Assembly (NCBI GenBank): GCA_963780185.1
Contig: CAWABA010000001.1
Location: 192,001-256,000 of the forward strand
Source: Candidatus Bathyarchaeota archaeon
Lineage (GTDB): Archaea > Thermoproteota > Bathyarchaeia > Bathyarchaeales > Bathycorpusculaceae
Length of the DNA stretch: 64,000 nucleotides
Direction: 5' to 3'
This document shows, piece by piece, positions 1 through 64,000 of this stretch (the stretch's first letter is position 1; every line of letters begins with the position of its first letter). The position numbers were made by a program, and so were the translations under genes. A model generated the notes under the pieces. That model had not been told where the DNA came from. It saw only the letters and a program-made list of their open reading frames with translations, and did not search any database.

Positions 1-101
1 GACGAGCGCTAAAGGTGCAGACGTCGGTTTCAGATAAGCCGCTGAGAATTGTTGTTGGGAAGGTTTGTTTGGATGAGAAGCTGAGGGAAATTCAAGACTG
101 A
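1..101 (+). CDS. 3' end of an unidentified gene entering the window (…RALKVQTSVSDKPLRIVVGKVCLDEKLREIQD*)
   Basis: Frame 3 is open from the window start to TGA at 99-101. The stop lies in a perfect palindrome TTCAAGACT-G-AGTCTTGAA (91-109). Confidence 0.4.
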   Translation, partial: RALKVQTSVSDKPLRIVVGKVCLDEKLREIQD

Positions 102-147
102 GTCTTGAAAAACCGCTTATTTGCCAAGTTTCAATTGGAAGCCCGAC

Positions 148-2079
148 TTAGGATTGGTTTTTGAAGAAATTGCTGACTTCAGCAGCTAAGACGCCTTTTT
201 TGTCAGGTAACGTTTTCATTCCGTCAGTTATCCACGATGGGAGAAAGCCGCGGCAGTAACTCGTGGAGAAACGGTAATCCAAAAATATGATGGCTCCCCT
301 ATCCTCCAACGTTCTTATTGGTCTTCCTGCGGCTTGCGACGCTTTCTTCATGGCTGGCAAAATGTACCCGTATTCGCGACCAAACCCTGGAAAACGCCTC
401 TCATAATAATCAATCTGCGCTTTCACCCTGGGCGTCGGCTCAGCGTACGGGACGCCGACAACCGCCACCGAATTCATTTGGTTGCCTGGAAAATCCACGC
501 CTTCCGAAGTTCTTCCACCTTGTACGCCGAGGAAAACTGCGCCGCCTTTGCCGCCGCATGCCTTAAAATCCTGAACCATTTTCTCGTTGGCTTTCGAAGT
601 CATATCTCTTCGCTCATGAAAAAGCGGTTTCTGCAACTCGTTCTCTAAGCCTGCTTCAACCAGCGAATTCAGTACTCCGAACGAGGCGGCGAAGACTCCT
701 GTGTTAGTCGGAGTGTTCTCAGCCACTTCAACTATCCGATCAATCATCGTTTGGTACATGGCTGGGGTTCTTTTCTCCAAAGACGTGCTTACGCCGCAGC
801 AGACCGCAGAGTAAACATGCTCCTTAGGAAACGGCGACGGCACCACGCATTCAACAGTGTTCTGCGGCAGCTTCGTTATTCTTTCAAAAGCCTTCAGCGG
901 CTGAAGCGTACCTGACATTATCACGTTGGCATAGGTTGATGAGAAAACGGGTTCCGTGATTTTCGCTGGATCCAACGCAACTATCTGCAGCTTCGCCGTC
1001 CTGTTTCTCTCCTTGTTCATGTAGCAGCTTGCAACGGTGATGTAGGAGTCGTCTCCCACGGTGTCGACGCATTTAAGCAGGAACTCACTCATCGCATGAA
1101 TGTAGGAACGCGGATTTTTTCCTTCAGCCAACAAGGTTTTCCTGATTGCTGCGCCTGCGTCGTGGAGCTGCTCAAAAAACTCGCGTGGATTTTTGATGCC
1201 TTGTTTTTCGATGATTTTTATGATGTCTTGGGGCGGGATGATTTCTTCTCGGCTAACATGCTCAATTAGCTTCTCAACTTCTTCCCTGAAGAAAAGCGCA
1301 AAGGATTCAGCGTCTTTGTTGTGGAACCTGTTTGCCTCCAGCTCCGCTTGCTTCATCACAAAAAGCGATAGGCTGACGCTTGAGATGTCAATGGCTGTTT
1401 CAGGCAGGTTGTGTGCTTCATCGACGATTAAAATGATTTTGCCAAGTTCAGTTTCAAGGTTTTTTAGGAAAGCGTTTCGGATTTGTGGGTCGAAAACATA
1501 GAGGTAGCTTAGGGCAATTACTTTGGCTTCTGATAGGGCAGATTTGATTAGTTCGTAGGGGCAGACTTGTTTTTTCTTGCATACCGCTATGATTTCTGAT
1601 GCCATGTATGGCTTGGTTGAAACTTGCTGCTGAAGCGTGAGGTAATCGTAGGTTCTTTCGTCTACGCTGGTGTAGTATGGGCATCTGCCTTTGGCTTTAA
1701 GTAACTCGCAGACTTCCATGAGCGATTTTGAGTCAAACGCGCCTCGCTGCGCAAAAACGTTGAGGCACATTTCGTTGCGTCCGCGGATTGAAACCCCAGT
1801 GACATGTTGCTTGTTGTAGATGGCTCGTAGCTCCTCTATGACCCTGTCGTGTTGCCGATGAGTCCTCGCCACGTAAAGTATCTTCAAATTCTTCTCGACG
1901 GCTACGGGCACGCAGGCGGAAAGGGCTGAAATGGTTTTGCCTAACCCGTTGCTGCCTTCAATCAGGATCGAACGCCTATCACGCACCGCGTTGTAAACCG
2001 TGCTCACGAACTCGTCCTGATGCGGACGCACGCTGGAGTAGGGAAAAAACGCGGAAACCTGCGCGGGCAACTTAATCAT
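148..2079 (-). CDS. xpd: XPD/Rad3/DinG-family Fe-S DNA helicase
   Basis: Q motif RPHQ, Walker A GSNGLGKT, Fe-S cysteines (EMCLN, EVCE, RCPYY, VCPYE), DEAH box, SEGVDF, QAAGRPIR. Start set at MIKLP (2079), overlapping the nth stop. Confidence 0.93.
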   Translation of the reverse strand: MIKLPAQVSAFFPYSSVRPHQDEFVSTVYNAVRDRRSILIEGSNGLGKTISALSACVPVAVEKNLKILYVARTHRQHDRVIEELRAIYNKQHVTGVSIRGRNEMCLNVFAQRGAFDSKSLMEVCELLKAKGRCPYYTSVDERTYDYLTLQQQVSTKPYMASEIIAVCKKKQVCPYELIKSALSEAKVIALSYLYVFDPQIRNAFLKNLETELGKIILIVDEAHNLPETAIDISSVSLSLFVMKQAELEANRFHNKDAESFALFFREEVEKLIEHVSREEIIPPQDIIKIIEKQGIKNPREFFEQLHDAGAAIRKTLLAEGKNPRSYIHAMSEFLLKCVDTVGDDSYITVASCYMNKERNRTAKLQIVALDPAKITEPVFSSTYANVIMSGTLQPLKAFERITKLPQNTVECVVPSPFPKEHVYSAVCCGVSTSLEKRTPAMYQTMIDRIVEVAENTPTNTGVFAASFGVLNSLVEAGLENELQKPLFHERRDMTSKANEKMVQDFKACGGKGGAVFLGVQGGRTSEGVDFPGNQMNSVAVVGVPYAEPTPRVKAQIDYYERRFPGFGREYGYILPAMKKASQAAGRPIRTLEDRGAIIFLDYRFSTSYCRGFLPSWITDGMKTLPDKKGVLAAEVSNFFKNQS

Positions 2080-2746
2080 GCATATCCCCCAAAGCCTTTG
2101 ATGGACAGTAATTGTAGACTGGACACTGATGGCACAGTGGGCGCCCTGCCTTGCAGTATTTTCTGCCGTGAGCAATCAACAACAAATGAACCGTCAGGTA
2201 ATCCTTCGGGTCAAAAATTGACATGAGGCTTGTGCGTACGGCTTCGTAGTCGCCGTTTGCGGGTGCTAAACCAAGCCGCTTCGACACGCGGTAAACATGG
2301 GTGTCCACGGGGACGGTGGGTTGGTTAGCTGAGAAAAGCAAGACAACATCCGCCGTTTTCGGACCAACACCAGGCAACTCCATAAGCGTTGCTCTCGCCT
2401 CATCCAGTGGCAAGCACAGAACGGGGGCAAGGGCTCCGTTGAATTTTTCAATAATGATTTTGGAGACTGCTTTTATTGCGTTTGCTTTGTTGCGGTATAA
2501 GCCTGCAACGTGAAGGCAAGCTTCAATTTCGCTTACTCCAGCGTTAGCCAGCGCTTGAGGGGTTATTTCGAAGTGCTTCGACAGGGCTTCGAAGGCTCGC
2601 TCAGTGTTGGTGTCAGCCGTGTTCTGTGAAATAATCGTTATAACTAAGGTTTCGAATGGGTCGTTTTTCGGTTTAACCAACTTAGGCACGGCTACTGTGT
2701 CCTGCAGTATCTGCAAGATTGTTCCCGCGTGAGTGTCAGCCATCAT
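2072..2746 (-). CDS. nth: Endonuclease III (HhH-GPD DNA glycosylase/AP lyase)
   Basis: LPGVGPKTAD helix-hairpin-helix, VDTHV, C-x6-C-x2-C-x5-C [4Fe-4S] loop. Start uncertain (2743/2746/2782). Confidence 0.93.
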   Translation of the reverse strand: MMADTHAGTILQILQDTVAVPKLVKPKNDPFETLVITIISQNTADTNTERAFEALSKHFEITPQALANAGVSEIEACLHVAGLYRNKANAIKAVSKIIIEKFNGALAPVLCLPLDEARATLMELPGVGPKTADVVLLFSANQPTVPVDTHVYRVSKRLGLAPANGDYEAVRTSLMSIFDPKDYLTVHLLLIAHGRKYCKAGRPLCHQCPVYNYCPSKALGDMHD

Positions 2747-2908
2747 CGTGCCTTCATAGGTCTCGAAAATATTAACCTCCAACTATTGATTTGCCAAGTT
2801 ATAAATATCCTTTCAATTGATAATTAGGTCTTACTGAGTACATCTTAAGACCTTATAATGTACTCTTGAAACTTGGCTAAATACTACAGGTTAAAGTCTT
2901 AAATTCAA

Positions 2909-3100
2909 TCATGGTTCGCCTAACAAATGTAACGCATCCTTTACAGCATGCCTTCCATCATATACCGCTTTTCTTGCATCGTCTATGTTGCCATCAGTTA
3001 GAAATTTCTCCGCTTCACCTAATCGTCTATACCCCCATTGCAATTCTTTGCTGGCTTCTTTATAGTTCGGTTGTAAATCTTCAATTTCTTTTTTAGGCAT
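2909..3100 (-). CDS. Small helical protein resembling the N-terminal half of a HEPN domain
   Basis: 63 aa. Pattern L-x2-A-x3-L-x2-G-x-IDDA-x3-VY-x5-VKDA recalls HEPN N-terminal helices. Preceded by the island promoter motif. Confidence 0.5.
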   Translation of the reverse strand: MPKKEIEDLQPNYKEASKELQWGYRRLGEAEKFLTDGNIDDARKAVYDGRHAVKDALHLLGEP

Positions 3101-3555
3101 TTAAACACACAGCAATGCCAATTGCAATCAATTTAGTTTTAAGTTTTTGCGTACTCAAAAAACGGGCTATTTTTCGTTTAAGCAACCAGATGCTTCGGTT
3201 AAAAAAACTAGCTCAAAAATTCATCCTTCGTTGAAGAGAGTACCATGACGCCAAGCACAGTTGCCATTAAACTAATAGAATTATACAATAAATTCTGGTT
3301 AAAACCATTCCAGACCTTCCTTGTTGCACACTTTAACGCTTTCCTTTTCAAGCTAAGAAGCACATAAAGCCATATTCAAAATTTTTTAGGGGGTCATCTT
3401 TTTAAATTCACTAAAAGACAGTGCGCCGTAGGCGCTAAAAGGGTATCCAACCGTTTTTAGAAACTTAGCTAAATACTGAGTTCCTCTTAACCCTTGAATG
3501 TACTCGGTAATAGCCCCTAACCGTTTAATGTTCTTTGGTAACTTAGTTAATTCTG

Positions 3556-4035
3556 TTATTTGACAAAATAATTCCTTAAGGATATAGGTCCAATCTCAAT
3601 CTTAATACAAGCCATCTTCGTCTCAAACCCGTACTTTTTCGCTAAAACGAGAAATGCCTTCTGCTTCTTGGGCATTTCAAACTTGTTTACTTTAACTTCT
3701 AAAAATGTAAGTTCTGGCATTCTTGTAAGAAAGTCTGGACGTCTATACTTTATCCCTCGAAGCTCATCAAATAACGAAAGAACCCTTTCTTTTTCTTCTG
3801 ATGTCAGAAAATCTTCCCAATCATCATACAGAGGGAGATATGAAGCCCAACCATGATAGCCGAAGTGAATGGACGAATAATTGCTTGATGTAAGCCAATC
3901 TACAACAACCTTCTCTCCTATCATTCCCAACTCGTTTGAAATGTTAGTGGATAAGTTTTTTGGCTGTTTACGAATCTCAGCTATAATCTTCGCTATCCTA
4001 TCTTGTTTATTGTTGTTACTCATCGTTTTTTCCAT
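3556..4035 (-). CDS. PD-(D/E)XK nuclease, VRR-NUC-like
   Basis: G-x2-GE helix, RPDFL, FLEVK and a downstream Q (KKQKAF) typical of VRR-NUC/restriction-like folds. Confidence 0.7.
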   Translation of the reverse strand: MEKTMSNNNKQDRIAKIIAEIRKQPKNLSTNISNELGMIGEKVVVDWLTSSNYSSIHFGYHGWASYLPLYDDWEDFLTSEEKERVLSLFDELRGIKYRRPDFLTRMPELTFLEVKVNKFEMPKKQKAFLVLAKKYGFETKMACIKIEIGPISLRNYFVK

Positions 4036-4042
4036 ACTTAGG

Positions 4043-4075
4043 CTATTTCACCGCTATGCAGTTTTAAGTTTTTGC
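4043..4075 (-). promoter_or_regulatory. Repeated promoter module, copy upstream of the nuclease ORF
   Basis: Minus strand GCAAAAACTTAAAACTGCATAGCGGTGAAATAG: BRE/TATA-like AAAAACTTAAA plus the conserved CTGCATAGCG. Confidence 0.65.
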
Positions 4076-4096
4076 ATCACTAAAAAATTAAAAGGG

Positions 4097-4285
4097 CTAT
4101 TTTTTCAGGAATAGTCCAAATATGAGTGTTATGAACGCAATGAACCAAAGTGCTATTCCGAGCCAATAAAATGTATTCATTTGATTGCTTATTGAACCTG
4201 ATATGACTCTTGTCCAACAGCCATAATATATCTCGGTCAGTATCGCCCCGAGCATGATTATTATTAAGCTGATTTTTAGCAACAT
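4097..4285 (-). CDS. Small two-helix membrane protein
   Basis: 62 aa with two hydrophobic stretches. SD-like TGAGGTGA and the repeated module lie upstream. Confidence 0.55.
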   Translation of the reverse strand: MLLKISLIIIMLGAILTEIYYGCWTRVISGSISNQMNTFYWLGIALWFIAFITLIFGLFLKK

Positions 4286-4296
4286 TTTATTCGTGT

Positions 4297-4345
4297 TTTT
4301 TCACCTCAATTCGTTATCTACGCTATGCAGATTTAACGATTTTGC
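4297..4345 (-). promoter_or_regulatory. Repeated promoter/SD module
   Basis: Minus strand GCAAAATCGTTAAATCTGCATAGCGTAGATAACGAATTGAGGTGAAAA. Confidence 0.65.
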
Positions 4346-4552
4346 TTAGCCAAAGGTAGAATCCAACGACTTAAAATATTTGGCGATAGCTGATTTAGCT
4401 TTTTCCAGTTCTAAGTTGTGCTTTGTTGGAGCTATAAGATGGTTCATCAAGGCACCTTCCCATTGCTTTAGAGTTTTGGGTTTTCCCTTTTTTATTCTAA
4501 ATTCATCACTGCACAGAGGACAGCGAATTTCAGAAAATTTTTTCGTTTCCAT
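4346..4552 (-). CDS. Small C2H2-type zinc-finger protein
   Basis: 68 aa with CPLC…H-x6-H. SD TGAGGTGA upstream. Confidence 0.6.
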   Translation of the reverse strand: METKKFSEIRCPLCSDEFRIKKGKPKTLKQWEGALMNHLIAPTKHNLELEKAKSAIAKYFKSLDSTFG

Positions 4553-4553
4553 A

Positions 4554-4600
4554 TTTTCACCTCAGTTCTTCTATTCTACGCTGTGCAGATTTAAGATTTG
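4554..4600 (-). promoter_or_regulatory. Repeated promoter/SD module
   Basis: Minus strand CAAATCTTAAATCTGCACAGCGTAGAATAGAAGAACTGAGGTGAAAA. Confidence 0.65.
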
Positions 4601-4775
4601 AGTTTGTTGTCTTGCGGGTGGCTGAATTGTAGGTGTCCGTTTTTGCCGTAGGTTAATTGTTGTTTTATTGGCGGTTTAACACATCTGTAGCACAGCGGAA
4701 TGCGAGGCAACCTGAACTTTTTGTTTCTGGAATTTGAGACGAGTTGAAAAGAAAAAAACTAAATAGACAAAAGTT

Positions 4776-6140
4776 TTAACCTGTTGAATTCTTCACAAGT
4801 TGGTTAGCACTAAACATTAAGGCATCTTTATCGGTGAGGACGTCGAATCCTAATTTTGAGAAAAGCACAAACTTGACAGGTTTCTTGGTCACTGCAACCG
4901 CTTGGGCAGACTCTTTTAACCAGTTTAGTTCTCGCTGTCCCACTTTCTGCTGGGTCCACTTGCACTCACCAACGTAGATGGCTTTGTCAGTTTCTATGAC
5001 CAGATCAATCTCGCGTTGCTCAGAGCGCCCATTAACTTTCACTGCACCCCACCACTTACCAGCTGCTAGCAGCCTCTCGCCTCGCGCAATCAAGAATTCA
5101 CACAGAAACTGCCGACACAACATCTCAAAACGCTTACCAATAAACGAACTTAACTCTTCTGTACGTGGTGCAGATAGCTTTCCATAGACCTCCGAAAACC
5201 AAAAGGCAAGCGTGTTATCCACAATAAAATACAGTCCCTTCTTGCTTCTGGCAGGTTTTTCTCCGAAAGGAACAATGCGCTCAACAATTTTGAAGTCATG
5301 TATAAGAGCACTCAAATACTTAGTCAAAGTCGTCGAGCGAACGCCAACTTTCTGCGATATTTCATTCAAAGAAACGTAACCTGCGCTAATTGCCTCTAAA
5401 ACGGCATAATACTTCGCGTAAGCGTTTCCAAACTCCTGCCTTAGGACATTTTCGCCTTCTTCCTTAAGCTGTGCACCGACATCAAAGAACAGAGAATTCA
5501 CTGCGCTTTCAAAAGAACGGTTCTCAAGCTTTTCCAAAAGGACATAGTAAAAGGGGACACCGCCAAAAACACAGTAAAAACTCACCTGCTCAGAAGGCAG
5601 CAAAACACCAAAATCACTCAAAATATCCGCAACAGTCCCAAACGAAAGCTGCCCAAGATTTATCGCCGATGTAGCACGATTAAAAAGAGGCGCTTTCTTA
5701 GCGGCAAAAAGACGATTCATCATCCCTGCATAAGACCCAGAAACAACAAGCATAACATCCTTGGAATCCTTGTACTTATCCCATAACCTTTGCAACTCAT
5801 AAGGAACCGCTTCATTCACAACGAGAACATTAGAAAACTCGTCCAAACATAAAAGACCGACATTTTGCTCAAAAAGATACTCGAAAGCATCCTTCAAAGA
5901 AGCAAAAGATGGAGAGTACCCCAACTTAAGCCGAATCTCTGCTTCAACGTCGCCAGCAACCTGCTTCTCCTCTTTAGGAACTATAAGCACGCTTATTGCC
6001 TTTTTATCCTTGACAAACTCGTCGATAAGGCGGCTTTTCCCTATTCGCCGCCTGCCGCTGACAACAATAAAGTCGGAGCCTGACCTCAAATAAGCCTTCT
6101 CTAAAGCCTCAAGCTCTATTTCCCTATCATAGAACCTCAT
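4776..6140 (-). CDS. Archaeal AAA ATPase with wHTH and C-terminal DUF234 PD-(D/E)XK domain
   Basis: FYDRE start, GRRRIGKS Walker A, LCLDEF Walker B, GGVPFY, C-terminal EIDLV…GECKW. Confidence 0.9.
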   Translation of the reverse strand: MRFYDREIELEALEKAYLRSGSDFIVVSGRRRIGKSRLIDEFVKDKKAISVLIVPKEEKQVAGDVEAEIRLKLGYSPSFASLKDAFEYLFEQNVGLLCLDEFSNVLVVNEAVPYELQRLWDKYKDSKDVMLVVSGSYAGMMNRLFAAKKAPLFNRATSAINLGQLSFGTVADILSDFGVLLPSEQVSFYCVFGGVPFYYVLLEKLENRSFESAVNSLFFDVGAQLKEEGENVLRQEFGNAYAKYYAVLEAISAGYVSLNEISQKVGVRSTTLTKYLSALIHDFKIVERIVPFGEKPARSKKGLYFIVDNTLAFWFSEVYGKLSAPRTEELSSFIGKRFEMLCRQFLCEFLIARGERLLAAGKWWGAVKVNGRSEQREIDLVIETDKAIYVGECKWTQQKVGQRELNWLKESAQAVAVTKKPVKFVLFSKLGFDVLTDKDALMFSANQLVKNSTG

Positions 6141-6448
6141 GCAACCAACCAGCTTTATCCAATTTCAGGATAATCCTATAACTGGATAAAACCCTAATAA
6201 ACCATTCCCCATCTTTAACAGCGGTCAAGGCAAATTTCATGACCAAAAGTTGCTAAAAAAGAGCGGGAGCGAAAAAGCTTGGTTTTATTTGAATGAGGAA
6301 GCATGGCGACGCTTGCGCCTGAAGAACCCGCCAGCCCCTCAGACAAATAGCCATCACAAGCGGCAAACCAAGAAAGCTGCAACCCAAAAAGCCTTCAAAC
6401 CCCAAAATGGAAAACCAGAACCCAAGCAAAACCGAAGCTGCCGCCGAG

Positions 6449-6630
6449 AAAGTCGCAGCGCCCATACGCGACAATGCCGCCTATGTTGAGTCAACATACA
6501 AAGTCGCAATCCGCCCATCCCAAAGTCGCAATGTTCAAGCAGAAGCCAAGCCTAAACCAAAAAAGCAACCCAAAACACAAAGACCCAAGGCGGAAAGTCG
6601 CAACTTTCACCAAAACAAAAGTCGCAACTT
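6449..6630. repeat. Five AAAGTCGCA(A) copies plus palindromes in the ATPase-psmA intergenic region
   Basis: Copies at 6449, 6500, 6522, 6594 and 6618. Palindromes TATGTTGA-G-TCAACATA (6482-6498) and GAAAGT-CGCA-ACTTTC (6593-6608). Confidence 0.75.
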
Positions 6631-6753
6631 AAAAATTTAAACCAAAACCGCACCCAAAAAGCTGCAGCGGAATGGATTCTGGCTAGGAAAGGTTTTTAGT
6701 GTGGTTATTATATGAGATGTTGAAAAGTATATTGTGTAAGTGAGGTTAACATT

Positions 6754-7491
6754 ATGTCAGTCTTTGCAGCACCAGGAGCATATGACCGTGCAATAACCGT
6801 TTTCTCGCCTGACGGACGACTCTTCCAAGTCGAATACGCAATGGAACTAGTAAACCGCGGAGCCACAATCATCGGCATCCAATGCCAAGAAGGTTTAGTT
6901 CTCGGCTCAGAAGAAAACATCGAAGTCCTTGAAGAAGCAGGGTACAGCTGGAAAATCTTCAGGGTAGATGATCATATTGGCGCGGCGATAGTCGGTTTAA
7001 GTTCAGACGCCAGAATACTCATCGATCAAGCGCGGATTTACGCTCAAAGTAACAAACTAACCTACGACGAACCCATAGATATAGAAGTCGTCACAAAACG
7101 CATATGCGACATCCAGCAGATGTACACGCAACACGCGGGTGTACGACCCTTCGGAGTTTCAATAATCTTCGGCGGCGTCGACAAAACAGGCACACGCGTC
7201 TTTGGCACACACCCAAGCGGAACATACCGAGGATACAAAGCCACAGCCTTAGGCGCAGGAAGAGAAACAGTTTTAGCAATACTCAAAGAAGAATACAAAG
7301 AAGACCTGTCACTTGAACAAGGCATCAAACTAACCGTAAAATGCCTAATCAAAGCCCTCGAAGCACGCCAACTGCCACCCAGAATAAAAATCTCGGTCAT
7401 CCCACTATCAACCAAAAAGATGGAAATGCTAGGCAGACGACAAAGTAGAAGGCTACATCAAAGAGCTAAGTTCAAGCAAGTGAAAACCTGA
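6754..7491 (+). CDS. psmA: 20S proteasome alpha subunit (C-terminal indel near 7431)
   Basis: YDRAITVFSPDGRLFQVEYA, VRPFGVS. An alternative frame after ~7432 gives the plausible end DDKVEGYIKELSSSK*. Confidence 0.95.
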   Translation: MSVFAAPGAYDRAITVFSPDGRLFQVEYAMELVNRGATIIGIQCQEGLVLGSEENIEVLEEAGYSWKIFRVDDHIGAAIVGLSSDARILIDQARIYAQSNKLTYDEPIDIEVVTKRICDIQQMYTQHAGVRPFGVSIIFGGVDKTGTRVFGTHPSGTYRGYKATALGAGRETVLAILKEEYKEDLSLEQGIKLTVKCLIKALEARQLPPRIKISVIPLSTKKMEMLGRRQSRRLHQRAKFKQVKT

Positions 7492-8180
7492 TGAGTGAAA
7501 AGTTCACCGTTGCACGCCTAACAAAAGAAAACGAACATTTTGAAATCCTAGTCAAACCACAAAAAGCACTAGATTACCGCAACGGGAAAATCTCAGGAAT
7601 AACCGAAGCCTTAGCAGCTGAAATGATTTTTTCTGATGCAAACAAAGGAACCAAAGTTTCCGAGGAAGCAATGCGCAAAGCCTTCGGAACCGTCGACGCA
7701 CTGCAAATCGCCGACATCATACTCAAGAAAGGCACGCTTCAGCTCACAACAGAGCAAAGACGCAAAATGGTCGAAGACAAAAGACGGCAAATAATCGATT
7801 TCATCTCGCGACAAGCAGTCGACCCCAAAACAAACCTGCCGCATCCTCCAATGCGCATCGAGAATGCGATGGAGCAAATACGTTACCCGATTGACCCATA
7901 CAAGCCAATTGAGGAACAAGCAAAAGACATCGTTAAACTGCTACGTCCGATTTTGCCCCTAAAAATCGAGCAAGTCATAGTCGCAGTGAAGGTGCCTGCA
8001 CAGTACTCCGCAAGAGCTTACGGGTCAGTAAAAACTTTAGGTACCATAAAACGGGAAGAATGGCGTGGAGACGGCTCATGGTACGGCGAACTAGAATTGC
8101 CCGCTGGATCCTACGCCTCGTTGCTAACTAAACTTGGCGACGTAACCAAAGGAAGTGGAGAAGCAAAAATAATCTCGTAA
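7491..8180 (+). CDS. SBDS/Sdo1 ribosome maturation factor
   Basis: HFEILV, IFSDANKG, LQLTTEQRR, PHPPMRIE. Canonical position in the exosome superoperon. Confidence 0.93.
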   Translation: MSEKFTVARLTKENEHFEILVKPQKALDYRNGKISGITEALAAEMIFSDANKGTKVSEEAMRKAFGTVDALQIADIILKKGTLQLTTEQRRKMVEDKRRQIIDFISRQAVDPKTNLPHPPMRIENAMEQIRYPIDPYKPIEEQAKDIVKLLRPILPLKIEQVIVAVKVPAQYSARAYGSVKTLGTIKREEWRGDGSWYGELELPAGSYASLLTKLGDVTKGSGEAKIIS

Positions 8181-8201
8181 AAAATGGATGGTGAAGAATT
8201 T

Positions 8202-8924
8202 ATGCCAATATTCTTTGAAAAAAAACAGCTTGTGACGCCGGGAGAAATGCTTGCTGAAGGCGACTATTTACCTGGCGAAAACACATACATGGAACAAAAC
8301 AAGATTTTCGCCTCAAGAATCGGGCTAGTGGATACCGATAACAAAAAAGTAAACGTGGTCGCACTAAGGGCGTTTTATGTGCCCAAGATGGGAGACATCG
8401 TGATAGGTGCAGTCCTCGAAGTTGGATTCAACGGCTGGACAATCGATATTAAAGCACCCTACACAGCCATGCTACGTGCCTCAGACGTTTTAGCCAGGCC
8501 CTTTAAGCCTCAAAACGACGAGTTATCCGCAGTCCTCAACGCAGGCGACTTGATTGTTGCAAAAATCGCCTCATACGACCGAGCCCACGACCCACAACTC
8601 ACAGTTGGAGAACCCGGACTTGGAAAGATAACTCGAGGACAAATTCTGCAAGTGACACCGACAAAGATTCCTCGGGTAATCGGCAGAAAAGGCTCAATGA
8701 TTTCCATGATAAAACAGGAAACGGGCTGCCAAATCATTCTGGGACTAAACGGTGTCATCTTAGTCACCGGCAAAAACCCCGAGGATGAAGAACTCGCGAT
8801 AGAGGTCATCAGAAAAATCGAGCAAGAATCCCACACAAGTGGCCTCACAGATCGCATAACACAGTTGCTTAAAGAACGTAAAGGTAAAGTTGAAGAAAAA
8901 GTGGAGGAAAATAAGAATGAATGA
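8202..8924 (+). CDS. rrp4: Exosome RNA-binding subunit Rrp4 (S1+KH)
   Basis: [29 protein letters not shown] motif. Confidence 0.95.
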
Positions 8925-9654
8925 AAAACCCGAAAAACTGATTGATAAAAAAGGCATCAGGTCGGATGGTAGAAAAGCAGACGAGCTTCGACCCTTAAAA
9001 CTTCAAGTAGGAGTATTATCAAACGCTGACGGATCAGCCTACATTGAACACGGCAAAAACAAGATTTTAGCCGCTGCATTTGGCCCAAGAGAGATGCATC
9101 CTAAACACTTAGCTCAGCCAGACCGCATGGTTCTGCGGTGCCGCTATCACATGGCTCCCTTCTCAGTACAAGAACGAAAATCACCCGCACCTTCAAGAAG
9201 AGAAGTAGAACTCTCAAAAGTCATAAGAGAAGCTCTAGAACCAGCATTGTTCCTGGAGCTTTATCCGCGGACAGGCGTTGATGTGTTCGTTGAAGTCTTG
9301 CAAGCTGACGGAGGAACCCGTTGCGCAGCCATCACCGCCGCTGCCCTAGCAATAGCCGACGCAGGCGTTCCAATGCGCGACTTAGTTGTTGGCTGTGCAG
9401 CTGGAAAGGTCGACGACACAGTTGTCTTAGACCTTTATGATGCTGAAGACAAACTTGGAATGGCAGATGTTCCAGTTGCTTACATGCCGAGTCTAAACGC
9501 GATTACGCTGCTTCAAATGGATGGTCTACTTGCACCGGAAGAATTTGAGAAAGCCATAAGCATGGCGATGGAAGGATGCAAGAAAATCTATGAAATGCAG
9601 AAGGAAGCGTTAAAGACCAAGTACATGGTTGTTAAGGAGGCTGGAGAAGAGTAA
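8917..9654 (+). CDS. rrp41: Exosome exonuclease Rrp41 (RNase PH fold)
   Basis: [31 protein letters not shown]. Confidence 0.96.
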
Positions 9655-10445
9655 TGTCATCCCAAATAACTAAAGTTAGACTAAAGCAAATTGAAGGGCT
9701 TCTTGAAAAAGGAAAACGCCTAGACGAACGAGGCTTACGCGACACCCGAGAAATCAAAATCGAGCAAGGTTTAATTGAACGCGCTGAAGGCTCCGCAAGA
9801 TGCCTACTCGGCAGATCTGAGGTTTTGGCAGGCGTAAAAGTTGAACTTGGCGAACCGTTCCCAGATACACCTAACGACGGAGTAATGACCGTTAACGCTG
9901 AACTTGTTCCGTTGGCTTCACCGAACTTTGAGCCTGGACCACCAGATGAAAACTCGATTGAGCTTGCAAGAGTTGTTGACCGAGGCATCAGAGAATCACA
10001 TGCAATCGACACTGAGAAACTATGCATCGAACCAGGCAAGAAAGTGTTCGTTGTTTTCGTTGACGTTTACGTGCTAAACCACGATGGAAACCTGATTGAC
10101 TGTGCCGCTTTGGCTGCAATGTCTGCGTTAATGAACACAAAGATGCCGAATTACGAAGTCAAAGACGGCGAAGTAAAGATGAAGCAAGGCTACACCCCGC
10201 TACCTATGAAAAGCCACCCCATAACCGTCACTATCGGCAAGATAAACAACGTTTTGATTGTTGACCCATGGCTTGAAGAAGAAAAGGTAATGGATTCCCG
10301 AATCACAATTGCAATCAACGACGAAGGTCAAATATGCGCATGCCAGAAGGGAGGCTCAGGATACTTTTCACCGCAACAGATTTTAGAAGCATCAAAGATT
10401 GCTCAGGAGAAAGCAGTCGAATTACGCAAGAAGCTTGATTGGTGA
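9654..10445 (+). CDS. rrp42: Exosome subunit Rrp42
   Basis: AEGSA, PFPDTP, FEPGPPDE, ELARVVDRGIRES, HDGNLID. Confidence 0.96.
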   Translation: MSSQITKVRLKQIEGLLEKGKRLDERGLRDTREIKIEQGLIERAEGSARCLLGRSEVLAGVKVELGEPFPDTPNDGVMTVNAELVPLASPNFEPGPPDENSIELARVVDRGIRESHAIDTEKLCIEPGKKVFVVFVDVYVLNHDGNLIDCAALAAMSALMNTKMPNYEVKDGEVKMKQGYTPLPMKSHPITVTIGKINNVLIVDPWLEEEKVMDSRITIAINDEGQICACQKGGSGYFSPQQILEASKIAQEKAVELRKKLDW

Positions 10446-10786
10446 AAAAAGTGCCAAAAACAAAGAAAGTCGGTCCAACAAGAGGTTTAGGACCACGTTA
10501 CGGTGCCACAGTTAGGAAACGCTATATCAAAGTCGTCACTGAACTCAAAAAACCCCACAAATGCCCAAACTGCGGCTTCGTACGGGTACACCGCGAAAGC
10601 GTCGGCATATGGAAATGCGGCAAATGCGAATACACTTACTCAGGCGGAGCATACACTCCACTAACAAAGCTGGGTGTCGTAGCGAGACGTGCAGCTAAAG
10701 GTTTACCAGTAGAGCAAGTAACCAAAGAAGCAGAGAAAGCCTCAACAGCAGCCGCCGAACCAGCAACCGAAGAAAAAACCGACTAA
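10439..10786 (+). CDS. rpl37ae: 50S ribosomal protein L37ae (eL43)
   Basis: GPRYGATVRK, CPNC…GIWKCGKC, GGAYTP. Confidence 0.95.
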   Translation: MVKKVPKTKKVGPTRGLGPRYGATVRKRYIKVVTELKKPHKCPNCGFVRVHRESVGIWKCGKCEYTYSGGAYTPLTKLGVVARRAAKGLPVEQVTKEAEKASTAAAEPATEEKTD

Positions 10787-10917
10787 AACCTTCTTCAATT
10801 TTAGTTTTTCTTTAAAACAATCTTTTTATTTCATCTACCGTTTTAAGAAATAACCCTTTTCGTTAATCGATTCTTTTTTTGCTTGACGCAAGTAAGATGC
10901 GCTCTTGAAAACATATA

Positions 10918-11549
10918 TTGGCAAACCGACAAAGGACTATGGTACAAGTCTATTTGACGGAGAACCCAAATATGTCGCATAAAGGAGAAGCGTATTCAGC
11001 GTCAGGAGCCATCTTTTTAGACAATCCGATCAGGCGGTGGCTTCAACCCCCCTCTGAACTTATCGAAATGCTTGCCATCAACCCAAGCGATGCCGTGATG
11101 GATTTTGGCTGCGGACCAGGATTTTTCACGGTTGCCAGCTAGCACAGAGAGCCAAAAGCGTGGTGGCAGTTGACCTTTCACCCGAGATGTTAAAGAAAGC
11201 CCAAAACAAGGCAGCTAAGGCAGGCGTGAAAAATATTGAGTTTTTGCAAAGCGATGGTACAAAAATTGAGCTTGAGGATGGCTTAGTTGACTTGATTCTT
11301 CTTGTAACGGTTTTTCATGAGGTTGGGGAAAGCCAAAAGGTTTTAGCGGAGTTCCGCAGGATTCTAAAGCCCGCGGGTAAACTTGCCATCGTGGAAGTTG
11401 TAAAGAAAGGCATCTTTCCGGTCGCTCCAGTCCAAAACCCGGAGGCTTTGAAAGCTGAAGTTGAAGCAGGCGACTTCAAACTGAAGCAGATGAACCGTTA
11501 CAAAAGCTACGGCGTTTTTTTCTTTACCAAAAACATCACTCCTTCATAA
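10918..11549 (+). CDS. Class I SAM-dependent methyltransferase (split by an indel near 11135)
   Basis: First piece has motif I VMDFGCGPG. Second piece has VAVDLSPEML and RILKPAG. Confidence 0.8.
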
Positions 11550-11620
11550 AAGAGCAAGCTTAGATAGCATTAGCTAATCCTGGGCAATTAGTCGAGTAAA
11601 AGAAATAGAATGGGCGTGCT

Positions 11621-12692
11621 TTAGATGCCGAGGCTGTTGATTACTCTGCCCGAGTTGGCGTCGATGACGAGCACGATTTTGTTGCCTTTGTGGTCGAACT
11701 TTGAGAACCATACGGGCGCGTGAAGCAACTCTACGTCGCCGACGTCTGAGTCAGTGTGTATTGATTGAATCATGTGGTATTTTGCGTGTGCCTTCTGTGA
11801 CTGAAGCTGGTCAACAAGGGTTTTCGCTTGGGATTTGGCTACGTCTTCGCTGATGTCGCCGTTCAAGATTTTAACGTCTTTGGGGAGCTTGGAAATATCA
11901 AACAGTTCTCTGCCTTCTAGGTTGAATTGGTATTCGCGGGGCTGATAATCCGTGAGAGCTTTAAGCGCAATAACTGGGAAATTGTAGTTCATATCCATCT
12001 GCTCGGACTTCCTCATTCCGCCGCCGTAACCCATCCCCATCCCATGCCCCAAAGCCATAATTCTTATTCGCTTAAGTCCAAGGATGCCGGCAAACGGGTT
12101 GCCCATTGATTGGCCTGGATACGCGCGTCTTCCTCCCATTCCGCCTCCTCGTCTTCCTCCGCCTCCTCCGAAACCTCCGCCCATGCCGCCGAAAATTACA
12201 CCCATCAACGCTGCGGTTGTGGCTGTCTGTGCAATCTGTGCGGTTTCATCTGCTGCGACGATGCTTGTTCTGGCTGAAACGCTTACAATCCAGTAAGGCA
12301 CAAACGTTAGGCTCATTTCCTCTTGCGTGGAGTCTTCATGAAGGTGCCTGTGTAGCAGACCCTTATTCATCATAGGCGTGATTATCGAATTCACTTGGTC
12401 AACCGTGGCAACCTTCAAGCGCAAGCATGGTTGATTTTTGAATGTTGGTCCACCCTTGGCTTCCCAAAGTGACTCCGGTGCCGCAGTACTCGCAGGTGAT
12501 AACCATCTCTCCAAATTTGGGCGCGATTGGCGCTCCGCAACTGGGGCATTTCAGGGATTCGACTCCTGAAGGTGCAATAACGGGTCCAGCTGACGCCGTT
12601 GGCTTAACAGTATTTAATCCTGTGCTTGTTCCACATTTAACGCAGAATGCGGCGTCATCTGGAAGTTGAGTACCACAATTATGACAATACAC
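11621..12692 (-). CDS. Multi zinc-ribbon protein with Gly-rich insert (split by an indel near 12420)
   Basis: MYCHNCG…FCVKCG and CPSCG…CEYCG, joined to a frame with FVPYW, a GGG-rich loop and HAPVW…IDANSG. Confidence 0.7.
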
Positions 12693-12857
12693 TCTTTTTC
12701 CACCGACTCTCTAAATAAATCTCCTTTCTCTTAAATTTACCTCAAAAAACTTCCTTTATTAAGCTGTTTATCAAGTTTTTCTGCGAAGAAGAATAATTTC
12801 GTTTGCACACTGCTTTTTGGGAAAAAACTAAATACCTGACCATAATACTCATGTTCC

Positions 12858-13562
12858 ATGGCTTTCAAAAAGAAGGGTGTAAATAAAAAGATAGTTTTCG
12901 CGGTTATTCTGCTGGCTGTGATAGCGGTTGGGGTTGTTGCAGCTGTGGTTTATTCAAATCCAAAGCATACTGGCGGCATCGGCGGAGTAACAGTAGGGGT
13001 TCATGTTGGTGACACGTTCACATACACATGACTGGGCAGTTGTTCAGGTCACTGTTCCAAACTCAATTAATCCAGGTTTCTATCAACTTAACGAAACACA
13101 ATCCTACAAAGTAACTATCGAAGCTATTCACGGCGACTCAGTCACGCTTGAAACAGACTGGGTACTCCAAAACGGAACCGACGTCTCTAAGCAGCAAACA
13201 GTCAATTTATCTGACGGATACAAGTCCGATGAATACGGGTTTTTCTTTTCTTTACCCTTCTGACATCAAAGTAGATGACACGATTTATCCCCACATGGAG
13301 CAGTCAATTCCTGTTAATGCAACAATCACTCAGTACATATGGTACCAGCAGTAGGGAAAGCGCCAATTACCAAGTAAGTACTACCCAAGAGCTCTACACA
13401 AGACCCGACACAAAGCACAGAATGTTACTCGTTCGACCAAATTGGTTTGACAGGCAAACAGGAATGCTCACTACCTTTAGCGAAATACAACAGTACAACA
13501 ATCCAGAGCTAGAAGTTGAAGTCATTTACAATCTTATAAGCTCAACAGCTTGGAACGTTTAA
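12858..13562 (+). CDS. Secreted or membrane-anchored hypothetical protein (several indels)
   Basis: ATG at 12858 gives MAFKKKG, a hydrophobic helix and VGVHVGDTFTY. It continues through overlapping ORF pieces to FDRQTGML…TAWNV*. Confidence 0.55.
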
Positions 13563-14028
13563 ACACCTTACCCAAACTTATTTTCTCTGCTTTTTACCCA
13601 AGTTGCCAGTTCTCCGACTGCTTTAACATGGTTCTTCGTTCCCCGCCCACAAAGAAAGTCTTGTTGAGCTCTCAGATGGTAAAAATGGCTGTCGTCGCGC
13701 TATCCATGCTCCCCTGTTGACGAGGGTTCCGCGTGCTCGGACAAGAGAAAAACAATGCCATATTTAGCTACCTGCCAGCATTCGTTCCAATTATTTGTGT
13801 TTGCTTGTGCAGCTTATTTCCTGGATTCAATAGATGATTCCAAATAATCCTGTGGATGAGCCAATTATACTGAGGTGGCGGGCGACATACCATCGTTCAG
13901 CGGCGAGTTTTTTGGTTGATTCAGATTTAATTAAGCAAAAGATTTGAGTCTGCAGCAACCAAAATGGGTAAGAAAGCGAAAAAATGAAATAGCTAACGCT
14001 CAAACAAGATACTGCAGAGGCGAGTGTA

Positions 14029-14796
14029 TTGTCTTTCAGCGTAAAAATGCAGGAAGCAGCCAAAAGCAAAGGTTCACGAATCGTTTTAGCTTTAGATTTT
14101 CCCTTTGAATCTCCGGATAACCGAGACAAAATTTTGGCTAAAGCTCAAAGCATCCTCAAAGCAGTTCACCCCTACATTTGCGCAGTCAAGATAAATCATC
14201 ACCTTGTTCTTCCACTCGGCACTTTCGACGGCGTGCAGCAGCTTGTGGAGAGAATCCGTGGGCAAGGATTGATGACGATTATGGATGCGAAAGTCAACGA
14301 TATAGGCGCCACTAACCAGACCATCGCGCAATACTATTTTGCAGCGGGTTTTGATGCGTTGATTGCGAATCCCTTCATAGGTTGGGAAGAAGGCTTAAAA
14401 CCGCTCTTTGATGTTTCCCAGAGGCTTAACCGCGGAATGATACTTCTTTGCTACATGAGCCACAGAGGCGCAGGCGAAGGCTACGGGCAAACCATAATCG
14501 ACCCTGAAACAGGCGAGAAAATCTTGCAGTACCTTTCCTTTGCAAGAAAAGCCGTAAAGTACGGTGCGGACGGGGTTGTGGTCGGCGCAACTTACCCGCA
14601 AAGAATAACTGAGGTCAAACAGGTTGTAGGCGAAAAAGTAGCCATTTATTCCCCAGGCGTAGGTGCTCAGGGCGGCTCTGCGGAAACCGCTCTTAAATCA
14701 GGTGCAAACTACCTTATCGTCGGAAGAGAAATTACTCTTGCGGTTGACCCTGCTAAAGCGGCAAGCGAACTTTTGGATTCAATAAACGGGGTTTAG
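14029..14796 (+). CDS. pyrF: Orotidine-5'-phosphate decarboxylase
   Basis: LALD, AVK, DAKVNDIGAT, VVGATYP, SPGVGAQGG, IVGR. Confidence 0.95.
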   Translation: MSFSVKMQEAAKSKGSRIVLALDFPFESPDNRDKILAKAQSILKAVHPYICAVKINHHLVLPLGTFDGVQQLVERIRGQGLMTIMDAKVNDIGATNQTIAQYYFAAGFDALIANPFIGWEEGLKPLFDVSQRLNRGMILLCYMSHRGAGEGYGQTIIDPETGEKILQYLSFARKAVKYGADGVVVGATYPQRITEVKQVVGEKVAIYSPGVGAQGGSAETALKSGANYLIVGREITLAVDPAKAASELLDSINGV

Positions 14797-14802
14797 GCGG
14801 CT

Positions 14803-14958
14803 TTATCTTCCGCGTTTGTTCTCCCAAAGCTCTTTCTTGAGTAGGTCACGCACTGATGACCTTATGACGCTGCTTCTGCTCGGGTACATGTTCGCTCGGA
14901 CTAGTTCATCTAAGCCTTCCAGATATGCTTCTGGCAACAGGACTGTTACAAGTTTCAC
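14803..14958 (-). CDS. Ribbon-helix-helix (CopG/Arc/MetJ) regulator, CdrS-like; not in the ORF track
   Basis: Hand-translated GTG-start 51 aa: MKLVTVLLPEAYLEGLDELVRANMYPSRSSVIRSSVRDLLKKELWENKRGR. SD-like GAGGGAGG upstream. Confidence 0.85.
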   Translation of the reverse strand: MKLVTVLLPEAYLEGLDELVRANMYPSRSSVIRSSVRDLLKKELWENKRGR

Positions 14959-15146
14959 TTTTTTTTCCTCCCTCAATATATTATGCTTATAACATGCTCC
15001 GCATATAAGAGCTTAACCAGCAACCCCTAACTGCTCCGCAACCCTTTGATGCAAAATGTATCCACGTTTATTGCTTTTCGACCTCGCTTCCGACTGTTTC
15101 TTTATGATTTGATTCCTTCCCAAAATAAGGCGACTCCTATGCGGCG

Positions 15147-15989
15147 TTAAAGTTTCCTAAGCTGGTTTAACGTTCCAAGATAGGTCCCGTCTAGGAGGTA
15201 AAGCTCAGAGTTATCTACGTCCACGGCTTCCGAACGCAACACGGGTCCAATCAAGGATTCGTTGCCGATTTCTTTTCGCGGTTTAGTTTCGTTCACTGGT
15301 CTGCCGCCCAAAAAATCGTTGAAGCTGGGCATTATGAAAATTTCTTTTGCCTTCAGCTTGACCCCATAGTGTTTGTGCAGGGTTTCGGCGACCGTGCCCT
15401 CGATTTTTACTTTGTGCTTTTGCAGAAGAATCTTTCCCAGCGCTTCTGTGTCGCACGTTGCCCGCATCCAGGCTTGCCTTGTAATTTTGAAGCCTGCTGG
15501 GTCACGGAAGACGACGACGGGGTGCAGGTGCCCCATAACTAAGGTTTTGCAGCCGAGCAGGGCGGGAGACGGCCATTTGTGCCCGTGAAAGATACCTACG
15601 TCGCCGATTGCGACTCCTGTAGCGGGTAGCAGCTTGATGTTTTCTGGCAGAAGAGGCTCGATGTTTGCGTCGTGGTTTCCGCGGACAACCGCTATGTCGC
15701 CGATGAGGCTTTGCAGTTTGGTGAAGAAGTCGGGTACGTCATGCCACTCGCCCAGTTGGCTTTTGACAACCGTGTACTTCACGTCGCCGACGATAACCAG
15801 CTGCTGCGGCTTATACTTGCAAAGGATGGCCGTGAGCTTGTTGAGGATTTTGGGTGTTTGGCTTGGAACATGGATGCCTTTTTCCTGAAGCTCCATCTCC
15901 CACCCAATGTGGGGGTCAGCGATTAGAAGAGTCTTGACGCTTCCCGTTTTCACCATTGCCGCGGGGCTGGGCCAAAGCAAACTTAACAT
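15147..15989 (-). CDS. Calcineurin-like metallophosphoesterase (ICC-like)
   Basis: ADPHIG, VGD, RGNHD, FHGH, GHLHP, MPSFN. Confidence 0.88.
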   Translation of the reverse strand: MLSLLWPSPAAMVKTGSVKTLLIADPHIGWEMELQEKGIHVPSQTPKILNKLTAILCKYKPQQLVIVGDVKYTVVKSQLGEWHDVPDFFTKLQSLIGDIAVVRGNHDANIEPLLPENIKLLPATGVAIGDVGIFHGHKWPSPALLGCKTLVMGHLHPVVVFRDPAGFKITRQAWMRATCDTEALGKILLQKHKVKIEGTVAETLHKHYGVKLKAKEIFIMPSFNDFLGGRPVNETKPRKEIGNESLIGPVLRSEAVDVDNSELYLLDGTYLGTLNQLRKL

Positions 15990-16819
15990 GACGGTTTAAC
16001 CAAGCTTAAGATTTTTTTGTGAATTTGGAGGTTCCCAGAAGCGACAAAACTAAGTGTTCGCTTTGGATCCAATTCAACATTTACTTCTTTGTTCTCGGGC
16101 GACGTGATTGTTCCGTCTGCTTCCTTTATTATAAGAAAGCCCGCCGCGACGTCGGTTGTGCGCAGTTTCCCGCGCAGGTCAACAAACGCGTCTGTTGAAC
16201 CGTCAGCCACGTAGCAGAGCTCAAGGGCGTTGGCGCCGAAATGGCGGATATGCTTGGTTTTACCAATAAGCGCGGTTACTTTTGGGGCAACCTCTTTGAC
16301 TTTGTAAGTGTTCAAATCTAAACCGATCAACGCCTCATCCAGCGTGGTGGTTTTTGACGGCGTAATTTTCTTTCCGTCGCGAAATGCGCCTTTGCCCCTG
16401 AAAGCTGTGTACGTCACGTCGTGGAAGAGGTCGGCAACCATCCCTGCGTAAACCTCCGCAAGCCACGGCTTATCCGAAACCGCAACAGAGCAAGCGTAGA
16501 AGGGTAAGCCATGCATGAAATTGGTGCTTCCGTCAACCGGGTCAACCGTCACAAAACACTCCTCAGCCGACGACCCGAACTTTTTTACCCCCGACTCCTC
16601 GCTGATTAACGTAAACGAAACGCTGTGCTGGTTTAGGGTGTCGATGATTGCTTTTTCTGCGGCTAAATCCATCGGCTTCATCGCGTCGCCGCCCGCGCCT
16701 ACGCCCAGGTTAGGCTGCGTTTCTTTGGTGGTTTTGACGCATGGCGCTATGTTTTTCTGCACGTTTGTTTTGCATTCGAGAAGGATTTGTTGCCAGTCGT
16801 TCTGTTTTTGCGTTTTCAT
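15983..16819 (-). CDS. suhB: Inositol monophosphatase / fructose-1,6-bisphosphatase (FIG family)
   Basis: GAGGD, ISEESG, VDPVDGSTNF, DVAAG. Confidence 0.9.
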   Translation of the reverse strand: MKTQKQNDWQQILLECKTNVQKNIAPCVKTTKETQPNLGVGAGGDAMKPMDLAAEKAIIDTLNQHSVSFTLISEESGVKKFGSSAEECFVTVDPVDGSTNFMHGLPFYACSVAVSDKPWLAEVYAGMVADLFHDVTYTAFRGKGAFRDGKKITPSKTTTLDEALIGLDLNTYKVKEVAPKVTALIGKTKHIRHFGANALELCYVADGSTDAFVDLRGKLRTTDVAAGFLIIKEADGTITSPENKEVNVELDPKRTLSFVASGNLQIHKKILSLVKPSC

Positions 16820-16916
16820 TGCGGTTCTTCCTGCTTGTTGTTATAGATTGGACAAGTTGATAAATGCTATACCCCGCTTTCGGCGGCTGAAAGGCGGTTA
16901 ACCTGCAGTCTAAATC

Positions 16917-16932
16917 CGAAACGCTTATATTT
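16917..16932 (+). promoter_or_regulatory. BRE/TATA promoter of the aromatic leader and operon
   Basis: CGAAACGC-TTATATTT, ~40 nt upstream of the leader ATG. Confidence 0.6.
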
Positions 16933-16969
16933 TCTGGTTTATGACTCATTGAGCAGGTTCGAAGCTTCA

Positions 16970-17053
16970 ATGTCTAATCTCGCAAACAAAAAAGCAAACG
17001 TTGCATCATGGTTCCAGAGCTTCGACTACTTTTATTATAGTTATTTTCCTTAA
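16970..17053 (+). CDS. Putative aromatic-amino-acid leader peptide (27 aa)
   Basis: MSNLANKKANVASWFQSFDYFYYSYFP*. 9 of the last 14 codons are Trp/Phe/Tyr (1 W, 4 F, 4 Y). It lies directly upstream of the aromatic biosynthesis operon. Confidence 0.75.
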   Translation: MSNLANKKANVASWFQSFDYFYYSYFP

Positions 17054-17091
17054 GCCCAGAACTCAGAAAATTTTTTAGTGAAGTTCTGGGC
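17054..17091 (+). promoter_or_regulatory. Hairpin immediately after the leader stop (candidate attenuator)
   Basis: GCCCAGAACT (17054-63) pairs perfectly with AGTTCTGGGC (17082-91). A T6 tract lies in the loop (17071-76). Confidence 0.7.
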
Positions 17092-17109
17092 AAAGCACGG
17101 GTGTAGCAA

Positions 17110-18357
17110 ATGGAAAAAACTGGCTCTAAAAAAACGATTGTTGTTAAATTCGGCGGTTCTAGCCTAGCCGATCACGAGAGACTCTTAAAAGCGGTGGTTG
17201 CCGTGGTTAACGAAGCCAAGAAGGGTACGCGGGTCGCCGTGGTTGTGTCGGCTATGGGTAAAACTACTGATGTCCTTATGACGACTGCGAAGAACGCTTC
17301 TAACGGGAAACTCGACAAGAAAGACCTTGACGACATCCTCTCGATGGGCGAGCGGACCAGCATCAGAATCTTCTCCACGGCTCTGCGAACCAACGGAGCA
17401 GAATCCTGCTACTTTGACCCAATCGACAGCAACTGGCCAATAATCACCGACTCAGCATTCCAAAACGCCAACCCCATCCTCAAAGACTGCGAAAAAAATA
17501 TTCGCGAATGCGTGCTGCCAATCATGGAAAAAGGCGTCATCCCTGTTGTGGCGGGTTTTTTGGGTAAAACCAAAGACGGCAAAATCACGACTTTGGGAAG
17601 AGGCGGAAGCGACACCACCGCGTTCGTCTTAGCTGAGGCGCTTGGAGCCGACGAAATCGTGTTGGTAACCGACGCCGACGGCATAATGTCCGCTGACCCG
17701 AAGCTTCTTTCTAACGTTTTGCGCCTCAAAGAAGTCGACGTTAACACGTTGGTGGGGCTTGCCGATTCAGGAGCCAAATTCATCCACAGCAAAGCGTTAA
17801 AGTACAAGCCTAAAAACATCAACGTCCGCGTCATCAACCACGCACACGGCGACCTCTCCGAGGAAGGCACCTTAGTCACAGGCGGATTAGCCACGGAGCT
17901 TGACGCTGAAATCGCACATCCGTTTCCCGTCGCCGAAATCACCGTGATAGGCAACGGCATATCAGCTAACCCACAAATCATCCAGGAAATGGCGGAGAAA
18001 ACCAAGCGACACTCGCAGCTTTTAGGCATGTCAATGAACTCGAACTCCGCTATTCTTTACGTGTCTCAAGAAAAGAATTTAGACGGCCTCTTCAACGACG
18101 TTCACAACATAGTAAAGAGCAACAAGGAAACGATTGCGATGGCAGTCAAAAAAGACCTTGTTTTCATACAAACAAGCGGTGTCGGCTTAGAGGAAACCCA
18201 CGGCATCATCGGAAAAATCAGCGAAGACCTGCGGGTCAGCGGCATAAACATTTCAGGCATACTAACCATAACCTCTAGCATCCTGCTCTTTATGGATTGG
18301 AGTGAACGGGAAAAAGCCCTAAAACTGATTAAAAACTCTTTAAGGAGCGCTAAGTAA
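17110..18357 (+). CDS. lysC: Aspartate kinase
   Basis: VVKFGGSS, VVSAMG, TTLGRGGSDTTA, TDADGIMSADP, C-terminal ACT domains. Confidence 0.93.
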   Translation: MEKTGSKKTIVVKFGGSSLADHERLLKAVVAVVNEAKKGTRVAVVVSAMGKTTDVLMTTAKNASNGKLDKKDLDDILSMGERTSIRIFSTALRTNGAESCYFDPIDSNWPIITDSAFQNANPILKDCEKNIRECVLPIMEKGVIPVVAGFLGKTKDGKITTLGRGGSDTTAFVLAEALGADEIVLVTDADGIMSADPKLLSNVLRLKEVDVNTLVGLADSGAKFIHSKALKYKPKNINVRVINHAHGDLSEEGTLVTGGLATELDAEIAHPFPVAEITVIGNGISANPQIIQEMAEKTKRHSQLLGMSMNSNSAILYVSQEKNLDGLFNDVHNIVKSNKETIAMAVKKDLVFIQTSGVGLEETHGIIGKISEDLRVSGINISGILTITSSILLFMDWSEREKALKLIKNSLRSAK

Positions 18358-18366
18358 GGTGAAAAT

Positions 18367-19159
18367 ATGAATCAAGGAAAAACTCGAAGACTAAGAAGAA
18401 TCCTGCAGCAAGACAACCGAACAGTAATTGTCCCCATGGACCACGGCGTAACCGTCGGACCCATCCAAGGCTTAGCTAACATGCAGCAGACAATCAACAT
18501 GCTCATCAAAGGTGGAGTCGACGCAGTTCTCGTCCACAAAGGCATCGCAAGGCACACTGACGCTGGAAACGCAGGGTTAATCGTTATGCTTTCAGGCATG
18601 TCAAACCTTGAGCCCGAACGTCAACGGCAAAGTCCAAGTCTGCAGCGTCCAAGAAGCCATACGGCTTGGGGCAGACGCTGTTTCAGTGCATGTTAACATC
18701 GGAGCGCAGGATGAGGATAAAATGCTTCAAAACCTCGGCAGCGTAGCCGACGAATGTGACGTTTACGGTATGCCGCTTCTTGCAATGATGTATCCTCGGG
18801 GACCCAAAATACAGAATGAACACGCAGCCGACGTTGTCGCTCATGCCGCACGCATCGGCGCTGAACTTGGCGCAGACATCATCAAAGCAAACTTTACAGG
18901 AAACACAGAAACATTCAGAACCGTAGTGGAAAGCTGCCCCGTACCCGTTGTGATTGCGGGGGGACCAAAATGCAAAACCTCCGAAGAGGTCCTCCAAACT
19001 ACATACGACGCCATTTCAGCTGGAGCAGCGGGTCTCTCAATCGGACGCAACGTCTTCCAACATGAAAACCCAACCCTAATCGTCAAGGCGCTGTCAGCAA
19101 TCGTTCACGGCGGCGTTAGCGTGCAGGAAGCGCTCAAGATTCTCGGTGAAAAAACGTGA
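18367..19159 (+). CDS. 2-amino-3,7-dideoxy-D-threo-hept-6-ulosonate (ADH) synthase, class I aldolase (indel near 18608)
   Basis: [36 protein letters not shown]. Adjacent to DHQ synthase II. Confidence 0.88.
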
Positions 19160-20199
19160 AGGAACTTTGGGTAGAGATTGAGCAGGCGGCTTCACCGCAA
19201 GAAAAAGAAAACTTGCTTAGCTCCGCGCATGAAAACGCCGATGTGGTTCTCGAAGGAACCCAAGCCAGCACCCGCAGCGGCAAACTCGACATAGCCTTCC
19301 TCGCCGAGCTGTCCGAGAAAAAGATTTCTCAAGCTAAAAATGAAGGCAGAAAAACCGCCGTTAAAATCAGCATAAAAGGCAAGGAAGACGAGAACCAAGC
19401 TGCCAAAGCGGCTGAGCTGGGCGTGGATTACATTATTATTAACACGTTTGATTGGCGCGTTATCCCGCTGGAGAACTTGATTGCGAAGGCACACGGCGGC
19501 AAAAGCAAACTCATCGCCGAAGTTGCCACGGCGCAGGATGCCAAGGTGGTTCTTGAAGCCTTAGAGTTGGGAACAGACGGCGTTCTGCTTAAAACCTCAA
19601 ACCCCACTGAGCTTGCCAACACGGTTAAACTGGTTAAAGGGCAAATGCCAAAGGTCGCGTTGACAGTGGCGAAGGTTCTCTCAATCCAACCCATCGGCAC
19701 AGGCGCCAGAGTCTGCGTGGACACGGTTGATTTGATGGTTCCAGGCGAAGGAATGCTTGTCGGTTGCCAATCTGCAGGGTTCTTTTTGGTGGAAGCTGAA
19801 GTAAACGAGAACCCGTACGTGCAGTCTAGGCCTTTCCGAGTGAACGCTGGACCAGCCTCGCACTACACGTTAACGTCGCTTCAGAGCACCAGGTACCTGT
19901 CTGAACTTAAGGCTGGGGACGAAGTTTTAATCATCAACAGGGAAGGCAAAGTAAGAATAACCAACGTAGGTCGATCAAAAATCGAGTTCCGACCCCTCAT
20001 CCTAATTGAAGCGCAAGCGGACGACACAAAAATCAAAACGATATTGCAAAACGCGGAAACCATCCGCCTCGTCACGCCGAAAGCCTCTAAACCCGTCACG
20101 GAACTAAAAGTAAACGACGAGGTTTTGGTGCATTTGGCTGCGAAAGGGGGTAGACACTTCGGCGTTTCTGTGCCTGAAGAAACGGTGATTGAGAAGTGA
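19156..20199 (+). CDS. 3-dehydroquinate synthase II (archaeal)
   Basis: [43 protein letters not shown]. Confidence 0.93.
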
Positions 20200-20879
20200 C
20201 CATGAGAATCTGCGTTTCAATTCTTCCAAAAAACATCGCTGAAGCGTTAAACCTCATCAAAAAGGCAGAAGAATCCGAAGCAGACCTAATCGAAGTCAGG
20301 CTAGACCGCCTCGAAAAAAATAGTAACCTAGGCGAACTTGCCAAAGCCACAAAGCTTCCCTTAATCGCGACAAACAAACTTGCAAGAGAAAAAGGTTTTT
20401 TTGCTGGTTCGGAAGCCGAGCGGCAACAAATCCTCTTGAGTGCCGCTGAAAACGGGTTCGAATACGTTGACGTTGACCTATCAAACCCAAACAACAAAGA
20501 AATAATCGATAAAATCAAAAAGTTGGGTTCAAAACCAATAGTTTCCTACCACAATTCTGAAGACGCCTTAAACGTTTCCGAAATGGAAAAAATCCTCCAC
20601 CAAGAGATTTCGTGCGGTGCCAGCGTCTGCAAAATCATAGTCACAGCCAAAACAACCGAAGATAACTTGACGGCGCTCAATTTCGTGGCTTCTCATTCTG
20701 GTGAGGCGAAGCTTGTTTGTTTCTGCATGAGCGAGGCGGGCAAGGTTTCGCGGCTTCTTTCTCCGATGTTCGGCGCGTTCTTCACGTTTGCGTCGCTGGA
20801 GCAGGGCGACGAAACGGCGAAGGGGCAGATGTCGATTGGCGAAATGAAAGTTGCATACGACCTTTTGGGGGCAACGTGA
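20196..20879 (+). CDS. aroD: Type I 3-dehydroquinate dehydratase
   Basis: IEVRLD, VSYHN, CKI, FCM…GKVSRL, GQ. Confidence 0.9.
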   Translation: MTMRICVSILPKNIAEALNLIKKAEESEADLIEVRLDRLEKNSNLGELAKATKLPLIATNKLAREKGFFAGSEAERQQILLSAAENGFEYVDVDLSNPNNKEIIDKIKKLGSKPIVSYHNSEDALNVSEMEKILHQEISCGASVCKIIVTAKTTEDNLTALNFVASHSGEAKLVCFCMSEAGKVSRLLSPMFGAFFTFASLEQGDETAKGQMSIGEMKVAYDLLGAT

Positions 20880-21745
20880 TGGCGGTTTCAGGTAAAACCA
20901 AAGTTTTCGGAGTAATCGGCGACCCCATAGAGCACAGCCTAAGCCCAGTCATGCAGAACGCGGCGTTTGAAGCCTCCAAACTTGACTGCGCATTCTTGCC
21001 ATTTAAAGTCGAATCTTCACAGCTTGGCAAAGCCATAGACGGCATGCGAGCCTTAGATATCCAGGGATTAAACGTTACCATGCCCCACAAAACCGCAATC
21101 CTGAGTTTCCTAGACGAAGTTGACACGACCGCCAAGGTCCTAAAAGCAGTTAACACGGTGAAAAATGAGGACGGCAAACTGTTAGGCTTCAACACTGACG
21201 GCGCAGGCGCAATGTCGGCGCTAAGAGAAAACGGCGTGGATCTTAGAGGCAAAAAAGTGATGTTGCTAGGCGCAGGCGGAGCTGCTAGAGCCATAGGTTT
21301 CGCGGTTGCGGCGCAGGCGGATGAGCTTTCAATATTGAATCGGTCAATTCAACCAGCAGCCGAGTTAGCAGACATCGTACATCAAAAGTTCAACAGCAAA
21401 GTCTTTGCATATGCGCTTTCCCCATTGACAATTCGGGGAGTTCTAGTTGATGCTGACTTGCTAATTAACGCCACTTCAGTCGGGATGAAACCAAACGCCG
21501 CCAAAACCCTAGTGCCCTCTGAATGGCTCAAACCCGATTTGGCAGTAATGGACATCGTTTACGACCCGCTTGAAACCAAGCTGGCGAGAAACGCGAAGGC
21601 TGCAGGAGCCAAAGTGGTCAGCGGAGTTGAAATGCTGATTTATCAGGGGGCGGCGTCGTTTGAAATCTGGACTGGCAAAAAAGCGCCAGTTGAAGTTATG
21701 AGGAAGGCAGCGCTTAACCATTTGCAAAAGGTGCAGAAGAGATGA
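20879..21745 (+). CDS. aroE: Shikimate dehydrogenase
   Basis: GDPIEHSLSP, NVTMPHK, AVNT, NTDG, GAGGAA, MLIYQG. Confidence 0.95.
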   Translation: MAVSGKTKVFGVIGDPIEHSLSPVMQNAAFEASKLDCAFLPFKVESSQLGKAIDGMRALDIQGLNVTMPHKTAILSFLDEVDTTAKVLKAVNTVKNEDGKLLGFNTDGAGAMSALRENGVDLRGKKVMLLGAGGAARAIGFAVAAQADELSILNRSIQPAAELADIVHQKFNSKVFAYALSPLTIRGVLVDADLLINATSVGMKPNAAKTLVPSEWLKPDLAVMDIVYDPLETKLARNAKAAGAKVVSGVEMLIYQGAASFEIWTGKKAPVEVMRKAALNHLQKVQKR

Positions 21746-22611
21746 CTGGGCAAGCAACGGCTATAGCGCATGGAGCAGCAACGATTGTTAACGCTATGGC
21801 TCTTGGCAAAGGCGCCGCTTTCGGAGTTGACCTATACACGAAGGCTCAGGTAAAATTAACTGACGAACCCGAAGTCGTTAAGGCGGAGATTGCTTCTGAC
21901 CCCCAAGAAAGCACCGTTCTGATGGAGAAAACCGTCACGCGGGTTCTTAGCCATTTCAAAGTGGAAAAGAGGTTTGGCGCCAAAGTTAAAACTTGGTCCA
22001 CCATCCCCATCGCTAAAGGGCTCAAAAGCAGCAGTGCCGCGGCGAACGCGGTGGCGTTGGCGACCACGGCGGCGCTGGGAGAGATGGTGGATGATTTTAA
22101 AATCGTCAATTTAGGCGTAGACGCTGCTTTCGATGCGAAAGTCACGGTGACAGGAGCTTTTGACGATGCATGTGCTTCATATTTCGGCGGTGTAGTTGTC
22201 ACAGACAATTTGGAACGCAAAATCGTAATGCAAACGTCGTCACCTGATGATTTTGTGGTGCTTTTCCATGTTCCTCCGCAAAAAGCCTATTCAGGCGACT
22301 CGAACGTTGACAGGCTCAGAGTGGTGAAGCCGCTGGTTCAAGTTGCCTATGATGAAGCTTTAGCTGGCGATTTTTGGGGCGCTTTGACGCTTAACGGTTT
22401 AATTTACTCTTCCGCTTCGGGGTTCGACCCTTCGATTGCAATTGATGCGTTGGCGGCTGGAGCGGTTGGAGCTGGGCTCTGCGGCAAAGGACCCGCGGTC
22501 ACTGCAGTTGTGCCTGAAGATAAGGTTGATTCGGTGAGGGCGGCTTTTCAAAAATTCGGCGGTGAAGTCTTGCAAGCACGCCTTAACCATGAGAAAGCAA
22601 AGGTGATTTAG
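21742..22611 (+). CDS. aroK: Archaeal shikimate kinase (GHMP family)
   Basis: GAATIVNA, IPIAKGLKSSSAAANA, TGAFDDA. Confidence 0.93.
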   Translation: MTGQATAIAHGAATIVNAMALGKGAAFGVDLYTKAQVKLTDEPEVVKAEIASDPQESTVLMEKTVTRVLSHFKVEKRFGAKVKTWSTIPIAKGLKSSSAAANAVALATTAALGEMVDDFKIVNLGVDAAFDAKVTVTGAFDDACASYFGGVVVTDNLERKIVMQTSSPDDFVVLFHVPPQKAYSGDSNVDRLRVVKPLVQVAYDEALAGDFWGALTLNGLIYSSASGFDPSIAIDALAAGAVGAGLCGKGPAVTAVVPEDKVDSVRAAFQKFGGEVLQARLNHEKAKVI

Positions 22612-22613
22612 CT

Positions 22614-23918
22614 ATGGTGGATGTAATCGTTAAAAAATCTGAAAAACTAAGCGGCGAAGTATGCGCTCCCCCATCAAAATCGTATACTCAGCGAATGCTT
22701 ATTGCGGCGGCTCTTTCCAATGGATCTGGAAAGGTGTCAAATCCCCTTCTTTCTGAAGACACAGAAGCAGCCCTGCGTGCCATAACGGCGTTAGGCGCTG
22801 AAACAAGCTTTGAAGAAAACTGCTGGGTCGTCAAAGGCGCGGCTTCAATTCAAAATGCGAAATCACCAATCGACTGCGGAGAATCTGGAGCTACCCTCCG
22901 TTTCATGGTGCCCGTCGCAGCCCTCGCTAGTGACCCCTCTACGCTGTTTTTCCGCGGCTCTCTTGATCGCAGACCAATTGAACCCTTAATCAAAAGTCTC
23001 GACGATTTGGGCGCAAAGGTTCATCTCAAAAAGTTCGGCGACAAAGACGCCGTGGTTGTTGAAGGCGGCGGAATCCTCGGAGGACAAACCTTAATTCGCG
23101 GCGACGTCAGTTCACAGTTCATCTCGGGGCTGATGTTTGCGTGTCCGATGGCGAAAGTTGACACCGAAATTATTTTAACGTCGCCGCTTGAGTCAACTAA
23201 CTACGCAAAAATGACTTGGGATGTACTTTCAAGACACGGCGTCAAAGTAGACGTTTACGGCAACTTCGAACGCATTGTAATCCCAGCCAACCAAGCCTTC
23301 AAGCCGGCTGATAGCCGAGTACCAGGCGACTTCTCATCAGCCGCATTTCTCCTCGCAGCCGCAGCCATCACCAACTCCAAAGTGCAGGTAAACGACCTTG
23401 ACCGCGAGAGCATTCAAGGCGACAAAGCCATTCTGGGCATTCTAAAGCAGATGGGTGTAGCGGGCAAAGTTTGTGACAACAGCGTTGAAATAGACGGCGT
23501 TGGCGGTCCGCTTGTTCCGCTTAATCTTGATGCAAAAAACATTCCTGACCTTGTCCCAGTATGCGCAGCTCTGGCATGCTTCGCTGAAGGCACATCAAAA
23601 ATAACTGGCGCGCAAAGGCTTAGGCTCAAAGAGTCCGACAGGCTGAAATCCCTTCATACTGAATTCAAAAAGATGGGCGGCAAAATAGAATTTGACTCGG
23701 ACAGCCTAACCATAACAGGCACTTCTAATCTGCACGGCGCTACAGTTAACTCCCATAATGACCATCGAATCGCGATGGCTTGCGCGGTTGCAGCTCTATG
23801 CGCTGAGAAACAAACTGTAATTCAAAACGCTCAGTGCGTCAGAAAGTCTTATCCGCAGTTCTTCCTTCATCTCAAACAGTTAGGAGCGGAAATTGTTGGC
23901 GGGAAATTCGACAGGTAA
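22614..23918 (+). CDS. aroA: EPSP synthase
   Basis: PPSKSYTQR, GESGATLRF, SSQFISG, LRLKESDRL, DHRIAMA, KSYPQF. Confidence 0.96.
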   Translation: MVDVIVKKSEKLSGEVCAPPSKSYTQRMLIAAALSNGSGKVSNPLLSEDTEAALRAITALGAETSFEENCWVVKGAASIQNAKSPIDCGESGATLRFMVPVAALASDPSTLFFRGSLDRRPIEPLIKSLDDLGAKVHLKKFGDKDAVVVEGGGILGGQTLIRGDVSSQFISGLMFACPMAKVDTEIILTSPLESTNYAKMTWDVLSRHGVKVDVYGNFERIVIPANQAFKPADSRVPGDFSSAAFLLAAAAITNSKVQVNDLDRESIQGDKAILGILKQMGVAGKVCDNSVEIDGVGGPLVPLNLDAKNIPDLVPVCAALACFAEGTSKITGAQRLRLKESDRLKSLHTEFKKMGGKIEFDSDSLTITGTSNLHGATVNSHNDHRIAMACAVAALCAEKQTVIQNAQCVRKSYPQFFLHLKQLGAEIVGGKFDR

Positions 23919-25012
23919 AGAATTCGTATTCACCACTTTCGGCGAAAGCCACGGCAAAATCGTAGGCGTAGTTGTGGACGGTTGCCCAGCAGGCTTGCCC
24001 CTGTCTGAAGCAGACATCCAAGCCGAACTGGACAGACGCATCCCCGCAGACTCCAAAATCGTTTCTGCAAGAATCGAAAAAGACGTGCCCAAAATTTTGT
24101 CAGGCGTCTTCAACGGCTACACCACGGGTGCTCCCATAGCCGTGACGGTTGAGAACAGGGAGGTTGACTCGGCGGATTACGAAGCAATCAAGAATCTGCC
24201 AAGACCCGGACACGCAGACTACCCCGCAGGCGTCAAGTACGGCGGCTTTAACGATTATCGAGGCGGCGGACGGTTCAGCGGCAGGGTTACAGTGGCGATA
24301 ATAATGGCTGGCGCCATCGCCAAGAAGCTGCTAAGCCACTTCGACGTTGACGTTTTAGCTTACACAAGAGCCATAGGCAAAATCAGAAGCGACAAAAAAT
24401 TCAGCACCGAAGAAATCCAAAAGAACCGCTACGCGGCGGCGACTCGGTGCCCAGACCTGTCCTGCGCCGAAAAAATGGAGCAAGCCATCGTTGAAGCCCG
24501 AGAAGAAGGCGAAAGCGTCGGCGGCGTAGTTGAATGCATCGCCCTGAACGTTCCAGTAGGGGTTGGCGAGCCAATGTTTGATTCGCTTGACGCTGACTTA
24601 GCTAAGGCGCTGTTTAATGTTCCCGCTGTAAAAGCGGTTGAGTTCGGCTTAGGCTTCGCTGTTGCCGATTTAAAAGGCTCAGAAAGCAACGACGCCTACG
24701 TCATGCAAAACGGCAAAGTTACAAGCTTCAACAGATAACATGGGCGGAATCTTAGGCGGCATATCCAACGGCATGCCAATCCAAATTCGGGCAGCAATCA
24801 AACCAACGCCCTCCATCAGCCTGCCGCAGAAAACCGTTAACTTGTCCACTATGGAAAACGCTTCTGTAACCGTTAAGGGCAGGCATGACCCGTGTGTGGT
24901 TCCGAAAGCCGTTCCCGCAGTGGAAGCCGCCGTTGCAGTAACGTTAGCTGACCACATGATTCGTGCTGGTTTCATACCGAAAGTTTTGGAGAGAAAGAAA
25001 ATTGTTGGATGA
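23896..25012 (+). CDS. aroC: Chorismate synthase (indel near 24725-24740)
   Basis: TFGESHG, RPGHAD, GGGRFSGR. Second piece has GGILGGISNG and GRHDPCVVP. Confidence 0.93.
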
Positions 25013-25265
25013 ACTTGAACGCTACAGAAAACGGGTCGACGAAGTTGACGAATTGATTCTGAAGGCATTAACTGAAAGAGTCAAGATATGCATGGCTATT
25101 GGTTTGGTGAAGAAAAAACGGGGCATGGAAGTCAAGGATGCTTCCAGAGAAAAAGACGTTTACAAAAAAGTTAAAGAGAAATCTGCCGAATTATGCTTAG
25201 ATCCCCAGAAAGTTGAGGCAGTTTACCGCGAAATAGTTAATATGTGCAGTGCAGTTCAAGAATAA
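25005..25265 (+). CDS. Chorismate mutase (AroQ type II)
   Basis: LERYRKRVDEVDELILKALTER…IGLVKK…DASREK. Confidence 0.88.
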   Translation: MDELERYRKRVDEVDELILKALTERVKICMAIGLVKKKRGMEVKDASREKDVYKKVKEKSAELCLDPQKVEAVYREIVNMCSAVQE

Positions 25266-25295
25266 GAAATAATCTGAAAAGGAAAGTTTACGGCA

Positions 25296-26375
25296 ATGCT
25301 CTACGAAATAAACGAGAAAGCCATAAGACTCGAAAACCAAGGAAAGAAAATTATCCGCTTAAACCTAGGTGACCCTGACCTGGCGACGCCAACGGAGATT
25401 GTGGAAGCCGCGTACGCTGCTATGAAGGCGGGGAAAACAAAGTATTCTTCAGCTTATGGCGAGGAAAAACTAAGGCAGAAACTCGCGAAGATTCATGGAG
25501 TTAAAGCAGAAAACGTGGTTATTACGCCTGGTTCCAAATGGGGCGTCTTCGCGACGCTTTATTTGACGATGAAGGCTGGAGGCAACATCATCATACCCAC
25601 GCCTTACTGGACAGCTTACGATTTGATGGCTAAAAGCATCGGTGCCCAAACAAGGCTGCTTCGAACCGAAATGGAAGACGGCTGGAAAGTTGATTTGGGC
25701 AAGCTTGAAGCCATGATTGACAAAGACACAAAGATGATAATTCTCAATAACCCGAATAATCCAACCAGCAAAGTCATGGATGCAAAAACCTTAGACGGCA
25801 TAGTGGAAATCGCCAACAAAAAAGGCGTAACCATCCTCTCAGACGAAGTTTACGGTCCAATCAGCTTCGTAAAAACAAAAAGCATCCTTGAATACGACGG
25901 CAACAACACTCACATCCTGTCAAACGGCTTCTCCAAAATGTTCACTATGACGGGCTGGCGAATCGGCTACATCATAGCCAACAAGCCGCTAATCGACAAC
26001 ATCACAAAACTAAACCAAATCACCATAAACAACGTGCCAGTCTTCATACAGGAAGCAGCTTTGAAAGGGCTTGAAATGCAGAAAAGCCTGACCAACAGCA
26101 TCGAGAAAGAATATCAAGAACGAGCAAAAATGGCGTGTGCAACCCTCACGAAAGCGGGGCTTTCCTTCACCGAGCCTGAAGCACCCTTCTACGTGTTCCC
26201 TAAACGTAAAGGCTTAGACTCCGAAAAATTCACTTTAGACCTGCTTGACAAAGGCGTCGCAGTTGCTCCAGGAACATCTTTCGGCGACTACAGAGAACAC
26301 TTCCGCATCTCCCTAACTGCCCCCCGAAACGAAATAAAGGTGGGGTTGGAAAAAATCAGCGAGGCGCTCGGATGA
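25296..26375 (+). CDS. Class I/II PLP aminotransferase (probable aromatic aminotransferase)
   Basis: LNLGDPD, NNPNNPT, SDEVY, FSKMFTMTGWRIG. Operon context. Confidence 0.9.
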   Translation: MLYEINEKAIRLENQGKKIIRLNLGDPDLATPTEIVEAAYAAMKAGKTKYSSAYGEEKLRQKLAKIHGVKAENVVITPGSKWGVFATLYLTMKAGGNIIIPTPYWTAYDLMAKSIGAQTRLLRTEMEDGWKVDLGKLEAMIDKDTKMIILNNPNNPTSKVMDAKTLDGIVEIANKKGVTILSDEVYGPISFVKTKSILEYDGNNTHILSNGFSKMFTMTGWRIGYIIANKPLIDNITKLNQITINNVPVFIQEAALKGLEMQKSLTNSIEKEYQERAKMACATLTKAGLSFTEPEAPFYVFPKRKGLDSEKFTLDLLDKGVAVAPGTSFGDYREHFRISLTAPRNEIKVGLEKISEALG

Positions 26376-27247
26376 AAACCGCGGTTCTCGGCGCGGGAAA
26401 AATGGGTGTTTGGTTCGCAAAGTTTTGCAAGGAGAAAGGCGACATCGTAATTCTGGCAGATCGAAAAGCGGATAAGCTGTCGAGGCTTGGCAAGGAGTTA
26501 GGCGTTGAAACCACAACTGACTTTGTGGAAGCGGTGAAGGCAGCTGACGAAATCGTGATTTGCGTTTCCATCAGCAGCTTCGAAGACGTCGTAAAAAAGA
26601 TAGGTCCTCACATTCATGATGGGCAGGCGGTTACGGACATATGCTCAATTAAAGAGTTTCCCGTCAAAGTGATGCATGAGCACATCAAGCACGGGTTGGT
26701 TTTGGGTACGCACCCCGTTTTTGGTCCCGGCAGCAAAGGCGTAAACCACAAAGCCTACATACTTACCCCGACAAACGCCGCCGAAGAAAAATACGCTGAA
26801 GACTTCAAGAAGTGGCTGGAGAAAGAAGAAGCACACGTCTTCATCATGACACCCCAAAAACACGACCAACTCATGTCAATCGTCCTCGGATTTCCCCACT
26901 TCCTCGGATTAGCCGCATGCGAAACCCTTCTTGAACAGCAGCTTTTCCCCGAAACCAAACAGGTGGCAGGAACAACTTACCGCATGCTCTTCACCTTGGC
27001 GGAAGCAACGGCTCTAGAAACCCCTGACCTGTACGCTAATTTGCAGATGAAGCTGCCTGAGATGCGAAAAATCGAAGAAGCCTACATCGAGAAGGCGCAG
27101 GAGTGGCTGGATTTGCTTAAGCAGAAGAACCCGCAGGCAATCGTTGACCGTATGGAGCAGCTTAAAACGAAACTGCAGAAGGTTGACCCAGACTTCGCCC
27201 AGTCATACGAAGTCATGTACAAAATGCTCGAAGCCACAGAAAAATAA
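26372..27247 (+). CDS. tyrA: Prephenate dehydrogenase
   Basis: GAGKMG, DICSIK, THPVFGP, HDQLM. Confidence 0.92.
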   Translation: MKTAVLGAGKMGVWFAKFCKEKGDIVILADRKADKLSRLGKELGVETTTDFVEAVKAADEIVICVSISSFEDVVKKIGPHIHDGQAVTDICSIKEFPVKVMHEHIKHGLVLGTHPVFGPGSKGVNHKAYILTPTNAAEEKYAEDFKKWLEKEEAHVFIMTPQKHDQLMSIVLGFPHFLGLAACETLLEQQLFPETKQVAGTTYRMLFTLAEATALETPDLYANLQMKLPEMRKIEEAYIEKAQEWLDLLKQKNPQAIVDRMEQLKTKLQKVDPDFAQSYEVMYKMLEATEK

Positions 27248-27392
27248 ACGACTGTTGCCGCAATCGCCTGTTTCAAATAAAGGACAAATATCAAACGGTT
27301 ATTGAGAGAATAGCAGCAATAAAAGCTAAATGCTAGCAAAGCTGTAACAAAAGTGAACGGGGAAGAAAACGGTAACAGGAGAGTAATAGAAG

Positions 27393-28007
27393 ATGAAGGT
27401 TCTAGTAGTAAACTGCTCCTTAAAGTCGAAGAGCGAAGCTTTGGTTGCTGCAGTAAACAAATTCAGCAATGTCTTGCTCGCCGACTTCAGCTTAATCGAT
27501 GATACACACCTCATTGGCAGCGACATCGACGCTGTAATCATAAGTGGTTCAGGCGCAAGAATCGTGCATCCAGCCGAGAGGCAGATGTTCAACGGCGTCG
27601 CCAACTTGATAAGAAACTGCAACTTGCCGCTTCTGGGAATCTGCTATGGCCAACAACTTCTCTGCCACACCTTAGGCGCAGACGTCGGAGCATTGCCAGA
27701 GGAAGTATTCCGCTTCGAAGATGTCCGCTTACTAGCCGACGACGAAGTGTTCTCTGGTTTTAGCAGGGGGCAGAAGGTGCCCCTTTGCGAATCCCACCAC
27801 GACTACGTCCTCAAAGATAGCCTCAAAAAGGCAGGGATGATTTTGCTTGCGGATTCACCGTCATGCGAAGTCGAAGCAGTTAAGCACAAGAGCAAGCCGT
27901 TCTACGGGTTCCAGTTCCACCCTGAAAGAATAACCATCGATAACGTGACCCATCCCGAGGGACATAAAGTCATAGAGAACTTCTGCCGAAAAATAGTCAA
28001 GAAATAA
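27393..28007 (+). CDS. Stand-alone class I glutamine amidotransferase (GuaA-A-like)
   Basis: ISGS, LGICYGQQ, SHHD, QFHPE catalytic triad. Confidence 0.85.
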   Translation: MKVLVVNCSLKSKSEALVAAVNKFSNVLLADFSLIDDTHLIGSDIDAVIISGSGARIVHPAERQMFNGVANLIRNCNLPLLGICYGQQLLCHTLGADVGALPEEVFRFEDVRLLADDEVFSGFSRGQKVPLCESHHDYVLKDSLKKAGMILLADSPSCEVEAVKHKSKPFYGFQFHPERITIDNVTHPEGHKVIENFCRKIVKK

Positions 28008-28185
28008 AGCCCAAATGTCGGCTTACTTTTTCGATCCAGCGCGCTCAAGCAGCAAACGCTCATCTGTGAAGCCGAACTTGGTATATGCTTTCAACCCCTG
28101 TTTGCTGCAGTTGCAAACGTTGTTCTGTTTCAAATAAAAGCTTATTCAAGGTCAACTCTGCAGAAAGAGCCAAAGAAAAAGGTGT

Positions 28186-28997
28186 TCAGATGACTCTGGG
28201 GTAGGATCCCAGGATTTTCACGAACGTCGCGTATTTTTCCAGGGCTTCCAAGGCTTCTGCGCAGCGTTTTTCGGTTCGGTGCCCCTCAAAGTCGAGGTAA
28301 AAGTTGTATTGCCACGCAGTGGTTTTGGTGGGTCTGGATTCGATTTTGGTTAGGTTGATGTTTCTTGATGCGAACTCGCTGAGGGCGTGGTAGAGGGTTC
28401 CGGGGCGTGTTTGGCTGAGAATATGATTGAGGTTTTGTCGTCGCCTGTGGGGGCTGCATCTTCGTGGCCGAGGACAAGAAACCGAGTGTAGTTTGATGGG
28501 TTATCGGCGATGTCTCGGGCAAGAATCTTCATGCTGTAGAGGTCTGCGGCTTTTTCGCTTGCGATGGCGGCAGCGTTTGTGAGGTTTTTTTCTTTAATGA
28601 TTTTTACGGCTCCAGCGGTATCGTAAGCGGGGATGATTTCCCACTTGTGCCTTTCAAGGTATTTGCGGCATTGCGCTAACGCTTGGGGATGCGAGTAAAC
28701 TGTTTCGATGTCCTCGATTTTGGTGTCTGGGTTGCCGATTAGGACATGGGCAAGTTTTACTGCGACTTCACCGCAGACTTTGAGGTCATAAGTGAGGAAT
28801 AGGTCGTAGTTTTGGTTGACGCTGCCCTCGATAGAGTTCTCAATCGGAACCACGCCATGGGGAACAACACCTGTTTTTACGGATTCGAAGACATCGCGGA
28901 AATCTTTGCAGGGAACTGGCTCTACTTTGCTGCCGAAAAACTTGTAGACAGCCATTTCACTGTAAGCGCCAGTTTCACCCTGATATGCTACTTTCAC
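28186..28997 (-). CDS. pheA: Prephenate dehydratase with ACT domain (indels in the 3' part)
   Basis: YQGETGAYSE, PIENSIEGSV, SHPQALAQC, NYTRF. The downstream frame ends …KILGSYPRVI* at 28186. Confidence 0.92.
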
Positions 28998-30505
28998 TGT
29001 TTGTTTCCCCGATTGTGACTCTTAAGCAAAAGCTTGTTTATACCGTTTATCATCGCTTCGACGCTTGCCATCACGATGTCTTCTCTTGCCGCCCTCGCCG
29101 AAACCAAATTGCCTTTCTCATCCTCCACTTTAATGATGACTTCTGCAACAGCGTTTGAGCCGCCCGTAATGGCTTCAAGACGGTACTCTCGGAGACGGAT
29201 GTTTTCTTGGCTGCTGATTAGCTTCTGAATTGCTTTTAGAACCGCGTCAACTGGACCTACACCTGTTTCTGCGGCAATGTATTCTTTCCCATCCAGAATC
29301 AGCCGCACTGAAGCCGTTGGGATAACTTTGATGCCGGTGACCACTGCCATGTCGCATAAGGAAACGATTTTCTGTTCCCGACTTCGCCTATAACCGCAGA
29401 GGTCAACGCCAGCAAGTCCGCGTCCGTGACCATTTTGCCTTTGTCGCCAAGTTCCTTGACGCGTTGGACGATTTCTTTGAGTTGCTCCTCCGTTGGGTGA
29501 ATGCCGACTTCTTCCAGCTCCGCTTTGATGCCGCGTGTCCCCGCCAGTTTCCCAGCTACAAGTTTTCTTGTGCGGCCAACCAACGCGGGGTCTATCGGTT
29601 CAAAGGTTAGGGGTTTCTCGGTTACTCCGCGGGTGTGGATGCCTGATTCATGTGCGAAAGCGTTTTCGCCGACCAGCGCCTTGTTAGCCTGCACGGCGAT
29701 GCCTGTTAACGTTGAAACCATGCGGGATGTGCTGTAGAGTAGTCGGCTGTTTACGCCTGTCTTGTACTTGTAAATTACCTGCAGCGCCATAACCACTTCT
29801 TCCAGCGAAGCGTTACCTGCCCGCTCGCCCAACCCGTTGACGGCAACATGCACTTGCACAGCGCCCGCTTCCACGGCAGCCAACGAGTTTGCGACTGCCA
29901 ACCCGAAGTCGTCGTGGCAGTGAATGCTAATCGGCGTCTTGACGACGGATTTGATTTCTTCAACGAATTTGATGGTTGATTTCGGAATCATGATGCCTAC
30001 GGTGTCAGGCAAGTTGAGGCTGTCCATTCCTGCTTTTTCTGCAGCTTGGCAAACCTGTTTTAGAAAAGGCATTTCGGAACGTGTGGCATCCATGGGTGAA
30101 AACTCGCATTTTACCCCATGCGCCTTCACGTACTCAATCGACTCAACCGCTGAAGCCAACACTTGCTCAGGTGTCAAGTTGACGGCGTACTTCATCTGCA
30201 CTGGCAGAGGTCGGGATGAAAACGTGGATTAAGTCAACGTCGCAGTCCAGCGCCGCGTCAATGTCGCCTTTTGTCGCTCGGGAAAGGGCGCAGATTTCAG
30301 AATTCAAGCCCAGCTTGGCAATTTCTTTAACGACTTTTTTTTCGCCGTCAGAGGAACTTGGAAAACCCGCTTCGATAACGTCAACGCCCAGTTTGCCTAG
30401 TTGGCGTGCGATCTCAATTTTGTCTTCAGGGGTTAAAGAAACCCCGGGGGTTTGTTCGCCGTCTCTTAGGGTGGTGTCTAAAATCCGTATGTATTTTCCC
30501 GTCAT
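28994..30505 (-). CDS. leuA: 2-isopropylmalate/citramalate synthase family (three ORF pieces)
   Basis: [31 protein letters not shown]-terminal regulatory domain GVGPVDA. LeuA versus CimA cannot be resolved here. Confidence 0.85.
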
Positions 30506-30509
30506 TTTT

Positions 30510-31548
30510 TCAGCCAGTTTTCACTGTTAAGGCTGCAGCAATGGCTTCCGCCATTCCCACGGTCGTTGTGTTGCCGCCGCAGTCTGGAACAGTTTGACCG
30601 TTACGTAACGCGTAAATTACGCCGTTCTCGATTGCTGCGCCTGCCTGCATGCATTTTTTGTCGTTGTATTTTTCGCCAAGCCACTCCAGCATCATTTTCG
30701 CGCTAAGAACCATCGAAATCGGGTTTGCTGTGTGTTTTCCTTCCCTGTTTGGCGCTGAACCATGGATGGGTTCGAAGAGTGCGAAGTTGTCGCCTAAGTT
30801 TGCGCCTGGAGCCATGCCTAAGCCGCCGATTAGTTGGGCTGCTTCGTCTGAGAGGATGTCGCCGAACATGTTGCATGTGCAGAACACATCGAATATCTGC
30901 GGCTCCTTGATGAGCCGCATCGACGCTGCGTCAACGTACAGTTCGTTGAAGGCGATGTCTGGGTACTGCTTGGCTGTTTCGCGGCATACGCTGGCGAATA
31001 ACCCGTCGGTTACCCGCATAACGTTTGCTTTGTGGATTGCGGTGACTTTCTTTTTGCCGTTGCGTAGGCGCGCCATTTCGAAGGCTTTTTTGGCTATGCG
31101 TTCGCAGGCTTTGCGTGTTATGACCCTGATGCAGATGGTTGTGTTCGGGTCTAAGTGTGAATTCTAAGCCTTTGTAAACGTCCTCGGTGTTTTCCCTGAC
31201 CCACAGCATGTCAATGTCTGGTCTAGCAACTGGAACCGATGGGTAAGACTTGATCGGGCGCAGGTTCGCGTATAAATCGAACATCAACCTGAGTTTAACT
31301 ATGACGTCTGCTGCTGTTTCGCCGACTGGACCTTTCAGGCACGCGTGAGACGCCTTGATTATTTCTACGCTGTCCGCAGGAAGCGCCACGCCTCTTTTCG
31401 CTAAGGTGCCGTCGCCTGCTTCAGCCTCAATCATCTTCAGTTTTATGCCGAATTTTTTCTGCGCTGCCTCTAGAACTTTCAGGGTTGCTTCTGTTAGTTC
31501 TGGACCGATTCCGTCTCCTGGAATCAACGAAATTTTGTATTCAGTCAT
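30510..31548 (-). CDS. leuB: 3-isopropylmalate dehydrogenase family (indel near 31150)
   Basis: [43 protein letters not shown]. Confidence 0.88.
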
Positions 31549-32050
31549 TTCTTGTTCATTCTCCTACGCAAATTCTCGATTAATCCGCCGTCAACTAATA
31601 TCTCTAGGATAAATGGTGGCAGCTTCTCTACTTGAAACTTTTTGCCGTTGGAAACGTTTTCTATCTTGCCAGCTTCGAAATCCACCGCTAACTCGTCGCC
31701 TGTTTCAACCGCCGCCGATATGCCTTTGCATTCGATTACGGGCAAGCCGATGTTGATGGCGTTTCGGAAGAAGATCCGCGCGAAAGATTCAGCTAACACG
31801 CATTTTACGCCAGCGTACTTTAAGTGCTAGCGGTGCTTGTTCTCGGCTTGAGCCGCATCCGAAGTTTTTGCCGCCTACCACGATTACGCCTTTCTTTGGC
31901 TTTCTCGGGAAACTCTGGGTCTAAGCCTTCCAGTGCGTGTTTTGCCAGCTCATGAGGGTCAACCAGCATCAGGTATTGTCCAGGCAGGATGACGTCTGTG
32001 TCGATGTTGTTTCCGAATTTTATGGCTGGTCCTTTGATTTTCATGTTCAT
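31545..32050 (-). CDS. leuD: 3-isopropylmalate dehydratase small subunit (indel near 31890)
   Basis: [30 protein letters not shown]. Confidence 0.9.
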
Positions 32051-33315
32051 GCTTTTGCCTCCAGTTTTCTTGGGTCAGTGATTTTTCCTGTTACTGCCGA
32101 AGCGGCTACCGTTGCTGGGGAAGCTAGGAATACGCTGGCTTGGGTGCTGCCCATTCTTCCGATGAAGTTGCGGTTTGAGGTGCTGACGCAAGTTTCGTTT
32201 GCCGCCAGTAAGCCGATGTGTCCGCCAAGGCATGGTCCGCATGCTGAACCGCAAACTATTGCGCCTGCGTCAATGAAGATATCCATCAAGCCTTCGTCTA
32301 AAGCCTGCTTGTAAACTTCTTGCGACGCCGGAATCACAAGTGCCCGAACGCCGTCTTTTACGCGTCTGCCCTTCAGGACTTGAGCTGCTAAACGTAAATC
32401 TTCGATTCTGCCGTTGGTGCATGACCCGATGAAAGCCTGCTCAATCGGAACGTCGCCGACTTCTGAAACAGGTTTCACGTTGTCGACTGATGATGGGCAA
32501 GCAATCTGCGGCTCCAACTTTGAAACGTCAAAATCCACTGTCCGTTGGTAAACCGCGTCTTTGTCGCTTTTCAAGTCTTCAAAGTTTGGCAGAGTTTTGA
32601 CTCTTCCTTCTAGGAATTTGCGGGTTGTTTCGTCGGGTTCGATGATGCCGTTTTTGGCGCCCATCTCCACCGCCATGTTGCACAGCGTCATTCTTCCCGC
32701 TATGCTCATGTCTTTTATTGTTGGACCTGTGAATTCGGCGCTTTCGTAGGTGGCGCCGTCAACGCTTACTTTTCCGATTATTGATAAGATCAGGTCTTTC
32801 GCGGTGACGTACTTTGGGAATTTCCCTGTCACGTTTATTTTGACGGCTTCAGGGATTTTGAGCCAAATCTTTCCAGTGGCTAAGACTGCCGCTGCTTCGG
32901 TTGAGCCTATTCCTGTTGCGAACGCTCCGAATGCTCCGTAAGTGCATGTGTGCGAGTCGGCGCCGACGATTACTGTTCCTGGAACCACGTGTCCCTTTTC
33001 AGGCATGACTTGATGGCAGATTCCGCCTTTGCCCACGTCGTAAATGCGTAGGTTTTGGTCTTTGGCGAATTGACGCATGGTTTTATGCAGTTCCGCGGCT
33101 TTCACGGATTCAGCTGGCACCTGATGGTCCAGTATAACCACTGCTTTTTTGTTGTCCCAAACTTTCTGTACGCCTATTTTTTTGAAGGCTTCAACGGCTA
33201 ATGGCCCAGTTAAATCGTGCACCATTACCATGTCAACGTTTGCGTCGACTATTTCTCCTGGATGCACGGCTTTTTTTCCTGAGGCTTTAGCCAAGATTTT
33301 TTCTGTTATGTTCAT
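32047..33315 (-). CDS. leuC: 3-isopropylmalate dehydratase large subunit
   Basis: HD, DH, GICHQ, DSHTCT, GSCTNGR, CGPCLG, TSNRNF. Confidence 0.93.
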   Translation of the reverse strand: MNITEKILAKASGKKAVHPGEIVDANVDMVMVHDLTGPLAVEAFKKIGVQKVWDNKKAVVILDHQVPAESVKAAELHKTMRQFAKDQNLRIYDVGKGGICHQVMPEKGHVVPGTVIVGADSHTCTYGAFGAFATGIGSTEAAAVLATGKIWLKIPEAVKINVTGKFPKYVTAKDLILSIIGKVSVDGATYESAEFTGPTIKDMSIAGRMTLCNMAVEMGAKNGIIEPDETTRKFLEGRVKTLPNFEDLKSDKDAVYQRTVDFDVSKLEPQIACPSSVDNVKPVSEVGDVPIEQAFIGSCTNGRIEDLRLAAQVLKGRRVKDGVRALVIPASQEVYKQALDEGLMDIFIDAGAIVCGSACGPCLGGHIGLLAANETCVSTSNRNFIGRMGSTQASVFLASPATVAASAVTGKITDPRKLEAKA

Positions 33316-33362
33316 TTTTGATTCTCTTCTTCTAACGATTGATTTTTTTGTTTCTGATAACT

Positions 33363-33406
33363 ATGACAAGTTTGTCATTCTAAGAAAACTTGAAATTAAG
33401 GGTTTC
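33363..33406 (-). promoter_or_regulatory. Internal leuC promoter with a perfect 7-2-7 palindrome
   Basis: Minus strand GGAAACCCTTAATTT (BRE/TATA), followed by ATGACAA-AC-TTGTCAT (33363-33378) at about the expected TSS. Confidence 0.55.
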
Positions 33407-33422
33407 CGTTCACGGCGACGAT

Positions 33423-33935
33423 TTATTCGTCTATTCTTACCGATTTTGCCCCTCTTGCCAACGCTGTTATGCCTGTTCTTGCGAGTTCAATGACGCCTGT
33501 TGCCTTCATCAAGTTTAGGAACGCGTCGAGTTTGTCAGGTGTACCCGTGATTTCTATGGTTAGGCTGTCAGTGGAGACGTCGATGATTCGTCCGCGGAAG
33601 ACTTCTACGCAGTTTATGATGTCTGAGCGGTCTTTGGCGCTGGGAGAGTTAACTTTTATCAGTGCTAGTTCACGCATTACGTAGGTTCCGGGTTCCAGCT
33701 CTTCGACTTTGAGCACATCGATGAGTTTTGCAACTTGCTGGATGACTTGAATTATTGTTCTTTCATCCTCTTTGACTGTGATGGTCATACGCGCGATGTC
33801 TTTTCGCTCGCTTGGGCCAACCGTGATGCTTTCGATGTTAAAGTTTCTACGTCGGAACAGGTTTGAAACTGCGAAGAGGACACCTGGCTTGTTTTCGACA
33901 AGCACCGAAATTATTTTGGTTCTTCCAGGTTCCAT
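33423..33935 (-). CDS. ilvN: Acetolactate synthase small (regulatory) subunit
   Basis: SVLVENKPGVL, RRNFNIESITV, RELALIKV, ELARTG. Confidence 0.95.
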   Translation of the reverse strand: MEPGRTKIISVLVENKPGVLFAVSNLFRRRNFNIESITVGPSERKDIARMTITVKEDERTIIQVIQQVAKLIDVLKVEELEPGTYVMRELALIKVNSPSAKDRSDIINCVEVFRGRIIDVSTDSLTIEITGTPDKLDAFLNLMKATGVIELARTGITALARGAKSVRIDE

Positions 33936-35647
33936 CAGTAGTCACCTCTCTGTTGTGGCAAACCGCAGCCCGGCGGGACGAAGGGTACAACGTCGTGCTC
34001 GGAGCCTATTGGCACATCGATTACCGTGGTAACATTACTGGTAAGCGCTGTCTTAACTGCTTTGTGGAATTCCTCGATTGACGTCGCCCGTAGACCCTGC
34101 GCTCCGTAAGCCTCTGCCAACTTGACAAAGTCAGGTGTTTTGCCTAGGTCAATTGCCATGTAGCGGCGTTTGTAGAGCATTCGTTGCCACTGCGCCACCA
34201 TGCCCAGCACTGAATTGTTAAGCACTATGACGATGACGGGGATCTTTTCAGCTACGGAACACGCGAGTTCTTGCTCGGTCATTAGGAAACTGCCGTCGCC
34301 AGCTATGTCCACGACTGCTCTGTCTGGGCAAGCCACTTTTGCTCCTATAGCCGCTGGGAAACCAAAGCCCATGGTTCCAAGTCCGCCTGAACTGATGAAA
34401 GTTCTCGGCTTCAACGCTTGGAAGTATAGGGCTGACCACATTTGGTTTTGACCAACTTCGGTAGTGACGATGGTGTCCGCAGGTAACAGGTTTCTCAGCT
34501 CCATCAGCAGGGCTTTAGGCACTAAGTCTCTGGGTCTGTCTTTTAGCATTGGGCTTAACTGCTCTTTGGCTTCTCTAACACGCTTAGACCACAAGCTAAC
34601 TTTCATCCTTGGCAGCTTCTTTGTTGTAGCAGCCAGCAGATGCTTCAGCGACACTTTAGCGTCTCCAACGATTGGAACGTCAACTTCAATGTTCTTGCCG
34701 ATTTCCGCCGCATCAATGTCTATGTGAATCTTTTTGGCGTTGGGCGCAAAAGTGTCTAAATTGGCGGTTGCACGGTCAGAAAACCTTGTTCCAATGGCTA
34801 GCAGCACGTCGGCTTCGCCAATCAACCTGTTTGCAGCTGGGTTTCCATGCATCCCTATGCATCCAATTGACAGGGGGTGACATTCAGGAAAAGCGCCCTT
34901 ACCCATGAAAGTTGTCGCAACTGGCGCCATCAACAAATCTGACATCTGCATCAATTCGTCGGAGGCATTGGAAGAAATGACTCCGCCGCCAGCCAGAATC
35001 ATCGGGTATTCAGCCTCCGCCAGTAAATCCGCTGCCGCGCTGATTTTAGACAGGTCTGGCTCTAAGGCTGGTTTGTAGCCTCGGGCTTCGATTTTCTCTG
35101 TAATTCCCAGGTTTACTTCGGCGATGTCTGACTGCACGTTTTTAGGTATATCAATCAGGACTGGTCCAGGTCTGCCTGAGGACGCTATGTAGAATGCGGC
35201 GTTAACCATCGGTTGGATATCCGCGATGCTTCGCGGCTGATAATTATGCTTAGTGATGGGTGTGGTGATGCCGATGATGTCTGCTTCTTGGAAGGCGTCT
35301 CTGCCAATCATGTACGAAGAGTTGACGCCGCTAGAAGGAACCTGCCCTGTTATGGCTATCATCGGCGACGAATCCATAAACGCATTCGCGATTCCCGTAA
35401 CCAAGTTTGTCGCTCCAGGTCCCGACGTTGCCATGCAGACTCCTACTCGTCCGCTGGCTCTTGCGTAGCCTTCGGCGGCGTGTGCTGCTCCTTGCTCGTG
35501 TCTAGCGAGTATGTGCCTGATTTTCTCGTTGCCGCAGAGGGCATCGTACACTGGCAGTATGGCTCCGCCTAAGATGCCGAATATGACGTCGACGTTTTGT
35601 TTTTCAAGGGAATCTAAGAGTACTTTGGCTCCGCTCATTTTAGTCAT
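33935..35647 (-). CDS. ilvB: Acetolactate synthase large subunit
   Basis: RHEQGA, TSGPGATN, FQEAD, GRPGPV, GTMGFG, GDGSF…NNSVLGMV. Confidence 0.96.
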   Translation of the reverse strand: MTKMSGAKVLLDSLEKQNVDVIFGILGGAILPVYDALCGNEKIRHILARHEQGAAHAAEGYARASGRVGVCMATSGPGATNLVTGIANAFMDSSPMIAITGQVPSSGVNSSYMIGRDAFQEADIIGITTPITKHNYQPRSIADIQPMVNAAFYIASSGRPGPVLIDIPKNVQSDIAEVNLGITEKIEARGYKPALEPDLSKISAAADLLAEAEYPMILAGGGVISSNASDELMQMSDLLMAPVATTFMGKGAFPECHPLSIGCIGMHGNPAANRLIGEADVLLAIGTRFSDRATANLDTFAPNAKKIHIDIDAAEIGKNIEVDVPIVGDAKVSLKHLLAATTKKLPRMKVSLWSKRVREAKEQLSPMLKDRPRDLVPKALLMELRNLLPADTIVTTEVGQNQMWSALYFQALKPRTFISSGGLGTMGFGFPAAIGAKVACPDRAVVDIAGDGSFLMTEQELACSVAEKIPVIVIVLNNSVLGMVAQWQRMLYKRRYMAIDLGKTPDFVKLAEAYGAQGLRATSIEEFHKAVKTALTSNVTTVIDVPIGSEHDVVPFVPPGCGLPQQRGDY

Positions 35648-35743
35648 TTCATCGTTTCTCCTTTGTGAAAACTATACTCTCGTCTAAAGAAAGAAATGTT
35701 TGAAAATATTTGAGTGGCTGTTTCAGAGGGTTTCCTGGGTGAA

Positions 35744-35800
35744 TCAAAGAATAAGTACCCGACGATCCCAGCGATTGAGGTGACGATCCCTCATTTTCAT
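35744..35800 (-). CDS. Putative branched-chain amino acid leader peptide (18 aa, or 16 aa from the second ATG)
   Basis: MKMRDRHLNRWDRRVLIL*, ending GTA CTT ATT CTT TGA (Val-Leu-Ile-Leu), 96 nt upstream of ilvB. TATA-like TTTATTTTTAAG lies ~25-30 nt upstream, consistent with leaderless initiation. Confidence 0.62.
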   Translation of the reverse strand: MKMRDRHLNRWDRRVLIL

Positions 35801-35971
35801 GCCTCGTTAAATATTCCTTAAAAATAAACTGCTGAATCAATAAAAAGCTTGTGGTTAACGTTTAGTTGGATTCAATTTTTTGCGGGAAAAACCTTTTGTT
35901 TTTGGAGGTTTTTTCCTATTTTTTGGAAAGCCCTTATTACACAGAACAACTTTTTTCTTAGCTTGACCATT

Positions 35972-36157
35972 ATGTGCGAATTTAACGTTATTCTTGATGG
36001 AAAAACCCAGTTTAAAGATGTGATTTACGTTAAGGTTGACGGCGACAACGTGACGGTGAAGAACATTATGGGCGAATCAAAAGAGTTCAAAGGATGCAAA
36101 ATCACTGAGGTAGACGTCAACTACACTCGGCTGGTACTTGCGCGAGTAAAGCCCTAA
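35972..36157 (+). CDS. CooT-family nickel-binding protein
   Basis: MCE start and DVIYV…NIMGE…ITEVD pattern. TATA-like GAAAGCCCTTATTA ~30 nt upstream. Confidence 0.78.
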   Translation: MCEFNVILDGKTQFKDVIYVKVDGDNVTVKNIMGESKEFKGCKITEVDVNYTRLVLARVKP

Positions 36158-36228
36158 TTCTCGTTGATCTTGCGTTCTGAACCTTTTTTACTGCAAAGCA
36201 GCCTTTTGCCTAACGCATATTCAAGCTT

Positions 36229-36339
36229 TAAACCAAAAAAGCAACCCAAAACAAGCTCTGACGAAAACTCTCTATCGAGGAGGGGTACCCCATTTTTACA
36301 TCAAAAAACCAATGTAAAAATGGGTCAAAAAGACCGAGG
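36229..36339. repeat. Intergenic dispersed repeat and 13-bp inverted repeat
   Basis: 25-nt copy identical to 6553-6577. AGGGGTACCCCATTTTTACA is shared with 53260-53279 (reverse complement). Inverted repeat CCCATTTTTACAT/ATGTAAAAATGGG (36289-36324). Confidence 0.7.
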
Positions 36340-36551
36340 GAGACGGTCCACTGTTTGTGAACCGAAACAACCACAAAAATTATCTACGCTGAAAAAGCAG
36401 GATATTTGCCAAGTTGAGTCAAAGCCTTATCAACTAGCAAGGGTTCAGCCAGTTGTTAACTCAACCTGAAAGTTGGGTTTTCTGGCTTTATATATTTTGA
36501 AACCAAATAGTTTAAGTAAACATGGCAGGTCAACTTGGAAAGGAAGCGTAG

Positions 36552-37232
36552 ATGAGCAGCAGGCAAGAGTTCGAAGAGGACTTAACGTTTTTTCTGTCAA
36601 GGTTAACAGTCGATTCCGATGAGATAGTTAAAAACAAACTTAACGTCCTCAAAAACTGTCTCGTAGACTTGCGGAAAGCAAACATTGTAAAAATCAACCA
36701 TTCCGTGATGGAGCTCGCCTGCGCCAAATACCTAGTCACGAAAGGCTACGAGGTCCAGATCGAACATGTCCTCAACGAGATTTTAACCTGCGACCTGTTC
36801 GCAACCAAAGGCTTGGGAAACCTTATTGTTGAGGTTGAAACAGGCTTCATCCCGCCTGAAAACGCCCTGGCGCCGCTGACGTATACTTCTGCGCGTTTGG
36901 CGAGCAAAATAATCCGTTACAGCAGCTTCGCGGGGAAATTCGCGTTGGGCGTTCCACCCCACTACATCCTGCCTTTCCCCCGCGCTTTAGCTAAGCCGCC
37001 GCGGAACCGTGAAGACTGGGAAATCCAGCAGATAAAGCGGCTCTGCGACGCGTACTATCAGAAGCCGCCTGTGACGATTGAAGAAATAAGAAACGCGCGA
37101 ATCCATGAAATCTACATCATCGACGTGGACCACGCGAAAGTCCAGGAAATCGATCCTGAAGCCTACTTGAAAAGAGCCATTCAAAGAGGCATCGTCTACG
37201 ATTACATGCCCGCCGAGGTAAGGGGGCAATAA
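36552..37232 (+). CDS. Conserved archaeal hypothetical protein, PD-(D/E)XK-like
   Basis: NHSVMEL, CDLFATKG, IVEVETGF, ASKIIRYS. Confidence 0.65.
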   Translation: MSSRQEFEEDLTFFLSRLTVDSDEIVKNKLNVLKNCLVDLRKANIVKINHSVMELACAKYLVTKGYEVQIEHVLNEILTCDLFATKGLGNLIVEVETGFIPPENALAPLTYTSARLASKIIRYSSFAGKFALGVPPHYILPFPRALAKPPRNREDWEIQQIKRLCDAYYQKPPVTIEEIRNARIHEIYIIDVDHAKVQEIDPEAYLKRAIQRGIVYDYMPAEVRGQ

Positions 37233-37235
37233 CCG

Positions 37236-37490
37236 GTGTCTTTCTGCGTTTACATTCTTCTATGCAGCGACGGCAGCTTCTACACGGGCTACACCAAAGA
37301 TTTGGAGGCAAGAACAAAACTGCACCTGAACGGCAACGGAGCAAGATACACCAAATCACACAAGCCAGAGAAAATCGGGTACACGGAGCTGTTCAACTCC
37401 AGAAGCGAAGCGATGAAACGCGAAAGGGAAATAAAAAAGCTAAGCCACCAGCAAAAACAAGACCTTGTCAACTCACAAAACAAGAAATAA
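37236..37490 (+). CDS. GIY-YIG nuclease (UPF0213)
   Basis: VYILLCSDGSFYTGYT, H-x2-G-x-GARYT, EAMKRE. Confidence 0.92.
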   Translation: MSFCVYILLCSDGSFYTGYTKDLEARTKLHLNGNGARYTKSHKPEKIGYTELFNSRSEAMKREREIKKLSHQQKQDLVNSQNKK

Positions 37491-37532
37491 CCTTTCCTCA
37501 CCACCAGCGCCTTGGACCTAAAAGCTGCTGTG

Positions 37533-38774
37533 TTAGAGTATTAGCGTTAATGCTGCGCCGGTGATTACTGGAATCAGTACGTTGTCGTTTATCGGCAACG
37601 GGAGCACTTCAACGGTCATTGCTATTGCTGCGCCTGCAAGAGCCACAAGCGGCTTACCCGGTAAGAAGAACATGCCTGCTAAAAACGCGAAAAACAGCCC
37701 TGCCAAAGAGCCCTCCCAAGTTTTTCCCTTGTTAAAAGGCAAAGACGTCGAAATTAAACCTCCGAAAAGTGACGCTGTGCTGTCGCCAAGGCAAAACATG
37801 GCTATTGCCGCGGAACTTGCTTGATGGGGAAAAACAACTAAGGTAAACAGGATGCCGCCGGCAAAATACAGAGGTGCCGCCGCGAATCCGTGCAGTTCAG
37901 ACTGAGACGCTGCATGGCGGGTCACTGCCGAAACAAAAGTCAGATTTCTGCCTTCTAGGCGCCAAAGCTCAGAAATGGTGTATACCAACGCGATTAGGAA
38001 AATTAGGGTGCCGACTGCGGGTACTCCGATTAAGCTGGCGATGACTGGCATGAAAACCCCGGATGCGTGGATGTCTTCTCGAACAAAATCGTTTGTCGAT
38101 GGGAACGAGCGTTTGCGTGGTTTTCCGTCTATTATCGGGATGATTGCGGAAAGCTTGCCGTTTACCACTCTGTCTGCCTTAACCCGTAGGACGAAATCAG
38201 GGTTAAAACCGATTTTCAGCATTCCAGGCAGGTACATGCAGCGGTTGTTTCTGTCGTCAGCAACTACAACGCAGTCCCGCAACCTCAGGTTCTCAGCCGT
38301 CATTATCTGGGCAACAATCTTCAGTTTTCCGTCAGGTTGAATCGCGTCACCCCAGATTTTGCCCGTTAACACGCCATCTGCAGTTTCAACTTCAACCCCG
38401 TAAGCGTACTCCGCACCTAAGGCTGTGGCTAGTTCTTTAACGACAACTGTGGGTAATCCCGAGCTGATTAAGGCAATCTTGCAGTTTCTTGCTTTTATCT
38501 GTGAAAAGATGCCTTTAAGGTAGGTTGTTGACGAGATTTTCTCGAAAGCTTCCGTGAGAACTTCAACCTTAACCCCTTTCAATTCGTTGAACAAGCGGTT
38601 TAGCACTAAATCAAGTCTGAGAATTCCTGTTTCATAGAGGGAACCGAAGAATAGAAGCTTAATCAGCCTAACGAAGCCTAGTTTCTTCCCAACTTCAAAT
38701 AAGAAGCGGTTTTTCGGAACAAGAACCCCTTCAACATCGAATACCACAAGCCTAGTTTTCTCTGACGCAACCAT
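37533..38774 (-). CDS. HAD phosphatase (SerB-like) fused to a dolichol/phytol-kinase (CTP_transf_1) membrane domain
   Basis: N-terminal FDVEGVL, LISSG, GKLK, ADDRNN. C-terminal REDIH, GDSTASLFG, KTWEGS, NDNVLIP. Confidence 0.8.
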   Translation of the reverse strand: MVASEKTRLVVFDVEGVLVPKNRFLFEVGKKLGFVRLIKLLFFGSLYETGILRLDLVLNRLFNELKGVKVEVLTEAFEKISSTTYLKGIFSQIKARNCKIALISSGLPTVVVKELATALGAEYAYGVEVETADGVLTGKIWGDAIQPDGKLKIVAQIMTAENLRLRDCVVVADDRNNRCMYLPGMLKIGFNPDFVLRVKADRVVNGKLSAIIPIIDGKPRKRSFPSTNDFVREDIHASGVFMPVIASLIGVPAVGTLIFLIALVYTISELWRLEGRNLTFVSAVTRHAASQSELHGFAAAPLYFAGGILFTLVVFPHQASSAAIAMFCLGDSTASLFGGLISTSLPFNKGKTWEGSLAGLFFAFLAGMFFLPGKPLVALAGAAIAMTVEVLPLPINDNVLIPVITGAALTLIL

Positions 38775-38894
38775 TTCTCTCTAAACTCACAAGTCAGCCT
38801 CGCTGCCTAAACAGGAAATGGTAACTTGTTAAAGATAAATTATACTGTCAAGCCGAAAGCAGACGCGAAAGTTTCATTTGAAAATCTGTCGGTG

Positions 38895-39680
38895 CTATTC
38901 TTTTCTGAATTTGGCGGCTCGATTAGCGATTAAAGTTGCTGCTGCGCCCGCTGCGACTCCCGCGTCAATGTTGACGACAGATAAACCCAGCGAGCATGAC
39001 TGCAGCATAGCCATCAGGGTGCTTACTCCTTTTTCGCCGAAGCCGTAGCTGTTGGAGGTTGGAACCGCGATCACGGGAACATTAACCATGCCGGCGACGA
39101 CGGAGGATAGGGCGCCTTCCCTGCCTGCGACGACAACTATGACGTCAACGTCCTTCATGATTAAGTCCTTCAGAGGCGCAAGCAACCTGTGGATGCCTGC
39201 CACACCTAAATCGTAAGAAGCATAAACTTCGCAGCCCATCTCTTCGGCAATAACTTTTGCCTCTTCCGCAACAGGAATGTCAGACGTGCCCGCCGTTAGA
39301 ATCCCCACTTTTCCACCTGTACTTTTCACGGAGAACCCCTTGGTTTTTACGACGGCTATTCTTGCTCTCTCATTCACCGAAAACACCGCCTCTTGAGGTA
39401 ACGCGTTTTTGAGCGCTTGAATTTGCTGTTGGTTGCATCTGCTGACTATGACTCTTCCGCATTCCCCCATCATCCGCAGGGTTATGTCAACAACGTCCTC
39501 TGTCGTCTTGTTTTCCGCCAAGATTACTTCAGGAATGCCTTTTCTCTGTTCCCTGTTAAAATCTATCTTCGCCATACCTTCAAGCTCAGCGACGGCTTGC
39601 AGACGCACAAGTTTTTCGGCTTCTTCAGCCGTCAACTCGCCTTTAGCTGTTTTTTCCAAAATATCCTTCAGCGCGCTCAT
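38895..39680 (-). CDS. larB: Nickel-pincer cofactor biosynthesis protein LarB
   Basis: GIPEVI, AGTSDIPVAEEA, DLGVAGIHRL, AGREGAL, AVPTS, VNID. Confidence 0.93.
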   Translation of the reverse strand: MSALKDILEKTAKGELTAEEAEKLVRLQAVAELEGMAKIDFNREQRKGIPEVILAENKTTEDVVDITLRMMGECGRVIVSRCNQQQIQALKNALPQEAVFSVNERARIAVVKTKGFSVKSTGGKVGILTAGTSDIPVAEEAKVIAEEMGCEVYASYDLGVAGIHRLLAPLKDLIMKDVDVIVVVAGREGALSSVVAGMVNVPVIAVPTSNSYGFGEKGVSTLMAMLQSCSLGLSVVNIDAGVAAGAAATLIANRAAKFRKE

Positions 39681-39758
39681 GGATTAGTCACTTGCATAGA
39701 AACCACAAGTAATATATCGTTTTTGCCTTTTTTAATATTAGCAAGCGGTCGAAAGATA

Positions 39759-41009
39759 ATGGTGGAGTTTTCTAAAATAGTTATCGTTGACTGCCAGGTA
39801 GCTGGCGTTTCTGGAGATATGATGCTGGGCGCGTTGCTGGATCTTGGCGCAAACAAAGAGAAAGTTACCGCCGCCATAAAAAGCCTGGAAAACGCCGAAT
39901 GCGGCTACAAAAACGTCGAGGTAAATATCGAGCATGTCATGCGAAGGGGGTTCAGGGCAACCAAAGTCGACGTTACCGCCGAAGGAAAATCAAGAAAAGA
40001 TGGCGCACAACTAATCGCGATTGTTGAGAAAACATCGGAGAAGCTGGAGCTTTCCGCCAAAGCAAGGCAGTTCGCCTCAAACGTCATTCACACGCTCGTT
40101 GACGCTGAAGCGAAACTTCACGGGCACCACTTAGCCGACGTACATCTGCACGAGGTCGGGTTGGTTGATACCGCCGCAGAAATCATCGGGTCGGCAGTTG
40201 CCATGGAAGACCTCGGCTTCTTCAACGCAAAAATTTTTTCGACACCCGTTTCCGTAGGCGGCGGGCTCTTTGAGTTTTCGCATGGCACCGTTTCAAGCCC
40301 CTCGCCCGCGGCTTTAGCCATTTTTCAATCTAAAAATTTCCCGATTAAAGGGGGACCCGTCGAGTCAGAGTTAGCTACACCTACAGGGGCATCATTAATA
40401 GTTAATTTGGCGGAGGAAGTAAGCCGTTTTTACCCTGAGATGGCTCCGCTGAAGGTAGGTTACGGCGCAGGTGGAAAAGATTTTGCTGAGATTCCAAATG
40501 TTCTTCGAATCGTGATAGGTAAACCTTTAGGGAACTGCCTAGTGAATGACCAGATTGCGGAGTTGGAAACTAATATCGATGACGTTTCAGGCGAAATCGT
40601 GGGGCACGCCGTAGATAGGCTTCTCGCTGAAGGGGCAAAGGACGTGTGCGTGATTCCCATGTTCACCAAAAAGAGTAGGCCCGGGCAAATAATCAAAGTC
40701 ATCGCTGACCAAAAAGATGCCAAACGCCTCTCCCGCGTGCTGATCGAAGAGACAGGCACGCTGGGCGTCCGAGTTTCTCTTTGCGAAAGACACATTATGA
40801 ACAGGGAATCATCCTCGGTTGAAATCATCGTCGGCGGAGCAAAGGAGACTGTGAAAGTCAAAATCGCCAAAGACGCACAGGGAAACATCATACGAATAAA
40901 ACCCGAGTACGATGACCTCAAAAAATTGGCGGAAAAAACCCACAAACCGCTTCGAGAGCTTGCTGAGATGGCGGTTTCAAAGGCAAGGGAAGCCTTCATC
41001 AAAGAGTAG
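39759..41009 (+). CDS. larC: Nickel insertion protein LarC
   Basis: GVSGDMMLGAL, AEAKLHG, HLHEVG, ELATPTGA, ETNIDD, KKSRPG, ETGTLGVR, KPEYDD. Confidence 0.94.
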   Translation: MVEFSKIVIVDCQVAGVSGDMMLGALLDLGANKEKVTAAIKSLENAECGYKNVEVNIEHVMRRGFRATKVDVTAEGKSRKDGAQLIAIVEKTSEKLELSAKARQFASNVIHTLVDAEAKLHGHHLADVHLHEVGLVDTAAEIIGSAVAMEDLGFFNAKIFSTPVSVGGGLFEFSHGTVSSPSPAALAIFQSKNFPIKGGPVESELATPTGASLIVNLAEEVSRFYPEMAPLKVGYGAGGKDFAEIPNVLRIVIGKPLGNCLVNDQIAELETNIDDVSGEIVGHAVDRLLAEGAKDVCVIPMFTKKSRPGQIIKVIADQKDAKRLSRVLIEETGTLGVRVSLCERHIMNRESSSVEIIVGGAKETVKVKIAKDAQGNIIRIKPEYDDLKKLAEKTHKPLRELAEMAVSKAREAFIKE

Positions 41010-41019
41010 GTTGTCTCGC

Positions 41020-41850
41020 ATGGAAGAGTTAAACGGCAAGCTTGAGCAGCTTCGAGGTTTCATCAGGGAAACTGGGAAAGATGGCGTTGTCATCGCTTTT
41101 TCTGGAGGCGTGGACAGTTCAACTTTGGCTGCGGTAAGTTACGAAGTCATAGGCGGCAAGGTTGTTGCCGTCATCGCTAAGTCCCCAACTTACACCTCCG
41201 AAGAGTTGGAGGACGCCAAGAAAATCGCTAAAGAAATAGGCATCAAACTCTTCATCATCGAAACTAACGAGTTACAAAACGAAGATTTCAGCCGAAACCC
41301 CGAAAACCGTTGTTACTACTGCAAAAAAGAACTCCTCAAAGACCTAAGCGACTTCGCGCATGAACTCGGGTTCAAAGCCGTTTTTGAAGGAACAAACTTC
41401 TCCGATTTAAACGACCACAGACCAGGCTTCAAAGCCGTTAAAGAAGCAAAAAACGTGTTCAGCCCCTGGATGCTCAACAAATTTACCAAGGATGAAATTC
41501 GCCAAGTGGCAAAACAAATGGGACTTAGCGTTCACGATAAGCCTGCCTTAGCCTGTTTAGCGTCGCGGATACCGTTTAACGAGAAAATTACAGCTGAAAA
41601 ACTAATCCGAATCGACAAGGCGGAGCAGGCGGTGAAGGCGTTAACTGGGGTTAAGCAGGTTCGCGTAAGAGACCACAACGGCTTAGCCAGAATTGAAGTT
41701 GGAAAAACGGAGCGCACGCTCTTCTGCCGCGTCGAAGTTTTGGATAAGGTGTCGGAATGCTTGAAAAAACTCGGCTTCAAATACGTGACCTTTGACTTAG
41801 ACGGCTACCAGTCGGGAAGCATGCTTAAGACTTTGGACCCTCAGGAGTAA
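41020..41850 (+). CDS. larE: ATP-dependent sulfur transferase LarE
   Basis: AFSGGVDS PP-loop, RCYYCK, RPG, ACLASRIP, VRVR, GYQSGSM. Confidence 0.94.
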   Translation: MEELNGKLEQLRGFIRETGKDGVVIAFSGGVDSSTLAAVSYEVIGGKVVAVIAKSPTYTSEELEDAKKIAKEIGIKLFIIETNELQNEDFSRNPENRCYYCKKELLKDLSDFAHELGFKAVFEGTNFSDLNDHRPGFKAVKEAKNVFSPWMLNKFTKDEIRQVAKQMGLSVHDKPALACLASRIPFNEKITAEKLIRIDKAEQAVKALTGVKQVRVRDHNGLARIEVGKTERTLFCRVEVLDKVSECLKKLGFKYVTFDLDGYQSGSMLKTLDPQE

Positions 41851-41916
41851 AATCAAAGGCTTTTTCTTGTCCCGCAAGCTCGGAAATCCGCTGATATTTG
41901 TATAATTTATATATTA

Positions 41917-42711
41917 ATGGTACATAATCAAGATACCGAGGACAGCTTAGGCATGACTTGGTATGACGATCCCTTAACGGTCATTGCAGTTGCGTTAGTG
42001 ATAATTTTCGCCTGCGCAGTGGTCTTTTACGCCATGCGACGCCTCGGCACCAGTAAAGGACCGCCAAAGAAAAAACCGCAGCAGACCCAAAGGGCAACTG
42101 GGGATCCAAATCTTGATTATTCTGACTCACCGTTCAGAATCTCCAAAAGCGTTCAAGCCTCAACCGCTTCCTCTGCAAAAAATGAGTTGCGGATGCTGGA
42201 TTTGGAGAGGGAAATTTTGGGCGACGCGATTCGTCGTCTTTATGAAGCTCAAGCTGAGGGAAAAATTACCGAGCAAGAACGCGAAAAGCTCGCTGGAACT
42301 TACACGTCAAGAATGATGTCGATTAAAGAATCCATTTCAAAAGACGAATCTATAGTTGCATTGCACGACCTTGAAGACATGCAGGAAGATTTGATGAAGC
42401 TTTTCAGCGAACGCTTCACCGACTTAACCTCCAAGGTTGAAGAGTTAAGGACCCGAATCGACGTCAAGCCGATAAAAGAAATACCAGTAAAAATGCCTAC
42501 GCCCGCTCCTGCTTCCCAGATGGAGAAGATGGATGAGGCGGAAGAGGCTGAAGAGGAAGAAGCCACAGGCGAGGAGAAGCAGAAGCGGAAACGTAAGCCG
42601 CCTGAAGAGAAGCCTGACGCTAAGACTGAGGCTGAGAAGAGGATTGAGTCGATTCGAAGTGAAGTTGAGAAGGTTCTAGATAAGCTGGGGCAGATGGAAA
42701 TTGAAAGTTAA
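41917..42711 (+). CDS. Membrane-anchored coiled-coil protein
   Basis: Single N-terminal TM helix followed by long charged heptad-like stretches. Confidence 0.7.
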   Translation: MVHNQDTEDSLGMTWYDDPLTVIAVALVIIFACAVVFYAMRRLGTSKGPPKKKPQQTQRATGDPNLDYSDSPFRISKSVQASTASSAKNELRMLDLEREILGDAIRRLYEAQAEGKITEQEREKLAGTYTSRMMSIKESISKDESIVALHDLEDMQEDLMKLFSERFTDLTSKVEELRTRIDVKPIKEIPVKMPTPAPASQMEKMDEAEEAEEEEATGEEKQKRKRKPPEEKPDAKTEAEKRIESIRSEVEKVLDKLGQMEIES

Positions 42712-43411
42712 CCTTGATCCGATTCAAGAGGCAAAACGCAACGCAGCGTTAGCCGCGGTTAAGCATGTTCAAGACGGCTTTATCGTTGGTTTAGGCAGTG
42801 GAAGCACAGCCGCGTTTGCCATCGAAGCTTTAGGCGAAAGAGTAAAACGGGAAAACCTGAAAATAATGGGTATCCCCACCTCGTACCAAGCTTTCCTGCT
42901 GGCGGTCCAATGCGGAATCCCCATCACGACTTTGGATGAACATCCCGAAGTTGACGTAACCATCGACGGAGCCGACCAAGTCACCCCCGAACTGAACTTA
43001 ATCAAAGGCATGGGCGCAGCAATGGCGAGAGAAAAAATAGTTGCCGCATCCTCAAAGCTGAATGTTATCATCGCGGACGAACAGAAGAAAGTCAAGTTGC
43101 TGGGCGAAAAAGGGCAGGTTGTGCCTGTCGAGGTTTTGCCATTTGCAATTTCGCTGGTAAAACGAAAAATCGTTGAGGTCGGCGGGAAACCTACTTTGCG
43201 TGAGGGCAAAGGCAAACTGGGTCCAACCATAACTGATAACGGCAACGCCATTTTAGACACGTATTTCGGCGAAATCCCCAAGCCAGCGGAGTTGGCTGTT
43301 AAGGTGAAGATGATTCCTGGGGTTGTGGAAACAGGGTTTTTTGTCGGCTTAACCGACATTGTCTACGTTGGAAAAGTAGGCGCGGTTGAGAAAATCCAGC
43401 GAAAACATTAA
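42701..43411 (+). CDS. rpiA: Ribose-5-phosphate isomerase A
   Basis: GLGSGST, DGADQV, IKGMGAA…REKIV, TDNGN, PGVVETG. Confidence 0.96.
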   Translation: MKVNLDPIQEAKRNAALAAVKHVQDGFIVGLGSGSTAAFAIEALGERVKRENLKIMGIPTSYQAFLLAVQCGIPITTLDEHPEVDVTIDGADQVTPELNLIKGMGAAMAREKIVAASSKLNVIIADEQKKVKLLGEKGQVVPVEVLPFAISLVKRKIVEVGGKPTLREGKGKLGPTITDNGNAILDTYFGEIPKPAELAVKVKMIPGVVETGFFVGLTDIVYVGKVGAVEKIQRKH

Positions 43412-43463
43412 GCACAAACCATTTTTGATGGGCGCGCCAAGGCGACAGGCGTTATTGCCTGTT

Positions 43464-43709
43464 TTATTTGCTTCTGGGTTTAGCTGGGTTTTTAATGTGT
43501 GTTATGTGTGAGTGGACGAATTCTTGTTCTGACAGGGTTCTGCCTATTAGGTCTTGGACGGCGGCGTTCAAGTTGCCGTTGTAGTAGGGTCTAACGGTTT
43601 TCTCCATGAATTCGCTGATAAGCGAAGCGGGAACATCGTGAAGCGTCAAGTCAACCTCAAGGTCTTCCTGCTCGGCTAAGATTGCGGTTTTCTTTTTGAT
43701 GTGAATCAC
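43464..43709 (-). CDS. Small hypothetical protein, possibly RHH-like
   Basis: 81 aa. The VDLTLHDVP…LNAAVQDLI pattern resembles an RHH strand-helix-helix. Confidence 0.55.
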   Translation of the reverse strand: MIHIKKKTAILAEQEDLEVDLTLHDVPASLISEFMEKTVRPYYNGNLNAAVQDLIGRTLSEQEFVHSHITHIKNPAKPRSK

Positions 43710-44088
43710 CTGTGAGTCACGCTATCGTTCGGTGTCGGTTAAAAGGCGAACTGAGAAACTACCTTGTAAGGCAGTGGAGAGGTAAGTGAAAGTGAAAAGC
43801 AAAAGCAGATGCCAAAACTGCAAAACACTTACTTCCATGGCAAAAGAAGAGCGTCAACACTGCGAATACGTTAATTCTTAAAAAGCCGATTTTTCGTCTC
43901 TATTTGGCTCTGCTAGATGTGCCTGTTTGGATCCTCTAGAAAACCGTAGGGGTAGCAGGTACGAAAAAGAAAAACGCGAGGACTGAGCGGTTTAAGCAAT
44001 TAAGCCCAAAGGTTCCCGCTGCAAAAGGAAAACGTGCATCACCATTGGACAAATCAACAGATTTAAATTCGCATACCCAAGTTTTGTC

Positions 44089-44442
44089 TTGATGTCAAAC
44101 GATAAAATTTGCTCGCTTGAAGATGCTTTGAAGCATTCGGGTGAACTGAGACTAGAAGCTAAAAAGGCATTGGATTTTGAAAGTGCAGAGCAAAAAGTTA
44201 AGGTTTTCAAGGCTTTTGGTGATGAGATTCGGCTTAGAATTTTGAGTCTTTTGCAGACTCGTGAGATGTGTGTTTGTGAAATTTTGGTTGCTCTTGAATT
44301 AACTCAGCCTACGGCTTCTCACCATTTGGCTATTTTGGAGCAGGCGGGTTTAGTTAAGAAGAGAAAAGAGGGTAAATGGGTTTTCTACCGCGTTAGTTGT
44401 CCTGGTTTGCTGGATAGTTTTCGTAAGGTTGGTCTTTTGTAG
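44089..44442 (+). CDS. arsR: ArsR/SmtB-family regulator
   Basis: RLRIL, EMCVCEI, SHHLAIL, GKWVFY. Upstream of acr3-arsC. Confidence 0.9.
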   Translation: MMSNDKICSLEDALKHSGELRLEAKKALDFESAEQKVKVFKAFGDEIRLRILSLLQTREMCVCEILVALELTQPTASHHLAILEQAGLVKKRKEGKWVFYRVSCPGLLDSFRKVGLL

Positions 44443-44507
44443 TTGATTCGCGTGAAAACGAAGCAACATATTTAAATAAATTAATATGTTCTGTCTGCTA
44501 GACCACT

Positions 44508-45644
44508 TTGAAAAGCCCACAAAAACCAGCAAATCAAGATATCGACCCGAAAAATTTTGATAAACCAAATGCTGAAGGAGGTAGAAAACCCAAAACTCGG
44601 CTCTCATGGCTGAGCAGGTTCTTGACCCTTTGGATTTTCTTAGCGATGATTCTTGGCATCGCGATAGGTTACGTTTACCCACCAGTTTCAAGTGGAATAG
44701 GCTCGCTTAGCGTAGGAACCACGTCTATTCCCATCGCAGTTGGGTTGATTTGGATGATGTATCCTCCGCTTGCCCGAGTAAAGTATGAAGACTTAAAGAA
44801 AATTGTGACTGCCCCCGGTTCAAAGGCTATGCTGTCTGGGTCGCTTACTCTAAACTGGGTGGTTGGACCCCTGTTGATGTTTGCGTTGGCATGGGTTTTT
44901 CTTGGCGCATATCCTGATTTGAGAAATGGGTTAATTCTCATAGGCATAGCCAGATGTATAGCCATGGTTATTGTTTGGAATAACCTTGCGGAAGGGGACA
45001 ATGAATGGACAGCTTTGCTTGTTGCGGTTAATTCGGTTTTTCAGATTTTAATGTATTCTGTTCTGGCGTTCTTTTACATTACAGTGGCTAGCTCATGGAT
45101 TTCTGGTTCAGCGCAGGCGGTAAACATTTCTCTTTTGCAAGTTGCGCAGTCGGTTGGGATTTACCTTGGAATACCCTTCTTTGCGGGGATTGTGACCAGA
45201 TTCTACTTCTTGAAGGCGAAAGGTAGAGATTGGTATGAGCAAAAGTTGATGCCTAAACTTGGACACACGTCGCTGATTGCCCTGTTGTTTACCATCGTTG
45301 TCATGTTCTCACTCAAAGGTCAATACATCCTGAGTTTACCGGTTGACGTCGTGTTGGTTGCCTTACCTCTTCTGTTGTACTTCATGATTATGTTCTTCGG
45401 CTCCTTTGCCCTCGGTTACTTCTCCAAACTTGGGTACAAAAGGACAACTTCACTTTCCTTCACCGCCGCAAGCAACAACTTCGAGTTAGCCATAGCCGTA
45501 GCCGTCGCCGTCTTCGGCTTAGCTTCTCAAGAAGCCTTCGCCGCCGTCATTGGTCCTTTAATAGAAGTTCCCGTAATGATTAGTTTAGTTAACGTTGCCT
45601 TCTGGTTAAGAAAAAGATACTTCAAAGAGGAAAATGCAAAATGA
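44508..45644 (+). CDS. acr3: ACR3 arsenite efflux pump
   Basis: FLTLWIF, MMYPPL, NWVVGP, ARCIAMV, SNNFELAIAVA, GPLIEVP. Confidence 0.96.
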   Translation: MKSPQKPANQDIDPKNFDKPNAEGGRKPKTRLSWLSRFLTLWIFLAMILGIAIGYVYPPVSSGIGSLSVGTTSIPIAVGLIWMMYPPLARVKYEDLKKIVTAPGSKAMLSGSLTLNWVVGPLLMFALAWVFLGAYPDLRNGLILIGIARCIAMVIVWNNLAEGDNEWTALLVAVNSVFQILMYSVLAFFYITVASSWISGSAQAVNISLLQVAQSVGIYLGIPFFAGIVTRFYFLKAKGRDWYEQKLMPKLGHTSLIALLFTIVVMFSLKGQYILSLPVDVVLVALPLLLYFMIMFFGSFALGYFSKLGYKRTTSLSFTAASNNFELAIAVAVAVFGLASQEAFAAVIGPLIEVPVMISLVNVAFWLRKRYFKEENAK

Positions 45645-46036
45645 AAAAGGTTATGTTTGTTTGTGTTGAGAACGCTGGCAGAAGCCAAATGGCTGAGGCC
45701 TTCGCTAACAAGTACGGGGAAGGAAGGCTGGCTGCGCAGAGTGCAGGGATAAAGCTGGCGCCGAAAGTGAACCCGCTGGTTGTCAAAGCCATGAGTGAAA
45801 AGGGAATTGACATTTCCACGAATAAGCCTAAGCTGCTTACTATGCAGATGGCGAATCAGGCTGACCTCATAGTCACCATGGGATGCGGCGCCTCTGACTT
45901 TTGCCCCGGCCCATTCTTTAAGGAAACCATTGACTGGGCGCTGGAAGACCCCAAAGGCAAACCTATGGAAAAGGTGAGAGAAATCCGAGATGCGATTGAA
46001 GCCAGGGTTCGGCAATTAATTCTACTCGAAAACTAA
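45641..46036 (+). CDS. arsC: Arsenate reductase (LMW-PTP fold)
   Basis: FVCVENAGRSQMAE, TMGC…CP, EDP. Confidence 0.92.
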   Translation: MKKVMFVCVENAGRSQMAEAFANKYGEGRLAAQSAGIKLAPKVNPLVVKAMSEKGIDISTNKPKLLTMQMANQADLIVTMGCGASDFCPGPFFKETIDWALEDPKGKPMEKVREIRDAIEARVRQLILLEN

Positions 46037-46137
46037 AGATTGAATTTCGTCATGGCCCAAAATTATTGTGAAAGCCAGACTGTAACCTGATAGGTAAGAA
46101 ACGGGGAGAAGGGGCGTTGTTCTGCGATGGTTCTGGT

Positions 46138-46797
46138 TTAGGATTGGTTTTTGGCTCTTAGCGGGATTCGTGTGAAGGCGTGGATTGTTGATTCGTGGTA
46201 CCATGCGTCTGGGTTTTGGTATTTGACGACGGGTGAAACGTGCCGGATTTTTTCGGCTTCTTTGGATTCGAGGCTGCAGATGACTTCAATGAGGGTTTGG
46301 CGGTGTTTTTCTTTCTCCTCCACAAAAGAATCGAAGATTCGTTTGAAGTTGTTTGAGCTCTGCGGTATCAACGCTGAGAACTCGTCTGCGACAAACTTGG
46401 TTGCTGAGGATTGCAGGTAACCGGTGTAGGTTTCGTTGAGGAGGTCTTCCATGTTGATTAGTTCGCTAAGTATTTCGCAACTAATCAATGGACTCAAATT
46501 GTTTATGTTGGATATTATTTTTGTAAAAGTTGAGATTTGCGCAGCTAACTCTGCTATTTCTTTTTTGCATTCTGCGTCTTCGATTTCCGACAGGTCAAGG
46601 TGACTAAGTATTCCCTGAAGGATCTTGGAGCTTTTAAGGCTGTCATAGGCTAACCCCACGATAAAGCTGCTTTCAGGTTGATTGATTTTTTTTGAAAGGG
46701 CTTCGTAAACGCGGAAGGATTCGATTTCAAGGTTGTTGAAGCATTTTAGATATTGGGCGCTTTCTTGCAGTTTTTCGTTCATATGTGCTGTCTCCAA
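46138..46797 (-). CDS. Ferritin-like four-helix hypothetical protein
   Basis: LE…VYE helix, EEKEKH, C-terminal YQNPDAW. Confidence 0.55.
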   Translation of the reverse strand: METAHMNEKLQESAQYLKCFNNLEIESFRVYEALSKKINQPESSFIVGLAYDSLKSSKILQGILSHLDLSEIEDAECKKEIAELAAQISTFTKIISNINNLSPLISCEILSELINMEDLLNETYTGYLQSSATKFVADEFSALIPQSSNNFKRIFDSFVEEKEKHRQTLIEVICSLESKEAEKIRHVSPVVKYQNPDAWYHESTIHAFTRIPLRAKNQS

Positions 46798-46921
46798 AAA
46801 AGGTGTATAGGGAATCTTAATAAGTATTATTTATTTTGTCTTCAACTTCCTGTTTGTTCAACACAACAACAAATAGGCGAGAAAAACAGCTTTCAGCAAC
46901 ATGCAACAGGAGAAAAGTGCC

Positions 46922-47332
46922 TTACGAGCTGCGTAGCACAATCATTGTGTTGGTTTTGACTATGCCTTCAACCATCCGGATTTTTTCGATGGATTCGTTG
47001 ACTTCAGCCATGTTCATGCCCCCGATGACCGCGACAATGTCGTATTCGCCGCTGACTTCGTAGGTTGTTTCAACGTTTGGGATTGCTTGGATTTTCTTTG
47101 ACACTTCCTGCGTTGGATAAGCGGTGTTGGCTGTAAGCAGCGTTATGGCTTGGGCGCCTTCTGCAAGGCTGATTTTAACGGTGAATTTACGGATTACTCC
47201 TTCGTCAGATAATGTTTTTATTCTTTTTCGCACTGCGCCCTCTGATAACCCGATTTTTGTACCTAATTCTCCGTAGCCTGAGCGGGCGTTATCTTTTAGA
47301 AGTTTAATTATTTCTTTGTCTTTTGCATCCAT
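46922..47332 (-). CDS. Lrp/AsnC-family regulator (LysM-like), divergent from lysW
   Basis: MDAKDKEII…NAR…LSEGAVRKRIK…GVIRKF and a RAM domain EVSGEYD. Confidence 0.92.
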   Translation of the reverse strand: MDAKDKEIIKLLKDNARSGYGELGTKIGLSEGAVRKRIKTLSDEGVIRKFTVKISLAEGAQAITLLTANTAYPTQEVSKKIQAIPNVETTYEVSGEYDIVAVIGGMNMAEVNESIEKIRMVEGIVKTNTMIVLRSS

Positions 47333-47493
47333 CAATTGTCGCCGCAGGTATTTGTTTTGGGCAAAATTTAACGTTTTCCCTTGTCGGCTCTTGATGGATG
47401 TTACGTTTTTCGTTAAGCTTAGCATGTTGGTTTACTGGTTCTTGATTTGGGGGTTGCTTGGTTGTGCATCAAATGGGACATTCGCGGTCTAAC

Positions 47494-47524
47494 TTGTAAC
47501 AAATTAGTCACAATGTTTAAATTT
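47494..47524 (+). promoter_or_regulatory. Imperfect palindrome (candidate Lrp box) directly upstream of the lysW TATA
   Basis: TTGTAAC-AAATTA-GTCACAA (47494-47513), then TTTAAATTT (47516-47524). Confidence 0.55.
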
Positions 47525-47580
47525 GGAATTTAATTATTTGAAAGTTCATTTCCGACAAATACTAAAGTGACGAATAAAAA

Positions 47581-47787
47581 ATGATTAAACCTGTAAATTC
47601 AAATTCCCAAGGCATGAAGGCAAAATGTCCTGACTGCGACGCTGAGCTTGATGTTCCGGTTGACGCAGAGAAAGGAGAAATCCTTAGCTGCCCGGGTTGC
47701 GGGCTTGAACTTGAAGTTAAGCAAGTTAAAGGCGGATGCGTGGACCTTCAAGAATTAACAATTGAAGGGGAAGACTGGGGAGAATAA
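47581..47787 (+). CDS. lysW: Amino-group carrier protein LysW
   Basis: CPDC…CPGC zinc ribbon and C-terminal EDWGE. Confidence 0.96.
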   Translation: MIKPVNSNSQGMKAKCPDCDAELDVPVDAEKGEILSCPGCGLELEVKQVKGGCVDLQELTIEGEDWGE

Positions 47788-47848
47788 GCAGTATTCACCG
47801 CTAAGTCTTCATTTAACTTAGTTTTTTAAGTATCTTTGGTGAATAGCG

Positions 47849-49033
47849 ATGAGCATTGCCCTTTTGTATGAGCGGTCTGAAAACGACGAAAACGGCATCA
47901 AGTTGACCGCGCAGCAACTAGGCATAGACTTGACTTTTCTGCCCTTCAGAAAAATCGCTCTCTCAATTTCTAAAGAAGGATTTTCAGCTAAGACAAAAGG
48001 GAAGGACTACACCGGCATAGTCAAAGACGTCGCGGTTGTTCTTAACCGTGCTCAAAGCAAAAACCGTCGGCTACAAGCCTCCTACCTCATGGAGCAGCTT
48101 GGTAAAAAAACCCTAAACACATCACAAGTCGAATTTGTATGCTACAGCAAACTGCGCACGCTGCTGAATCTCTGGAAGGAAGGTTTGCCGATTCCCAAAA
48201 CCGTTTACGTTCCATGCGACCCAACCGACGCCCTCAAGAACGGGAAAGAAATCCACAACGAGAAAGACATAGCTGAACTGGTTCAGCAAGAGATCCCGCT
48301 GTCAGACGGTATCGTAATTAAGGCTGACGCTGGAACGCATGGCAAGATGATTATGCTGTCTAAAACCAGCGAAGAGCTTATCGCCAACATCAAGGAAACG
48401 AAGCCGTCAATCATTAACCCAGTCGGCGTAGTCGCGCAGGAACTCGTTGAAAAATGGTTTTACGACCTGCGAATAATTGTCTCTAAAGAAAAAGGTAAAC
48501 AACCCGTTTGCTACCCCATTTCGATGGCGCGGGCTGGCTTTAAAGATTTTAGAACAAACACTTTCTTGGGTAACTTGGTTTTCGGTGCCAAGCTTCCGAG
48601 AAGCGTTCAGGAACTGTCGGTGAAATGCGGCAAAACCCTTGGCAAAGGCAGTGAAGCATGGATTTTTGCGTTGGACGCGATGGTGAACGTTAAAGAAAAC
48701 AAGAGCGTGGATGACGCTTACGTTAAGGGTCAGTTGGATAAGGCTGGGCAGGCTTTTTTGGCTGTTCAAAAGGTTAAGCAAGATGAAATGCGTCTGACTG
48801 ATTTTTCAGTATGGACCACCAAGCTTGAGAAGGCTTTCCAGCTCTACGCGAACAGCGAGTGGTACGGAAATACCAAAAACGTCCTTGACGAGAGCATAGA
48901 AAAAAATAAGAGCGCCCTTGTGTTTCATGAATCAAATTCGTGTCCCGAGTTCTGGGAGAACACACGGCTTGCAACGGGGCTTAATGTTGCGGTTCCCTTG
49001 TTGAAGTGTGCTCAAAGCTTAATTGACCGTTAA
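47849..49033 (+). CDS. lysX: LysX/ArgX-like ATP-grasp ligase, unusually long
   Basis: SKLRT, IPKT, QELV…DLRI, FRTN, ESNSCPEF. Located between lysW and lysY. Confidence 0.78.
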   Translation: MSIALLYERSENDENGIKLTAQQLGIDLTFLPFRKIALSISKEGFSAKTKGKDYTGIVKDVAVVLNRAQSKNRRLQASYLMEQLGKKTLNTSQVEFVCYSKLRTLLNLWKEGLPIPKTVYVPCDPTDALKNGKEIHNEKDIAELVQQEIPLSDGIVIKADAGTHGKMIMLSKTSEELIANIKETKPSIINPVGVVAQELVEKWFYDLRIIVSKEKGKQPVCYPISMARAGFKDFRTNTFLGNLVFGAKLPRSVQELSVKCGKTLGKGSEAWIFALDAMVNVKENKSVDDAYVKGQLDKAGQAFLAVQKVKQDEMRLTDFSVWTTKLEKAFQLYANSEWYGNTKNVLDESIEKNKSALVFHESNSCPEFWENTRLATGLNVAVPLLKCAQSLIDR

Positions 49034-49052
49034 TTAAAATGGCAAAGGAAGG

Positions 49053-50114
49053 ATGGCAATGTTGAGAATTGGAATAATAGGCGGTTCAGGCTACGTTGGC
49101 AGCGAACTTCTGCGGCTGCTGCTTCTTCACCCGCAAGCAGAGGTAACTACGGTTACTTCACGGCAAAGCGCAGGGGAATTTGTTTTTAACGTTCATCCGA
49201 ACCTGCGGGGCTTGACCCAGCTCAAATTCGTGCCTCTAGACATTGCTGAGTTGCAGAAAAACTGCGACTTGATATTTACGGCGACGCCGCATGGGGGCTC
49301 GGTTAATCTTGTTCCCAAACTTTTGGAGGTTGGCTTAAAGGTAATTGATATGAGTGCTGATTTCCGCCTCAAAAAACCAGCCGACTATGAAACTTACTAT
49401 GGTTGGAAGCATGCTCACCCTGAAATGCTAACAGACGCTGCGTACGGGTTGCCAGAGCTTCATCGGGAAGAGATAAAAAAAGCCAAACTTGTAGCTTGCC
49501 CAGGCTGCGAGGCAACAGCCGCCATTTTAGGTTTAGCACCAATAGTGAAGGCTGGGTTTGTTGACAAAGACAAAATCGTGGTAGACCTAAAGGTTGGCTC
49601 TTCTGGAGGCGGAAGTAAACCGTCGCCTGCTTCTCATCATCCAGAGCGGTCTAGTGGAGTGCGTCCGTACAAGGTTGTTGGGCACCGCCACATCGCTGAA
49701 GTTGAACAAGAACTGGATGCCCTGTCCAATGAGCCAGTGATAATCTCTTTCACTCCGCATGCGGTAAACATGGTTCGCGGCATACTTGCAACAATTCACA
49801 CTTTCCCAAAACAGAAACTGGAAAACAAGGATCTTTGGCGTGCTTTCCGCGGAATGTACGGCAATGAACCGTTTGTGCGTATAGTGAAGTATCAGAAGGG
49901 GCCTTACCAGTTGCCTGACCCCAAAGTGACGTTGGGCACGAATTTCTGCGACGTAGGCTTCGAGATTGATGAGCACGCGAATCGGCTTCTGCTTTTCTCC
50001 GCACTCGACAACATGACCAAGGGCGCTTCAGGCCAAGCCGTCCAATGCATGAACATCCAGCTAGGCATTGACGAGACTACTGGCTTGAAGAGCACTGGTT
50101 TTCACCCGATGTGA
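49053..50114 (+). CDS. lysY: LysW-phosphate reductase (ArgC family)
   Basis: GGSGYVG, DMSADFR, YGLPE, PGC, HRHIAE, DNMTKGASGQA. Confidence 0.93.
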   Translation: MAMLRIGIIGGSGYVGSELLRLLLLHPQAEVTTVTSRQSAGEFVFNVHPNLRGLTQLKFVPLDIAELQKNCDLIFTATPHGGSVNLVPKLLEVGLKVIDMSADFRLKKPADYETYYGWKHAHPEMLTDAAYGLPELHREEIKKAKLVACPGCEATAAILGLAPIVKAGFVDKDKIVVDLKVGSSGGGSKPSPASHHPERSSGVRPYKVVGHRHIAEVEQELDALSNEPVIISFTPHAVNMVRGILATIHTFPKQKLENKDLWRAFRGMYGNEPFVRIVKYQKGPYQLPDPKVTLGTNFCDVGFEIDEHANRLLLFSALDNMTKGASGQAVQCMNIQLGIDETTGLKSTGFHPM

Positions 50115-50929
50115 CCGCTATGCTGCTTGTTATCAAGATGGGCGGAAGCATACTCAAAGAAGGCGCATCCCAAGACCTAGTTGCAGACCTCAAAGAAGTA
50201 GCGAAAACCAACAAAGTCGTGCTGGTCCACGGCGGCGGCGTAGAAGTCACCGAAATAGCCTCAAAACTTGGAAAAGAACAGAAATTCATCGTTTCCCCCG
50301 AAGGCTTCAGAAGCCGCTACACCGACAAAGAAACCATCGAAATCTACACCATGGTTATGGCTGGCAAAATCAACAAACAAATCGTTTTAGCCCTGCAAAG
50401 CCAAGGCATAGCAGCAGTCGGCATAACAGGGTTGGACGCAGCCACCCTAAAGGCGGAGCGAAAAACGAAGCTTATAGCAGTGGACGAGCGGGGACGCAAA
50501 AGAGTCCTCGACGGCGGCTACACAGGAAAAATAACCGAGGTAAACACTGAACTGGTTAATCTTCTACTTGAGAAAGGTTACGTGCCGATAGTGACACCTA
50601 TCGCGCTAAGCCAAGACTGTGAACCCCTAAACGTGGATGGCGACCGAACGGCGGCGATAATTGCAGGCGCGTTGAAAGCGGACCGTTTGATTCTTCTAAC
50701 GGACGTGAAGGGCCTGATGCTTCGCGGCGAATGTGTTCCCAAGATAGCCGCCACCGAAGTTAAAGAGGTCTTGGGCAGCATTGGGCAAGGCATGAGCACC
50801 AAGGTGCATGCGGCGCTTGAGGCGCTAAACCAGGGCGTCAAAGAGGTTCTGGTTACCGCAGGCACGGGGAATGAACCTATAAGTTCAGCTTTAAATCATA
50901 AGGTCGGTACAGTGATAACTGGTGAATGA
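50111..50929 (+). CDS. lysZ: LysW-aminoadipate/glutamate kinase (ArgB family)
   Basis: VIKMGG, VHGGG, SRYTD, NVDGDR, GMSTK. Confidence 0.93.
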   Translation: MTAMLLVIKMGGSILKEGASQDLVADLKEVAKTNKVVLVHGGGVEVTEIASKLGKEQKFIVSPEGFRSRYTDKETIEIYTMVMAGKINKQIVLALQSQGIAAVGITGLDAATLKAERKTKLIAVDERGRKRVLDGGYTGKITEVNTELVNLLLEKGYVPIVTPIALSQDCEPLNVDGDRTAAIIAGALKADRLILLTDVKGLMLRGECVPKIAATEVKEVLGSIGQGMSTKVHAALEALNQGVKEVLVTAGTGNEPISSALNHKVGTVITGE

Positions 50930-52136
50930 GCAAGAAATAATTGATATTGAAACGCGGTACATGGCGAATGTTTTCTCCAAAAAACCCGTTGTGTTAACCG
51001 ATGGCAAGGGCGCCCTTGTCTGGGATATTTACGGTAAAGAATACGTTGACTGCTCAACGAGCTACGGCGTCGCGTTGCTGGGGCACTGTCACCCACGAGT
51101 TGTCGCTGCAATCCACGCTCAGGCAGACAAACTCATCACATGCCACGGAGCCTACTACAACGATAAACGCGCAGAATTCGTTGACAAACTTGTCCACATA
51201 ACGCCCAAAGGCTTAGACAAAGTCTTTCTATCCAATAGCGGCGCTGAATCAGTCGAATGCGCCATTAAACTCGCCCGCAAATACACGGGCAAACCAGAAA
51301 TCATCGCTTTGATGGGGGCGTTCCACGGCAAAACCATGGGTGCCCTGTCCGCGACGTGGGACAAAAAGTACCGTGAGCCTTTCATGCCTCTGGTTCCAGA
51401 AATCAAGCATGTCGCCCCTGACAGCGCAGACAGAATCCGCGAGGCTATCAGCGAGAAAACGGCGGCGGTTCTTATGGAGCCTATCCGCGGTGAAGGCGGC
51501 GTTCGGGTTCCTCCTGACGGATACCTGCAAGAGGTACGCAAGATATGCGATGAAAAGAATGTTTTGCTTATTTTCGACGAAGTGCAAACGAGTTTCGGGC
51601 GCACGGGTAAGTTGTTCGGTTGCCAAAACTGGGATGTTACGCCTGACGTGATGTGTTTGGCTAAGCCGTTTGCAGGCGGATTGCCCATCGGCATAACAGT
51701 CGCCAAGGAAAATGTTATGTCAGCCTTCAAAGTTGGTGAGCATTCAACTACGTTTAGCGGCAGCCCCTTGGTCTGTGCTGCTGGGTGCGCGGCGATAGAT
51801 GCTCTTGTTGAAGAAAAGTTGACTGAGCGCGCGCTGCAAATGGGCAGCTACTTTAAGGCTGAGCTGGTGCGGTTGCAAGCTAAGCATAAGGTCGTTAGGG
51901 AAGTTCGCGGTTTAGGTTTGATGCTAGGCATGGAGCTGCGTGTCGATGTTTTGAATGTGATTTTGAAGTCGGCTAAGCAGGGTGTTTTGGTGCTGGATGC
52001 TGGGCGGACCGTGGTTCGGCTGCTGCCGCCTTTGGTGATTTCGAAGGACCAGATTGACCGCGCCGTCATGGTGCTGGATGAAGTTTTGGGGGATGTGGAT
52101 AATGAGCGAGCAGGAAGCAGTGCGGTTTCTAACTAA
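50922..52136 (+). CDS. lysJ: Class III aminotransferase (ArgD family)
   Basis: NSGAES, FHGKT, EPIRGEGG, DEVQT, AKPFAGG. Confidence 0.92.
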   Translation: MNEQEIIDIETRYMANVFSKKPVVLTDGKGALVWDIYGKEYVDCSTSYGVALLGHCHPRVVAAIHAQADKLITCHGAYYNDKRAEFVDKLVHITPKGLDKVFLSNSGAESVECAIKLARKYTGKPEIIALMGAFHGKTMGALSATWDKKYREPFMPLVPEIKHVAPDSADRIREAISEKTAAVLMEPIRGEGGVRVPPDGYLQEVRKICDEKNVLLIFDEVQTSFGRTGKLFGCQNWDVTPDVMCLAKPFAGGLPIGITVAKENVMSAFKVGEHSTTFSGSPLVCAAGCAAIDALVEEKLTERALQMGSYFKAELVRLQAKHKVVREVRGLGLMLGMELRVDVLNVILKSAKQGVLVLDAGRTVVRLLPPLVISKDQIDRAVMVLDEVLGDVDNERAGSSAVSN

Positions 52137-53229
52137 CCTGCTGGGCATTTACAGCCCTTCAGGGAAAGAAGAAGATGCCGCTAACTTTTTAGCGGTTGAA
52201 ATGAAAAAGATGGGTTTTGAAGTCGGCAAAGACACAATAGGAAACGTAATCGGAGTCGTCGGCGAAGGCGAACCCGTCATTTTGCTGTGCGGTCACATGG
52301 ATACGGTGGCTGGGCATCTGCCGCTTCGCATTGAAGAAGGCAAAATCTACGCCCGCGGCGCCGTCGATGCGAAGGGTCCGCTTGCCGCCATGATTATGGC
52401 TGCGGTTTCTGCTTCGAGGGTGCCTGGTTTTGTAGGTAAAGTTTTGGTTGCAAGCGTGGTTGAAGAGGAAGCGACCAGCCGAGGCGTCAAGCACCTTATC
52501 ACCCAAGGCATTAAAGCCGACTACGCTATTTTCGGTGAACCCAGCGGCGTCGAAAACATAACCGTCGGGTACAAAGGGCAAATCCAACTCAAAATTGTTT
52601 GTAAAACCGAGACGGGGCACTCGTCTACGCCGTGGCTCTACGATAACGCGTTGGAGAAGGCGTATGAGGTTTGGGAGCAAATCAAGGTCGCTTCAGCTTT
52701 TCCGTCACTAGACCCTTCTGAGAGCCCGTTCAACGCGGTTACTGCCTGTTTAGTTAAGGTTGCAGGCGGCAGGGCGATGTCGGTGGTTCCTTTTGAGGCT
52801 GAAATGAACGTTGACGTGCGGGTGCCAATCCAGTTTTCGACGGCTCAGGTTTTTGAGCAGATTGAGAAGATTATCGGGAAGTATCAGGTTGCTAACCCCA
52901 AGGTTTCAGTTAAAGCAACCGTGCTGGATACTGTGGAGCCTTTTGAGGTGAACAAGGCTTCGCCGCTTGTCCACGTGTTTTCTTCCTCTGTGCGAAAAGT
53001 GCTAAACAAGCCAGCTACACTTCTGCGCAAGACGGGCACAGGAGACATGAACATTCTGGGAAAAGCCATGAACCTGCCCATCGTAACTTACGGACCAGGC
53101 AACTCCCGCCTTGATCACACACTGGACGAACACATCGACGTAAGCGAATACCTAACTGCGATTCAAGTCTACAAAGAAACCCTGCTCAAACTATCTGAAC
53201 TCTACAACAACAAGAACCCCACCGAGTAA
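52102..53229 (+). CDS. lysK: LysW-lysine/ornithine hydrolase (M20 family)
   Basis: SPSGKE, GHMDTV, RGAVDAKG, EEE, GEPSG, TGDMN, YGPG…DH. Confidence 0.92.
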   Translation: MSEQEAVRFLTNLLGIYSPSGKEEDAANFLAVEMKKMGFEVGKDTIGNVIGVVGEGEPVILLCGHMDTVAGHLPLRIEEGKIYARGAVDAKGPLAAMIMAAVSASRVPGFVGKVLVASVVEEEATSRGVKHLITQGIKADYAIFGEPSGVENITVGYKGQIQLKIVCKTETGHSSTPWLYDNALEKAYEVWEQIKVASAFPSLDPSESPFNAVTACLVKVAGGRAMSVVPFEAEMNVDVRVPIQFSTAQVFEQIEKIIGKYQVANPKVSVKATVLDTVEPFEVNKASPLVHVFSSSVRKVLNKPATLLRKTGTGDMNILGKAMNLPIVTYGPGNSRLDHTLDEHIDVSEYLTAIQVYKETLLKLSELYNNKNPTE

Positions 53230-53250
53230 AGCTAACTAGTTTTTGTGGTT

Positions 53251-53325
53251 GGTTTTGGTTGTAAAAATCGGGTACCCCTTTTGAGTCGTGCTCTGTCTCT
53301 CTCACAGCTACCCTCCTCGGTCTAA
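53251..53325 (-). repeat. Second copy of the AGGGGTACCC intergenic element
   Basis: Reverse complement AGGGGTACCCGATTTTTACA matches 36281-36300 at 19/20. It also shares CGAGGAGGG and AGACCGAGG. Confidence 0.65.
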
Positions 53326-53441
53326 TAGATGAACCAAATATGTCCCAAATATGAATCAGCATGCCTCAACGTGCACTCGCCCCGCGTTTTTCCATGTGGA
53401 ATAAGTCTTTTTCAACATCAAATGACCGAATTCGCTTGGTT

Positions 53442-55367
53442 TTATGGCAGGGTTTTGGAGTTTTCTGCAGCTTTCTTTACTTTCTTAACGTAGAGCGCCG
53501 CCACTATGGTTGCCGCCGCCAAGATGGCTATAACCACGTACAAGGCGAGGTTTGGGTTGCCAGGGGTGCTGGTTGGTTTTTGTGTTGTTTGCGGCTGGGG
53601 GCTGGTGTTTGGGGTTTGGATTGCGATGTTTTTGAAGGCGATGGCGGTGTCTTCGTTGTTTGTTAGAAGCAGAACCGCTGGGTTGCTCATGTTTTGGCTG
53701 CTTGCGCTCTGGATTAAGATGCCGTTTTCGTAGCTTAGGCTGGTGGATGCACTGTTGCCGTTTACTGTGGTGGTTATTTGGTACCAGACGTTTTCTTTGA
53801 TGTTTCCTGTGGCGTTTGTGACTGTTGCGGTTGTCTGCATGTTTGAGAGGTCTTCTTGGCTTAGTCCTTTGATGTTTAGGCTGTAGTTGCCTGCGGTGTT
53901 TTGGAGGATAAGGCTGAATTGGTTGTCAAGGGTCTGGTTAAAATCGTCGGGCAACATAAGCGGCTCAAAACCCTGAGGAACATCTAACGGAACCGTTTCG
54001 TTGTGAGCAGGTATCTCCACAGCCATTACTTTTCCATTATGCATAAGCAACCTTTGTACGCTGGCGGACACGCTTACGTTGGTGGTCGGCACGTTTGATA
54101 TGGTTTGTCCAGCCGGCAGCACGATAAAGTTGTAGCTCAAAGAAGCCTCCGAGCCTAACGGTACCGTGAGGAAGCTGTTTGCGCCCTGCATCGCCAGCGT
54201 TGCGAACTCTGACAAGCCGGCTTGCCCAAAGATAAAGTTGTAGCCTATTGAGTTGAACTGGTAATATGATTGGGGCCCAACGAAGATTGGTACGGTTTGG
54301 CTGTCGGTGCATGCGTAGTTTGAAGCGCCGTTCCAGTTTGCCGTTATGTAGTAGGTTCCTGTGGAGGTGAAGTTCCAGGTGAAGATGTAGTTGCCGTCAA
54401 TGTCCGTTACGGCGTTGAGGAAGTTGAGGGATTCACCGTAGCTGGTGCTCGTGTAGATGTATATGTTGACTGTTTGGCTTGGGATCGCCGGGGTAATTGA
54501 GCCTGAGATCGAGATGGATCTTTCGCCGTTAACGTCGGTGCTTGATGCCTGCTGGCTGGGGTTCATTGTTATGGTTGAAGGAACCAGTTTGGTGTTTAAG
54601 CTGGCTGAAATTGCGGCTGGAGGCAGAGAATGCGACTGTGCGGCGTTATCTATGGGGATGATGTTGGCTTCTGCGTTGGCTAATGCTTGGGATTGGTCTC
54701 CGACTTTCCAGTTGCCTTCAGGCGTGGCTTCAGCGGTCCAGTAGGTTTTGTTTTGGTAGGTGACGCTCGTGGGCGATTCGAAGGCGGTGTGAAAGTTCGG
54801 GGTGTAAGGCAGGTAGACTCCGACGTTCATGTGCTGCGGGTTTATGCCTGTGTAGAGAATTAAAACAACGTCTAATCCGCCGGCTTCCATGATGGATGCG
54901 GTGAGAAGCGACAATCCGACACAGTCTCCCCTGTTGGTTGCCAGCGTTTCTACAGGGTACTTGGGATCAGTGATATTGTATGACATTTGATGGACGAATC
55001 CTAGCACGGCATCGGCAAACTGTTCGTCGGGGTTGCGCAGGTTGTCAGTGACTTTAAGAAGAGACTCTGCTATGGGCGCCACTGCCTCCGGCGTGATGAA
55101 CTGTGCGTAGTCGCTGTTGTCGCCTATTGAATGAGTCAAGTTACCGTAATAGTTGACGAGCGACAGCGGGGTTGAGATGTAGAGTTTTTGGTTGTGCCCG
55201 CCAAACAGAAGCCTTGGCTGCACGTTAATGATGCTGTATTGGTGGCTGACAGTAGACGGAGGCTTAATCGTGTAGGTTCTATCAATGTTGCCAACCGCCG
55301 TTAAAGGCATCATGCACGCCGCTAAAAGAATTATGAACAGAAAAACAACAGTTTTCTGATGATCCAA
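53442..55367 (-). CDS. Surface protein with a transglutaminase-like domain, Ig-like domain and C-terminal anchor
   Basis: Signal peptide, YPVETL…GDC, H (QHMNVGV), E (AEAT), beta-rich middle, Pro/Thr linker, TM helix plus KK. Confidence 0.8.
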   Translation of the reverse strand: MDHQKTVVFLFIILLAACMMPLTAVGNIDRTYTIKPPSTVSHQYSIINVQPRLLFGGHNQKLYISTPLSLVNYYGNLTHSIGDNSDYAQFITPEAVAPIAESLLKVTDNLRNPDEQFADAVLGFVHQMSYNITDPKYPVETLATNRGDCVGLSLLTASIMEAGGLDVVLILYTGINPQHMNVGVYLPYTPNFHTAFESPTSVTYQNKTYWTAEATPEGNWKVGDQSQALANAEANIIPIDNAAQSHSLPPAAISASLNTKLVPSTITMNPSQQASSTDVNGERSISISGSITPAIPSQTVNIYIYTSTSYGESLNFLNAVTDIDGNYIFTWNFTSTGTYYITANWNGASNYACTDSQTVPIFVGPQSYYQFNSIGYNFIFGQAGLSEFATLAMQGANSFLTVPLGSEASLSYNFIVLPAGQTISNVPTTNVSVSASVQRLLMHNGKVMAVEIPAHNETVPLDVPQGFEPLMLPDDFNQTLDNQFSLILQNTAGNYSLNIKGLSQEDLSNMQTTATVTNATGNIKENVWYQITTTVNGNSASTSLSYENGILIQSASSQNMSNPAVLLLTNNEDTAIAFKNIAIQTPNTSPQPQTTQKPTSTPGNPNLALYVVIAILAAATIVAALYVKKVKKAAENSKTLP

Positions 55368-55562
55368 AATTCATGTGCCTCCTAAAGCATTGCCCGGTGC
55401 CGAACCGACAATAATATGGACATTTGCCATGCATTTATCTTTTATCCCATATTCCCCCAGAAGCATCCCCTATGTTGGTTAACGTAAAAAAGTGGTTGGA
55501 AGCTTCCTTTAGGCAAGGTTTTTGAGCTTTAATGTTACTCTTAATTCTGAAGGTTATTTGTT

Positions 55563-55883
55563 TTGAGCGATGGTTTTGTTGTTTCGATGAAAGAAGACGA
55601 GCTCGGGGAAGGCAAAATGAAAGCCATCCGGCTCAAAGGTAAACCTATCTTGCTGGTAAGGGTCGGCGGCGAAGTTTATGGTGTTTCAAACGTTTGCCCT
55701 CACGCAGGCTGCAGCTTCCAAGCAGGCATCCTGACGGGTTACACGTTGATGTGTCCTTGTCACGGCTGGAAATTCGATGTGCGAAACGGGCAATACCAAG
55801 AAATCCCCAATGTGAAGCTGTCTTGTTACCCCTGCAAGGTCGAAAATGGCAGAATATTTGTGGAAATCGCGAAAGACAAGTAA
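55563..55883 (+). CDS. Rieske [2Fe-2S] ferredoxin
   Basis: CPH…CPCHGWKFD. Confidence 0.92.
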   Translation: MSDGFVVSMKEDELGEGKMKAIRLKGKPILLVRVGGEVYGVSNVCPHAGCSFQAGILTGYTLMCPCHGWKFDVRNGQYQEIPNVKLSCYPCKVENGRIFVEIAKDK

Positions 55884-55983
55884 AACTACTTTTGCTTCCG
55901 TAAGAAAAACGGCGCAAATCCTTGAGAACCAAGATAGAAGAAAAATCCTTTAGCGCAATAGGGGGAAATATGCCTAAGTTAGG

Positions 55984-56976
55984 TTAGGCGTTGGGGTTTT
56001 GGCTTAACTGCTGTAGTGCCCTAAGACGCTTGGTTACGTTCGGGTGAGTCGAGAAAGCTTCTGCCACTTTGTCTTTGCCTGTTACTTTTCTCGAAAGGAT
56101 TTCTTGAACCATAAGCTGTGCGTCCCAGCTTTTTGCGGCTTGGTCTGAATCGCCTGGGTCGGATATGAAAAGGCATTTGAAAGCACTTACGCCATTCTGC
56201 TGACCTTGCCCTCTTGACTTGTTTGGTTTCTTTGAGGCGCTGACGATTTTCGCGAGACCCGTCGAAAGCTTCCATGCACCGTTATCCACCACTTGAACGC
56301 TGTTCCTATCTGCGTAGTATTCACGTACTCTGCTGAGCCACAGCGTGAAGAAGGTAAGCAGATAGCCGAATCCCATCAAGCCGATGCCGATGATTGCTCC
56401 GTTGCCGTTGCCGCCGCCGCTTCTTTTGCTTCCGCCCGAAGCCACTCCTGACCACATAAGTGAATATCCAAGGTACATGAAAACAGAAGGCAACACGGAA
56501 ACAGCCATCATAACTTGAACGTCTTTATGTCTAAGATGTCCCAATTCATGTCCTAAAACCGCTTCAACTTCGTCAGTGTTCAGCGCCGTTAGCAACCCCG
56601 GCGTGACTGCGACGCGGCTGCCTGTAAGCGGTGAACCATACGCGAAAGCGTTTGGAACAGGAACCTGAGCTAGCATAAGCTCTGGTGTTTTTATATGGCA
56701 TTTCTGGCTTAGGTTATTGACGATTTGGTGAAGTTGTGGATTTTCTGCTTGAGTTATTTTTCTTATCTTGTAAACAAAGCCAAGCAAGTATGGTGCGAAG
56801 AGCCATTCGGCAATGTTTATGCCTACTACGATTACGCCTACTGCAATTATGTTGAAGACACCGAAGTAGAGCATAATGCCTGTTAAAACTAGCGTTGACA
56901 ACCCGATGATGATGGTGAGGGTTGCCAGCATTGAAAGTCTAAGTTCAACTATACCCATATTGGTCTTTATTGGCAT
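55984..56976 (-). CDS. htpX: HtpX-like M48 membrane zinc protease
   Basis: PNAFAYG, HELGH, SRVREYYAD, STHP. Confidence 0.92.
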   Translation of the reverse strand: MPIKTNMGIVELRLSMLATLTIIIGLSTLVLTGIMLYFGVFNIIAVGVIVVGINIAEWLFAPYLLGFVYKIRKITQAENPQLHQIVNNLSQKCHIKTPELMLAQVPVPNAFAYGSPLTGSRVAVTPGLLTALNTDEVEAVLGHELGHLRHKDVQVMMAVSVLPSVFMYLGYSLMWSGVASGGSKRSGGGNGNGAIIGIGLMGFGYLLTFFTLWLSRVREYYADRNSVQVVDNGAWKLSTGLAKIVSASKKPNKSRGQGQQNGVSAFKCLFISDPGDSDQAAKSWDAQLMVQEILSRKVTGKDKVAEAFSTHPNVTKRLRALQQLSQNPNA

Positions 56977-57179
56977 GCGCAAAAGCCGCTTATATTTTTT
57001 GCTTATTACAAAGGCTATTTGATAAGGAAATTTGCAAAGGTAGTCGACGTTTTTCTTCGCCAATTCAGACGGCAAGGTACTCTTGGTTTTCTTGAGTAAA
57101 GCGAGCGGTGTGTCGATAGTGTTTAATATTAAAATAGGATGAATTAAGTAACTAATGCAATCGTCATGGGTGAGGATTA

Positions 57180-57605
57180 ATGATGGGCGAAAATAACATG
57201 GATAATTTAGAAATCGAGATTGACCCTCATGCTCTTGAATTCCTTAAGAAAAGCGGCGACGTCTTCGTCCTAACAGATGTTCAAAACCCACAGTACTCCT
57301 ACTACCGGATTAAAGGTTTTGACTCGAACCTTAACGTCAAGTTCGAAGAATTCGTGGAAGTCTGCAAAGGATACCCTGAAGAAGGACCAGCTGACCCAAA
57401 CAACCCAACCCCAGAATTTGTCGTCACCGTATTTAACGTCAATTCGCCCTCAAGCACCATGCCTTCTAACTTGGCATTTTACGTCGCGAAATCTGGTTTC
57501 AAGACGATTGACGACTGGTTAAAAAGCCTAAAAGCCGATGAAATTCCTGATTGCGAAAGCGGATACAAAAAGACGTTCTATCTCTATCGCATACAAACCT
57601 CCTAA
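57180..57605 (+). CDS. Hypothetical protein
   Basis: 141-aa ORF with an SD-like GTGAGG and normal composition. No motif recognised. Confidence 0.6.
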   Translation: MMGENNMDNLEIEIDPHALEFLKKSGDVFVLTDVQNPQYSYYRIKGFDSNLNVKFEEFVEVCKGYPEEGPADPNNPTPEFVVTVFNVNSPSSTMPSNLAFYVAKSGFKTIDDWLKSLKADEIPDCESGYKKTFYLYRIQTS

Positions 57606-57730
57606 AACCGCTCGGGCTCAAAATTCCCCATTGCGGGACTCGTTGCAACTCACCTTTTCTGAATGGAAAATTTTAAAAGCCATCGTTCAATGTGGTTTAT
57701 TCAATCTAAGTTTATTGAAGATGGACAAAA

Positions 57731-58999
57731 ATGAAGAGATTACTTGCCGTGTTGCTTCTAGGCGTTTTATGTTTGTCGGTTTTTGTAGCATTCGCGCCAA
57801 AAGGAACGGCGCAGCAATCTGTAGACTGGTGGTCCACATTCCGCCATGACCCCGCGCATACAGCCTACTCTACTTCAACTGGACCAACGACAAACACAAT
57901 ACTATGGAGTTACGCGGCCCTCAGTTCTATAGATTACAGTTCCCCCGCCGTTGTCAACGGAGTAGTCTACGTTGCTTCAGACGATCATTACGTTTACGCC
58001 TTAAATGCTGCAAACGGAGGCTACATCTGGAGCTACCACACCGGCGGTTCCATCGATTCTTCCCCAGCAGTCGCCAATGGCCTACTCTATATAGGCTCAG
58101 AGGATCACAAAGTTTACGCCCTAAACGCTACTTCAGGCGTCAAGTTATGGAGCTACTCTACAGGCGACAAGGTCGAATCTTCACCAGCAGTTGTAGACGG
58201 TGTAGTGTATGTTGGTTCGGACGACAGCAAAGTTTACGCGTTAAACGCTCAAACAGGCACCAAAGAGTGGAGTTACAGCACGGGTGACGCGGTTGTTTCC
58301 TCACCTGCAGTTGCAGACGGCGTGGTTTTTGTTGGTTCCGAAGACAAAAACGTGTACGCTTTGAATGCTGCAACGGGCAGTAAAATCTGGAGCTACGCAA
58401 CCACCAACTCAGTAGATTCCTCTCCTGCAGTTTCCAATGGAGTGGTATACATAGGTTCAGATGACGACAACTTGTACGCTATAAGCGTCCAAACTGGCAC
58501 CAGAGTCTGGAGCTTCGGTACAGGTAGCTCAATTGATTCCTGCCCCGCTGTCGCTAACGGCGTTGTTTACGTCGGTTCAGAAGACCAGAACGTTTACGCT
58601 GTGAACGCTTTATCGGGCAGCAAAATATGGAGCTACCCCACAGGTAGCCAAGTTGAGTCTTCTCCCGTCGTAGTTAACGGCTTATTATATGTCGGTTCAG
58701 ACGACGACAACGTGTACGCATTGAATGCTTCAACAGGCACAACAGTTTGGACTTACGGAACTACCAACCTAGTAGATTCTTCCCCTGCAGTCGCAAACGG
58801 CGTAGTCTACGTGGGTTCAGACGACAAAAGCGTCTACGCTTTCGGCACAATTACGGTTTCCCAACCATCCCCGTATGTGCCGCCAGTTCCCGAGTTCCCA
58901 AGCCAAGCAGTTGCCCTGCTATTGGTTGCCTTCGTAGCTTGCACCGCCTTCGCCATATTTGCGGCGAAAAAGAAGCGCGTTTACGGAAAAAGTTTTTAG
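57731..58999 (+). CDS. PQQ-like (BamB-type) beta-propeller surface protein with a PEF-type C-terminal sorting signal
   Basis: Signal peptide, eight ~40-aa SSPAV-x-NGVVYVGS-x-D-x2-VYAL repeats, then VPEFP, a TM helix and KKKR. Confidence 0.9.
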   Translation: MKRLLAVLLLGVLCLSVFVAFAPKGTAQQSVDWWSTFRHDPAHTAYSTSTGPTTNTILWSYAALSSIDYSSPAVVNGVVYVASDDHYVYALNAANGGYIWSYHTGGSIDSSPAVANGLLYIGSEDHKVYALNATSGVKLWSYSTGDKVESSPAVVDGVVYVGSDDSKVYALNAQTGTKEWSYSTGDAVVSSPAVADGVVFVGSEDKNVYALNAATGSKIWSYATTNSVDSSPAVSNGVVYIGSDDDNLYAISVQTGTRVWSFGTGSSIDSCPAVANGVVYVGSEDQNVYAVNALSGSKIWSYPTGSQVESSPVVVNGLLYVGSDDDNVYALNASTGTTVWTYGTTNLVDSSPAVANGVVYVGSDDKSVYAFGTITVSQPSPYVPPVPEFPSQAVALLLVAFVACTAFAIFAAKKKRVYGKSF

Positions 59000-59037
59000 C
59001 GAAAGGCAGCCAAAAATTTCTTTGAACCAGCCCTGCG

Positions 59038-59202
59038 TTAAGTTGGTTTCTGCGAAAATTCACGTTGTTTCTGTATTCTGGCGCTGTACCAATTCCAAAT
59101 CTTGTCCGCTGCGTCCTCGGAGTACCCGGAGTTAGCGAGTTCTCTTTTGAACGTGCGTTGAGAAGGCGCCCTCCGCTTTTTAGTGTTCTGCAGCTGTCGC
59201 AT
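59038..59202 (-). CDS. Small basic protein (54 aa), not in the ORF track
   Basis: MRQLQNTKKRRAPSQRTFKRELANSGYSEDAADKIWNWYSARIQKQREFSQKPT*. TTTATTA lies ~29 nt upstream of the ATG (leaderless spacing). Confidence 0.55.
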   Translation of the reverse strand: MRQLQNTKKRRAPSQRTFKRELANSGYSEDAADKIWNWYSARIQKQREFSQKPT

Positions 59203-59574
59203 ACTTTTTCTGCAGTGTAAAAAATAATAAAGGTTGTGAATTTTGAATCAAATTAGTAGATGTGTACAACACAGACACAGCTCGCAATCCCTATCTGCGT
59301 CTTGTGTCATTTCAGCGGGTTCCACGATTTTCCGTTTGCAAGGTGCTCTGCAGAAAATGGGCTGAAACGGCGTCTAAACCGTAAAAAACAATTTTCTAAT
59401 CTTGAACGACCTGAAAGGCTGCCTGAAGATTTTCATTGACCTCGTCTGAAGGCTTTCTTTCATCTGGTGATGGAAAAGGAGAAGATTTAAGAGTCAAACC
59501 TAGGGGTTGCGCATTTTCTGGTTTGAGAACTTTTAAATAATGCATTATTCTGGTAGTTATGTGAGGTTTTTGGT

Positions 59575-60009
59575 TTGTTCGGCGGGTATTTGACTATTGC
59601 GGGGCGCAATGTGGACCTTGCGGGTTTGCTTGTTACTTTGGTTGGGTTGATTATTCTTTGGGTAATCGTTTCGATTCCTGTTTGGCTTGCGGGAAAAGCG
59701 GTTACAGGGGGCAAAGCAACTTTCGGGGATGCGTTGCTTGCGACGCTTGCGGGGCCAATCGTGTACTTCATCGTTTCTTTTTTGGTAGGTTTCTTCCTTA
59801 GTTCGCTGGTTGGGTCAGCTGCCTTGGTCTTCGGCTACATTTTGGCGCTTCTCGCTTGGATCTGGGTTTTCAAAGCCAGCTTCCAGACGGGTTGGCTTAG
59901 GGCAATCGCGATTGCGATTCTAGCATGGGTCCTCTTCATCGTGCTGAGCATTGTGGTAGGCGCGCTGTTCGGAGCAGCGTATCCGGCGCCGTTCTTCCCA
60001 AAAATCTAA
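59575..60009 (+). CDS. Integral membrane protein
   Basis: Four hydrophobic helices. Confidence 0.7.
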   Translation: MFGGYLTIAGRNVDLAGLLVTLVGLIILWVIVSIPVWLAGKAVTGGKATFGDALLATLAGPIVYFIVSFLVGFFLSSLVGSAALVFGYILALLAWIWVFKASFQTGWLRAIAIAILAWVLFIVLSIVVGALFGAAYPAPFFPKI

Positions 60010-60088
60010 ACCCAAGCCCCGACACGGCAGTGCAGCTTTGCGTTTTTCCAGCAAGCAACTCATTCTGCCGACCCAGCCCGTTTTCCTT

Positions 60089-60158
60089 GACTTTATTTGA
60101 CTATTTGCGACTACTACAGACTATTCAGGACTACTGTTGACTATTAATGACTCAACCC
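60089..60158. repeat. Seven GACT-initiated units with an exact 10-bp period
   Basis: GACTTTATTT GACTATTTGC GACTACTACA GACTATTCAG GACTACTGTT GACTATTAAT GACTCAACCC. Confidence 0.85.
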
Positions 60159-60267
60159 GCAAACACTACAAACCCCAAACCAAAAAAACAACCCAAAACA
60201 CAAACACCAAGCCACGGCGTTTTTAGCTTCGGTTCCTGCAACAGCAACGATTATAGGTTATGATGGG

Positions 60268-60495
60268 TTGGTGACTGTGGTGTGCCAGATGAATTCGTCA
60301 AGCGGTTCTGTTTCAGCTGATATACGAAAAAAGAAGCAGATCATCGGTGTAGTAGCGATTGCGTTAGTGGTGCTGTTCGTTATCCTCCTGTTCTTTAGTA
60401 TTCTAACCATAATTCCCTTTCTCATAGCCGATTTAATCGTCGGGTTAGCAGCTAACTACATTTTCCGAAGGCTCGACAGACAAGCCACCCGATAA
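60268..60495 (+). CDS. Small membrane protein
   Basis: RKKK followed by two hydrophobic helices. Confidence 0.55.
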   Translation: MVTVVCQMNSSSGSVSADIRKKKQIIGVVAIALVVLFVILLFFSILTIIPFLIADLIVGLAANYIFRRLDRQATR

Positions 60496-60582
60496 AAACT
60501 GCCCCTGCCCCGTTTAATGAGCAGACAATTAAGCAAATTATTTATTCTGGAAGCCGCTGAAACTAGCAAGCAAGTGAACTCG

Positions 60583-61158
60583 ATGAATCCTTTATTGCTA
60601 AAATTCAAGAAGGTAGTTGGAACGGAAGGCTACATACTGGGTGAAATTAACGATTTGCACGTTGACTTCAACTCGTGGCAAGCCACCGCCTTCTACGTCA
60701 TCCTCAGCGATGAGGCAGCCGCAGAACTCAACTTGAAAAAGCCGTTCCTGCGCAGGATAATGGTGTGTCTACCTACAGAGATGATAAAGGCAGTTGGTGA
60801 CGTAGTGACGCTTAAGGAGCCGATAAGAAACCTCAAGGATGTGGCGGAACGGGAGATGCAGGTAAAAATTGTCAAAGTCGAAGGGAAAAGAGTCGTTAGC
60901 CCAAGCGGCTTCGTGGTAGGCGAGGTCGAGGGGATAGACGTTGATTTTAGCAGCTGGCGGGTTAAGGGTTTACAAGTTGCGTTAACTGAAGAAGCCGCGT
61001 TGGAACTCGGGTTCAGCCGACCCTTCCTAAGCAAGGTAGTTGTTGTTGTTCCAAGCACCGTAGTAGGCGCCATCGAAAACTTCGTCACGTTACATGAAGG
61101 CATGGAAAACCTCAAATCACTGGTCGAATGCATAAGATCCTGCCAGCTACAAAAATAG
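60583..61158 (+). CDS. Tandem PRC-barrel protein
   Basis: Two repeats of K-x-VV-x2-G-x3-GE(I/V)…VDF-x-SW…(I/V)-x-A(V/I). Confidence 0.82.
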   Translation: MNPLLLKFKKVVGTEGYILGEINDLHVDFNSWQATAFYVILSDEAAAELNLKKPFLRRIMVCLPTEMIKAVGDVVTLKEPIRNLKDVAEREMQVKIVKVEGKRVVSPSGFVVGEVEGIDVDFSSWRVKGLQVALTEEAALELGFSRPFLSKVVVVVPSTVVGAIENFVTLHEGMENLKSLVECIRSCQLQK

Positions 61159-61194
61159 AAAAACAGAAGCCGGCTTTTTAGGCAAAACTTTCCT

Positions 61195-61686
61195 TTAGCT
61201 TAATCTGCTGAAGATTTTGCTTCGACGAATAGCCTCTTCTATCGGGAAACCCACAGCGTTTACCGCGATTGCAGACCCTATCAGTATTCCCAATAACCCA
61301 ATTTCCACCGGAACCTGAAATATCACTGCGAGGTATCCTCCAACAATCAAAGAAACCGCTACTGTCTCTGCGACAGTTCCCAGGAACCGCTGGGCTCTGT
61401 TCCCGTTGCGTCCAATATACCATGCCAAAGTACAAGCAACCAGATTTGCTGCTGCACCGCCTACAATATCAATCACGCCTAAGCCGCCATAAACATTAGA
61501 AACTACACATCCCAAACTCAAACCTAAAGCACATGGGAGCCCAAAAATCATCGACAACGGCAACATAGCGTCGGCGACTCTTACTTGCGCCACACCGAAA
61601 CTTATCGGCGCCAAAACGATAACTCCAACTGCATACAAAGCAGCGAAAATAGTGGCAACTGCCAGTTTTTTAGTATTTATCCTCAT
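61195..61686 (-). CDS. queT: QueT-family ECF S-component transporter
   Basis: AALYA, PISFGVAQVRVADAM, GCVVSN, DIVGG. Confidence 0.85.
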   Translation of the reverse strand: MRINTKKLAVATIFAALYAVGVIVLAPISFGVAQVRVADAMLPLSMIFGLPCALGLSLGCVVSNVYGGLGVIDIVGGAAANLVACTLAWYIGRNGNRAQRFLGTVAETVAVSLIVGGYLAVIFQVPVEIGLLGILIGSAIAVNAVGFPIEEAIRRSKIFSRLS

Positions 61687-61991
61687 TTTACTCAATCCGG
61701 GTTTTTTAAGGTAGGTTATATACGGAAACTACCGCTGGGAACGCAACTAACAACCCTGAACTATATTAAATTTCCCCACCAAAACCTCAGCATGGACCAA
61801 TCCAACGACGCCTCGGATGGCGAGTTGTAATTTCAAACGTAATTCAACAGCTACCCTCTATTGAAAAATAACTTCGACCTTGAACCTGAAAATGAGCCTA
61901 ATACTGCGTCAAAACAATTGTTCTGCAGCCCAAACCCTCACAGTTAATAAAAGACGCTAAACTTATAGTGAAAACAGGAAGTTCACTTTCT

Positions 61992-64000
61992 ATGCAGCCG
62001 AAACAGGAACCTAAGCCTAACAGGCTCATCAACGAAAAAAGCCCTTACCTTCTCCAGCACGCCTACAACCCAGTGGACTGGTACCCTTGGAGCCAGGAAG
62101 CTTTGGATAAAGCCAAAGCGGAGGACAAACCAATTTTCCTCAGCATAGGCTACTCGACTTGCCACTGGTGCCACGTCATGGAAATGGAGTGCTTCAACGA
62201 CAAGCAAGTTGCGGATTTACTGAACTCAGCGTTTGTATGCATTAAGGTTGACCGGGAAGAAAGACCCGACTTGGACGCTTCGTACATGGCTGTTTGTCAA
62301 GCTATGGGCAGAAACTGCGGCTGGCCCCTCAACATTATAATGACGCCCAAGCTGAACCCGTTCTTTGTCCAAAGCTACATACCTAAACATAGCCGACCCG
62401 GCATAATCGGCATGCTGGATCTTGTGCCCCAAGTCACACAAATATGGAAAACACAGCGTCCCCAAATGGAAATGGTTGGCGCCGACATCAAAGCCCGCAT
62501 AGAAACCATGGAAAAACGAACACCGCAAAATCAACTTAGCGCCGAGGTCCTGCAGGATGGCTTTGACCGACTCAAACTGGATTACGACAAAGAAAACGGC
62601 GGATTCGGCTCAGCACCAAAGTTTCCAACCCCACATAAGATCCTGTTTCTTCTGCGTCTATACTCTCACACGGAGAGAAAAGTGCATTGTCAATTGCTGA
62701 AAATACTCTTCGCAAAATGCGTTTGGGCGGAATCTTTGACCAGCTCGGTTTTGGCTTTCACAGATACAGCACCGACCCAGAATGGCTGATTCCCCACTAC
62801 GAAAAAACCCTTTATGACCAAGCGCTGCTGACGCTGGCGTATGTTGAGGCATATCAGGTGACAGGCGCCCCTAAGTTTAAGATTACTGCAAAGGAAACAT
62901 TGGAATACGTTCTTCGCGACTTGGCTGCAGGTGGGGAAGGCGGGTTTTATTCGGCTCAGGACGCTGACTCGGAGGGTGAAGAAGGAAAATTTTACCTCTG
63001 GACAGTCGATGAAGTTCTCGATGTTCTGGCTCCTGCAGATGCTGAACTGGCAGTTCATCTCTACGGTCTGAAGCCCGAAGGCAACTTCCCTGACGAGATG
63101 GGTCATGCGAACGGCAAAAACATATTGCACATTGCGGAGCCGCTTGAAGACCTTGCAGCATACAAGGGTTTAACAGTCGATGAACTGATTATGCAGATGG
63201 GCAAAATCCAGAACGCCCTTTTTGAGGCAAGAAAAAAACGGATTGCTCCAGCGGTGGATGACAAGGTCTTAGCTGACTGGAACGGCCTGATGATTGCGGC
63301 TTTAGCCAAAGCGGGCAGCGTCTTCGATAATTCAGCGTATATTGAGGCGGCGATAAAGACAGCTGATTTTTGCTGAACCGTATGAGGAAAGGTGATGTGC
63401 TGTATCATCGCTACGCGAAAGGCGAAGTGGCTGTAGAGGGATTTCTGGATGACTACGCCTTCACAGTGTACGGGCTGGTACAGCTGTATGAGGCAACGTT
63501 CAGTGAAGCGTATCTTCAAGCAGCCGCTGACCTGACTAAAAACATGATAAGCAGGTTTTGGGACCAGCGACAACGGCGGATTTTACCAAACACAAAGCGT
63601 GCAGGCGGGCATGCCGAAAATCAAACAGCTCTATGACGGTGCAACTCCTTCGGGCAACTCGGTGGCGCTGCATGACCTACTGTGGCTTAGCCGCTTAACC
63701 AACGAGCCCACGTACGAGCAGATGGCTAAGCAGATGACTGAAATCTTCGCTGAAGAAGTCGAAGGCGCACCCGACGCATACATCTTCTTCCTATCAGCAC
63801 TTGACTTCCAACTCGGCCCATCCTACAGCGTTACAGTAGTCGGTGACTTAGAAGGTAAGGATACGCTGGAGATGCTCAAGACGCTAAGGCGCCTGATACC
63901 TGCCGACCGCCGTAATCCAGCTTAAACGGCCCGACAACGCAGGCTTAGGCTATCGGCAAATCGAAGGAAAAGCAACCGCTTACGTATGCCGCGACCAAAC
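61992..64000 (+). CDS. Thioredoxin-domain/DUF255 (YyaL/SPATA20-like) protein, multiple indels, runs off the window
   Basis: [69 protein letters not shown]. Confidence 0.9.

Follow-up and report, generated by a model that had tools for sequence, protein, structure and literature searches.

A probable leader-peptide sensor of phenylalanine and tyrosine supply at the head of a bathyarchaeal aromatic amino acid operon

The aromatic amino acid operon described here is preceded by a short upstream open reading frame (uORF) that ends in a dense cluster of Trp, Phe and Tyr codons and whose stop codon abuts a stable hairpin. We consider it probable that this element is a translated leader peptide acting as a ribosome-stalling sensor of Phe and Tyr that controls the operon; in part of the lineages, the supply of Trp-tRNA would be reported as well. 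The observations that carry this reading are the anatomy of the leader, its conservation across genera and families, the coding constraint on the uORF, and the way in which the hairpin is placed against the stop codon. The window, meaning the whole 64,000-nucleotide stretch of Bathyarchaeota DNA analysed, contains the following elements:

16917-16932, + strand: BRE/TATA promoter, with BRE-like CCGAAAC and TATA-like GCTTATATT
16955-16958, + strand: AGGU, Shine-Dalgarno (SD)-like tetramer of the uORF
16959-16966, + strand: 5'-UTR arm UCGAAGCU of a long-range helix, just 5' of the uORF start and adjoining AGGU
16970-17053, + strand: leader uORF MSNLANKKANVASWFQSFDYFYYSYFP, ATG at 16970, 27 codons plus TAA (17051-17053)
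17009-17047, + strand: aromatic codon cluster W14-F26, Trp/Phe/Tyr at 9 of 13 codons
17018-17025, + strand: 3' arm AGCUUCGA of the long-range helix, codons Ser17-Phe18-Asp19, pairing with the 5'-UTR arm
17054-17091, + strand: stop-abutting hairpin, 10-bp stem and 18-nt loop with A4 followed by T6
17099-17103, + strand: GGGUG, SD-like, of the aspartate kinase gene, conserved in the alignment and complementary to the 16S 3' end
17110-18357, + strand: aspartate kinase paralogue, operon gene 1 (Pfam AA_kinase; TIGR00657 above cut-off)
18367-27247, + strand: remaining operon genes, in the order given below

The uORF lies between the BRE/TATA box (CCGAAACGCTTATATT at 16917-16932 by coordinate check) and the first biosynthetic gene at 17110. 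Residues 1-13 include no aromatic residue, nine of the last 14 are aromatic (W14, F15, F18, Y20, F21, Y22, Y23, Y25, F26), and a single Pro codon separates the cluster from the stop. The hairpin stem begins at the first base past the stop, with GCCCAGAACT (17054-17063) perfectly paired to AGTTCTGGGC (17082-17091); the T6 of the loop (17071-17076) is 17 nt past the uORF stop, and the kinase starts 18 nt past the stem. A first-pass annotation made from the letters alone had already called the promoter, the 27-codon ORF, the 10-bp stem, the T6 loop, the 18-nt gap to the kinase and the aromatic skew, and every one of these coordinates and counts held up on checking, as did the complementarity it had pointed out between TCGAAGCT (16959-16966) and AGCTTCGA (17018-17025).

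The promoter is near-invariant in same-genus leaders (consensus CCGAAAcGCTTATATT) and stands at a constant TATA-to-ATG spacing, and distant lineages carry TATA-like boxes at a comparable distance. Judged by the usual spacing, transcription would start at about 16953-16956. The 16S 3' end of the same genome reads GGAUCACCUCCU. We counted the conserved archaeal promoter together with the SD-like tetramer 5' of the uORF in favour of a translated leader-peptide sensor; the brevity of the uORF SD and its distance of 11 nt from the ATG count against it.

The genes behind the leader form a DKFP-type shikimate/tyrA operon opened by an aspartate kinase, bearing out the earlier call of lysC followed by a shikimate/Tyr operon. 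The kinase scores 265.7 bits against TIGR00657 (cut-off 208.7) and is followed by ADH synthase (split across two frames), DHQ synthase II, aroD, aroE, a GHMP-type shikimate kinase, EPSP synthase, chorismate synthase, an aminotransferase and prephenate dehydrogenase. A second, canonical aspartate kinase with 37% identity is encoded elsewhere in the genome (G000, contig C7), and in each of five distant lineages examined the orthologous kinase opens an aro operon. The leader also shows that a dedicated aspartate kinase serves these organisms as the entry to the DKFP aromatic pathway.

An alignment of 52 leaders within the genus indicates how the uORF has been held in place. Its ATG is invariant (52/52), the ORF opened there varies in length from 24 to 31 codons yet still enters the aromatic block in 51 of 52, and in 46 of 52 the uORF ends exactly at the base of the hairpin. 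Among relatives the N-terminal half drifts freely and the C-terminal half stays aromatic. Over the last 12 codons of 90 unique leaders, the aromatic fraction is 0.62 in frame versus 0.12 and 0.13 when the remaining frames are read; the base composition of the leader tail predicts 0.25, and the genome-wide fraction is 0.09. Tyr codons slightly exceed Phe codons in these 90 leaders (349 versus 300). The last aromatic codon lies 0-2 codons ahead of the stop in 121 of 122 leaders, a set in which 32 members had been picked for having an aromatic uORF; because the leaders are phylogenetically related, leader counts overstate independence. Of the 3307 small ORFs that precede long ORFs in the same genome, the leader uORF alone reaches seven or more F/Y/W in a 10-residue window. 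Frame-specific enrichment and the invariant start codon exclude the possibility that the aromatic codons are a by-product of T-rich DNA. The invariant ATG, the kept frame and the frame-specific aromatics place the uORF under coding constraint, which indirectly supports a translated leader.

The element extends well past one genus. An aromatic uORF ending at a hairpin 5' of the orthologous kinase occurs in at least 36 genus-level groups, which cover many Bathyarchaeia families and neighbouring lineages and among which both peptide and stem sequences diverge. C-terminal motifs vary by lineage (SFDYYFYYYHFP, SWQFYSFGYFFYN, FFGSFGYFGY, YYYYYYYCFF, FFDFFYYYFYFE, FGYFYFYYFGP), and some of the shortest leaders have 8-14 codons. 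We counted this retention of composition while sequences diverge in favour of the sensor. A comparison of relatives' leaders, which the first-pass annotation had proposed as a check, was positive far beyond the genus, with uORF, frame and aromatic 3' end all kept. At least six aromatic residues in 10 were found at 94 of 98 orthologous-kinase loci versus 0 of 18 paralogue loci; of the 56 usable regions added from other families, 28 reached the same density. The presence of the leader with the orthologous kinase and its absence from paralogues argue for a specific tie to the aromatic operon. Two results count against a sensor: kinase orthologues of families f26, f35, f17, f52 and f73 lack the leader uORF, and a reading of the DNA ahead of the trp and his operons in the same genome showed no comparable leader. 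A genome-wide leader screen, too noisy for common residues, returned no convincing Trp or His leader among the rare ones. A Val-Leu-Ile-Leu uORF before ilvB was discarded, being part of a nucleotide-conserved block and having C-terminal residues that are not conserved.

The hairpin is stable (dG -20.2 kcal/mol; z = -3.9 against 100 dinucleotide shuffles) and its position is kept. It starts -3 to 0 nt from the first base past the stop in 87 of 90 unique leaders and -3 to +5 nt from it in all 122; this wider placement combined with a dG of -15 or lower is found in 100 of 122 leaders versus 43 of 600 control small ORFs. Stem covariation in relatives had also been suggested as a check, and here the outcome was divided: the stop-abutting hairpin is kept across families, but within the genus the stem changes are G-U wobbles only and covariation is weak, which weighs against the sensor. 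The structural evidence consequently rests on the between-family comparison.

RNAalifold predicted two helices only in the 52 aligned leaders, namely the stop-abutting hairpin and the pairing of the 5' UTR with the first aromatic codons. The latter comprises seven predicted pairs (alignment columns 10-16 with 70-76). Eight of its 10 changed cells become G-U wobbles (UG 6, GU 2) and two break the pair; read from the alignment, the Asp-to-Gly and Asp-to-Glu codon changes of relatives retain or lengthen this helix. We found no conserved antiterminator-type alternative helix, a further point against the sensor. Competitors picked out by eye, the 5'-UTR CUGGGC of genus g16 and GGUCCC-UAA-GGGGACC of families f58 and f62, are inconsistently conserved, and the g16 pairing of CUGGGC with the 5' arm is only partly retained where the arm varies. 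In the window and its closest relatives the 3' arm can instead pair with the uORF codons CCAGAGCU (17013-17020), but this alternative is not conserved in the genus. A pyrimidine-rich 3' arm that might act as an anti-SD is seen in several families but not in the leader's own genus. Rfam 15 gave no relevant match for window positions 16000-18000 at E up to 10, nor for 17 distant leaders at E up to 0.1.

From the sequence we infer as follows how the uORF would be translated, where ribosomes would stall, which way the operon would respond and by what output step. The leader would tell the operon, which makes the common precursor of Phe and Tyr, how much charged Phe- and Tyr-tRNA is available. Transcription would begin about 15 nt 5' of the uORF, and a ribosome would translate the uORF with RNA polymerase still nearby. 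When aromatic aminoacyl-tRNA is scarce, the ribosome would stall on the Phe/Tyr codons that run almost to the stop, covering the stop and the 5' arm of the hairpin; because that arm begins right where the stalled ribosome would sit, the hairpin would be blocked. With good supply, the ribosome would finish and depart, and the hairpin would fold. The state of the hairpin would then set operon expression, most likely through premature transcription termination or pausing just past the leader; the site would be a U-tract following the stem in many lineages, and in the window's genus the T6 that separates the arms. This T6 might, in addition, detain the polymerase until the ribosome stalls or leaves, and the 5'-UTR helix probably limits or times ribosome loading. 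A ribosome waiting at the stop would likewise cover the 5' arm, so the model needs either fast release or a polymerase pause.

Evidence on the output step differs between lineages. The first-pass annotation had stated that the stem has no 3' U-tail. This is right for the window, where the stem is followed by AAAGCACG, and for its genus group, where one of 56 leaders has a U-rich 3' foot, a scarcity that counts against the sensor; it does not carry over to all other lineages, since 14 of the 36 genus groups have a U-rich stretch after the hairpin, one family (f14) combining a 15-bp stem with UUUUU. Because of these 14 groups, a terminator-like output may still apply to the leader family as a whole. 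The T run in the loop reaches five in only 41 of 56 leaders, and two (L024, L064) have no T run there, again to the detriment of the sensor. In the same genome, 17.8% of 970 long ORFs are followed within 60 nt by a T run of six or more, versus 0.7% inside them, so that T runs mark gene ends. Hairpin-plus-T sites of the bacterial type are not enriched in window positions 10001-30000 (30 versus 28.3 expected), which also counts against the sensor. Archaeal RNA polymerase is described as responsive to oligo-T tracts, and hairpins as able to enhance the effect (PMC13675443, PMC2253867, PMC8716108), which, like the U-rich feet and the T runs at gene ends, we counted in favour of the sensor.

The same sensor might instead have a translational output, with unfolding of the hairpin tuning use of the kinase start and no premature termination. 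For this version, in which the hairpin would lie 1-15 nt upstream of the kinase SD, speak an SD-like motif no more than 15 nt past the stem in 24 of 36 genus groups and the absence of a U-rich foot in 22 of 36, the window's genus included. In two leaders of family f47 (L165, L166), moreover, the minimum-free-energy fold pairs GGAGGU, by eye the kinase SD, in a stem that starts 6-7 nt past the uORF stop. In the window's genus, however, the SD is not in the stem: the stem ends at 17091, 7 nt ahead of the SD at 17099-17103. Accessibility of SD plus start, modelled by partition function with the ribosome footprint masked at three positions, was flat wherever the ribosome stood, at 0.42 versus 0.44-0.46 for 51 leaders of the window's genus group and 0.33 versus 0.28-0.34 for 20 leaders of genus g16; the flat result in the window's genus group counts against the sensor as a whole too. 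Having seen no consistent change in accessibility with ribosome position, we rejected an SD-masking switch, and we regard a translational output in general as rather unlikely.

Two further accounts dispense with sensing by the ribosome. The clear coding constraint would also suit a small aromatic-rich protein, for instance a regulator or a membrane peptide, whose independent function has no tie to the operon beyond co-transcription, the hairpin being a stability or processing element; trans-acting roles of bacterial leader peptides are known (PMC7298713). What makes such a protein very unlikely is that only composition and the position of the aromatics relative to stop and hairpin are kept between families, with no motif, that the N-terminal half is free to drift and certain leaders have no more than the 8-14 codons noted above, and that the strict abutment of stop and hairpin would play no part. 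Lowest of all we place an untranslated element, whether DNA operators or an RNA that binds a protein or metabolite, with incidental aromatic codons. Its operators would be two near-palindromes that contain TTCGAA, one at the transcription start and the other 60 nt downstream of it. The near-palindrome GGTTCGAAGC is almost invariant within the genus and sits where archaeal repressors usually act, and translation of the uORF is itself deduced; yet the ATG, the frame and the frame-specific aromatics are kept, the aromatic uORF persists in families without these nucleotide blocks, most block changes are transitions of a kind that preserves G-U pairs solely in the + strand RNA, and no Rfam family matches.

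As a leader-peptide sensor, the element resembles the bacterial trp, phe, his, leu, thr and ilv attenuators in having a short uORF in the 5' leader of a biosynthetic operon, end-product codons clustered near its stop, a stable hairpin between leader and gene 1, and an enrichment of codons that is conserved while the remaining peptide drifts. Unlike them, it has a BRE/TATA promoter and archaeal RNA polymerase, mixes Tyr and Phe with occasional Trp in place of one amino acid, shows a single stop-codon hairpin with no recognised four-segment terminator/antiterminator, and in the window's genus has no U tail after the stem. In pyrBI-type terminator occlusion and erm/cat-type translational attenuation, the ribosome itself blocks the hairpin; these systems are bacterial and sense nucleotides or antibiotics, not aminoacyl-tRNA supply. 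The logic proposed here is similar, in that a ribosome on the 5' arm would prevent a regulatory hairpin, but unlike in erm/cat attenuation the window's hairpin sequesters neither the SD nor the start codon of the kinase.

Enterobacterial pheL-pheA (PMC3082878) also has runs of Phe codons near the end of a very short aromatic-pathway ORF, but pheL serves one Phe-branch gene with a classical terminator, whereas the archaeal leader precedes the whole common pathway plus tyrA. In the archaeal leaders Tyr codons slightly exceed Phe codons, and gene 1 is an aspartate kinase feeding the DKFP route. Two bacterial systems of similarly minimal design work without a classical terminator: in the Corynebacterium ilvB uORF (PMC10272879) and in the polycysteine leaderless sORFs of mycobacteria (bioRxiv 10.1101/834739), ribosomes that stall on cognate-codon runs in a short first ORF adjust expression of the operon behind it. 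The archaeal leader differs from both in its short 5' UTR with an SD-like motif and its strictly stop-abutting hairpin. Archaeal termination at U-tracts and by aCPSF1 (FttA) (PMC8716108, PMC7515710, PMC13675443) has a parallel in the T6 shortly past the uORF stop, which resembles the T runs behind long ORFs of the same genome, although the T run of the leader lies inside a conserved hairpin and before an operon, not at a gene end. The text of an archaeal termination review contains no occurrence of 'attenuat'. Our literature search found no validated or predicted case of archaeal leader-peptide attenuation, in agreement with the earlier remark that no validated archaeal aro leader of this kind was known.

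In bacteria, leader-peptide attenuation is textbook knowledge, and it depends on translation of RNA that is still being synthesised. We suggest, tentatively, that the element described here could be the first amino-acid-sensing leader-peptide attenuator in Archaea, widespread and old in Bathyarchaeota, with one hairpin, a stalled ribosome as the anti-hairpin element, and action through a U-tract or factor-dependent stop on archaeal RNA polymerase. If so, archaea would, like bacteria, rely on coupled transcription and translation to respond to metabolites. The conserved candidate offers a concrete, mutable object on which to test coupled transcription and translation as a means of regulation in archaea, and its geometry yields clear predictions. 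It could also serve to probe how a hairpin and a trailing ribosome act on the Pol II-like archaeal polymerase and its termination factors. Finally, with the leader as a marker, small ORFs of uncultured archaea that escape gene callers can be annotated.

The first-pass annotation had placed a promoter, a short upstream open reading frame (uORF), a stem with T6 in its loop and an 8-nt complementarity ahead of the aspartate kinase, and this layout matches the sequence exactly.

Leader and flanking features in the window, read from the sequence except where noted
15983-16819, minus strand: inositol-monophosphatase family gene, the upstream neighbour (ORF and Pfam search)
16917-16932, plus strand: promoter block CCGAAACGCTTATATT
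16959-16966 and 17018-17025, plus strand: 8-nt complementarity between the 5' UTR and the codons Ser-Phe-Asp
16970 (ATG) to 17051-17053 (TAA), plus strand: uORF MSNLANKKANVASWFQSFDYFYYSYFP
17054-17063 with 17082-17091, plus strand: perfect 10-bp stem, starting at the first base after the uORF stop
17071-17076, plus strand: T6, preceded by A4 in the 18-nt hairpin loop
17099-17103, plus strand: GGGTG ahead of the aspartate kinase
17110, plus strand: kinase ATG, the next start after the hairpin
17110-18357, plus strand: aspartate kinase (Pfam AA_kinase; TIGR00657, 265.7 bits against a cut-off of 208.7)

Because the upstream neighbour lies on the opposite strand, the leader does not belong to the end of some other transcript. 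The kinase is followed on its own strand by genes for 2-amino-3,7-dideoxy-D-threo-hept-6-ulosonate (ADH) synthase, 3-dehydroquinate (DHQ) synthase II, aroD, aroE, a GHMP-type shikimate kinase, EPSP synthase, chorismate synthase, an aminotransferase and prephenate dehydrogenase. They encode the DKFP-type aromatic pathway of archaea, and since this route uses up aspartate semialdehyde, a dedicated aspartate kinase heading the operon makes metabolic sense; a second, canonical aspartate kinase (37% identity) is encoded elsewhere in the genome. At every locus checked the orthologous kinase opens an aro operon. Behind it stands ADH synthase in the window's genus and in three further lineages; genus g16 has asd and ADH synthase in that order, and four loci from three families have DHQ synthase II and aroD.

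Several reading frames in the window are interrupted: ADH synthase is split over two overlapping frames (18367-18696 and 18608-19159), the chorismate synthase ORF (region 23893-25265) spans only profile positions 1-248 of 327, and two split ORF pairs on the minus strand at 29299-31548 resemble what we take, from their N-terminal motifs, to be leuA and leuB. The split frames are probably assembly indel errors, not real pseudogenes. Prephenate dehydratase (Pfam PDT; 28350-28997, minus strand) lies outside the leader-led operon, which places the Phe branch under other control; it ends a convergent minus-strand gene row that, by ORF order, opens with acetolactate synthase and leucine-pathway genes.

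The uORF is exceptional in its genome (assembly of 2.75 Mb in 13 contigs, 93% complete). We screened small ORFs (8-55 codons, ATG start) located outside long ORFs and at most 200 nt upstream of an ORF of at least 120 codons; only this one, among 3307, has at least 7 F/Y/W in a 10-residue window. A kinase orthologue (70-89% identity) was found in all 24 same-genus genomes drawn, and all 23 loci fetched (L002-L024) carry an ATG-started uORF that ends 45-65 nt before the kinase start, with a variable N-terminal half and a C-terminus like SFDYYFYYYHFP. The same picture emerged from 43 further loci of a titled genome collection, whose close relatives at the kinase locus are Candidatus Bathyarchaeota or Bathyarchaeia metagenome-assembled genomes save for two records with bacterial names. 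Across an alignment of 52 distinct leaders from the genus group, the near-invariant parts are the promoter block, GGTTCGAAGC, the ATG, AGCTTCGAC, the T-rich aromatic codons, GCCCAGAAC, GTTCTGGGC and GGGTG; the roughly 45 nt that follow the ATG vary freely. The ATG itself is invariant (52/52), and the ORF that it opens, 24-31 codons long, enters the aromatic block in 51 leaders, the exception (L068) having a downstream in-frame ATG. In 46 of the 52 the uORF ends on the base just before the stem; elsewhere it overlaps the stem by 1 base (three leaders), stops 5 nt short (one) or runs 12 nt into the stem (one).

For the distribution beyond the genus, kinase orthologues were sought around two more distant genomes, in 301 genomes of the class and 401 of the phylum, and the upstream regions of loci L074-L118 and of 57 further regions were read. 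A first set of 98 loci had a best-HSP identity of at least 46.5% and at least 150 nt upstream (L065 and L078 were dropped for too little upstream sequence). Translating these regions, as the first-pass annotation had proposed, revealed the expected aromatic codon clusters: 94 of the 98 carry a uORF with at least 6 aromatic residues in 10, and 86 reach at least 7. The four misses are a paralogue (L028), a frameshifted kinase with a misplaced anchor (L067), and L079 and L087 (4 each). By comparison, 0 of 18 paralogue-kinase loci reached 6 in 10 (maximum 4). The 98 loci hold some genomes twice; without the duplicates, L028 and L067, 90 distinct leaders remain. Of the 57 further regions, one (L131) is cut by a contig end, and 28 of the 56 usable ones have at least 6 aromatic residues in 10.

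Within the class the leader is present in families f1 (ten genus groups), f5, f7, f10, f11, f14, f19, f27, f28, f30, f32, f34 and f37 and, outside the class by kinship label, in f47 (genus g126), f58 and f62; the records matching the f62 and f47 leaders are likewise titled Candidatus Bathyarchaeota. It is weak (4-5 in 10) in f12, f15, f16, one f37 leader, f11 genera g29 and g49, f47 genus g143, f66 (5 of 8 residues) and two f17 leaders (5 each), and not present in f26, f35, the remaining f17, f52 and f73. Lineage-specific peptides include SW[QRH]FYSF[GS]YFFYN, FFGSFGYFGY, MRFTYYFSGYWFTY, YYYYYYYCFF, FFDFFYYYFYFE and FGYFYFYYFGP: across lineages composition and position are conserved and the peptide sequences are divergent.

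Families f26 and f35 have another conserved, uORF-like block instead. Behind a TATA box and about 80-120 nt upstream of the orthologous kinase, f26 loci (L124, L137-L142) carry the block ATGGGTGAYC..TCTTTTCGGTGATGGCGTTTAC, which reads MGDxLFGDGVY, and f35 loci (L133-L136) carry MGGHLYWH or FGGH[LI]YG... Phe/Tyr/Trp codons number one to a few in these blocks, and no hairpin abutting the stop was seen at them (L124, L133-L142); they may be a second leader type or an RNA motif. One f26 genome also gave a sub-threshold HEARO RNA match (L138 positions 1-168, minus strand; 42.6 bits against a gathering score of 83, E 3e-06), cut by the locus end and upstream of the kinase region.

Codon statistics over the last 12 codons of the 90 distinct leaders indicate that the aromatic block is read as codons. 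The mean aromatic fraction is 0.62 in frame, as against 0.12 and 0.13 for the same nucleotides in the +1 and +2 frames, 0.25 expected from the base composition of the leader tails and 0.09 in long ORFs of the window's genome. This frame-specific enrichment rules out the aromatic codons as a by-product of T-rich DNA. The tails hold 349 Tyr, 300 Phe and 21 Trp residues, encoded by TAT more often than TAC (257 vs 92) and by TTT more often than TTC (177 vs 123); TAC and TTC are the codons preferred in long ORFs of the window's genome, a usage taken from one genome and set beside leaders from many.

RNAalifold recovered two helices in the genus group: the 10-bp stem behind the stop, and one of 7 bp that joins the 5' UTR to the first aromatic codons. 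Variation in these two helices is slight and nearly all one-sided transitions to G-U, with double changes in two pairs; such changes fit plus-strand RNA pairing and on their own are weak covariation. Between families the case is stronger, because a strong helix begins at the stop codon in every case even though the stem sequences are unrelated. The minimum-free-energy (MFE) helix has its start at -3 to 0 nt relative to the nucleotide that follows the stop in 87 of 90 leaders (median z -2.8 vs dinucleotide shuffles). In an enlarged set of 122, which adds 32 extra-region leaders chosen for an aromatic uORF and so is not an unbiased sample, the helix starts at -3 to +5 in 122/122, and in 121 of these 0-2 codons separate the last aromatic codon from the stop. 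Taking the first helix starting at -3 to +5, dG was -12 or lower in 116/122 leaders against 103/600 control small ORFs of the window's genome, -15 or lower in 100/122 against 43/600, and -18 or lower in 41/122 against 19/600, counts that are descriptive rather than independent trials since the leaders are akin (36 genus-level groups).

Two families show further pairing motifs. In f14 (L119, L120) 15-bp terminator-like hairpin arms, AGCUUCGA.. and ..UCGAAGCU, lie within 40 nt after the uORF stop; the pair GCTTCGA/TCGAAGC occurs in hairpin arms there and in the long-range 5' UTR/aromatic-codon helix of the window's genus, which may be chance (TTCGAA is a palindrome) or a rearranged relic. In f58 and f62 (L159-L163) the last two uORF codons, the stop and the next bases read, by eye, GGUCCC-UAA-GGGGACC, so that the 5' arm of the large hairpin could pair with the Gly-Pro codons in a 6-bp hairpin with the stop codon as loop; such a hairpin, which a stop-bound ribosome would mask, is a candidate antiterminator.

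The stem had been described as lacking a 3' U-tail. That holds in the window and its genus group (tail in 1/56); across all groups, 14 of 36 have a U-rich stretch (at least 4 U in 6) at the stem's 3' foot. In f14 the 15-bp perfect stem is followed by UUUUU and GGAGG, in genus g16 CUGGGC is followed by UUUUU, UUCUU or UUCAU and then GGAGG, and an SD-like motif lies at most 15 nt after the stem in 24/36 groups. In the window's own genus group, 41 of 56 leaders have a run of at least 5 U between the stem arms. T runs are the usual archaeal gene-end signal: in the window's genome, 17.8% of 970 long ORFs have a run of at least 6 in the 60 nt that follow them vs 0.7% inside, and for runs of at least 5 the values are 29.2% vs 4.4%, while bacterial-type hairpin-plus-T sites are not enriched in the window (30 found vs 28.3 expected). 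Published studies report that transcription in Pyrococcus terminates at five to six T residues (PMC2253867) and that aCPSF1 cooperates with the U-tract (PMC8716108).

The observations that a model must accommodate are a promoter-proximal, frame-conserved uORF with Phe/Tyr codons up to its stop, and a stable hairpin whose 5' arm begins at that stop, with the first operon gene's ribosome-binding site close behind. The footprint of a ribosome extends roughly a dozen nucleotides past its A site, so a ribosome held on the last codons for want of Phe- or Tyr-tRNA would cover the stop codon and the 5' arm and keep the hairpin from forming; one that finishes and departs would let it form. The stalled ribosome would thereby take the role of the antiterminator segment of bacterial leaders. 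For the output, the least certain step, we favour premature termination or pausing because many lineages have a terminator-like hairpin plus U-tract and the window's genus carries, 17 nt past the stop, a T6 of the gene-end type. The distance between the last sense codon (17048-17050) and the end of T6 (17076), about 27 nt, is close to the minimal ribosome-to-polymerase spacing in bacterial collided expressomes, so that a ribosome on those codons would abut a polymerase at T6. There it could bar a termination factor or the hairpin from the nascent RNA, and a pause at T6 could give the ribosome time to stall or leave. The weak point is that the same hairpin arm is also covered while a ribosome is at the stop codon; regulation must then depend on how long the ribosome stays, for a long time if stalled and briefly if terminating. 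More speculatively, the 5'-UTR helix might close the uORF initiation region after the first ribosome has passed.

Ribosome position might instead alter use of the kinase start site. Stem and SD are close together in most lineages, and in two f47 leaders the putative SD is paired within the MFE stem; in the window's genus, however, 7 nt separate the end of the stem from the SD, and modelled accessibility of the site is unchanged with ribosome position there (0.42 vs 0.44-0.46, 51 leaders) and in genus g16 (0.33 vs 0.28-0.34, 20 leaders), so we judge this translational output unlikely. Coding constraint would also fit a functional micro-protein, but only composition is conserved and such a product does not fit the strict stop/hairpin geometry, which makes it very improbable. 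Least probable of all is an untranslated operator or RNA element, given an invariant ATG, a kept frame, frame-specific aromatic enrichment and a uORF that persists where the nucleotide blocks are gone.

We also looked at other biosynthetic leaders of this genome. Upstream of an acetolactate synthase large subunit-like ORF starting at 35647, the ilvB leader (35650-35810, minus strand) has a TATA-like box and then a 40-nt block, AUGAGGGAUCGUCACCUCAAUAGCUGGGAUCGUCGGGUAC, near-invariant in the window's genome and 14 matching same-genus genomes (14/15 searched). Sequence beyond the block is variable, with possible pairings of GAGGG with CCCUC and CUGGG with CCCAG. A branched-chain leader peptide was rejected: the short ORF that the block opens ends Val-Leu-Ile-Leu in the window, and this end is not conserved. 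From its sequence the block looks like a structured cis-regulatory RNA. On contig C5 of the same genome (40000-52000, minus strand), trpE was matched to Pfam in what we take from ORF order to be a trp operon (trpE, trpG, trpD, trpC, trpB-like), preceded by a 111-codon, presumably CutA-like ORF; no Trp-rich uORF was seen upstream of the operon in this interval.

No archaeal leader of this kind was found described in the full-text literature open to searching (subscription journals and supplementary files excluded). One tool paper states broadly, with reviews as its references, that uORFs are active in archaea (PMC10219788); the word "archaea" occurs 0 times in a uORF review, and "attenuat" 0 times in a cross-domain termination review. 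Closest in function are the bacterial leader-peptide attenuators, especially the enterobacterial Phe leader, and likewise the actinobacterial cognate-codon uORFs without a terminator. The classical attenuator family is defined in part by a U tail after its hairpin, which the element in the window lacks, and by an alternative antiterminator helix, for which there are by-eye candidates such as the f58/f62 pairing; by analogy, the bathyarchaeal element would function like an attenuator, yet as a variant relative to the classical family.

Follow-up and report, generated by a model that had tools for sequence, protein, structure and literature searches.

Does the aromatic amino acid operon of this archaeon open with a leader peptide that reports the supply of charged tRNA? 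Leader peptides through which the ribosome senses charged tRNA are regarded as a bacterial invention, and a literature search found no archaeal leader-peptide attenuator. An earlier note on the window (the whole 64,000-nucleotide stretch of Candidatus Bathyarchaeota DNA analysed here) had proposed that two operons, aro and ilv-leu, each begin with a short upstream ORF (uORF) whose last codons match the pathway products, Trp, Phe and Tyr for aro and Val-Leu-Ile-Leu for ilv-leu, as a paired, lineage-wide system. Both uORFs were found, one at 16970-17053 on the plus strand, 56 nt upstream of the aro operon, and one at 35800-35744 on the minus strand, 96 nt upstream of ilvB.

A Phe/Tyr-rich ORF at the head of the aro operon

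The aro leader ORF, MSNLANKKANVASWFQSFDYFYYSYFP plus stop, comprises 27 codons (ATG at 16970, TAA at 17051-17053) and is rich in Phe and Tyr in its C-terminal half, the last 14 residues containing one Trp, four Phe and four Tyr. It is co-oriented with an amino-acid-kinase gene of the aspartate-kinase family (17110-18357, plus strand), the first gene of an operon defined by Pfam matches (17110-27247, plus strand) that encodes the kinase, an ADH-synthase-type aldolase (split), DHQS-II, aroD, aroE, a GHMP shikimate kinase, aroA, aroC, chorismate mutase, an aminotransferase and prephenate dehydrogenase (tyrA). A Shine-Dalgarno-like (SD) GGGTG (17099-17103) and the kinase ATG, which ends at 17112, were read from the sequence together with conservation in the genus. 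Upstream of the leader, the BRE/TATA-like GAAACGCTTATATTTT (16918-16933, plus strand) is the putative archaeal promoter of its transcript; it is near-invariant in an alignment of 24 same-genus loci, one of which has no sequence there, and its exact form occurs once in the genome. Between the two lies a genus-conserved 5' element, GGTTCGAAGCT (16956-16966, plus strand), which is complementary to AGCTTCGAC (17018-17026, plus strand), the codons for S-F-D within the uORF, and pairs with it in the unconstrained minimum-free-energy fold. No 5' element of this form was seen in other families.

Among 1842 intergenic ATG uORFs of 10-45 aa in the window's genome, three frames, the aro leader included, are comparably rich in F, W and Y. 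A single-genome scan is therefore insufficient, and it is conservation across relatives that places the aro leader beyond chance.

Composition, frame and position persist while the peptide drifts

All 79 loci from families f1, f5 and f7 that remained after removal of duplicates have a Phe/Tyr-rich frame upstream of the orthologous kinase, although such locus counts overstate the number of independent observations because loci of the same genus are not independent. All 27 kinase-orthologue loci of the first draw have the equivalent frame (that of L004 was read by hand, and the same locus was confirmed as L156), as do the 19 loci added from families f5 and f7 (L119 is cut by a contig end and the frame of L135 was hand-read from the sequence) and each of the 39 named Bathyarchaeota records that include upstream sequence. 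As the measure of composition we took the number of F, W and Y within the last 14 uORF residues, with a threshold of at least six. This number is 5-10 across the 79 loci and reaches the threshold in 78 of them, compared with 2-6 in 60 control regions upstream of ilvB and hisG in the same genomes, only one of which reaches it. Tyr accounts for 315 and Phe for 293 of the 1104 tail codons, and Trp for 15; both synonymous codons are used for each aromatic residue (TTT 161, TTC 132, TAT 214, TAC 101). The match to Phe and Tyr proposed in the earlier note thus held, whereas its Trp component did not: Trp codons are not enriched, and the aro leader does not sense Trp.

In the genus alignment the ATG is invariant, differences in leader length are multiples of three, and SFDY..YFP is retained. 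Across the 79 loci the frame is open from the conserved ATG to a stop at the stem described below in 78, the stop having been lost in L176. Between the aromatic residues, which hold one frame, codons change freely (S, G, R, D, C, H). No nucleotide sequence is conserved between families, whose peptides diverge with their composition kept (SFDYYFYYYHFP, MFYSFSYFFYN, PFFGSFGYFGY, FFDFFYYYFYFE, NPYYYYYYYCFF, MFGYFYFYYFGP and FFYSFWSYRYFTLA), so that composition, frame and position persist while the peptide sequence drifts. In other families of Bathyarchaeia, sampled as 19 further family or genus groups from 16 families, 21 of 39 loci have at least six aromatics in the last 14 residues and 18 fall below; in other classes of the same phylum, 10 of 20 reach this number and 10 fall below, and five of five genomes from other classes have DHQS-II on the same strand, 2-3 kb further downstream. 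In families f26 and f34 the conserved peptide is a different one, poor in aromatic residues (MGDxLFGDGVY and GGH[I/L]YG..YWL, respectively), and it keeps sequence rather than composition. In 94 of 109 loci the last aromatic codon stands one or two codons ahead of the stop. Across this phylum-wide archaeal set, conservation extends to the reading frame, its richness in Phe and Tyr, its location ahead of the aro-linked kinase and a hairpin that touches the stop codon.

A hairpin abuts the stop codon of the aro leader

The earlier note had described pairing that involves the sensing codons and nearby U-rich tracts, and this was borne out both by the complementarity of GGTTCGAAGCT to the S-F-D codons and by a 9-bp hairpin (17054-17091, plus strand) that begins directly after the uORF stop. 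Its arms are GCCCAGAAC (17054-17062) and GTTCTGGGC (17083-17091), and its loop holds an A-run and a T6 (17071-17076). The segment from the stop to the kinase has a minimum free energy of -20.2 kcal/mol (z -4.1) in the window. In 76 of the 79 loci the stem starts at -3 to +1 nt relative to the uORF stop, with a median z of -3.1. Of 31 loci from other families and classes, 29 have the stem starting no more than 3 nt from the stop, and the z of the hairpin segment is weak across the 31 (median -1.4, at or below -2 in nine). Stem sequences differ by family while the site stays the same, and single stem changes within the genus preserve pairing as G-U. RNAalifold applied to 39 sequences retained only the five outer pairs.

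The relation of the hairpin to the start of the kinase varies. In 25 loci of other families and classes the kinase SD lies inside the stem in nine, 0-5 nt after it in eight and 6-12 nt after it in eight; the hairpin contains the SD in families f46, f51 and f45. In the window, GGGTG lies outside the stem, 7 nt past it. The stem is followed by T5-T6 in L210, L233, L217, L025, L130 and L133, although the aro leader element does not always include a U-run, and a scan of 16850-17150 returned no terminator-like site. Because the T6 of the window sits in the loop it would be transcribed ahead of the 3' arm, and this hairpin is therefore not a terminator of the bacterial type. Apart from the post-stop hairpin and the genus-specific 5' stem, no conserved antiterminator or other competing structure was seen, and folding of 14 loci with the ribosome footprint masked gave no consistent change in accessibility at the kinase ribosome-binding site. 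A search of 16000-37000 on both strands for Rfam leader families (Phe, Trp, His, Thr and Leu leaders and others) gave no matches at E values up to 1.

The ilv uORF lies within a nucleotide-conserved element

The ilv uORF, MKMRDRHLNRWDRRVLIL plus stop (35744-35800, minus strand), has 18 codons ending in VLIL, its conserved core starting at the second ATG (35794). It precedes ilvB (35647-33935, minus strand, Pfam) at the head of an operon assigned by Pfam matches (28350-35647, minus strand) that contains ilvB, ilvN, leuC, leuD, leuB (split), leuA (split) and pheA; the leuD ORF (31545-31799) has no Pfam match and was named by its position. All 23 same-genus ilvB loci have the uORF, in which an invariant V is followed by LIL, LVL, QLL, QLF, QIS, QIL, HFY, LFC, LFL, FIL or PRN.

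The earlier note had read the tail of this uORF as a branched-chain sensor, and some features speak for a leader peptide of that kind: VLIL or VLVL occurs in 9 of the 23 genus loci, L036 showing a change from I to V; I, L or V occupies 40 of the 69 residues at the three variable positions (counted by hand); and codon 6 is L or V in the ilv leaders of other genera (read by hand). We nevertheless consider this reading unlikely. Tails such as HFY, PRN and QIS exist, and the content of I, L and V in the last 14 residues is 4-8 upstream of ilvB (n=30), no higher than in the aro (2-9) and his (3-7) control regions, so that the cognate enrichment over a null seen for aro in relatives does not extend to ilv. 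The invariant part of the uORF is the non-cognate MRDRHLNSWDRRV, and the substitutions read from the alignment are as frequent at codon positions 1 and 2 as at position 3, which points to conservation at the nucleotide level. The uORF overlaps a conserved leader element (35715-35812, minus strand) recognised by alignment and made up of AGAGG, ATGAGGGATCGTCACCTC, GGGATCGTCGGGTAC, CCCAGG and CCCTCTGA, modules that occur in a different order in other genera; the full 16-mer and 15-mer motifs each have one exact copy in the genome, and RNAalifold predicted 15 pairs in the element with no compensatory changes. Its opening, ATGAGGGAT, is common to the hisG leader, which has one His codon, and the (A/G)TGAGGGAT leader element is shared by the ilv uORF region and the his operon. 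Judged by these alignments, the ilv uORF is part of a nucleotide-conserved leader element that shares its opening motif with the his leader and is different in kind from the aro leader.

Proposed function of the aro leader

We propose that 16970-17053 is probably a translated regulatory leader peptide that signals to the aro operon at 17110 how much charged Phe- and Tyr-tRNA is available. The mechanism and the sign of the response are what we infer from the arrangement of the sequence. The hairpin would be inhibitory: in some lineages it encloses the kinase SD, in others the T-run that follows would make it resemble an intrinsic terminator, and in the window it lies 7 nt before the SD, with T6 in its loop. 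The output platform, termination or occlusion of the ribosome-binding site, thus probably differs between lineages. Because the stem starts at the stop codon, only a ribosome at the extreme end of the uORF could open it. When Phe or Tyr is scarce, ribosomes would linger on the last aromatic codons, one or two codons before the stop, and keep the base of the stem open, allowing transcription or translation to proceed into the aro operon; with ample supply the ribosome would terminate and depart, the hairpin would re-form and aro expression would drop. Part of the geometry stands against this model, in that a ribosome stalled further back in the aromatic run, as much as 10 codons from the stop, would miss the stem. 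Since plain termination would also open the stem, regulation could then run opposite to the need of a biosynthetic operon.

That last point leads to another account, in which the uORF is translated as a constitutive enhancer or coupling device and the terminating ribosome melts the hairpin without any sensing of amino acids. In its favour, the stem adjoins the stop in 76 of 79 loci and in 29 of 31, the SD falls within or beside the 3' arm, and a terminating ribosome would open the stem whatever the amino acid supply; constitutive coupling is nonetheless distinctly improbable, as it leaves unexplained both the Phe/Tyr richness before an aromatic operon, across lineages with otherwise unrelated peptides, and the aromatic run that ends one or two codons before the stop. 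The run could instead matter as RNA, its UUY and UAY triplets being recognised by a regulatory protein much as TRAP recognises its triplet repeats, with the open frame as a by-product. Such a triplet run does immediately precede the hairpin, and nucleotide-level leader elements with incidental ORFs do occur in these genomes, as the ilv and his leaders show. Yet the aro frame is open from ATG to stop in all but one of the 79 loci, genus length differences come in threes, the codons between the aromatics are free while the aromatics themselves keep one frame, and the nucleotide sequence is not kept between families, so we hold a triplet-binding element to be very unlikely. We give still less weight to the peptide itself being the functional product, whether acting on the pathway enzymes or as a ribosome arrest peptide that senses free Phe or Tyr as TnaC senses Trp. 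The motifs of f26 and f34, kept as sequence and not as composition, and the SFDY..YFP retained in the genus would suit a peptide of this kind, which appears very improbable given that between families only composition and position are kept; this pattern fits sensing at the level of codons better than a folded or tunnel-sensed peptide.

One clear leader-peptide system among the amino acid operons

The earlier note had suggested scanning further amino acid operons for cognate uORFs. In the window's genome the regions upstream of trp, his and hom hold no cognate-rich uORF, and none of the 19 genes checked downstream of the genome's other top-scoring uORFs is cognate. The lysW operon (47581 onward), described as lacking such a uORF and having a divergent Lrp regulator instead, conformed to that description: a divergent Lrp/AsnC gene (47425-46922, minus strand) lies alongside it, and the 155-nt spacer contains no uORF when read by eye. 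Given also the unconserved ilv tail, we see one clear leader-peptide system and not a general one. Of the paired, lineage-wide leaders, the aro member extends further than proposed, through the class Bathyarchaeia and into other classes, and the pairing itself was lost with ilv.

Comparison with known systems

The E. coli pheA attenuator with its leader peptide PheL belongs to the same class of ribosome-mediated attenuators as trpL, hisL and ilvL. The aro leader resembles it in having a short ORF before a biosynthetic operon, a cognate run that reaches to one or two codons before the stop, and then a hairpin before the first structural gene. It differs in its archaeal host, promoter and polymerase, in having no conserved terminator/antiterminator pair and, in the window, no U-run trailing the stem, and in being rich in both Phe and Tyr without matching an Rfam leader family. 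In the E. coli pyrBI attenuator the ribosome translating the leader directly occludes the terminator hairpin, and UTP is sensed through polymerase pausing. The likeness lies in a single hairpin blocked by a ribosome that translates up to it, with no separate antiterminator, although pyrBI senses UTP and not amino acids through codon runs.

Translational attenuation of the ermC/cat type, and the mycobacterial polycysteine uORFs (bioRxiv 10.1101/834739), offer a second parallel, since a ribosome stalled in the leader ORF would open a structure that limits the next gene. In the loci of f46, f51 and f45 the hairpin contains the kinase SD, whereas the SD of the window is outside the stem and the proposed stall signal is a lack of charged tRNA, not a drug. 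Archaeal termination uses oligo-U tracts and aCPSF1/FttA, according to a review (PMC13675443) in which a term search found neither 'attenuat' nor 'leader peptide'. Such signals could be the T6 of the window, 18-23 nt past the uORF stop, and, in several other lineages, the T4-T6 downstream of the stem; against this stands the inconstancy of the U-run.

Taken more broadly, we lean towards the view that sensing of tRNA charge by leader peptides is ancient and widespread in Archaea. On this view, in Bathyarchaeia and in other classes of the same phylum the aspartate kinase-aro operon would be under the control of a Phe/Tyr leader with a stop-abutting hairpin, the output platform of that leader having been exchanged between termination (by a U-run, possibly with aCPSF1/FttA) and occlusion of the ribosome-binding site. 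A second, unrelated leader class, opening with (A/G)UGAGGGAU and shared by ilv-leu and his, would add another new archaeal cis-regulator, one whose signal is something other than codon runs.

Operon context of the two upstream frames

The window corresponds to 192001-256000 of contig C1 in a source genome that spans 2.75 Mb in 13 contigs, and close relatives of the kinase that heads the aro operon are found at 85-98% identity in Candidatus Bathyarchaeota and Bathyarchaeia MAGs. The aro operon (17110-27247, plus strand) opens with this amino-acid-kinase family gene, of the aspartate-kinase type, followed by a DeoC-type aldolase (ADH synthase type, in two ORFs) and 3-dehydroquinate synthase II (DHQS-II). 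Its middle part encodes aroD, aroE, a GHMP-type shikimate kinase, EPSP synthase and chorismate synthase, and it ends with chorismate mutase, an aminotransferase and prephenate dehydrogenase (tyrA). The kinase presumably serves aromatic synthesis via the aspartate semialdehyde/DKFP route and not the synthesis of Lys, Thr or Met. The ilv-leu operon (35647-28350, minus strand) carries ilvB, ilvN, leuC, leuD, leuB, leuA and pheA. The last of these, encoding prephenate dehydratase (28350-28997, minus strand), lies outside the aro operon, and Phe synthesis is therefore divided over two divergently regulated clusters.

A number of biosynthetic genes are broken up into overlapping ORFs (two for the DeoC-type aldolase, three for leuA, two for leuB) and chorismate synthase ends short of the end of its profile; the positions concerned are 18367-19159, 23893-25012, 28994-30505 and 30510-31548. 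The splitting suggests frameshifts arising from assembly errors or decay.

Both short upstream frames proposed in the earlier note exist, at 16970-17053 (plus strand) before the aro operon and at 35800-35744 (minus strand) before ilv-leu. The operon offered there as an internal control, of the lysW-lysX-argC-argB-argD type and running from 47581 onward, is likewise as described: it has a divergent Lrp/AsnC gene, and no uORF could be read by eye in the 155-nt spacer between the two.

A Phe/Tyr-rich frame is conserved before the aro kinase

The aro uORF runs from the ATG at 16970 to the TAA at 17053, encodes MSNLANKKANVASWFQSFDYFYYSYFP and lies 56 nt upstream of the kinase ATG. A scan of the source genome alone, covering 1842 intergenic uORFs, returned it as one of three similarly F/W/Y-rich frames; composition within one genome is thus not decisive, and the evidence for the leader is its conservation. 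Using the kinase as an anchor, we read the upstream region in relatives. A frame that starts with ATG, spans 24-37 codons (41 in L027) and has a Phe/Tyr-rich C-terminus was present in all 27 orthologous loci of a first draw, which comprised 24 species of the same genus and three other genera, and it ended 46-77 nt from the kinase. The frame was found again in 19/19 loci added from two more families of the order, where two loci were cut by contig ends, and in 39/39 named Bathyarchaeota records that have upstream sequence.

Removal of duplicates left 79 aro loci, in which the last 14 residues contain 5-10 Phe, Trp or Tyr, with six or more in 78 of them. Upstream regions of ilvB and hisG from the same genomes served as controls and gave values of 2-6, six or more being reached in 1/60. 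Among the 1104 codons of the aro tails there are 315 for Tyr, 293 for Phe and 15 for Trp, and both synonymous codons of Phe and of Tyr are in use. The element therefore concerns Phe and Tyr; of the proposed W/F/Y specificity the Trp part falls away. Such a specificity fits an operon that holds chorismate mutase, tyrA and an aminotransferase, the trp genes being located elsewhere. What is kept in these loci is a frame and a composition, not a sequence.

In one close relative (L176) the stop codon of the leader is lost, so that the peptide ends ...YFPQAQN and the frame continues into an arm of the hairpin, owing either to an indel error or to natural variation.

The aro leader extends far beyond the genus

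The kinase orthologue is present in 137 of the 301 genomes sampled from the class. At least six Phe, Trp or Tyr among the last 14 residues were found in 21/39 upstream regions drawn from 19 other family or genus groups (16 families) of the class, with peptides such as FFDFFYYYFYFE, NPYYYYYYYCFF, TRFFGYFYFYYFK and FHYPYFYFFYCYYFFEG, and in 10/20 regions upstream of the kinase in other classes of this phylum, where examples include MFGYFYFYYFGP, TFDSYSFSYFFFYSF, TTFFYSFWSYRYFTLA and TFTTFSYYYRW. In all five genomes of other classes that were tested, DHQS-II lies 2-3 kb downstream of the kinase on the same strand. The leader is thus far wider than the genus. Two families carry other short motifs before the same kinase, with few aromatic residues: MGDxLFGDGVY in f26 (L203-L206, L236), and GGH[I/L]YG..YWL or MGGHLYWH in f34 (L208, L209, L218, L237, L238). 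In these it is the sequence, rather than the composition, that is conserved. Little leader signal was seen before the kinase in families f35 and f17.

A hairpin begins at the stop codon of the aro leader

In the window, GCCCAGAAC at 17054-17062 pairs with GTTCTGGGC at 17083-17091 (plus strand), enclosing a loop with an A-run and a T6; an SD-like GGGTG follows 7 nt 3' of the hairpin, which occurs as a single copy in the source genome. The stem starts between -3 and +1 nt from the stop codon in 76/79 loci, and its stability compared with dinucleotide shuffles gave a median z of -3.1, with values of -2 or below in 67/79. Of the 31 loci of other families and classes above the composition threshold, 29 have a stem that starts no more than 3 nt from the stop, and the z-scores in this set are weaker (median -1.4; -2 or below in 9/31).

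The stem sequences vary by family and include GCCCAG..CTGGGC with differing inner helices, AAGCTTCGAAACC/GGTTTCGAAGCTT, AGCCAAGAC../..GTCTAGGCT and GGGGACC/GGTCCTC; in f5 a purine-rich arm stands against a pyrimidine-rich one. Within the genus, the sole changes in the stem are those that give G-U pairs. A consensus structure from 39 sequences retained five outer pairs of the hairpin, the inner pairs being lost to differences in the inner helices from family to family, and contained no compensatory changes. What supports the structure of the aro leader is thus the position of the hairpin together with stems specific to each family, and formal covariation plays no part in it.

The ilv uORF belongs to a different leader

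The ilv uORF (35800-35744, minus strand) encodes MKMRDRHLNRWDRRVLIL and stops 96 nt before ilvB. It was present in 23/23 ilvB loci of the same genus, with an invariant part ATGAGGGATCGTCACCTCAATAGCTGGGATCGTCGGGTAC (MRDRHLNSWDRRV). The earlier note had taken a VLIL tail as the sensing codons; the three codons that follow the invariant part vary (LIL, LVL, QLL, QLF, QIS, QIL, HFY, LFC, LFL, FIL and PRN), and Ile, Leu and Val are no more enriched upstream of ilv than upstream of aro and his, so that this assignment does not hold. Substitutions read in the alignment are as frequent at codon positions 1 and 2 as at position 3. In other genera the modules are reordered, as GGGAT, 4-5 nt and GGGTAC, together with a GAGGRATCGTYYCCTC hairpin.

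RNAalifold on the 23 sequences predicted 15 pairs with no compensatory change, among them a pairing of the SD-like AGAGG 5' of the ATG with a CCTCT 3' of the ORF. One compensatory change was read from the alignment in a CTGGG/CCCAG pairing, which becomes CTGGA/TCCAG in L034 and L035. The source genome contains each of the two full ilv motifs once. We conclude that the ilv uORF is part of a different conserved leader.

On the opposite strand, a terminator scan flagged 35776-35793 (plus strand), the reverse complement of the first hairpin of the ilv leader (TGAGG..CCTCA, then TTTT); this is probably incidental. A small CooT-like gene (CO dehydrogenase accessory; 35849-36157, plus strand) is divergent to the ilv leader and shares with it an intergenic region of about 200 nt.

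The opening of the ilv leader, ATGAGGGAT, recurs in a leader before hisG (contig C7 of the source genome, around 169504, minus strand, outside the window), which carries ATGATGAGGGATTGCGTTCAT and then, 19 nt on, GATTGCGTTCAT once more as a direct repeat. This leader (loci L085-L112) is nearly invariant in 25/25 same-genus loci and recognisable in three of five loci from other genera. With the opening (A/G)TGAGGGAT in common, the hisG and ilv leaders may form a second class of leader element. As a lead from their translations, both peptides would start M-R-D/G with a cognate residue near codon 6, Leu or Val in ilv and His in his.

The source genome holds four intergenic copies of ATGAGGGAT, two of which are the ilv and his leaders. 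The third is found 60 nt upstream of an Lrp/AsnC-type gene; the fourth has a 161-aa ORF nearby on the opposite strand and its next same-strand ORF 782 nt downstream, and neither of these ORFs matched Pfam. The looser pattern [AGT]TGAGGG gave 61 intergenic matches, many within about 20 nt of gene starts, and we read those at gene starts as ordinary SD sequences. Readings of the ilv and his leaders as box C/D or k-turn elements, or as carrying a T-box-like specifier, were dropped for want of sequence support, as was an alternative frame GIVTSIAGIV, which a stop codon directly upstream closes off.

Search for further cognate leaders

The 1842 uORFs of the source genome were scored for 23 residue groups, using a greedy ORF proxy for the gene set in place of a gene caller. 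They are intergenic, ATG-initiated and 10-45 aa long, and no more than 300 nt separates each from the start of a same-strand downstream ORF of 100 aa or longer. Pfam annotation of 19 genes downstream of the top-scoring uORFs yielded no other cognate pair: a His-rich uORF precedes seryl-tRNA synthetase, and the Thr-rich ones stand before unrelated genes. Upstream of trp (cutA-trpEGDCBA), hisG and hom in this genome we found no uORF rich in W, H or T, and the expected spread to other amino acid operons was not borne out in these three cases. Rfam returned no matches for 16000-37000 on either strand at E up to 1. A second Tyr/Phe-rich uORF, MVYDSVSVTLNFYYSYY, lies outside the window at 55117-55170 of contig C6 (plus strand), 11 nt before an OsmC-like gene.

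Discussion

The proposed lineage-wide pair of cognate leaders resolves into two elements: the aro half stands, as a phylum-wide candidate, and the pairing is not supported, the ilv element being a different leader. How the aro leader might act can be approached from the position of its hairpin. Automatic placement of the kinase start succeeded in 25 loci, of which nine have the kinase SD inside the 3' arm (f46, f51, f45 and others), eight have it 0-5 nt past the stem and eight 6-12 nt past it. In L210, L233, L217, L025, L130 and L133 a T5-T6 follows the stem, as in an intrinsic terminator, and the last aromatic codon falls 1-2 codons before the stop in 94/109 loci. Together these placements suggest an inhibitory hairpin that is opened from the side of the uORF. 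The base of the stem would be covered by a ribosome waiting at the last aromatic codon, or by one that terminates. The model that we prefer is direct occlusion, in which dwelling on the terminal Phe/Tyr codons would keep the stem open and let expression proceed, and fast termination at the uORF stop would let the stem form.

Several points stand against direct occlusion. Ribosomes stalled at earlier aromatic codons would fall short of the stem, and a terminating ribosome also opens it. Further, no antiterminator was found in the aro leader, and folding of 14 loci with the ribosome footprint masked gave no consistent direction for the accessibility of the kinase ribosome-binding site. The window itself also has no U-run after the stem; its T6 is in the loop and is hence transcribed before the 3' arm. 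This arrangement fits a variant for this genus in which the stem would shield the U-run from recognition by a U-binding termination factor until a terminating ribosome exposes the run, but such a variant cannot hold in lineages where the U-run follows the stem. Both the sign and the output level of the regulation probably differ between lineages.

Leader-peptide attenuation is the textbook regulatory use of coupled transcription and translation and is known from bacteria; pheL, pyrBI, ermC and TnaC were the known systems used for comparison. We found no archaeal leader-peptide attenuator in the full-text literature, from which subscription journals are largely absent, and an earlier report is possible. 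A 2026 review of termination signals (PMC13675443) discusses U-tract and aCPSF1/FttA termination and hairpin-enhanced termination in archaea, and a term search of it gave neither 'attenuat' nor 'leader peptide'; on archaea, a like search of PMC12288461 gave nothing relevant beyond Spt5.

The aro leader is thus a strong, phylum-wide candidate for leader-peptide amino acid sensing in Archaea. If it works as proposed, it would improve the annotation of the aspartate-kinase-family gene, by tying it to aromatic synthesis, and would offer a concrete element, both conserved and easy to mutate, with which to study archaeal ribosome-polymerase crosstalk. The same element would probe how the ribosome communicates with termination factors or with a ribosome-binding site downstream, and its natural variants, with the SD in the stem, a U-run after the stem or, as in the window, a U-run in the loop, could separate these routes by comparison.

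Follow-up and report, generated by a model that had tools for sequence, protein, structure and literature searches.

The ilvB locus and its leader

The leader described here belongs to a Bathyarchaeia archaeon and lies, like the operon that it precedes, on the minus strand of the 64,000-nucleotide stretch of DNA that was analysed, which we refer to as the window. The operon is one for branched-chain amino acids (BCAA), with the gene order ilvB-ilvN-leuC-leuD-leuB-leuA followed by pheA, the downstream genes being named as well as the first, and the features on which our argument draws are the following.

33935..35647, minus strand: ilvB, large subunit of acetolactate synthase and first gene of the operon (TIGR00118, 746 bits against a cut-off of 538)
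35647-35645, minus strand: ilvB start codon ATG
35652-35644, minus strand: mini-ORF ATG AAA TGA
35661-35658, minus strand: Shine-Dalgarno (SD) sequence GGAG of ilvB
35686..35698, minus strand: pyrimidine tract CAUUUCUUUCUUU, complementary to the ilvB translation initiation region (35657-35645)
35744..35794, minus strand: upstream ORF (uORF) MRDRHLNRWDRRVLIL and its stop, with a start kept in relatives
35644..35790, minus strand: open frame GIVTSIAGIVGYLFFDSPRKPSETATQIFSNISFFRREYSFHKGETMK, +1 relative to ATG 35794, whose stop TGA (35646-35644) overlaps the ilvB ATG
35774..35794, minus strand: best-conserved block ATGAGGGATCGTCACCTCAAT, holding the inverted repeat TGAGG-N8-CCTCA, whose hairpin takes in the start codon
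35790-35782 and 35769-35761, minus strand: direct repeat GGGATCGTC, two copies 21 nt apart, giving Gly-Ile-Val twice in the +1 frame
35802..35805, minus strand: SD-like GAGG, 7 nt 5' of ATG 35794
35817..35828, minus strand: second TATA-like element TTTATTTTTAAG, present in the window and in L002 only as TATTTTTTAAG
35840..35850, minus strand: BRE/TATA-like element AAGCTTTTTAT, probable promoter of the leader transcript, conserved among relatives

All the features pointed out in a sequence-only reading of this DNA, namely a TATA-like element, the uORF, the repeats, the pairings, the pyrimidine tract and the operon, were present at the positions that it gave, including the uORF with its sequence and stop on the minus strand and the two occurrences of GGGATCGTC in the leader mRNA. 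The uORF closes with V-L-I-L codons (35758-35747) and a TGA (35746-35744), which leaves 96 nt before ilvB (35647). Were translation to begin at the other in-frame ATG, 35800, the peptide would gain MK and read MKMRDRHLNRWDRRVLIL. Leader attenuators have, ahead of the first gene of their operon, a short ORF equipped with signals for translation initiation, and such an ORF is found here. The ilvB start at 35647 is supported by the 120 listed IlvB homologues, as these begin mostly with MTKMSGA..., and no N-terminally extended IlvB occurs among them. The window also offers an apparent stop/start relay, running from the uORF (TGA/TTG) through a 32-codon ORF, an ATGA, the mini-ORF and another ATGA to ilvB; it is absent in the relative L002 and was therefore treated as chance.

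With regard to the promoter, the TATA-like element that had been proposed before the uORF, TTTATTTTTAAG, is present at 35828-35817, but the element kept among relatives is AAGCTTTTTAT (35850-35840), which the window, L001, L002 and L046 share as A[AG]G[CG]TTTTTAT, placed 46-63 nt 5' of the conserved start. At this distance the SD-like sequence would fall inside the transcript, which would begin about 25 nt downstream of AAGCTTTTTAT. Were TTTATTTTTAAG to drive transcription, the start would lie approximately at the conserved ATG and give a leaderless transcript.

Conservation of the uORF start

Six Bathyarchaeia ilvB leaders were compared (the window, L001, L002, L035, L040 and L046), the IlvB proteins of the relatives being only 54-79% identical. 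In all six, ilvB is preceded by an SD-like sequence and the start motif RTG-RGG-KAT, a core with eight columns invariant in eight copies. The window has a single RTGAGGGAT where 0.44 are expected, and the same form lies 150-185 nt upstream of ilvB in L001, L002, L035 and L040, with a variant in L046. An SD-like tetramer lies 5-9 nt 5' of the conserved start in 6/6 leaders, as compared with about 10% of random ATG or GTG codons in the window. Judged from this comparison, the leader element before ilvB is real and conserved, and since a conserved uORF with its own ribosome-binding site precedes the BCAA operon of this archaeon and its relatives, it is probably regulatory. The claim of a short conserved leader ORF thereby stands with respect to position, SD and start (6/6), but not with respect to the VLIL run, which is not kept.

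That the uORF is nothing but a chance ORF in an AT-rich intergenic region seems to us very improbable. Although ORFs of 16 codons are common, and although neither the fold nor the helices nor the U runs described below exceed chance, six genomes keep the SD and start motif, which appear again before the citramalate synthase gene (cimA), while the pattern is expected only 0.24-0.44 times per window. A match to RTGAGGGAT 213 nt upstream of a bacterial ilvB (L016) sits at the end of the preceding ORF without the rest of the motif and was set aside as chance. Nine other loci have a match elsewhere, and another motif match lies at position 1247 of L016.

In a three-way alignment of the window, L001 and L002, the block ATGAGGGATCGTCACCTCAAT is the best-conserved part of the intergenic region, with 19/21 positions from ATG to AAT invariant, a level that exceeds that of the ilvB 5' coding region. 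The inverted repeat TGAGG-N8-CCTCA is perfect and invariant in these three sequences and missing from L035, L040 and the cimA copy. The direct repeat GGGATCGTC is common to the window and L002 only, L046 duplicates its own motif at a distance of 42 nt, and the direct repeats are likewise missing from L035, L040 and the cimA copy. Downstream of the start, the window and L002 differ at five positions inside the uORF; two changes in its head replace R by C and R by S, both being silent in the +1 frame, and only the two changes in its tail are silent in the uORF frame. Across the eight copies the uORF has 8-19 codons, lengths that a random frame would probably give as well. The conservation is at the nucleotide rather than the peptide level, a pattern as compatible with the binding site of a regulator as with a leader peptide.

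Given this pattern, the conserved motif could be the site of a protein regulator of a BCAA regulon, either a DNA operator just 3' of the promoter or an RNA site at the mRNA 5' end, with the ATG and the ORF being incidental, a competing reading to be taken seriously, albeit rather unlikely. TrpY and LysM are archaeal amino-acid regulators with operators, and like theirs the motif is short, lies just 3' of a TATA box, is shared within a pathway and contains inverted and phased direct repeats. Besides the nucleotide-level conservation, the random-looking uORF lengths and the invariant inverted repeat, the spacing of the direct repeats (21 nt in the window and L002, 42 nt in L046) corresponds to whole helical turns, and both the ilvB and the cimA unit begin with the motif, about equally far from a TATA-like element. 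The same suspicion of a regulator-binding site was voiced for the actinobacterial LEU element by Seliverstov et al. 2005 (PMC1262725). However, unlike an operator of the TrpY or LysM type, the motif always comes with an SD and a start codon, at the right spacing in 6/6 leaders, which an operator does not need, and no candidate regulator was identified. The codon content described in the next section speaks against this reading too, as does the loss of both kinds of repeat in L035, L040 and the cimA copy. If the element did bind a regulator, no BCAA-regulon cis-element would have been defined earlier for this archaeal class, which is uncultured and abundant worldwide.

Sensing-codon content

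The last four codons of the uORF had been read as a sensing run that covers all three BCAA. In the window the run is indeed V-L-I-L, and of the 1566 small ORFs of the window (8-45 aa) only 5 have I, L or V at each of their last four positions, but the run is not conserved: the other leaders end in VLFL (L002), QSIL (L001), GELY (L040), FLSR (L035) and FILS (L046). What is retained is an enrichment of the tail, the last four residues being I, L or V in 13/24 positions against a background of 24.4% (p 0.0017), or in 10/20 when L002 is left out (p 0.012). The check that had been proposed, an alignment of ilvB upstream regions for a uORF ending in such codons, therefore returned a conserved start and an enriched tail but differing endings. 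Codon 6 is I, L or V in 8/8 copies, through four different codons, and this constancy, together with the enriched tail, is the codon content that argues against an incidental ORF in a regulator site. Over the whole peptides, I/L/V residues are at background (23/83, p 0.28), and the density in the best 8-residue stretch of any uORF is unremarkable for the window (4/8, p 0.77). The strongest compositional signal is arginine, with 21/83 residues against 4% (p 1e-11), AGA and CGA never being used; this excess is not predicted by a BCAA sensor.

A second copy before cimA

In L002, RTG-RGG-KAT also precedes cimA, another gene of the pathway, and the 5' end of this cimA resembles the ilvB leader of L046, and more weakly that of the window, at the nucleotide level. 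Among 36 CimA predictions with an N-terminal extension, the residue at position -6 is K, E, N or D in 36/36, which would fit a conserved UAA or UGA stop of an out-of-frame uORF just before the cimA start.

The resemblance raises the possibility that the leader is a remnant, a duplicated cimA promoter and 5' end recruited before ilvB that supplies a promoter and ribosome loading only and senses nothing. In addition to the nucleotide similarity, the +1-frame peptide of L046 resembles the predicted CimA extension, and no significant RNA switch was found. A remnant should however decay, and yet the start block outdoes the ilvB 5' coding region in conservation among relatives whose IlvB proteins have diverged to 54-79% identity, so that we regard this origin as improbable.

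The open +1 frame

The frame +1 relative to ATG 35794 is open to within 8 nt of the ilvB start, or past it, in 5/6 leaders (the window, L002, L035, L040 and L046), ending 31 nt short of it in L001, and in the window (as ATGA), L002, L035 and L046 its stop codon overlaps the ilvB start or lies next to it. The chance of such an open frame is 0.04-0.20 per leader. Multiplied over the window, L040, L035 and L046 this gives 3.7e-5, which becomes 1.1e-4 once three frames are allowed for, although this p of about 1e-4 is nominal, as the frame was picked after seeing the data and the lineages are not independent. In the window, the frame has a TGA (35793-35791) directly upstream and no canonical start before ATG 35652; L002 likewise has no canonical start, whereas L046 offers a TTG, 7 nt 3' of GGGG, and L001 an ATG.

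These observations allow a reading in which the +1 frame is the functional one, a leader ORF of about 45-70 codons that would begin with Gly-Ile-Val/Ala/Thr and end on the ilvB start, with ilvB translation coupled to it; the ilvB ribosome-binding site would then be freed by ribosomes that traverse the pyrimidine tract or pause on it. The variable sites of the motif are third positions in this frame, namely GGG/GGT and ATC/ATT/ATA, the latter always coding for Ile, and the peptide alignment score is higher in this frame in 5/6 of the pairs compared. Furthermore, the L046 ORF KWGIVLFCRRPKRLN resembles the predicted CimA N-terminal extension KWGIALFNRFPKRIN, and the end of the window uORF, CUU UGA U, resembles the RF2 frameshift site. 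On the other hand, ribosomes could enter the frame only by shifting +1 out of the ATG frame or by initiating at a non-canonical codon, as the window and L002 lack ATG, GTG or TTG before its very end and a TGA stands at the Trp position in 5/6 leaders, and inspection shows no conserved slippery site. Shifting by +1 at the stop of the uORF was considered and rejected, since re-pairing of the P-site codon would work only in the window and the cimA copy. The differences between the window and L002 fall on the three codon positions 16, 12 and 20 times and are not periodic, the window and L001 score better in the ATG frame, L001 stops short, and no protein of 26-84 aa in the collection searched shares words with the peptide. 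Taken with the absence of N-terminal extensions among the listed IlvB homologues and the post hoc choice of the frame, this makes the coupled +1-frame ORF unlikely in our judgement.

RNA folding, pairing and termination

The sequence-only reading had pointed to nested pairings that enclose the VLIL codons and the stop. GAGGG/CCCUC and CUGGG/CCCAG are both paired in the minimum-energy fold, but neither the fold nor the helices exceed what shuffled sequences give. The fold of the leader has -29.4 kcal/mol (z = +1.03; 171/200 shuffles fold at least as well), the z-scores of L002 (-0.70) and L001 (-1.20) are unremarkable, and the start/stop helix GAGGG/CCCUC reaches p = 0.135 for the window, the remaining seven copies giving 0.37-0.84. 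A consensus was computed with RNAalifold from the three alignable sequences, a five-sequence MAFFT alignment having misplaced L035 and L040, which were left out. It comprises 12 pairs and includes the start hairpin, in which, as in the SD helix, no pair changes on both sides; the single such change lies in a weak inner helix of three pairs. In constrained folds of five leaders, a ribosome mask at the start, the last codons or the stop left the accessibility of the ilvB SD unchanged. Mutually exclusive helices that depend on ribosome position were thus detected by none of the fold, covariation, duplex and mask tests.

The pyrimidine tract is present before the ilvB SD (35698-35686) as had been noted, but a role in termination is not above chance. 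No hairpin-plus-T sequence, and hence no intrinsic terminator, was found on the minus strand between 35500 and 36100, and the two T4 runs in the window leader are not above shuffles for U runs of at least four (p = 0.56), L046 having none. The tract and the ilvB initiation region form an inverted repeat (I1) with arms of 13 nt that are 77% complementary, and the predicted unpaired probability of the ilvB SD is 0.11 in the window, compared with 0.47 in L002 and 0.62 in L035, so that this sequestration is not conserved. Rfam gave no match at gathering score in the whole window and, around the leader (35500-36100), 11 matches with E from 0.51 to 9.3, all far below gathering score. A box C/D sRNA, T-box-like tRNA pairing and anti-SD mimicry were considered by eye only and dropped, there being no supporting match.

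A possible ribosome-read leader without a classical terminator

We consider it plausible, albeit tentatively, that the 5' leader of the ilvBN-leuCDBA(-pheA) mRNA acts as a ribosome-mediated sensor or attenuator. Ribosomes would load at the start in RUG-RGG-KAU-YG...UCAAY, some 150 nt before ilvB, and the way they advance over the I/L/V codons, that is codon 6 in all copies and V-L-I-L in the window, would report the supply of charged tRNA-Ile, tRNA-Leu and tRNA-Val. Stalling at the uORF end would keep the ribosome on the nascent leader, whereas quick termination would leave about 96 nt of naked leader, which is U/C-rich, whose pyrimidine tract may pair with the ilvB ribosome-binding site, and which might be open to premature ending through the archaeal U-tract and aCPSF1/FttA pathway. 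Such a logic would be nearer to that of tnaC-type leaders or the mycobacterial Cys short ORFs, neither of which uses a classical terminator, than to that of ilvL or leuL.

Leader-peptide attenuators of BCAA operons are established in enterobacteria, where the ilvGMEDA, ilvBN and leu leaders carry I/L/V codons near the stop of the leader ORF. The proposal of an archaeal analogue of ilvL and leuL holds in part: a short, conserved ORF lies in the 5' leader of a BCAA operon and has an I/L/V-enriched tail near its stop, but the window shows neither a hairpin-plus-U terminator nor detectable mutually exclusive helices, and its four or five I/L/V codons include a run that is not conserved. The host also differs, as archaeal termination proceeds through U tracts and aCPSF1/FttA according to a review (PMC13675443). 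Archaea couple transcription and translation but terminate in this manner, and a ribosome-sensing leader would consequently have to differ from the bacterial switch.

In regulation by tnaC, the leader ORF acts with Rho and without an intrinsic terminator. This case is also cited in PMC1262725, and the mycobacterial polycysteine ORFs, which are short and leaderless, offer a further example of leader control without an intrinsic terminator (bioRxiv 10.1101/834739). The ilvB uORF shares with both the sensing codons at the very end of a short and possibly leaderless ORF, a downstream ribosome-binding site sequestered by leader RNA (predicted in the window), and an ORF type common to several operons of a pathway, here ilvB and cimA. 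It departs from them in that the sequestering tract of the window lies 48 nt past the uORF stop, beyond a ribosome stalled on V-L-I-L, that ribosome position has no effect in the constrained folds, and that its sensory run is much less pronounced than those of Cys codons.

In the literature searched, no paper was found that describes archaeal amino acid biosynthesis under the control of a leader peptide or uORF, and in the available part of the 2026 review of termination across domains (PMC13675443) the string 'attenuat' does not occur. The locus offers a compact conserved element, a second copy on a pathway gene and a stronger aro leader in the same genome, and this combination makes the question testable with reporters in a tractable archaeon.

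Leaders of amino acid operons elsewhere

The same window contains an aromatic-rich uORF before the aro operon (16949/16970-17053, plus strand), in which 9 of the last 14 residues are F, W or Y, a content reached by 0/2000 shuffles and by 1/1566 small ORFs, and which is directly followed by a perfect 10-bp hairpin. Both this uORF and that of ilvB are short ORFs of one genome that end in codons for the end products directly upstream of the first gene, but the compositional signal before aro is far stronger, a hairpin follows it, and the RTG-RGG-KAT motif is absent from it. The earlier judgement that the evidence for the ilvB leader is the weaker of the two is borne out by these figures.

In Actinobacteria, our uORF scan returned candidate ilvB leaders of 11-16 codons (L060, L072 and L078) with a size and I/L/V content similar to those of the uORF described here, and four-codon I/L/V runs are the norm among the candidates scanned. 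Such runs are also described for actinobacterial ilvB candidate leaders by Seliverstov et al. 2005 (PMC1262725), where the ORFs are, as in the window, very short, arginine-flanked, with about four I/L/V codons, and placed upstream of ilvB. According to that source, replacing the candidate regulatory codons of the Streptomyces coelicolor ilvB leader had no effect. The standing of the actinobacterial ORFs as true attenuators is doubtful, as is that of the uORF in the window. Unlike the leader of the window, the actinobacterial ORFs overlap terminator hairpins and U runs there, and there is no sequence relationship between the two.

Here we speculate that Bathyarchaeia and, independently, Archaeoglobi and DHVE2 might use translated leader ORFs for amino acid operons without hairpin terminators, as an archaeal equivalent of bacterial attenuation. 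The ilvB/cimA module of promoter, SD and RUG-RGG-KAU might form a ribosome-read regulon decoded both in a short frame of about 16 codons and in the long +1 frame that overlaps it, with ilvB translation depending on which frame is taken or on pauses at I/L/V codons; we regard this wider scheme as somewhat doubtful. Outside Bathyarchaeia, loci of Archaeoglobi and DHVE2 carry I/L/V-rich uORFs before ilvB, two of which (L007 and L041) have such residues at 9 of their last 10 positions each, a content reached by 0/500 shuffles, and a third (L052) at 7/10 (p 0.01).

Layout of the ilvB leader and operon

Every sequence feature listed by the sequence-only reading, which had proposed a Val-Leu-Ile-Leu leader-peptide attenuator before ilvB, was found in the window, where a short upstream ORF (uORF) precedes ilvB on the minus strand.

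Features of the ilvB leader and operon (promoter-like, SD-like, start and uORF entries by sequence reading)
35972-36157, plus: cooT-like gene (PF10133), other flank of the ilvB intergenic region
35850-35840, minus: BRE/TATA-like AAGCTTTTTAT
35828-35817, minus: TATA-like TTTATTTTTAAG, the element named by the sequence-only reading
35805-35802, minus: SD-like GAGG
35800 and 35794, minus: start region, ATG (35800), AAA, ATG (35794)
35746-35744, minus: TGA stop of the uORF, peptide MRDRHLNRWDRRVLIL
96 nt, minus: spacer from uORF stop to ilvB
35647, minus: ilvB start ATG
31545-31799 and 31820-32050, minus: leuD, split ORFs
30510-31076 and 30931-31548, minus: leuB, overlapping ORFs
28994-29350, 29299-30201 and 30167-30505, minus: leuA, overlapping ORFs

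The ilvB start is confirmed by the listed IlvB homologues, most of which begin MTKMSGA. By NCBIfam, the leader is followed by ilvB, ilvN, leuC (family level), leuB, leuA and pheA, with leuD located between leuC and leuB. Since leuD, leuB and leuA (28994-32050, minus) are each broken into overlapping ORFs in differing frames, several of the breaks sitting at A runs, assembly indels or gene decay must be assumed, and whichever is the cause, reading frames in the window need caution. Some aro genes in the window look truncated as well. The prephenate dehydratase gene pheA (28350-28997, minus) overlaps leuA by 4 nt, and an aromatic-pathway gene thus closes the ilv-leu operon.

Between the uORF and ilvB, a 32-codon ORF (35649-35747, minus) has a TTG start that overlaps the uORF stop (TTGA) and a TGA stop that overlaps the ATG of a mini-ORF, ATG AAA TGA (35644-35652, minus), which in turn overlaps the ilvB ATG. 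This chain of overlapping stops and starts is not kept in L002, one of the closest relatives. The plus strand carries a 13-bp hairpin with a T run after it (35884-35926), about 50 nt ahead of the cooT-like gene and with no plus-strand gene before it, which makes it a candidate leader element for that gene.

Conserved initiation signals

Relatives were collected by an IlvB search of genome contigs, which listed 80 loci. The closest of these are all Bathyarchaeia (L001 and L002 at 79% IlvB identity, L035 at 63%, L040 at 61% and L046 at 54%); the remaining loci, at 42-56%, belong to further archaea and to bacteria. On the sense strand, L001, L002, L035 and L040 carry the nonamer RTGAGGGAT 150-185 nt ahead of ilvB. 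In the window it occurs once (0.44 expected); L046 has two copies of the variant ATGGGGTAT. No other block of the whole region is as well conserved in a three-way alignment as ATGAGGGATYGYCACCTCAAT, which exceeds the first 30 ilvB codons in conservation. An SD-like GAGG, GGAGG or GGGG stands 5-9 nt ahead of every motif copy; in the window at large, such tetramers stand before about 10% of ATG/GTG codons and before 14 of the 32 putative gene starts. Initiation signals are present in the ilvB leaders and conserved among them, in a DNA sample of six Bathyarchaeia ilvB leaders and one leader of the citramalate synthase gene cimA, in which the window and L002 are close relatives and L002 may contain homopolymer errors (a 94%-identical CimA prediction implies an extra base in an A run).

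The window, L001, L002 and L046 share a BRE/TATA-like A[AG]G[CG]TTTTTAT, placed 46-63 nt ahead of the start; with a promoter there, the SD would fall inside the transcript. The TATA-like element of the sequence-only reading is present, but common to the window and L002 only, and a transcript from it, if used, would be leaderless at ATG 35794.

Peptide content of the uORF

uORF peptides, read from the conserved start
Window: MRDRHLNRWDRRVLIL
L002: MRDCHLNSWDRRVLFL
L001: (V)RDRHLNAVFVRRFVQSIL
L040: MRDNVLWRNSFIGELY
L035: (V)RDSRVRRNRFLSR
L046, two copies: MGYRFILS and MGYCFVNPRAEGA

Because the other peptides differ, the V-L-I-L run is specific to the window, with a weakened form in L002. Of the conserved uORF ending in I/L/V codons that had been predicted, the start and a tail bias are kept, but the V-L-I-L run is not. 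Codon 6 encodes I/L/V in all eight motif copies, using four different codons, and the last four residues are I/L/V in 13 of 24 positions (p 0.0017; 10 of 20, p 0.012, without L002). Only 5 of the 1566 small ORFs of the window end in four I/L/V residues. Over whole peptides I/L/V content is 23/83 versus 24.4% in the window's long ORFs (p 0.28), and the strongest compositional signal is arginine (21/83 versus 4%, p 1e-11), for which the codons AGA and CGA are never used.

RNA structure and possible mechanism

The window leader does not fold with unusual stability (-29.4 kcal/mol, z = +1.03; 171 of 200 shuffles fold as well or better), nor do the leaders of L002 (z = -0.70) and L001 (z = -1.20). 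For these three close leaders RNAalifold gave a 5-bp hairpin UGAGG/CCUCA including the start codon and a 4-bp helix of the SD with CCUC after the uORF, neither with a pair altered on both sides; the sole such pair sits in a weak 3-pair inner helix. The proposed GAGGG/CCCUC pairing of start and stop was not borne out (p 0.135 for the window copy, 0.37-0.84 for the seven remaining ones). No hairpin-plus-T terminator was found on the minus strand around the leader, T runs of at least 4 are at shuffle level (window p 0.56) with none in L046, and Rfam found nothing. In the window, the ilvB initiation region has its complement in a pyrimidine tract (35698-35686). Folding predicts an ilvB SD that is largely paired in the window and L001 (unpaired probability 0.11 and 0.13) but not in L002 or L035 (0.47 and 0.62), and masking a ribosome footprint on the uORF start, last codons or stop left these probabilities unchanged.

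We tentatively consider, at somewhat less than even confidence, that the ilvB leader is ribosome-mediated, its closest working analogues being leader ORFs without intrinsic terminators, namely tnaC and mycobacterial Cys short ORFs. Ribosomes would bind at the conserved SD and AUG and, by how they advance through the I/L/V codons, report charged tRNA, the outcome depending on whether the rest of the leader is kept covered or left naked. Naked, it would fold onto the ilvB RBS and would also be terminated via the U-tract/aCPSF1-FttA route covered in a review (PMC13675443). Translation of the uORF, stalling and a link to termination or RBS opening are what we infer here; the mycobacterial ORFs are described in 10.1101/834739.

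The motif could instead be a regulator-binding site, which we judge less likely than the ribosome-mediated leader. Such a site accounts better for conservation at the nucleotide level and for the inverted and phased repeats, and leaves both the SD and the I/L/V bias unexplained.

An alternative reading frame

The frame one base downstream of the conserved ATG 35794 (+1 frame) begins TGA or TGG, then Gly-Ile-Val/Ala/Thr, in the leaders, and the repeated GGGATCGTC reads Gly-Ile-Val twice in it.

Extent of the +1 frame
Window: open; stop overlaps the ilvB ATG (ATGA)
L002: open; stop overlaps an in-frame ilvB TTG, 2 nt before the ATG
L035: open; TAA immediately before the ilvB ATG
L046: open; stop 8 nt inside ilvB
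L040: open; stop 23 nt inside ilvB
L001: stops 31 nt short of ilvB

By dinucleotide shuffles, the chance of being open to within 8 nt is 0.04-0.20 per leader, and the joint chance for the window, L040, L035 and L046 is 3.7e-5, or 1.1e-4 for three frames, a nominal value as the frame was picked after inspection and the lineages are related. The open +1 frame is a statistically suggestive observation, and we rank its use as a rival or complement to the short uORF. Variable sites within the motif are third positions of this frame. Within the first 12 codons the window and L002 differ at two sites, both silent here but giving R to C and R to S when read as the uORF, whereas in the tail the uORF frame has two silent differences out of three. 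Its peptide alignments score higher in 5 of 6 pairs, the exception being the window versus L001. Differences by codon position lack periodicity. Entry into the frame is the problem, since the window and L002 lack a canonical start in this frame, TGA occupies the position of Trp in cimA and L046, and no conserved slippery site for +1 entry was found.

A motif copy on cimA

The relaxed motif pattern also matches L002 at 2599, where ATGGGGTATTGCTTTATTCAACCGCTTCCCTAA (2540-2650, plus; MGYCFIQPLP, then stop), closely like the L046 ilvB copies, directly precedes the DTTLRDGEQ motif of cimA; ahead of DTTLRDGEQ, the cimA frame of L002 lacks a canonical start codon. Among 120 listed CimA homologues the N-terminal motif is seen in 73; 36 of these carry a predicted extension ..KWGIALFNRF[PS][KE].., which is motif DNA in the cimA frame, 35 start MKFL, VKFL or MFL shortly before DTT, and 2 start right at the DTT motif, the other 47 predictions starting farther inside the gene. 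Some of the extensions run through an apparent TATA box and are therefore probably gene-caller artefacts. Residue -6 is K, E, N or D in 36/36 extended predictions, that is, a codon starting AA or GA, which would retain a UAA/UGA stop; from these protein predictions, an out-of-frame short ORF would stop a few bases before the cimA start. The motif is thus a module common to two transcription units of the pathway, ilvB and cimA, which fits either a sensory short-ORF family or a common regulator-binding site.

Other leader candidates

A much stronger leader-peptide candidate than the ilvB uORF is the aro uORF (ATG 16970 or TTG 16949 to TAA 17053, plus; region 16949-17091), which ends SWFQSFDYFYYSYFP. 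Its last 14 residues include nine aromatic ones, a count reached by 0/2000 shuffles and by no other of the 1566 small ORFs. A perfect 10-bp hairpin (17054-17091), whose loop holds T6, follows directly; after it stand an SD and ATG 17110 of the aspartate kinase gene, which heads the aro cluster.

The literature searched gave no account of leader peptides, or of attenuated amino acid operons, in Archaea, although subscription journals could hold one. Our uORF scan also recovered short actinobacterial ilvB leaders carrying runs of four I/L/V codons. In the actinobacterial loci L055, L057, L058, L060, L071, L072 and L078, short ORFs such as MARILVLPERV, MARVLVLPQRAG and MRVDAALALLRA lie about 130-300 nt ahead of ilvB. 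Leaders of this kind are described in PMC1262725, according to which mutating the I/L/V codons of one in Streptomyces coelicolor had no effect.

In a shuffle test of I/L/V in the last ten residues, the Bathyarchaeia ilvB leaders were not significant, nor were the archaeal L003, L044, L045, L048, L053 and L065 (p 0.09-0.91). Directly upstream of ilvB, however, uORFs in L007 (Archaeoglobus, ~4040-4160) and L041 (DHVE2, ~4789-4900) have I/L/V at 9 of the last 10 residues (0/500 shuffles each), and one in L052 (~4908-4980) at 7 of 10 (p 0.01); L007 and L041 also have a short GC hairpin and a T6 run between uORF and ilvB SD. These Archaeoglobi/DHVE2 uORFs could be attenuators or small membrane peptides, and together with the aro uORF they raise the prior for the leader reading of ilvB. 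Examples of their endings are GVVILVGIIVVLL and LLLSVLVILLIIIVQ.
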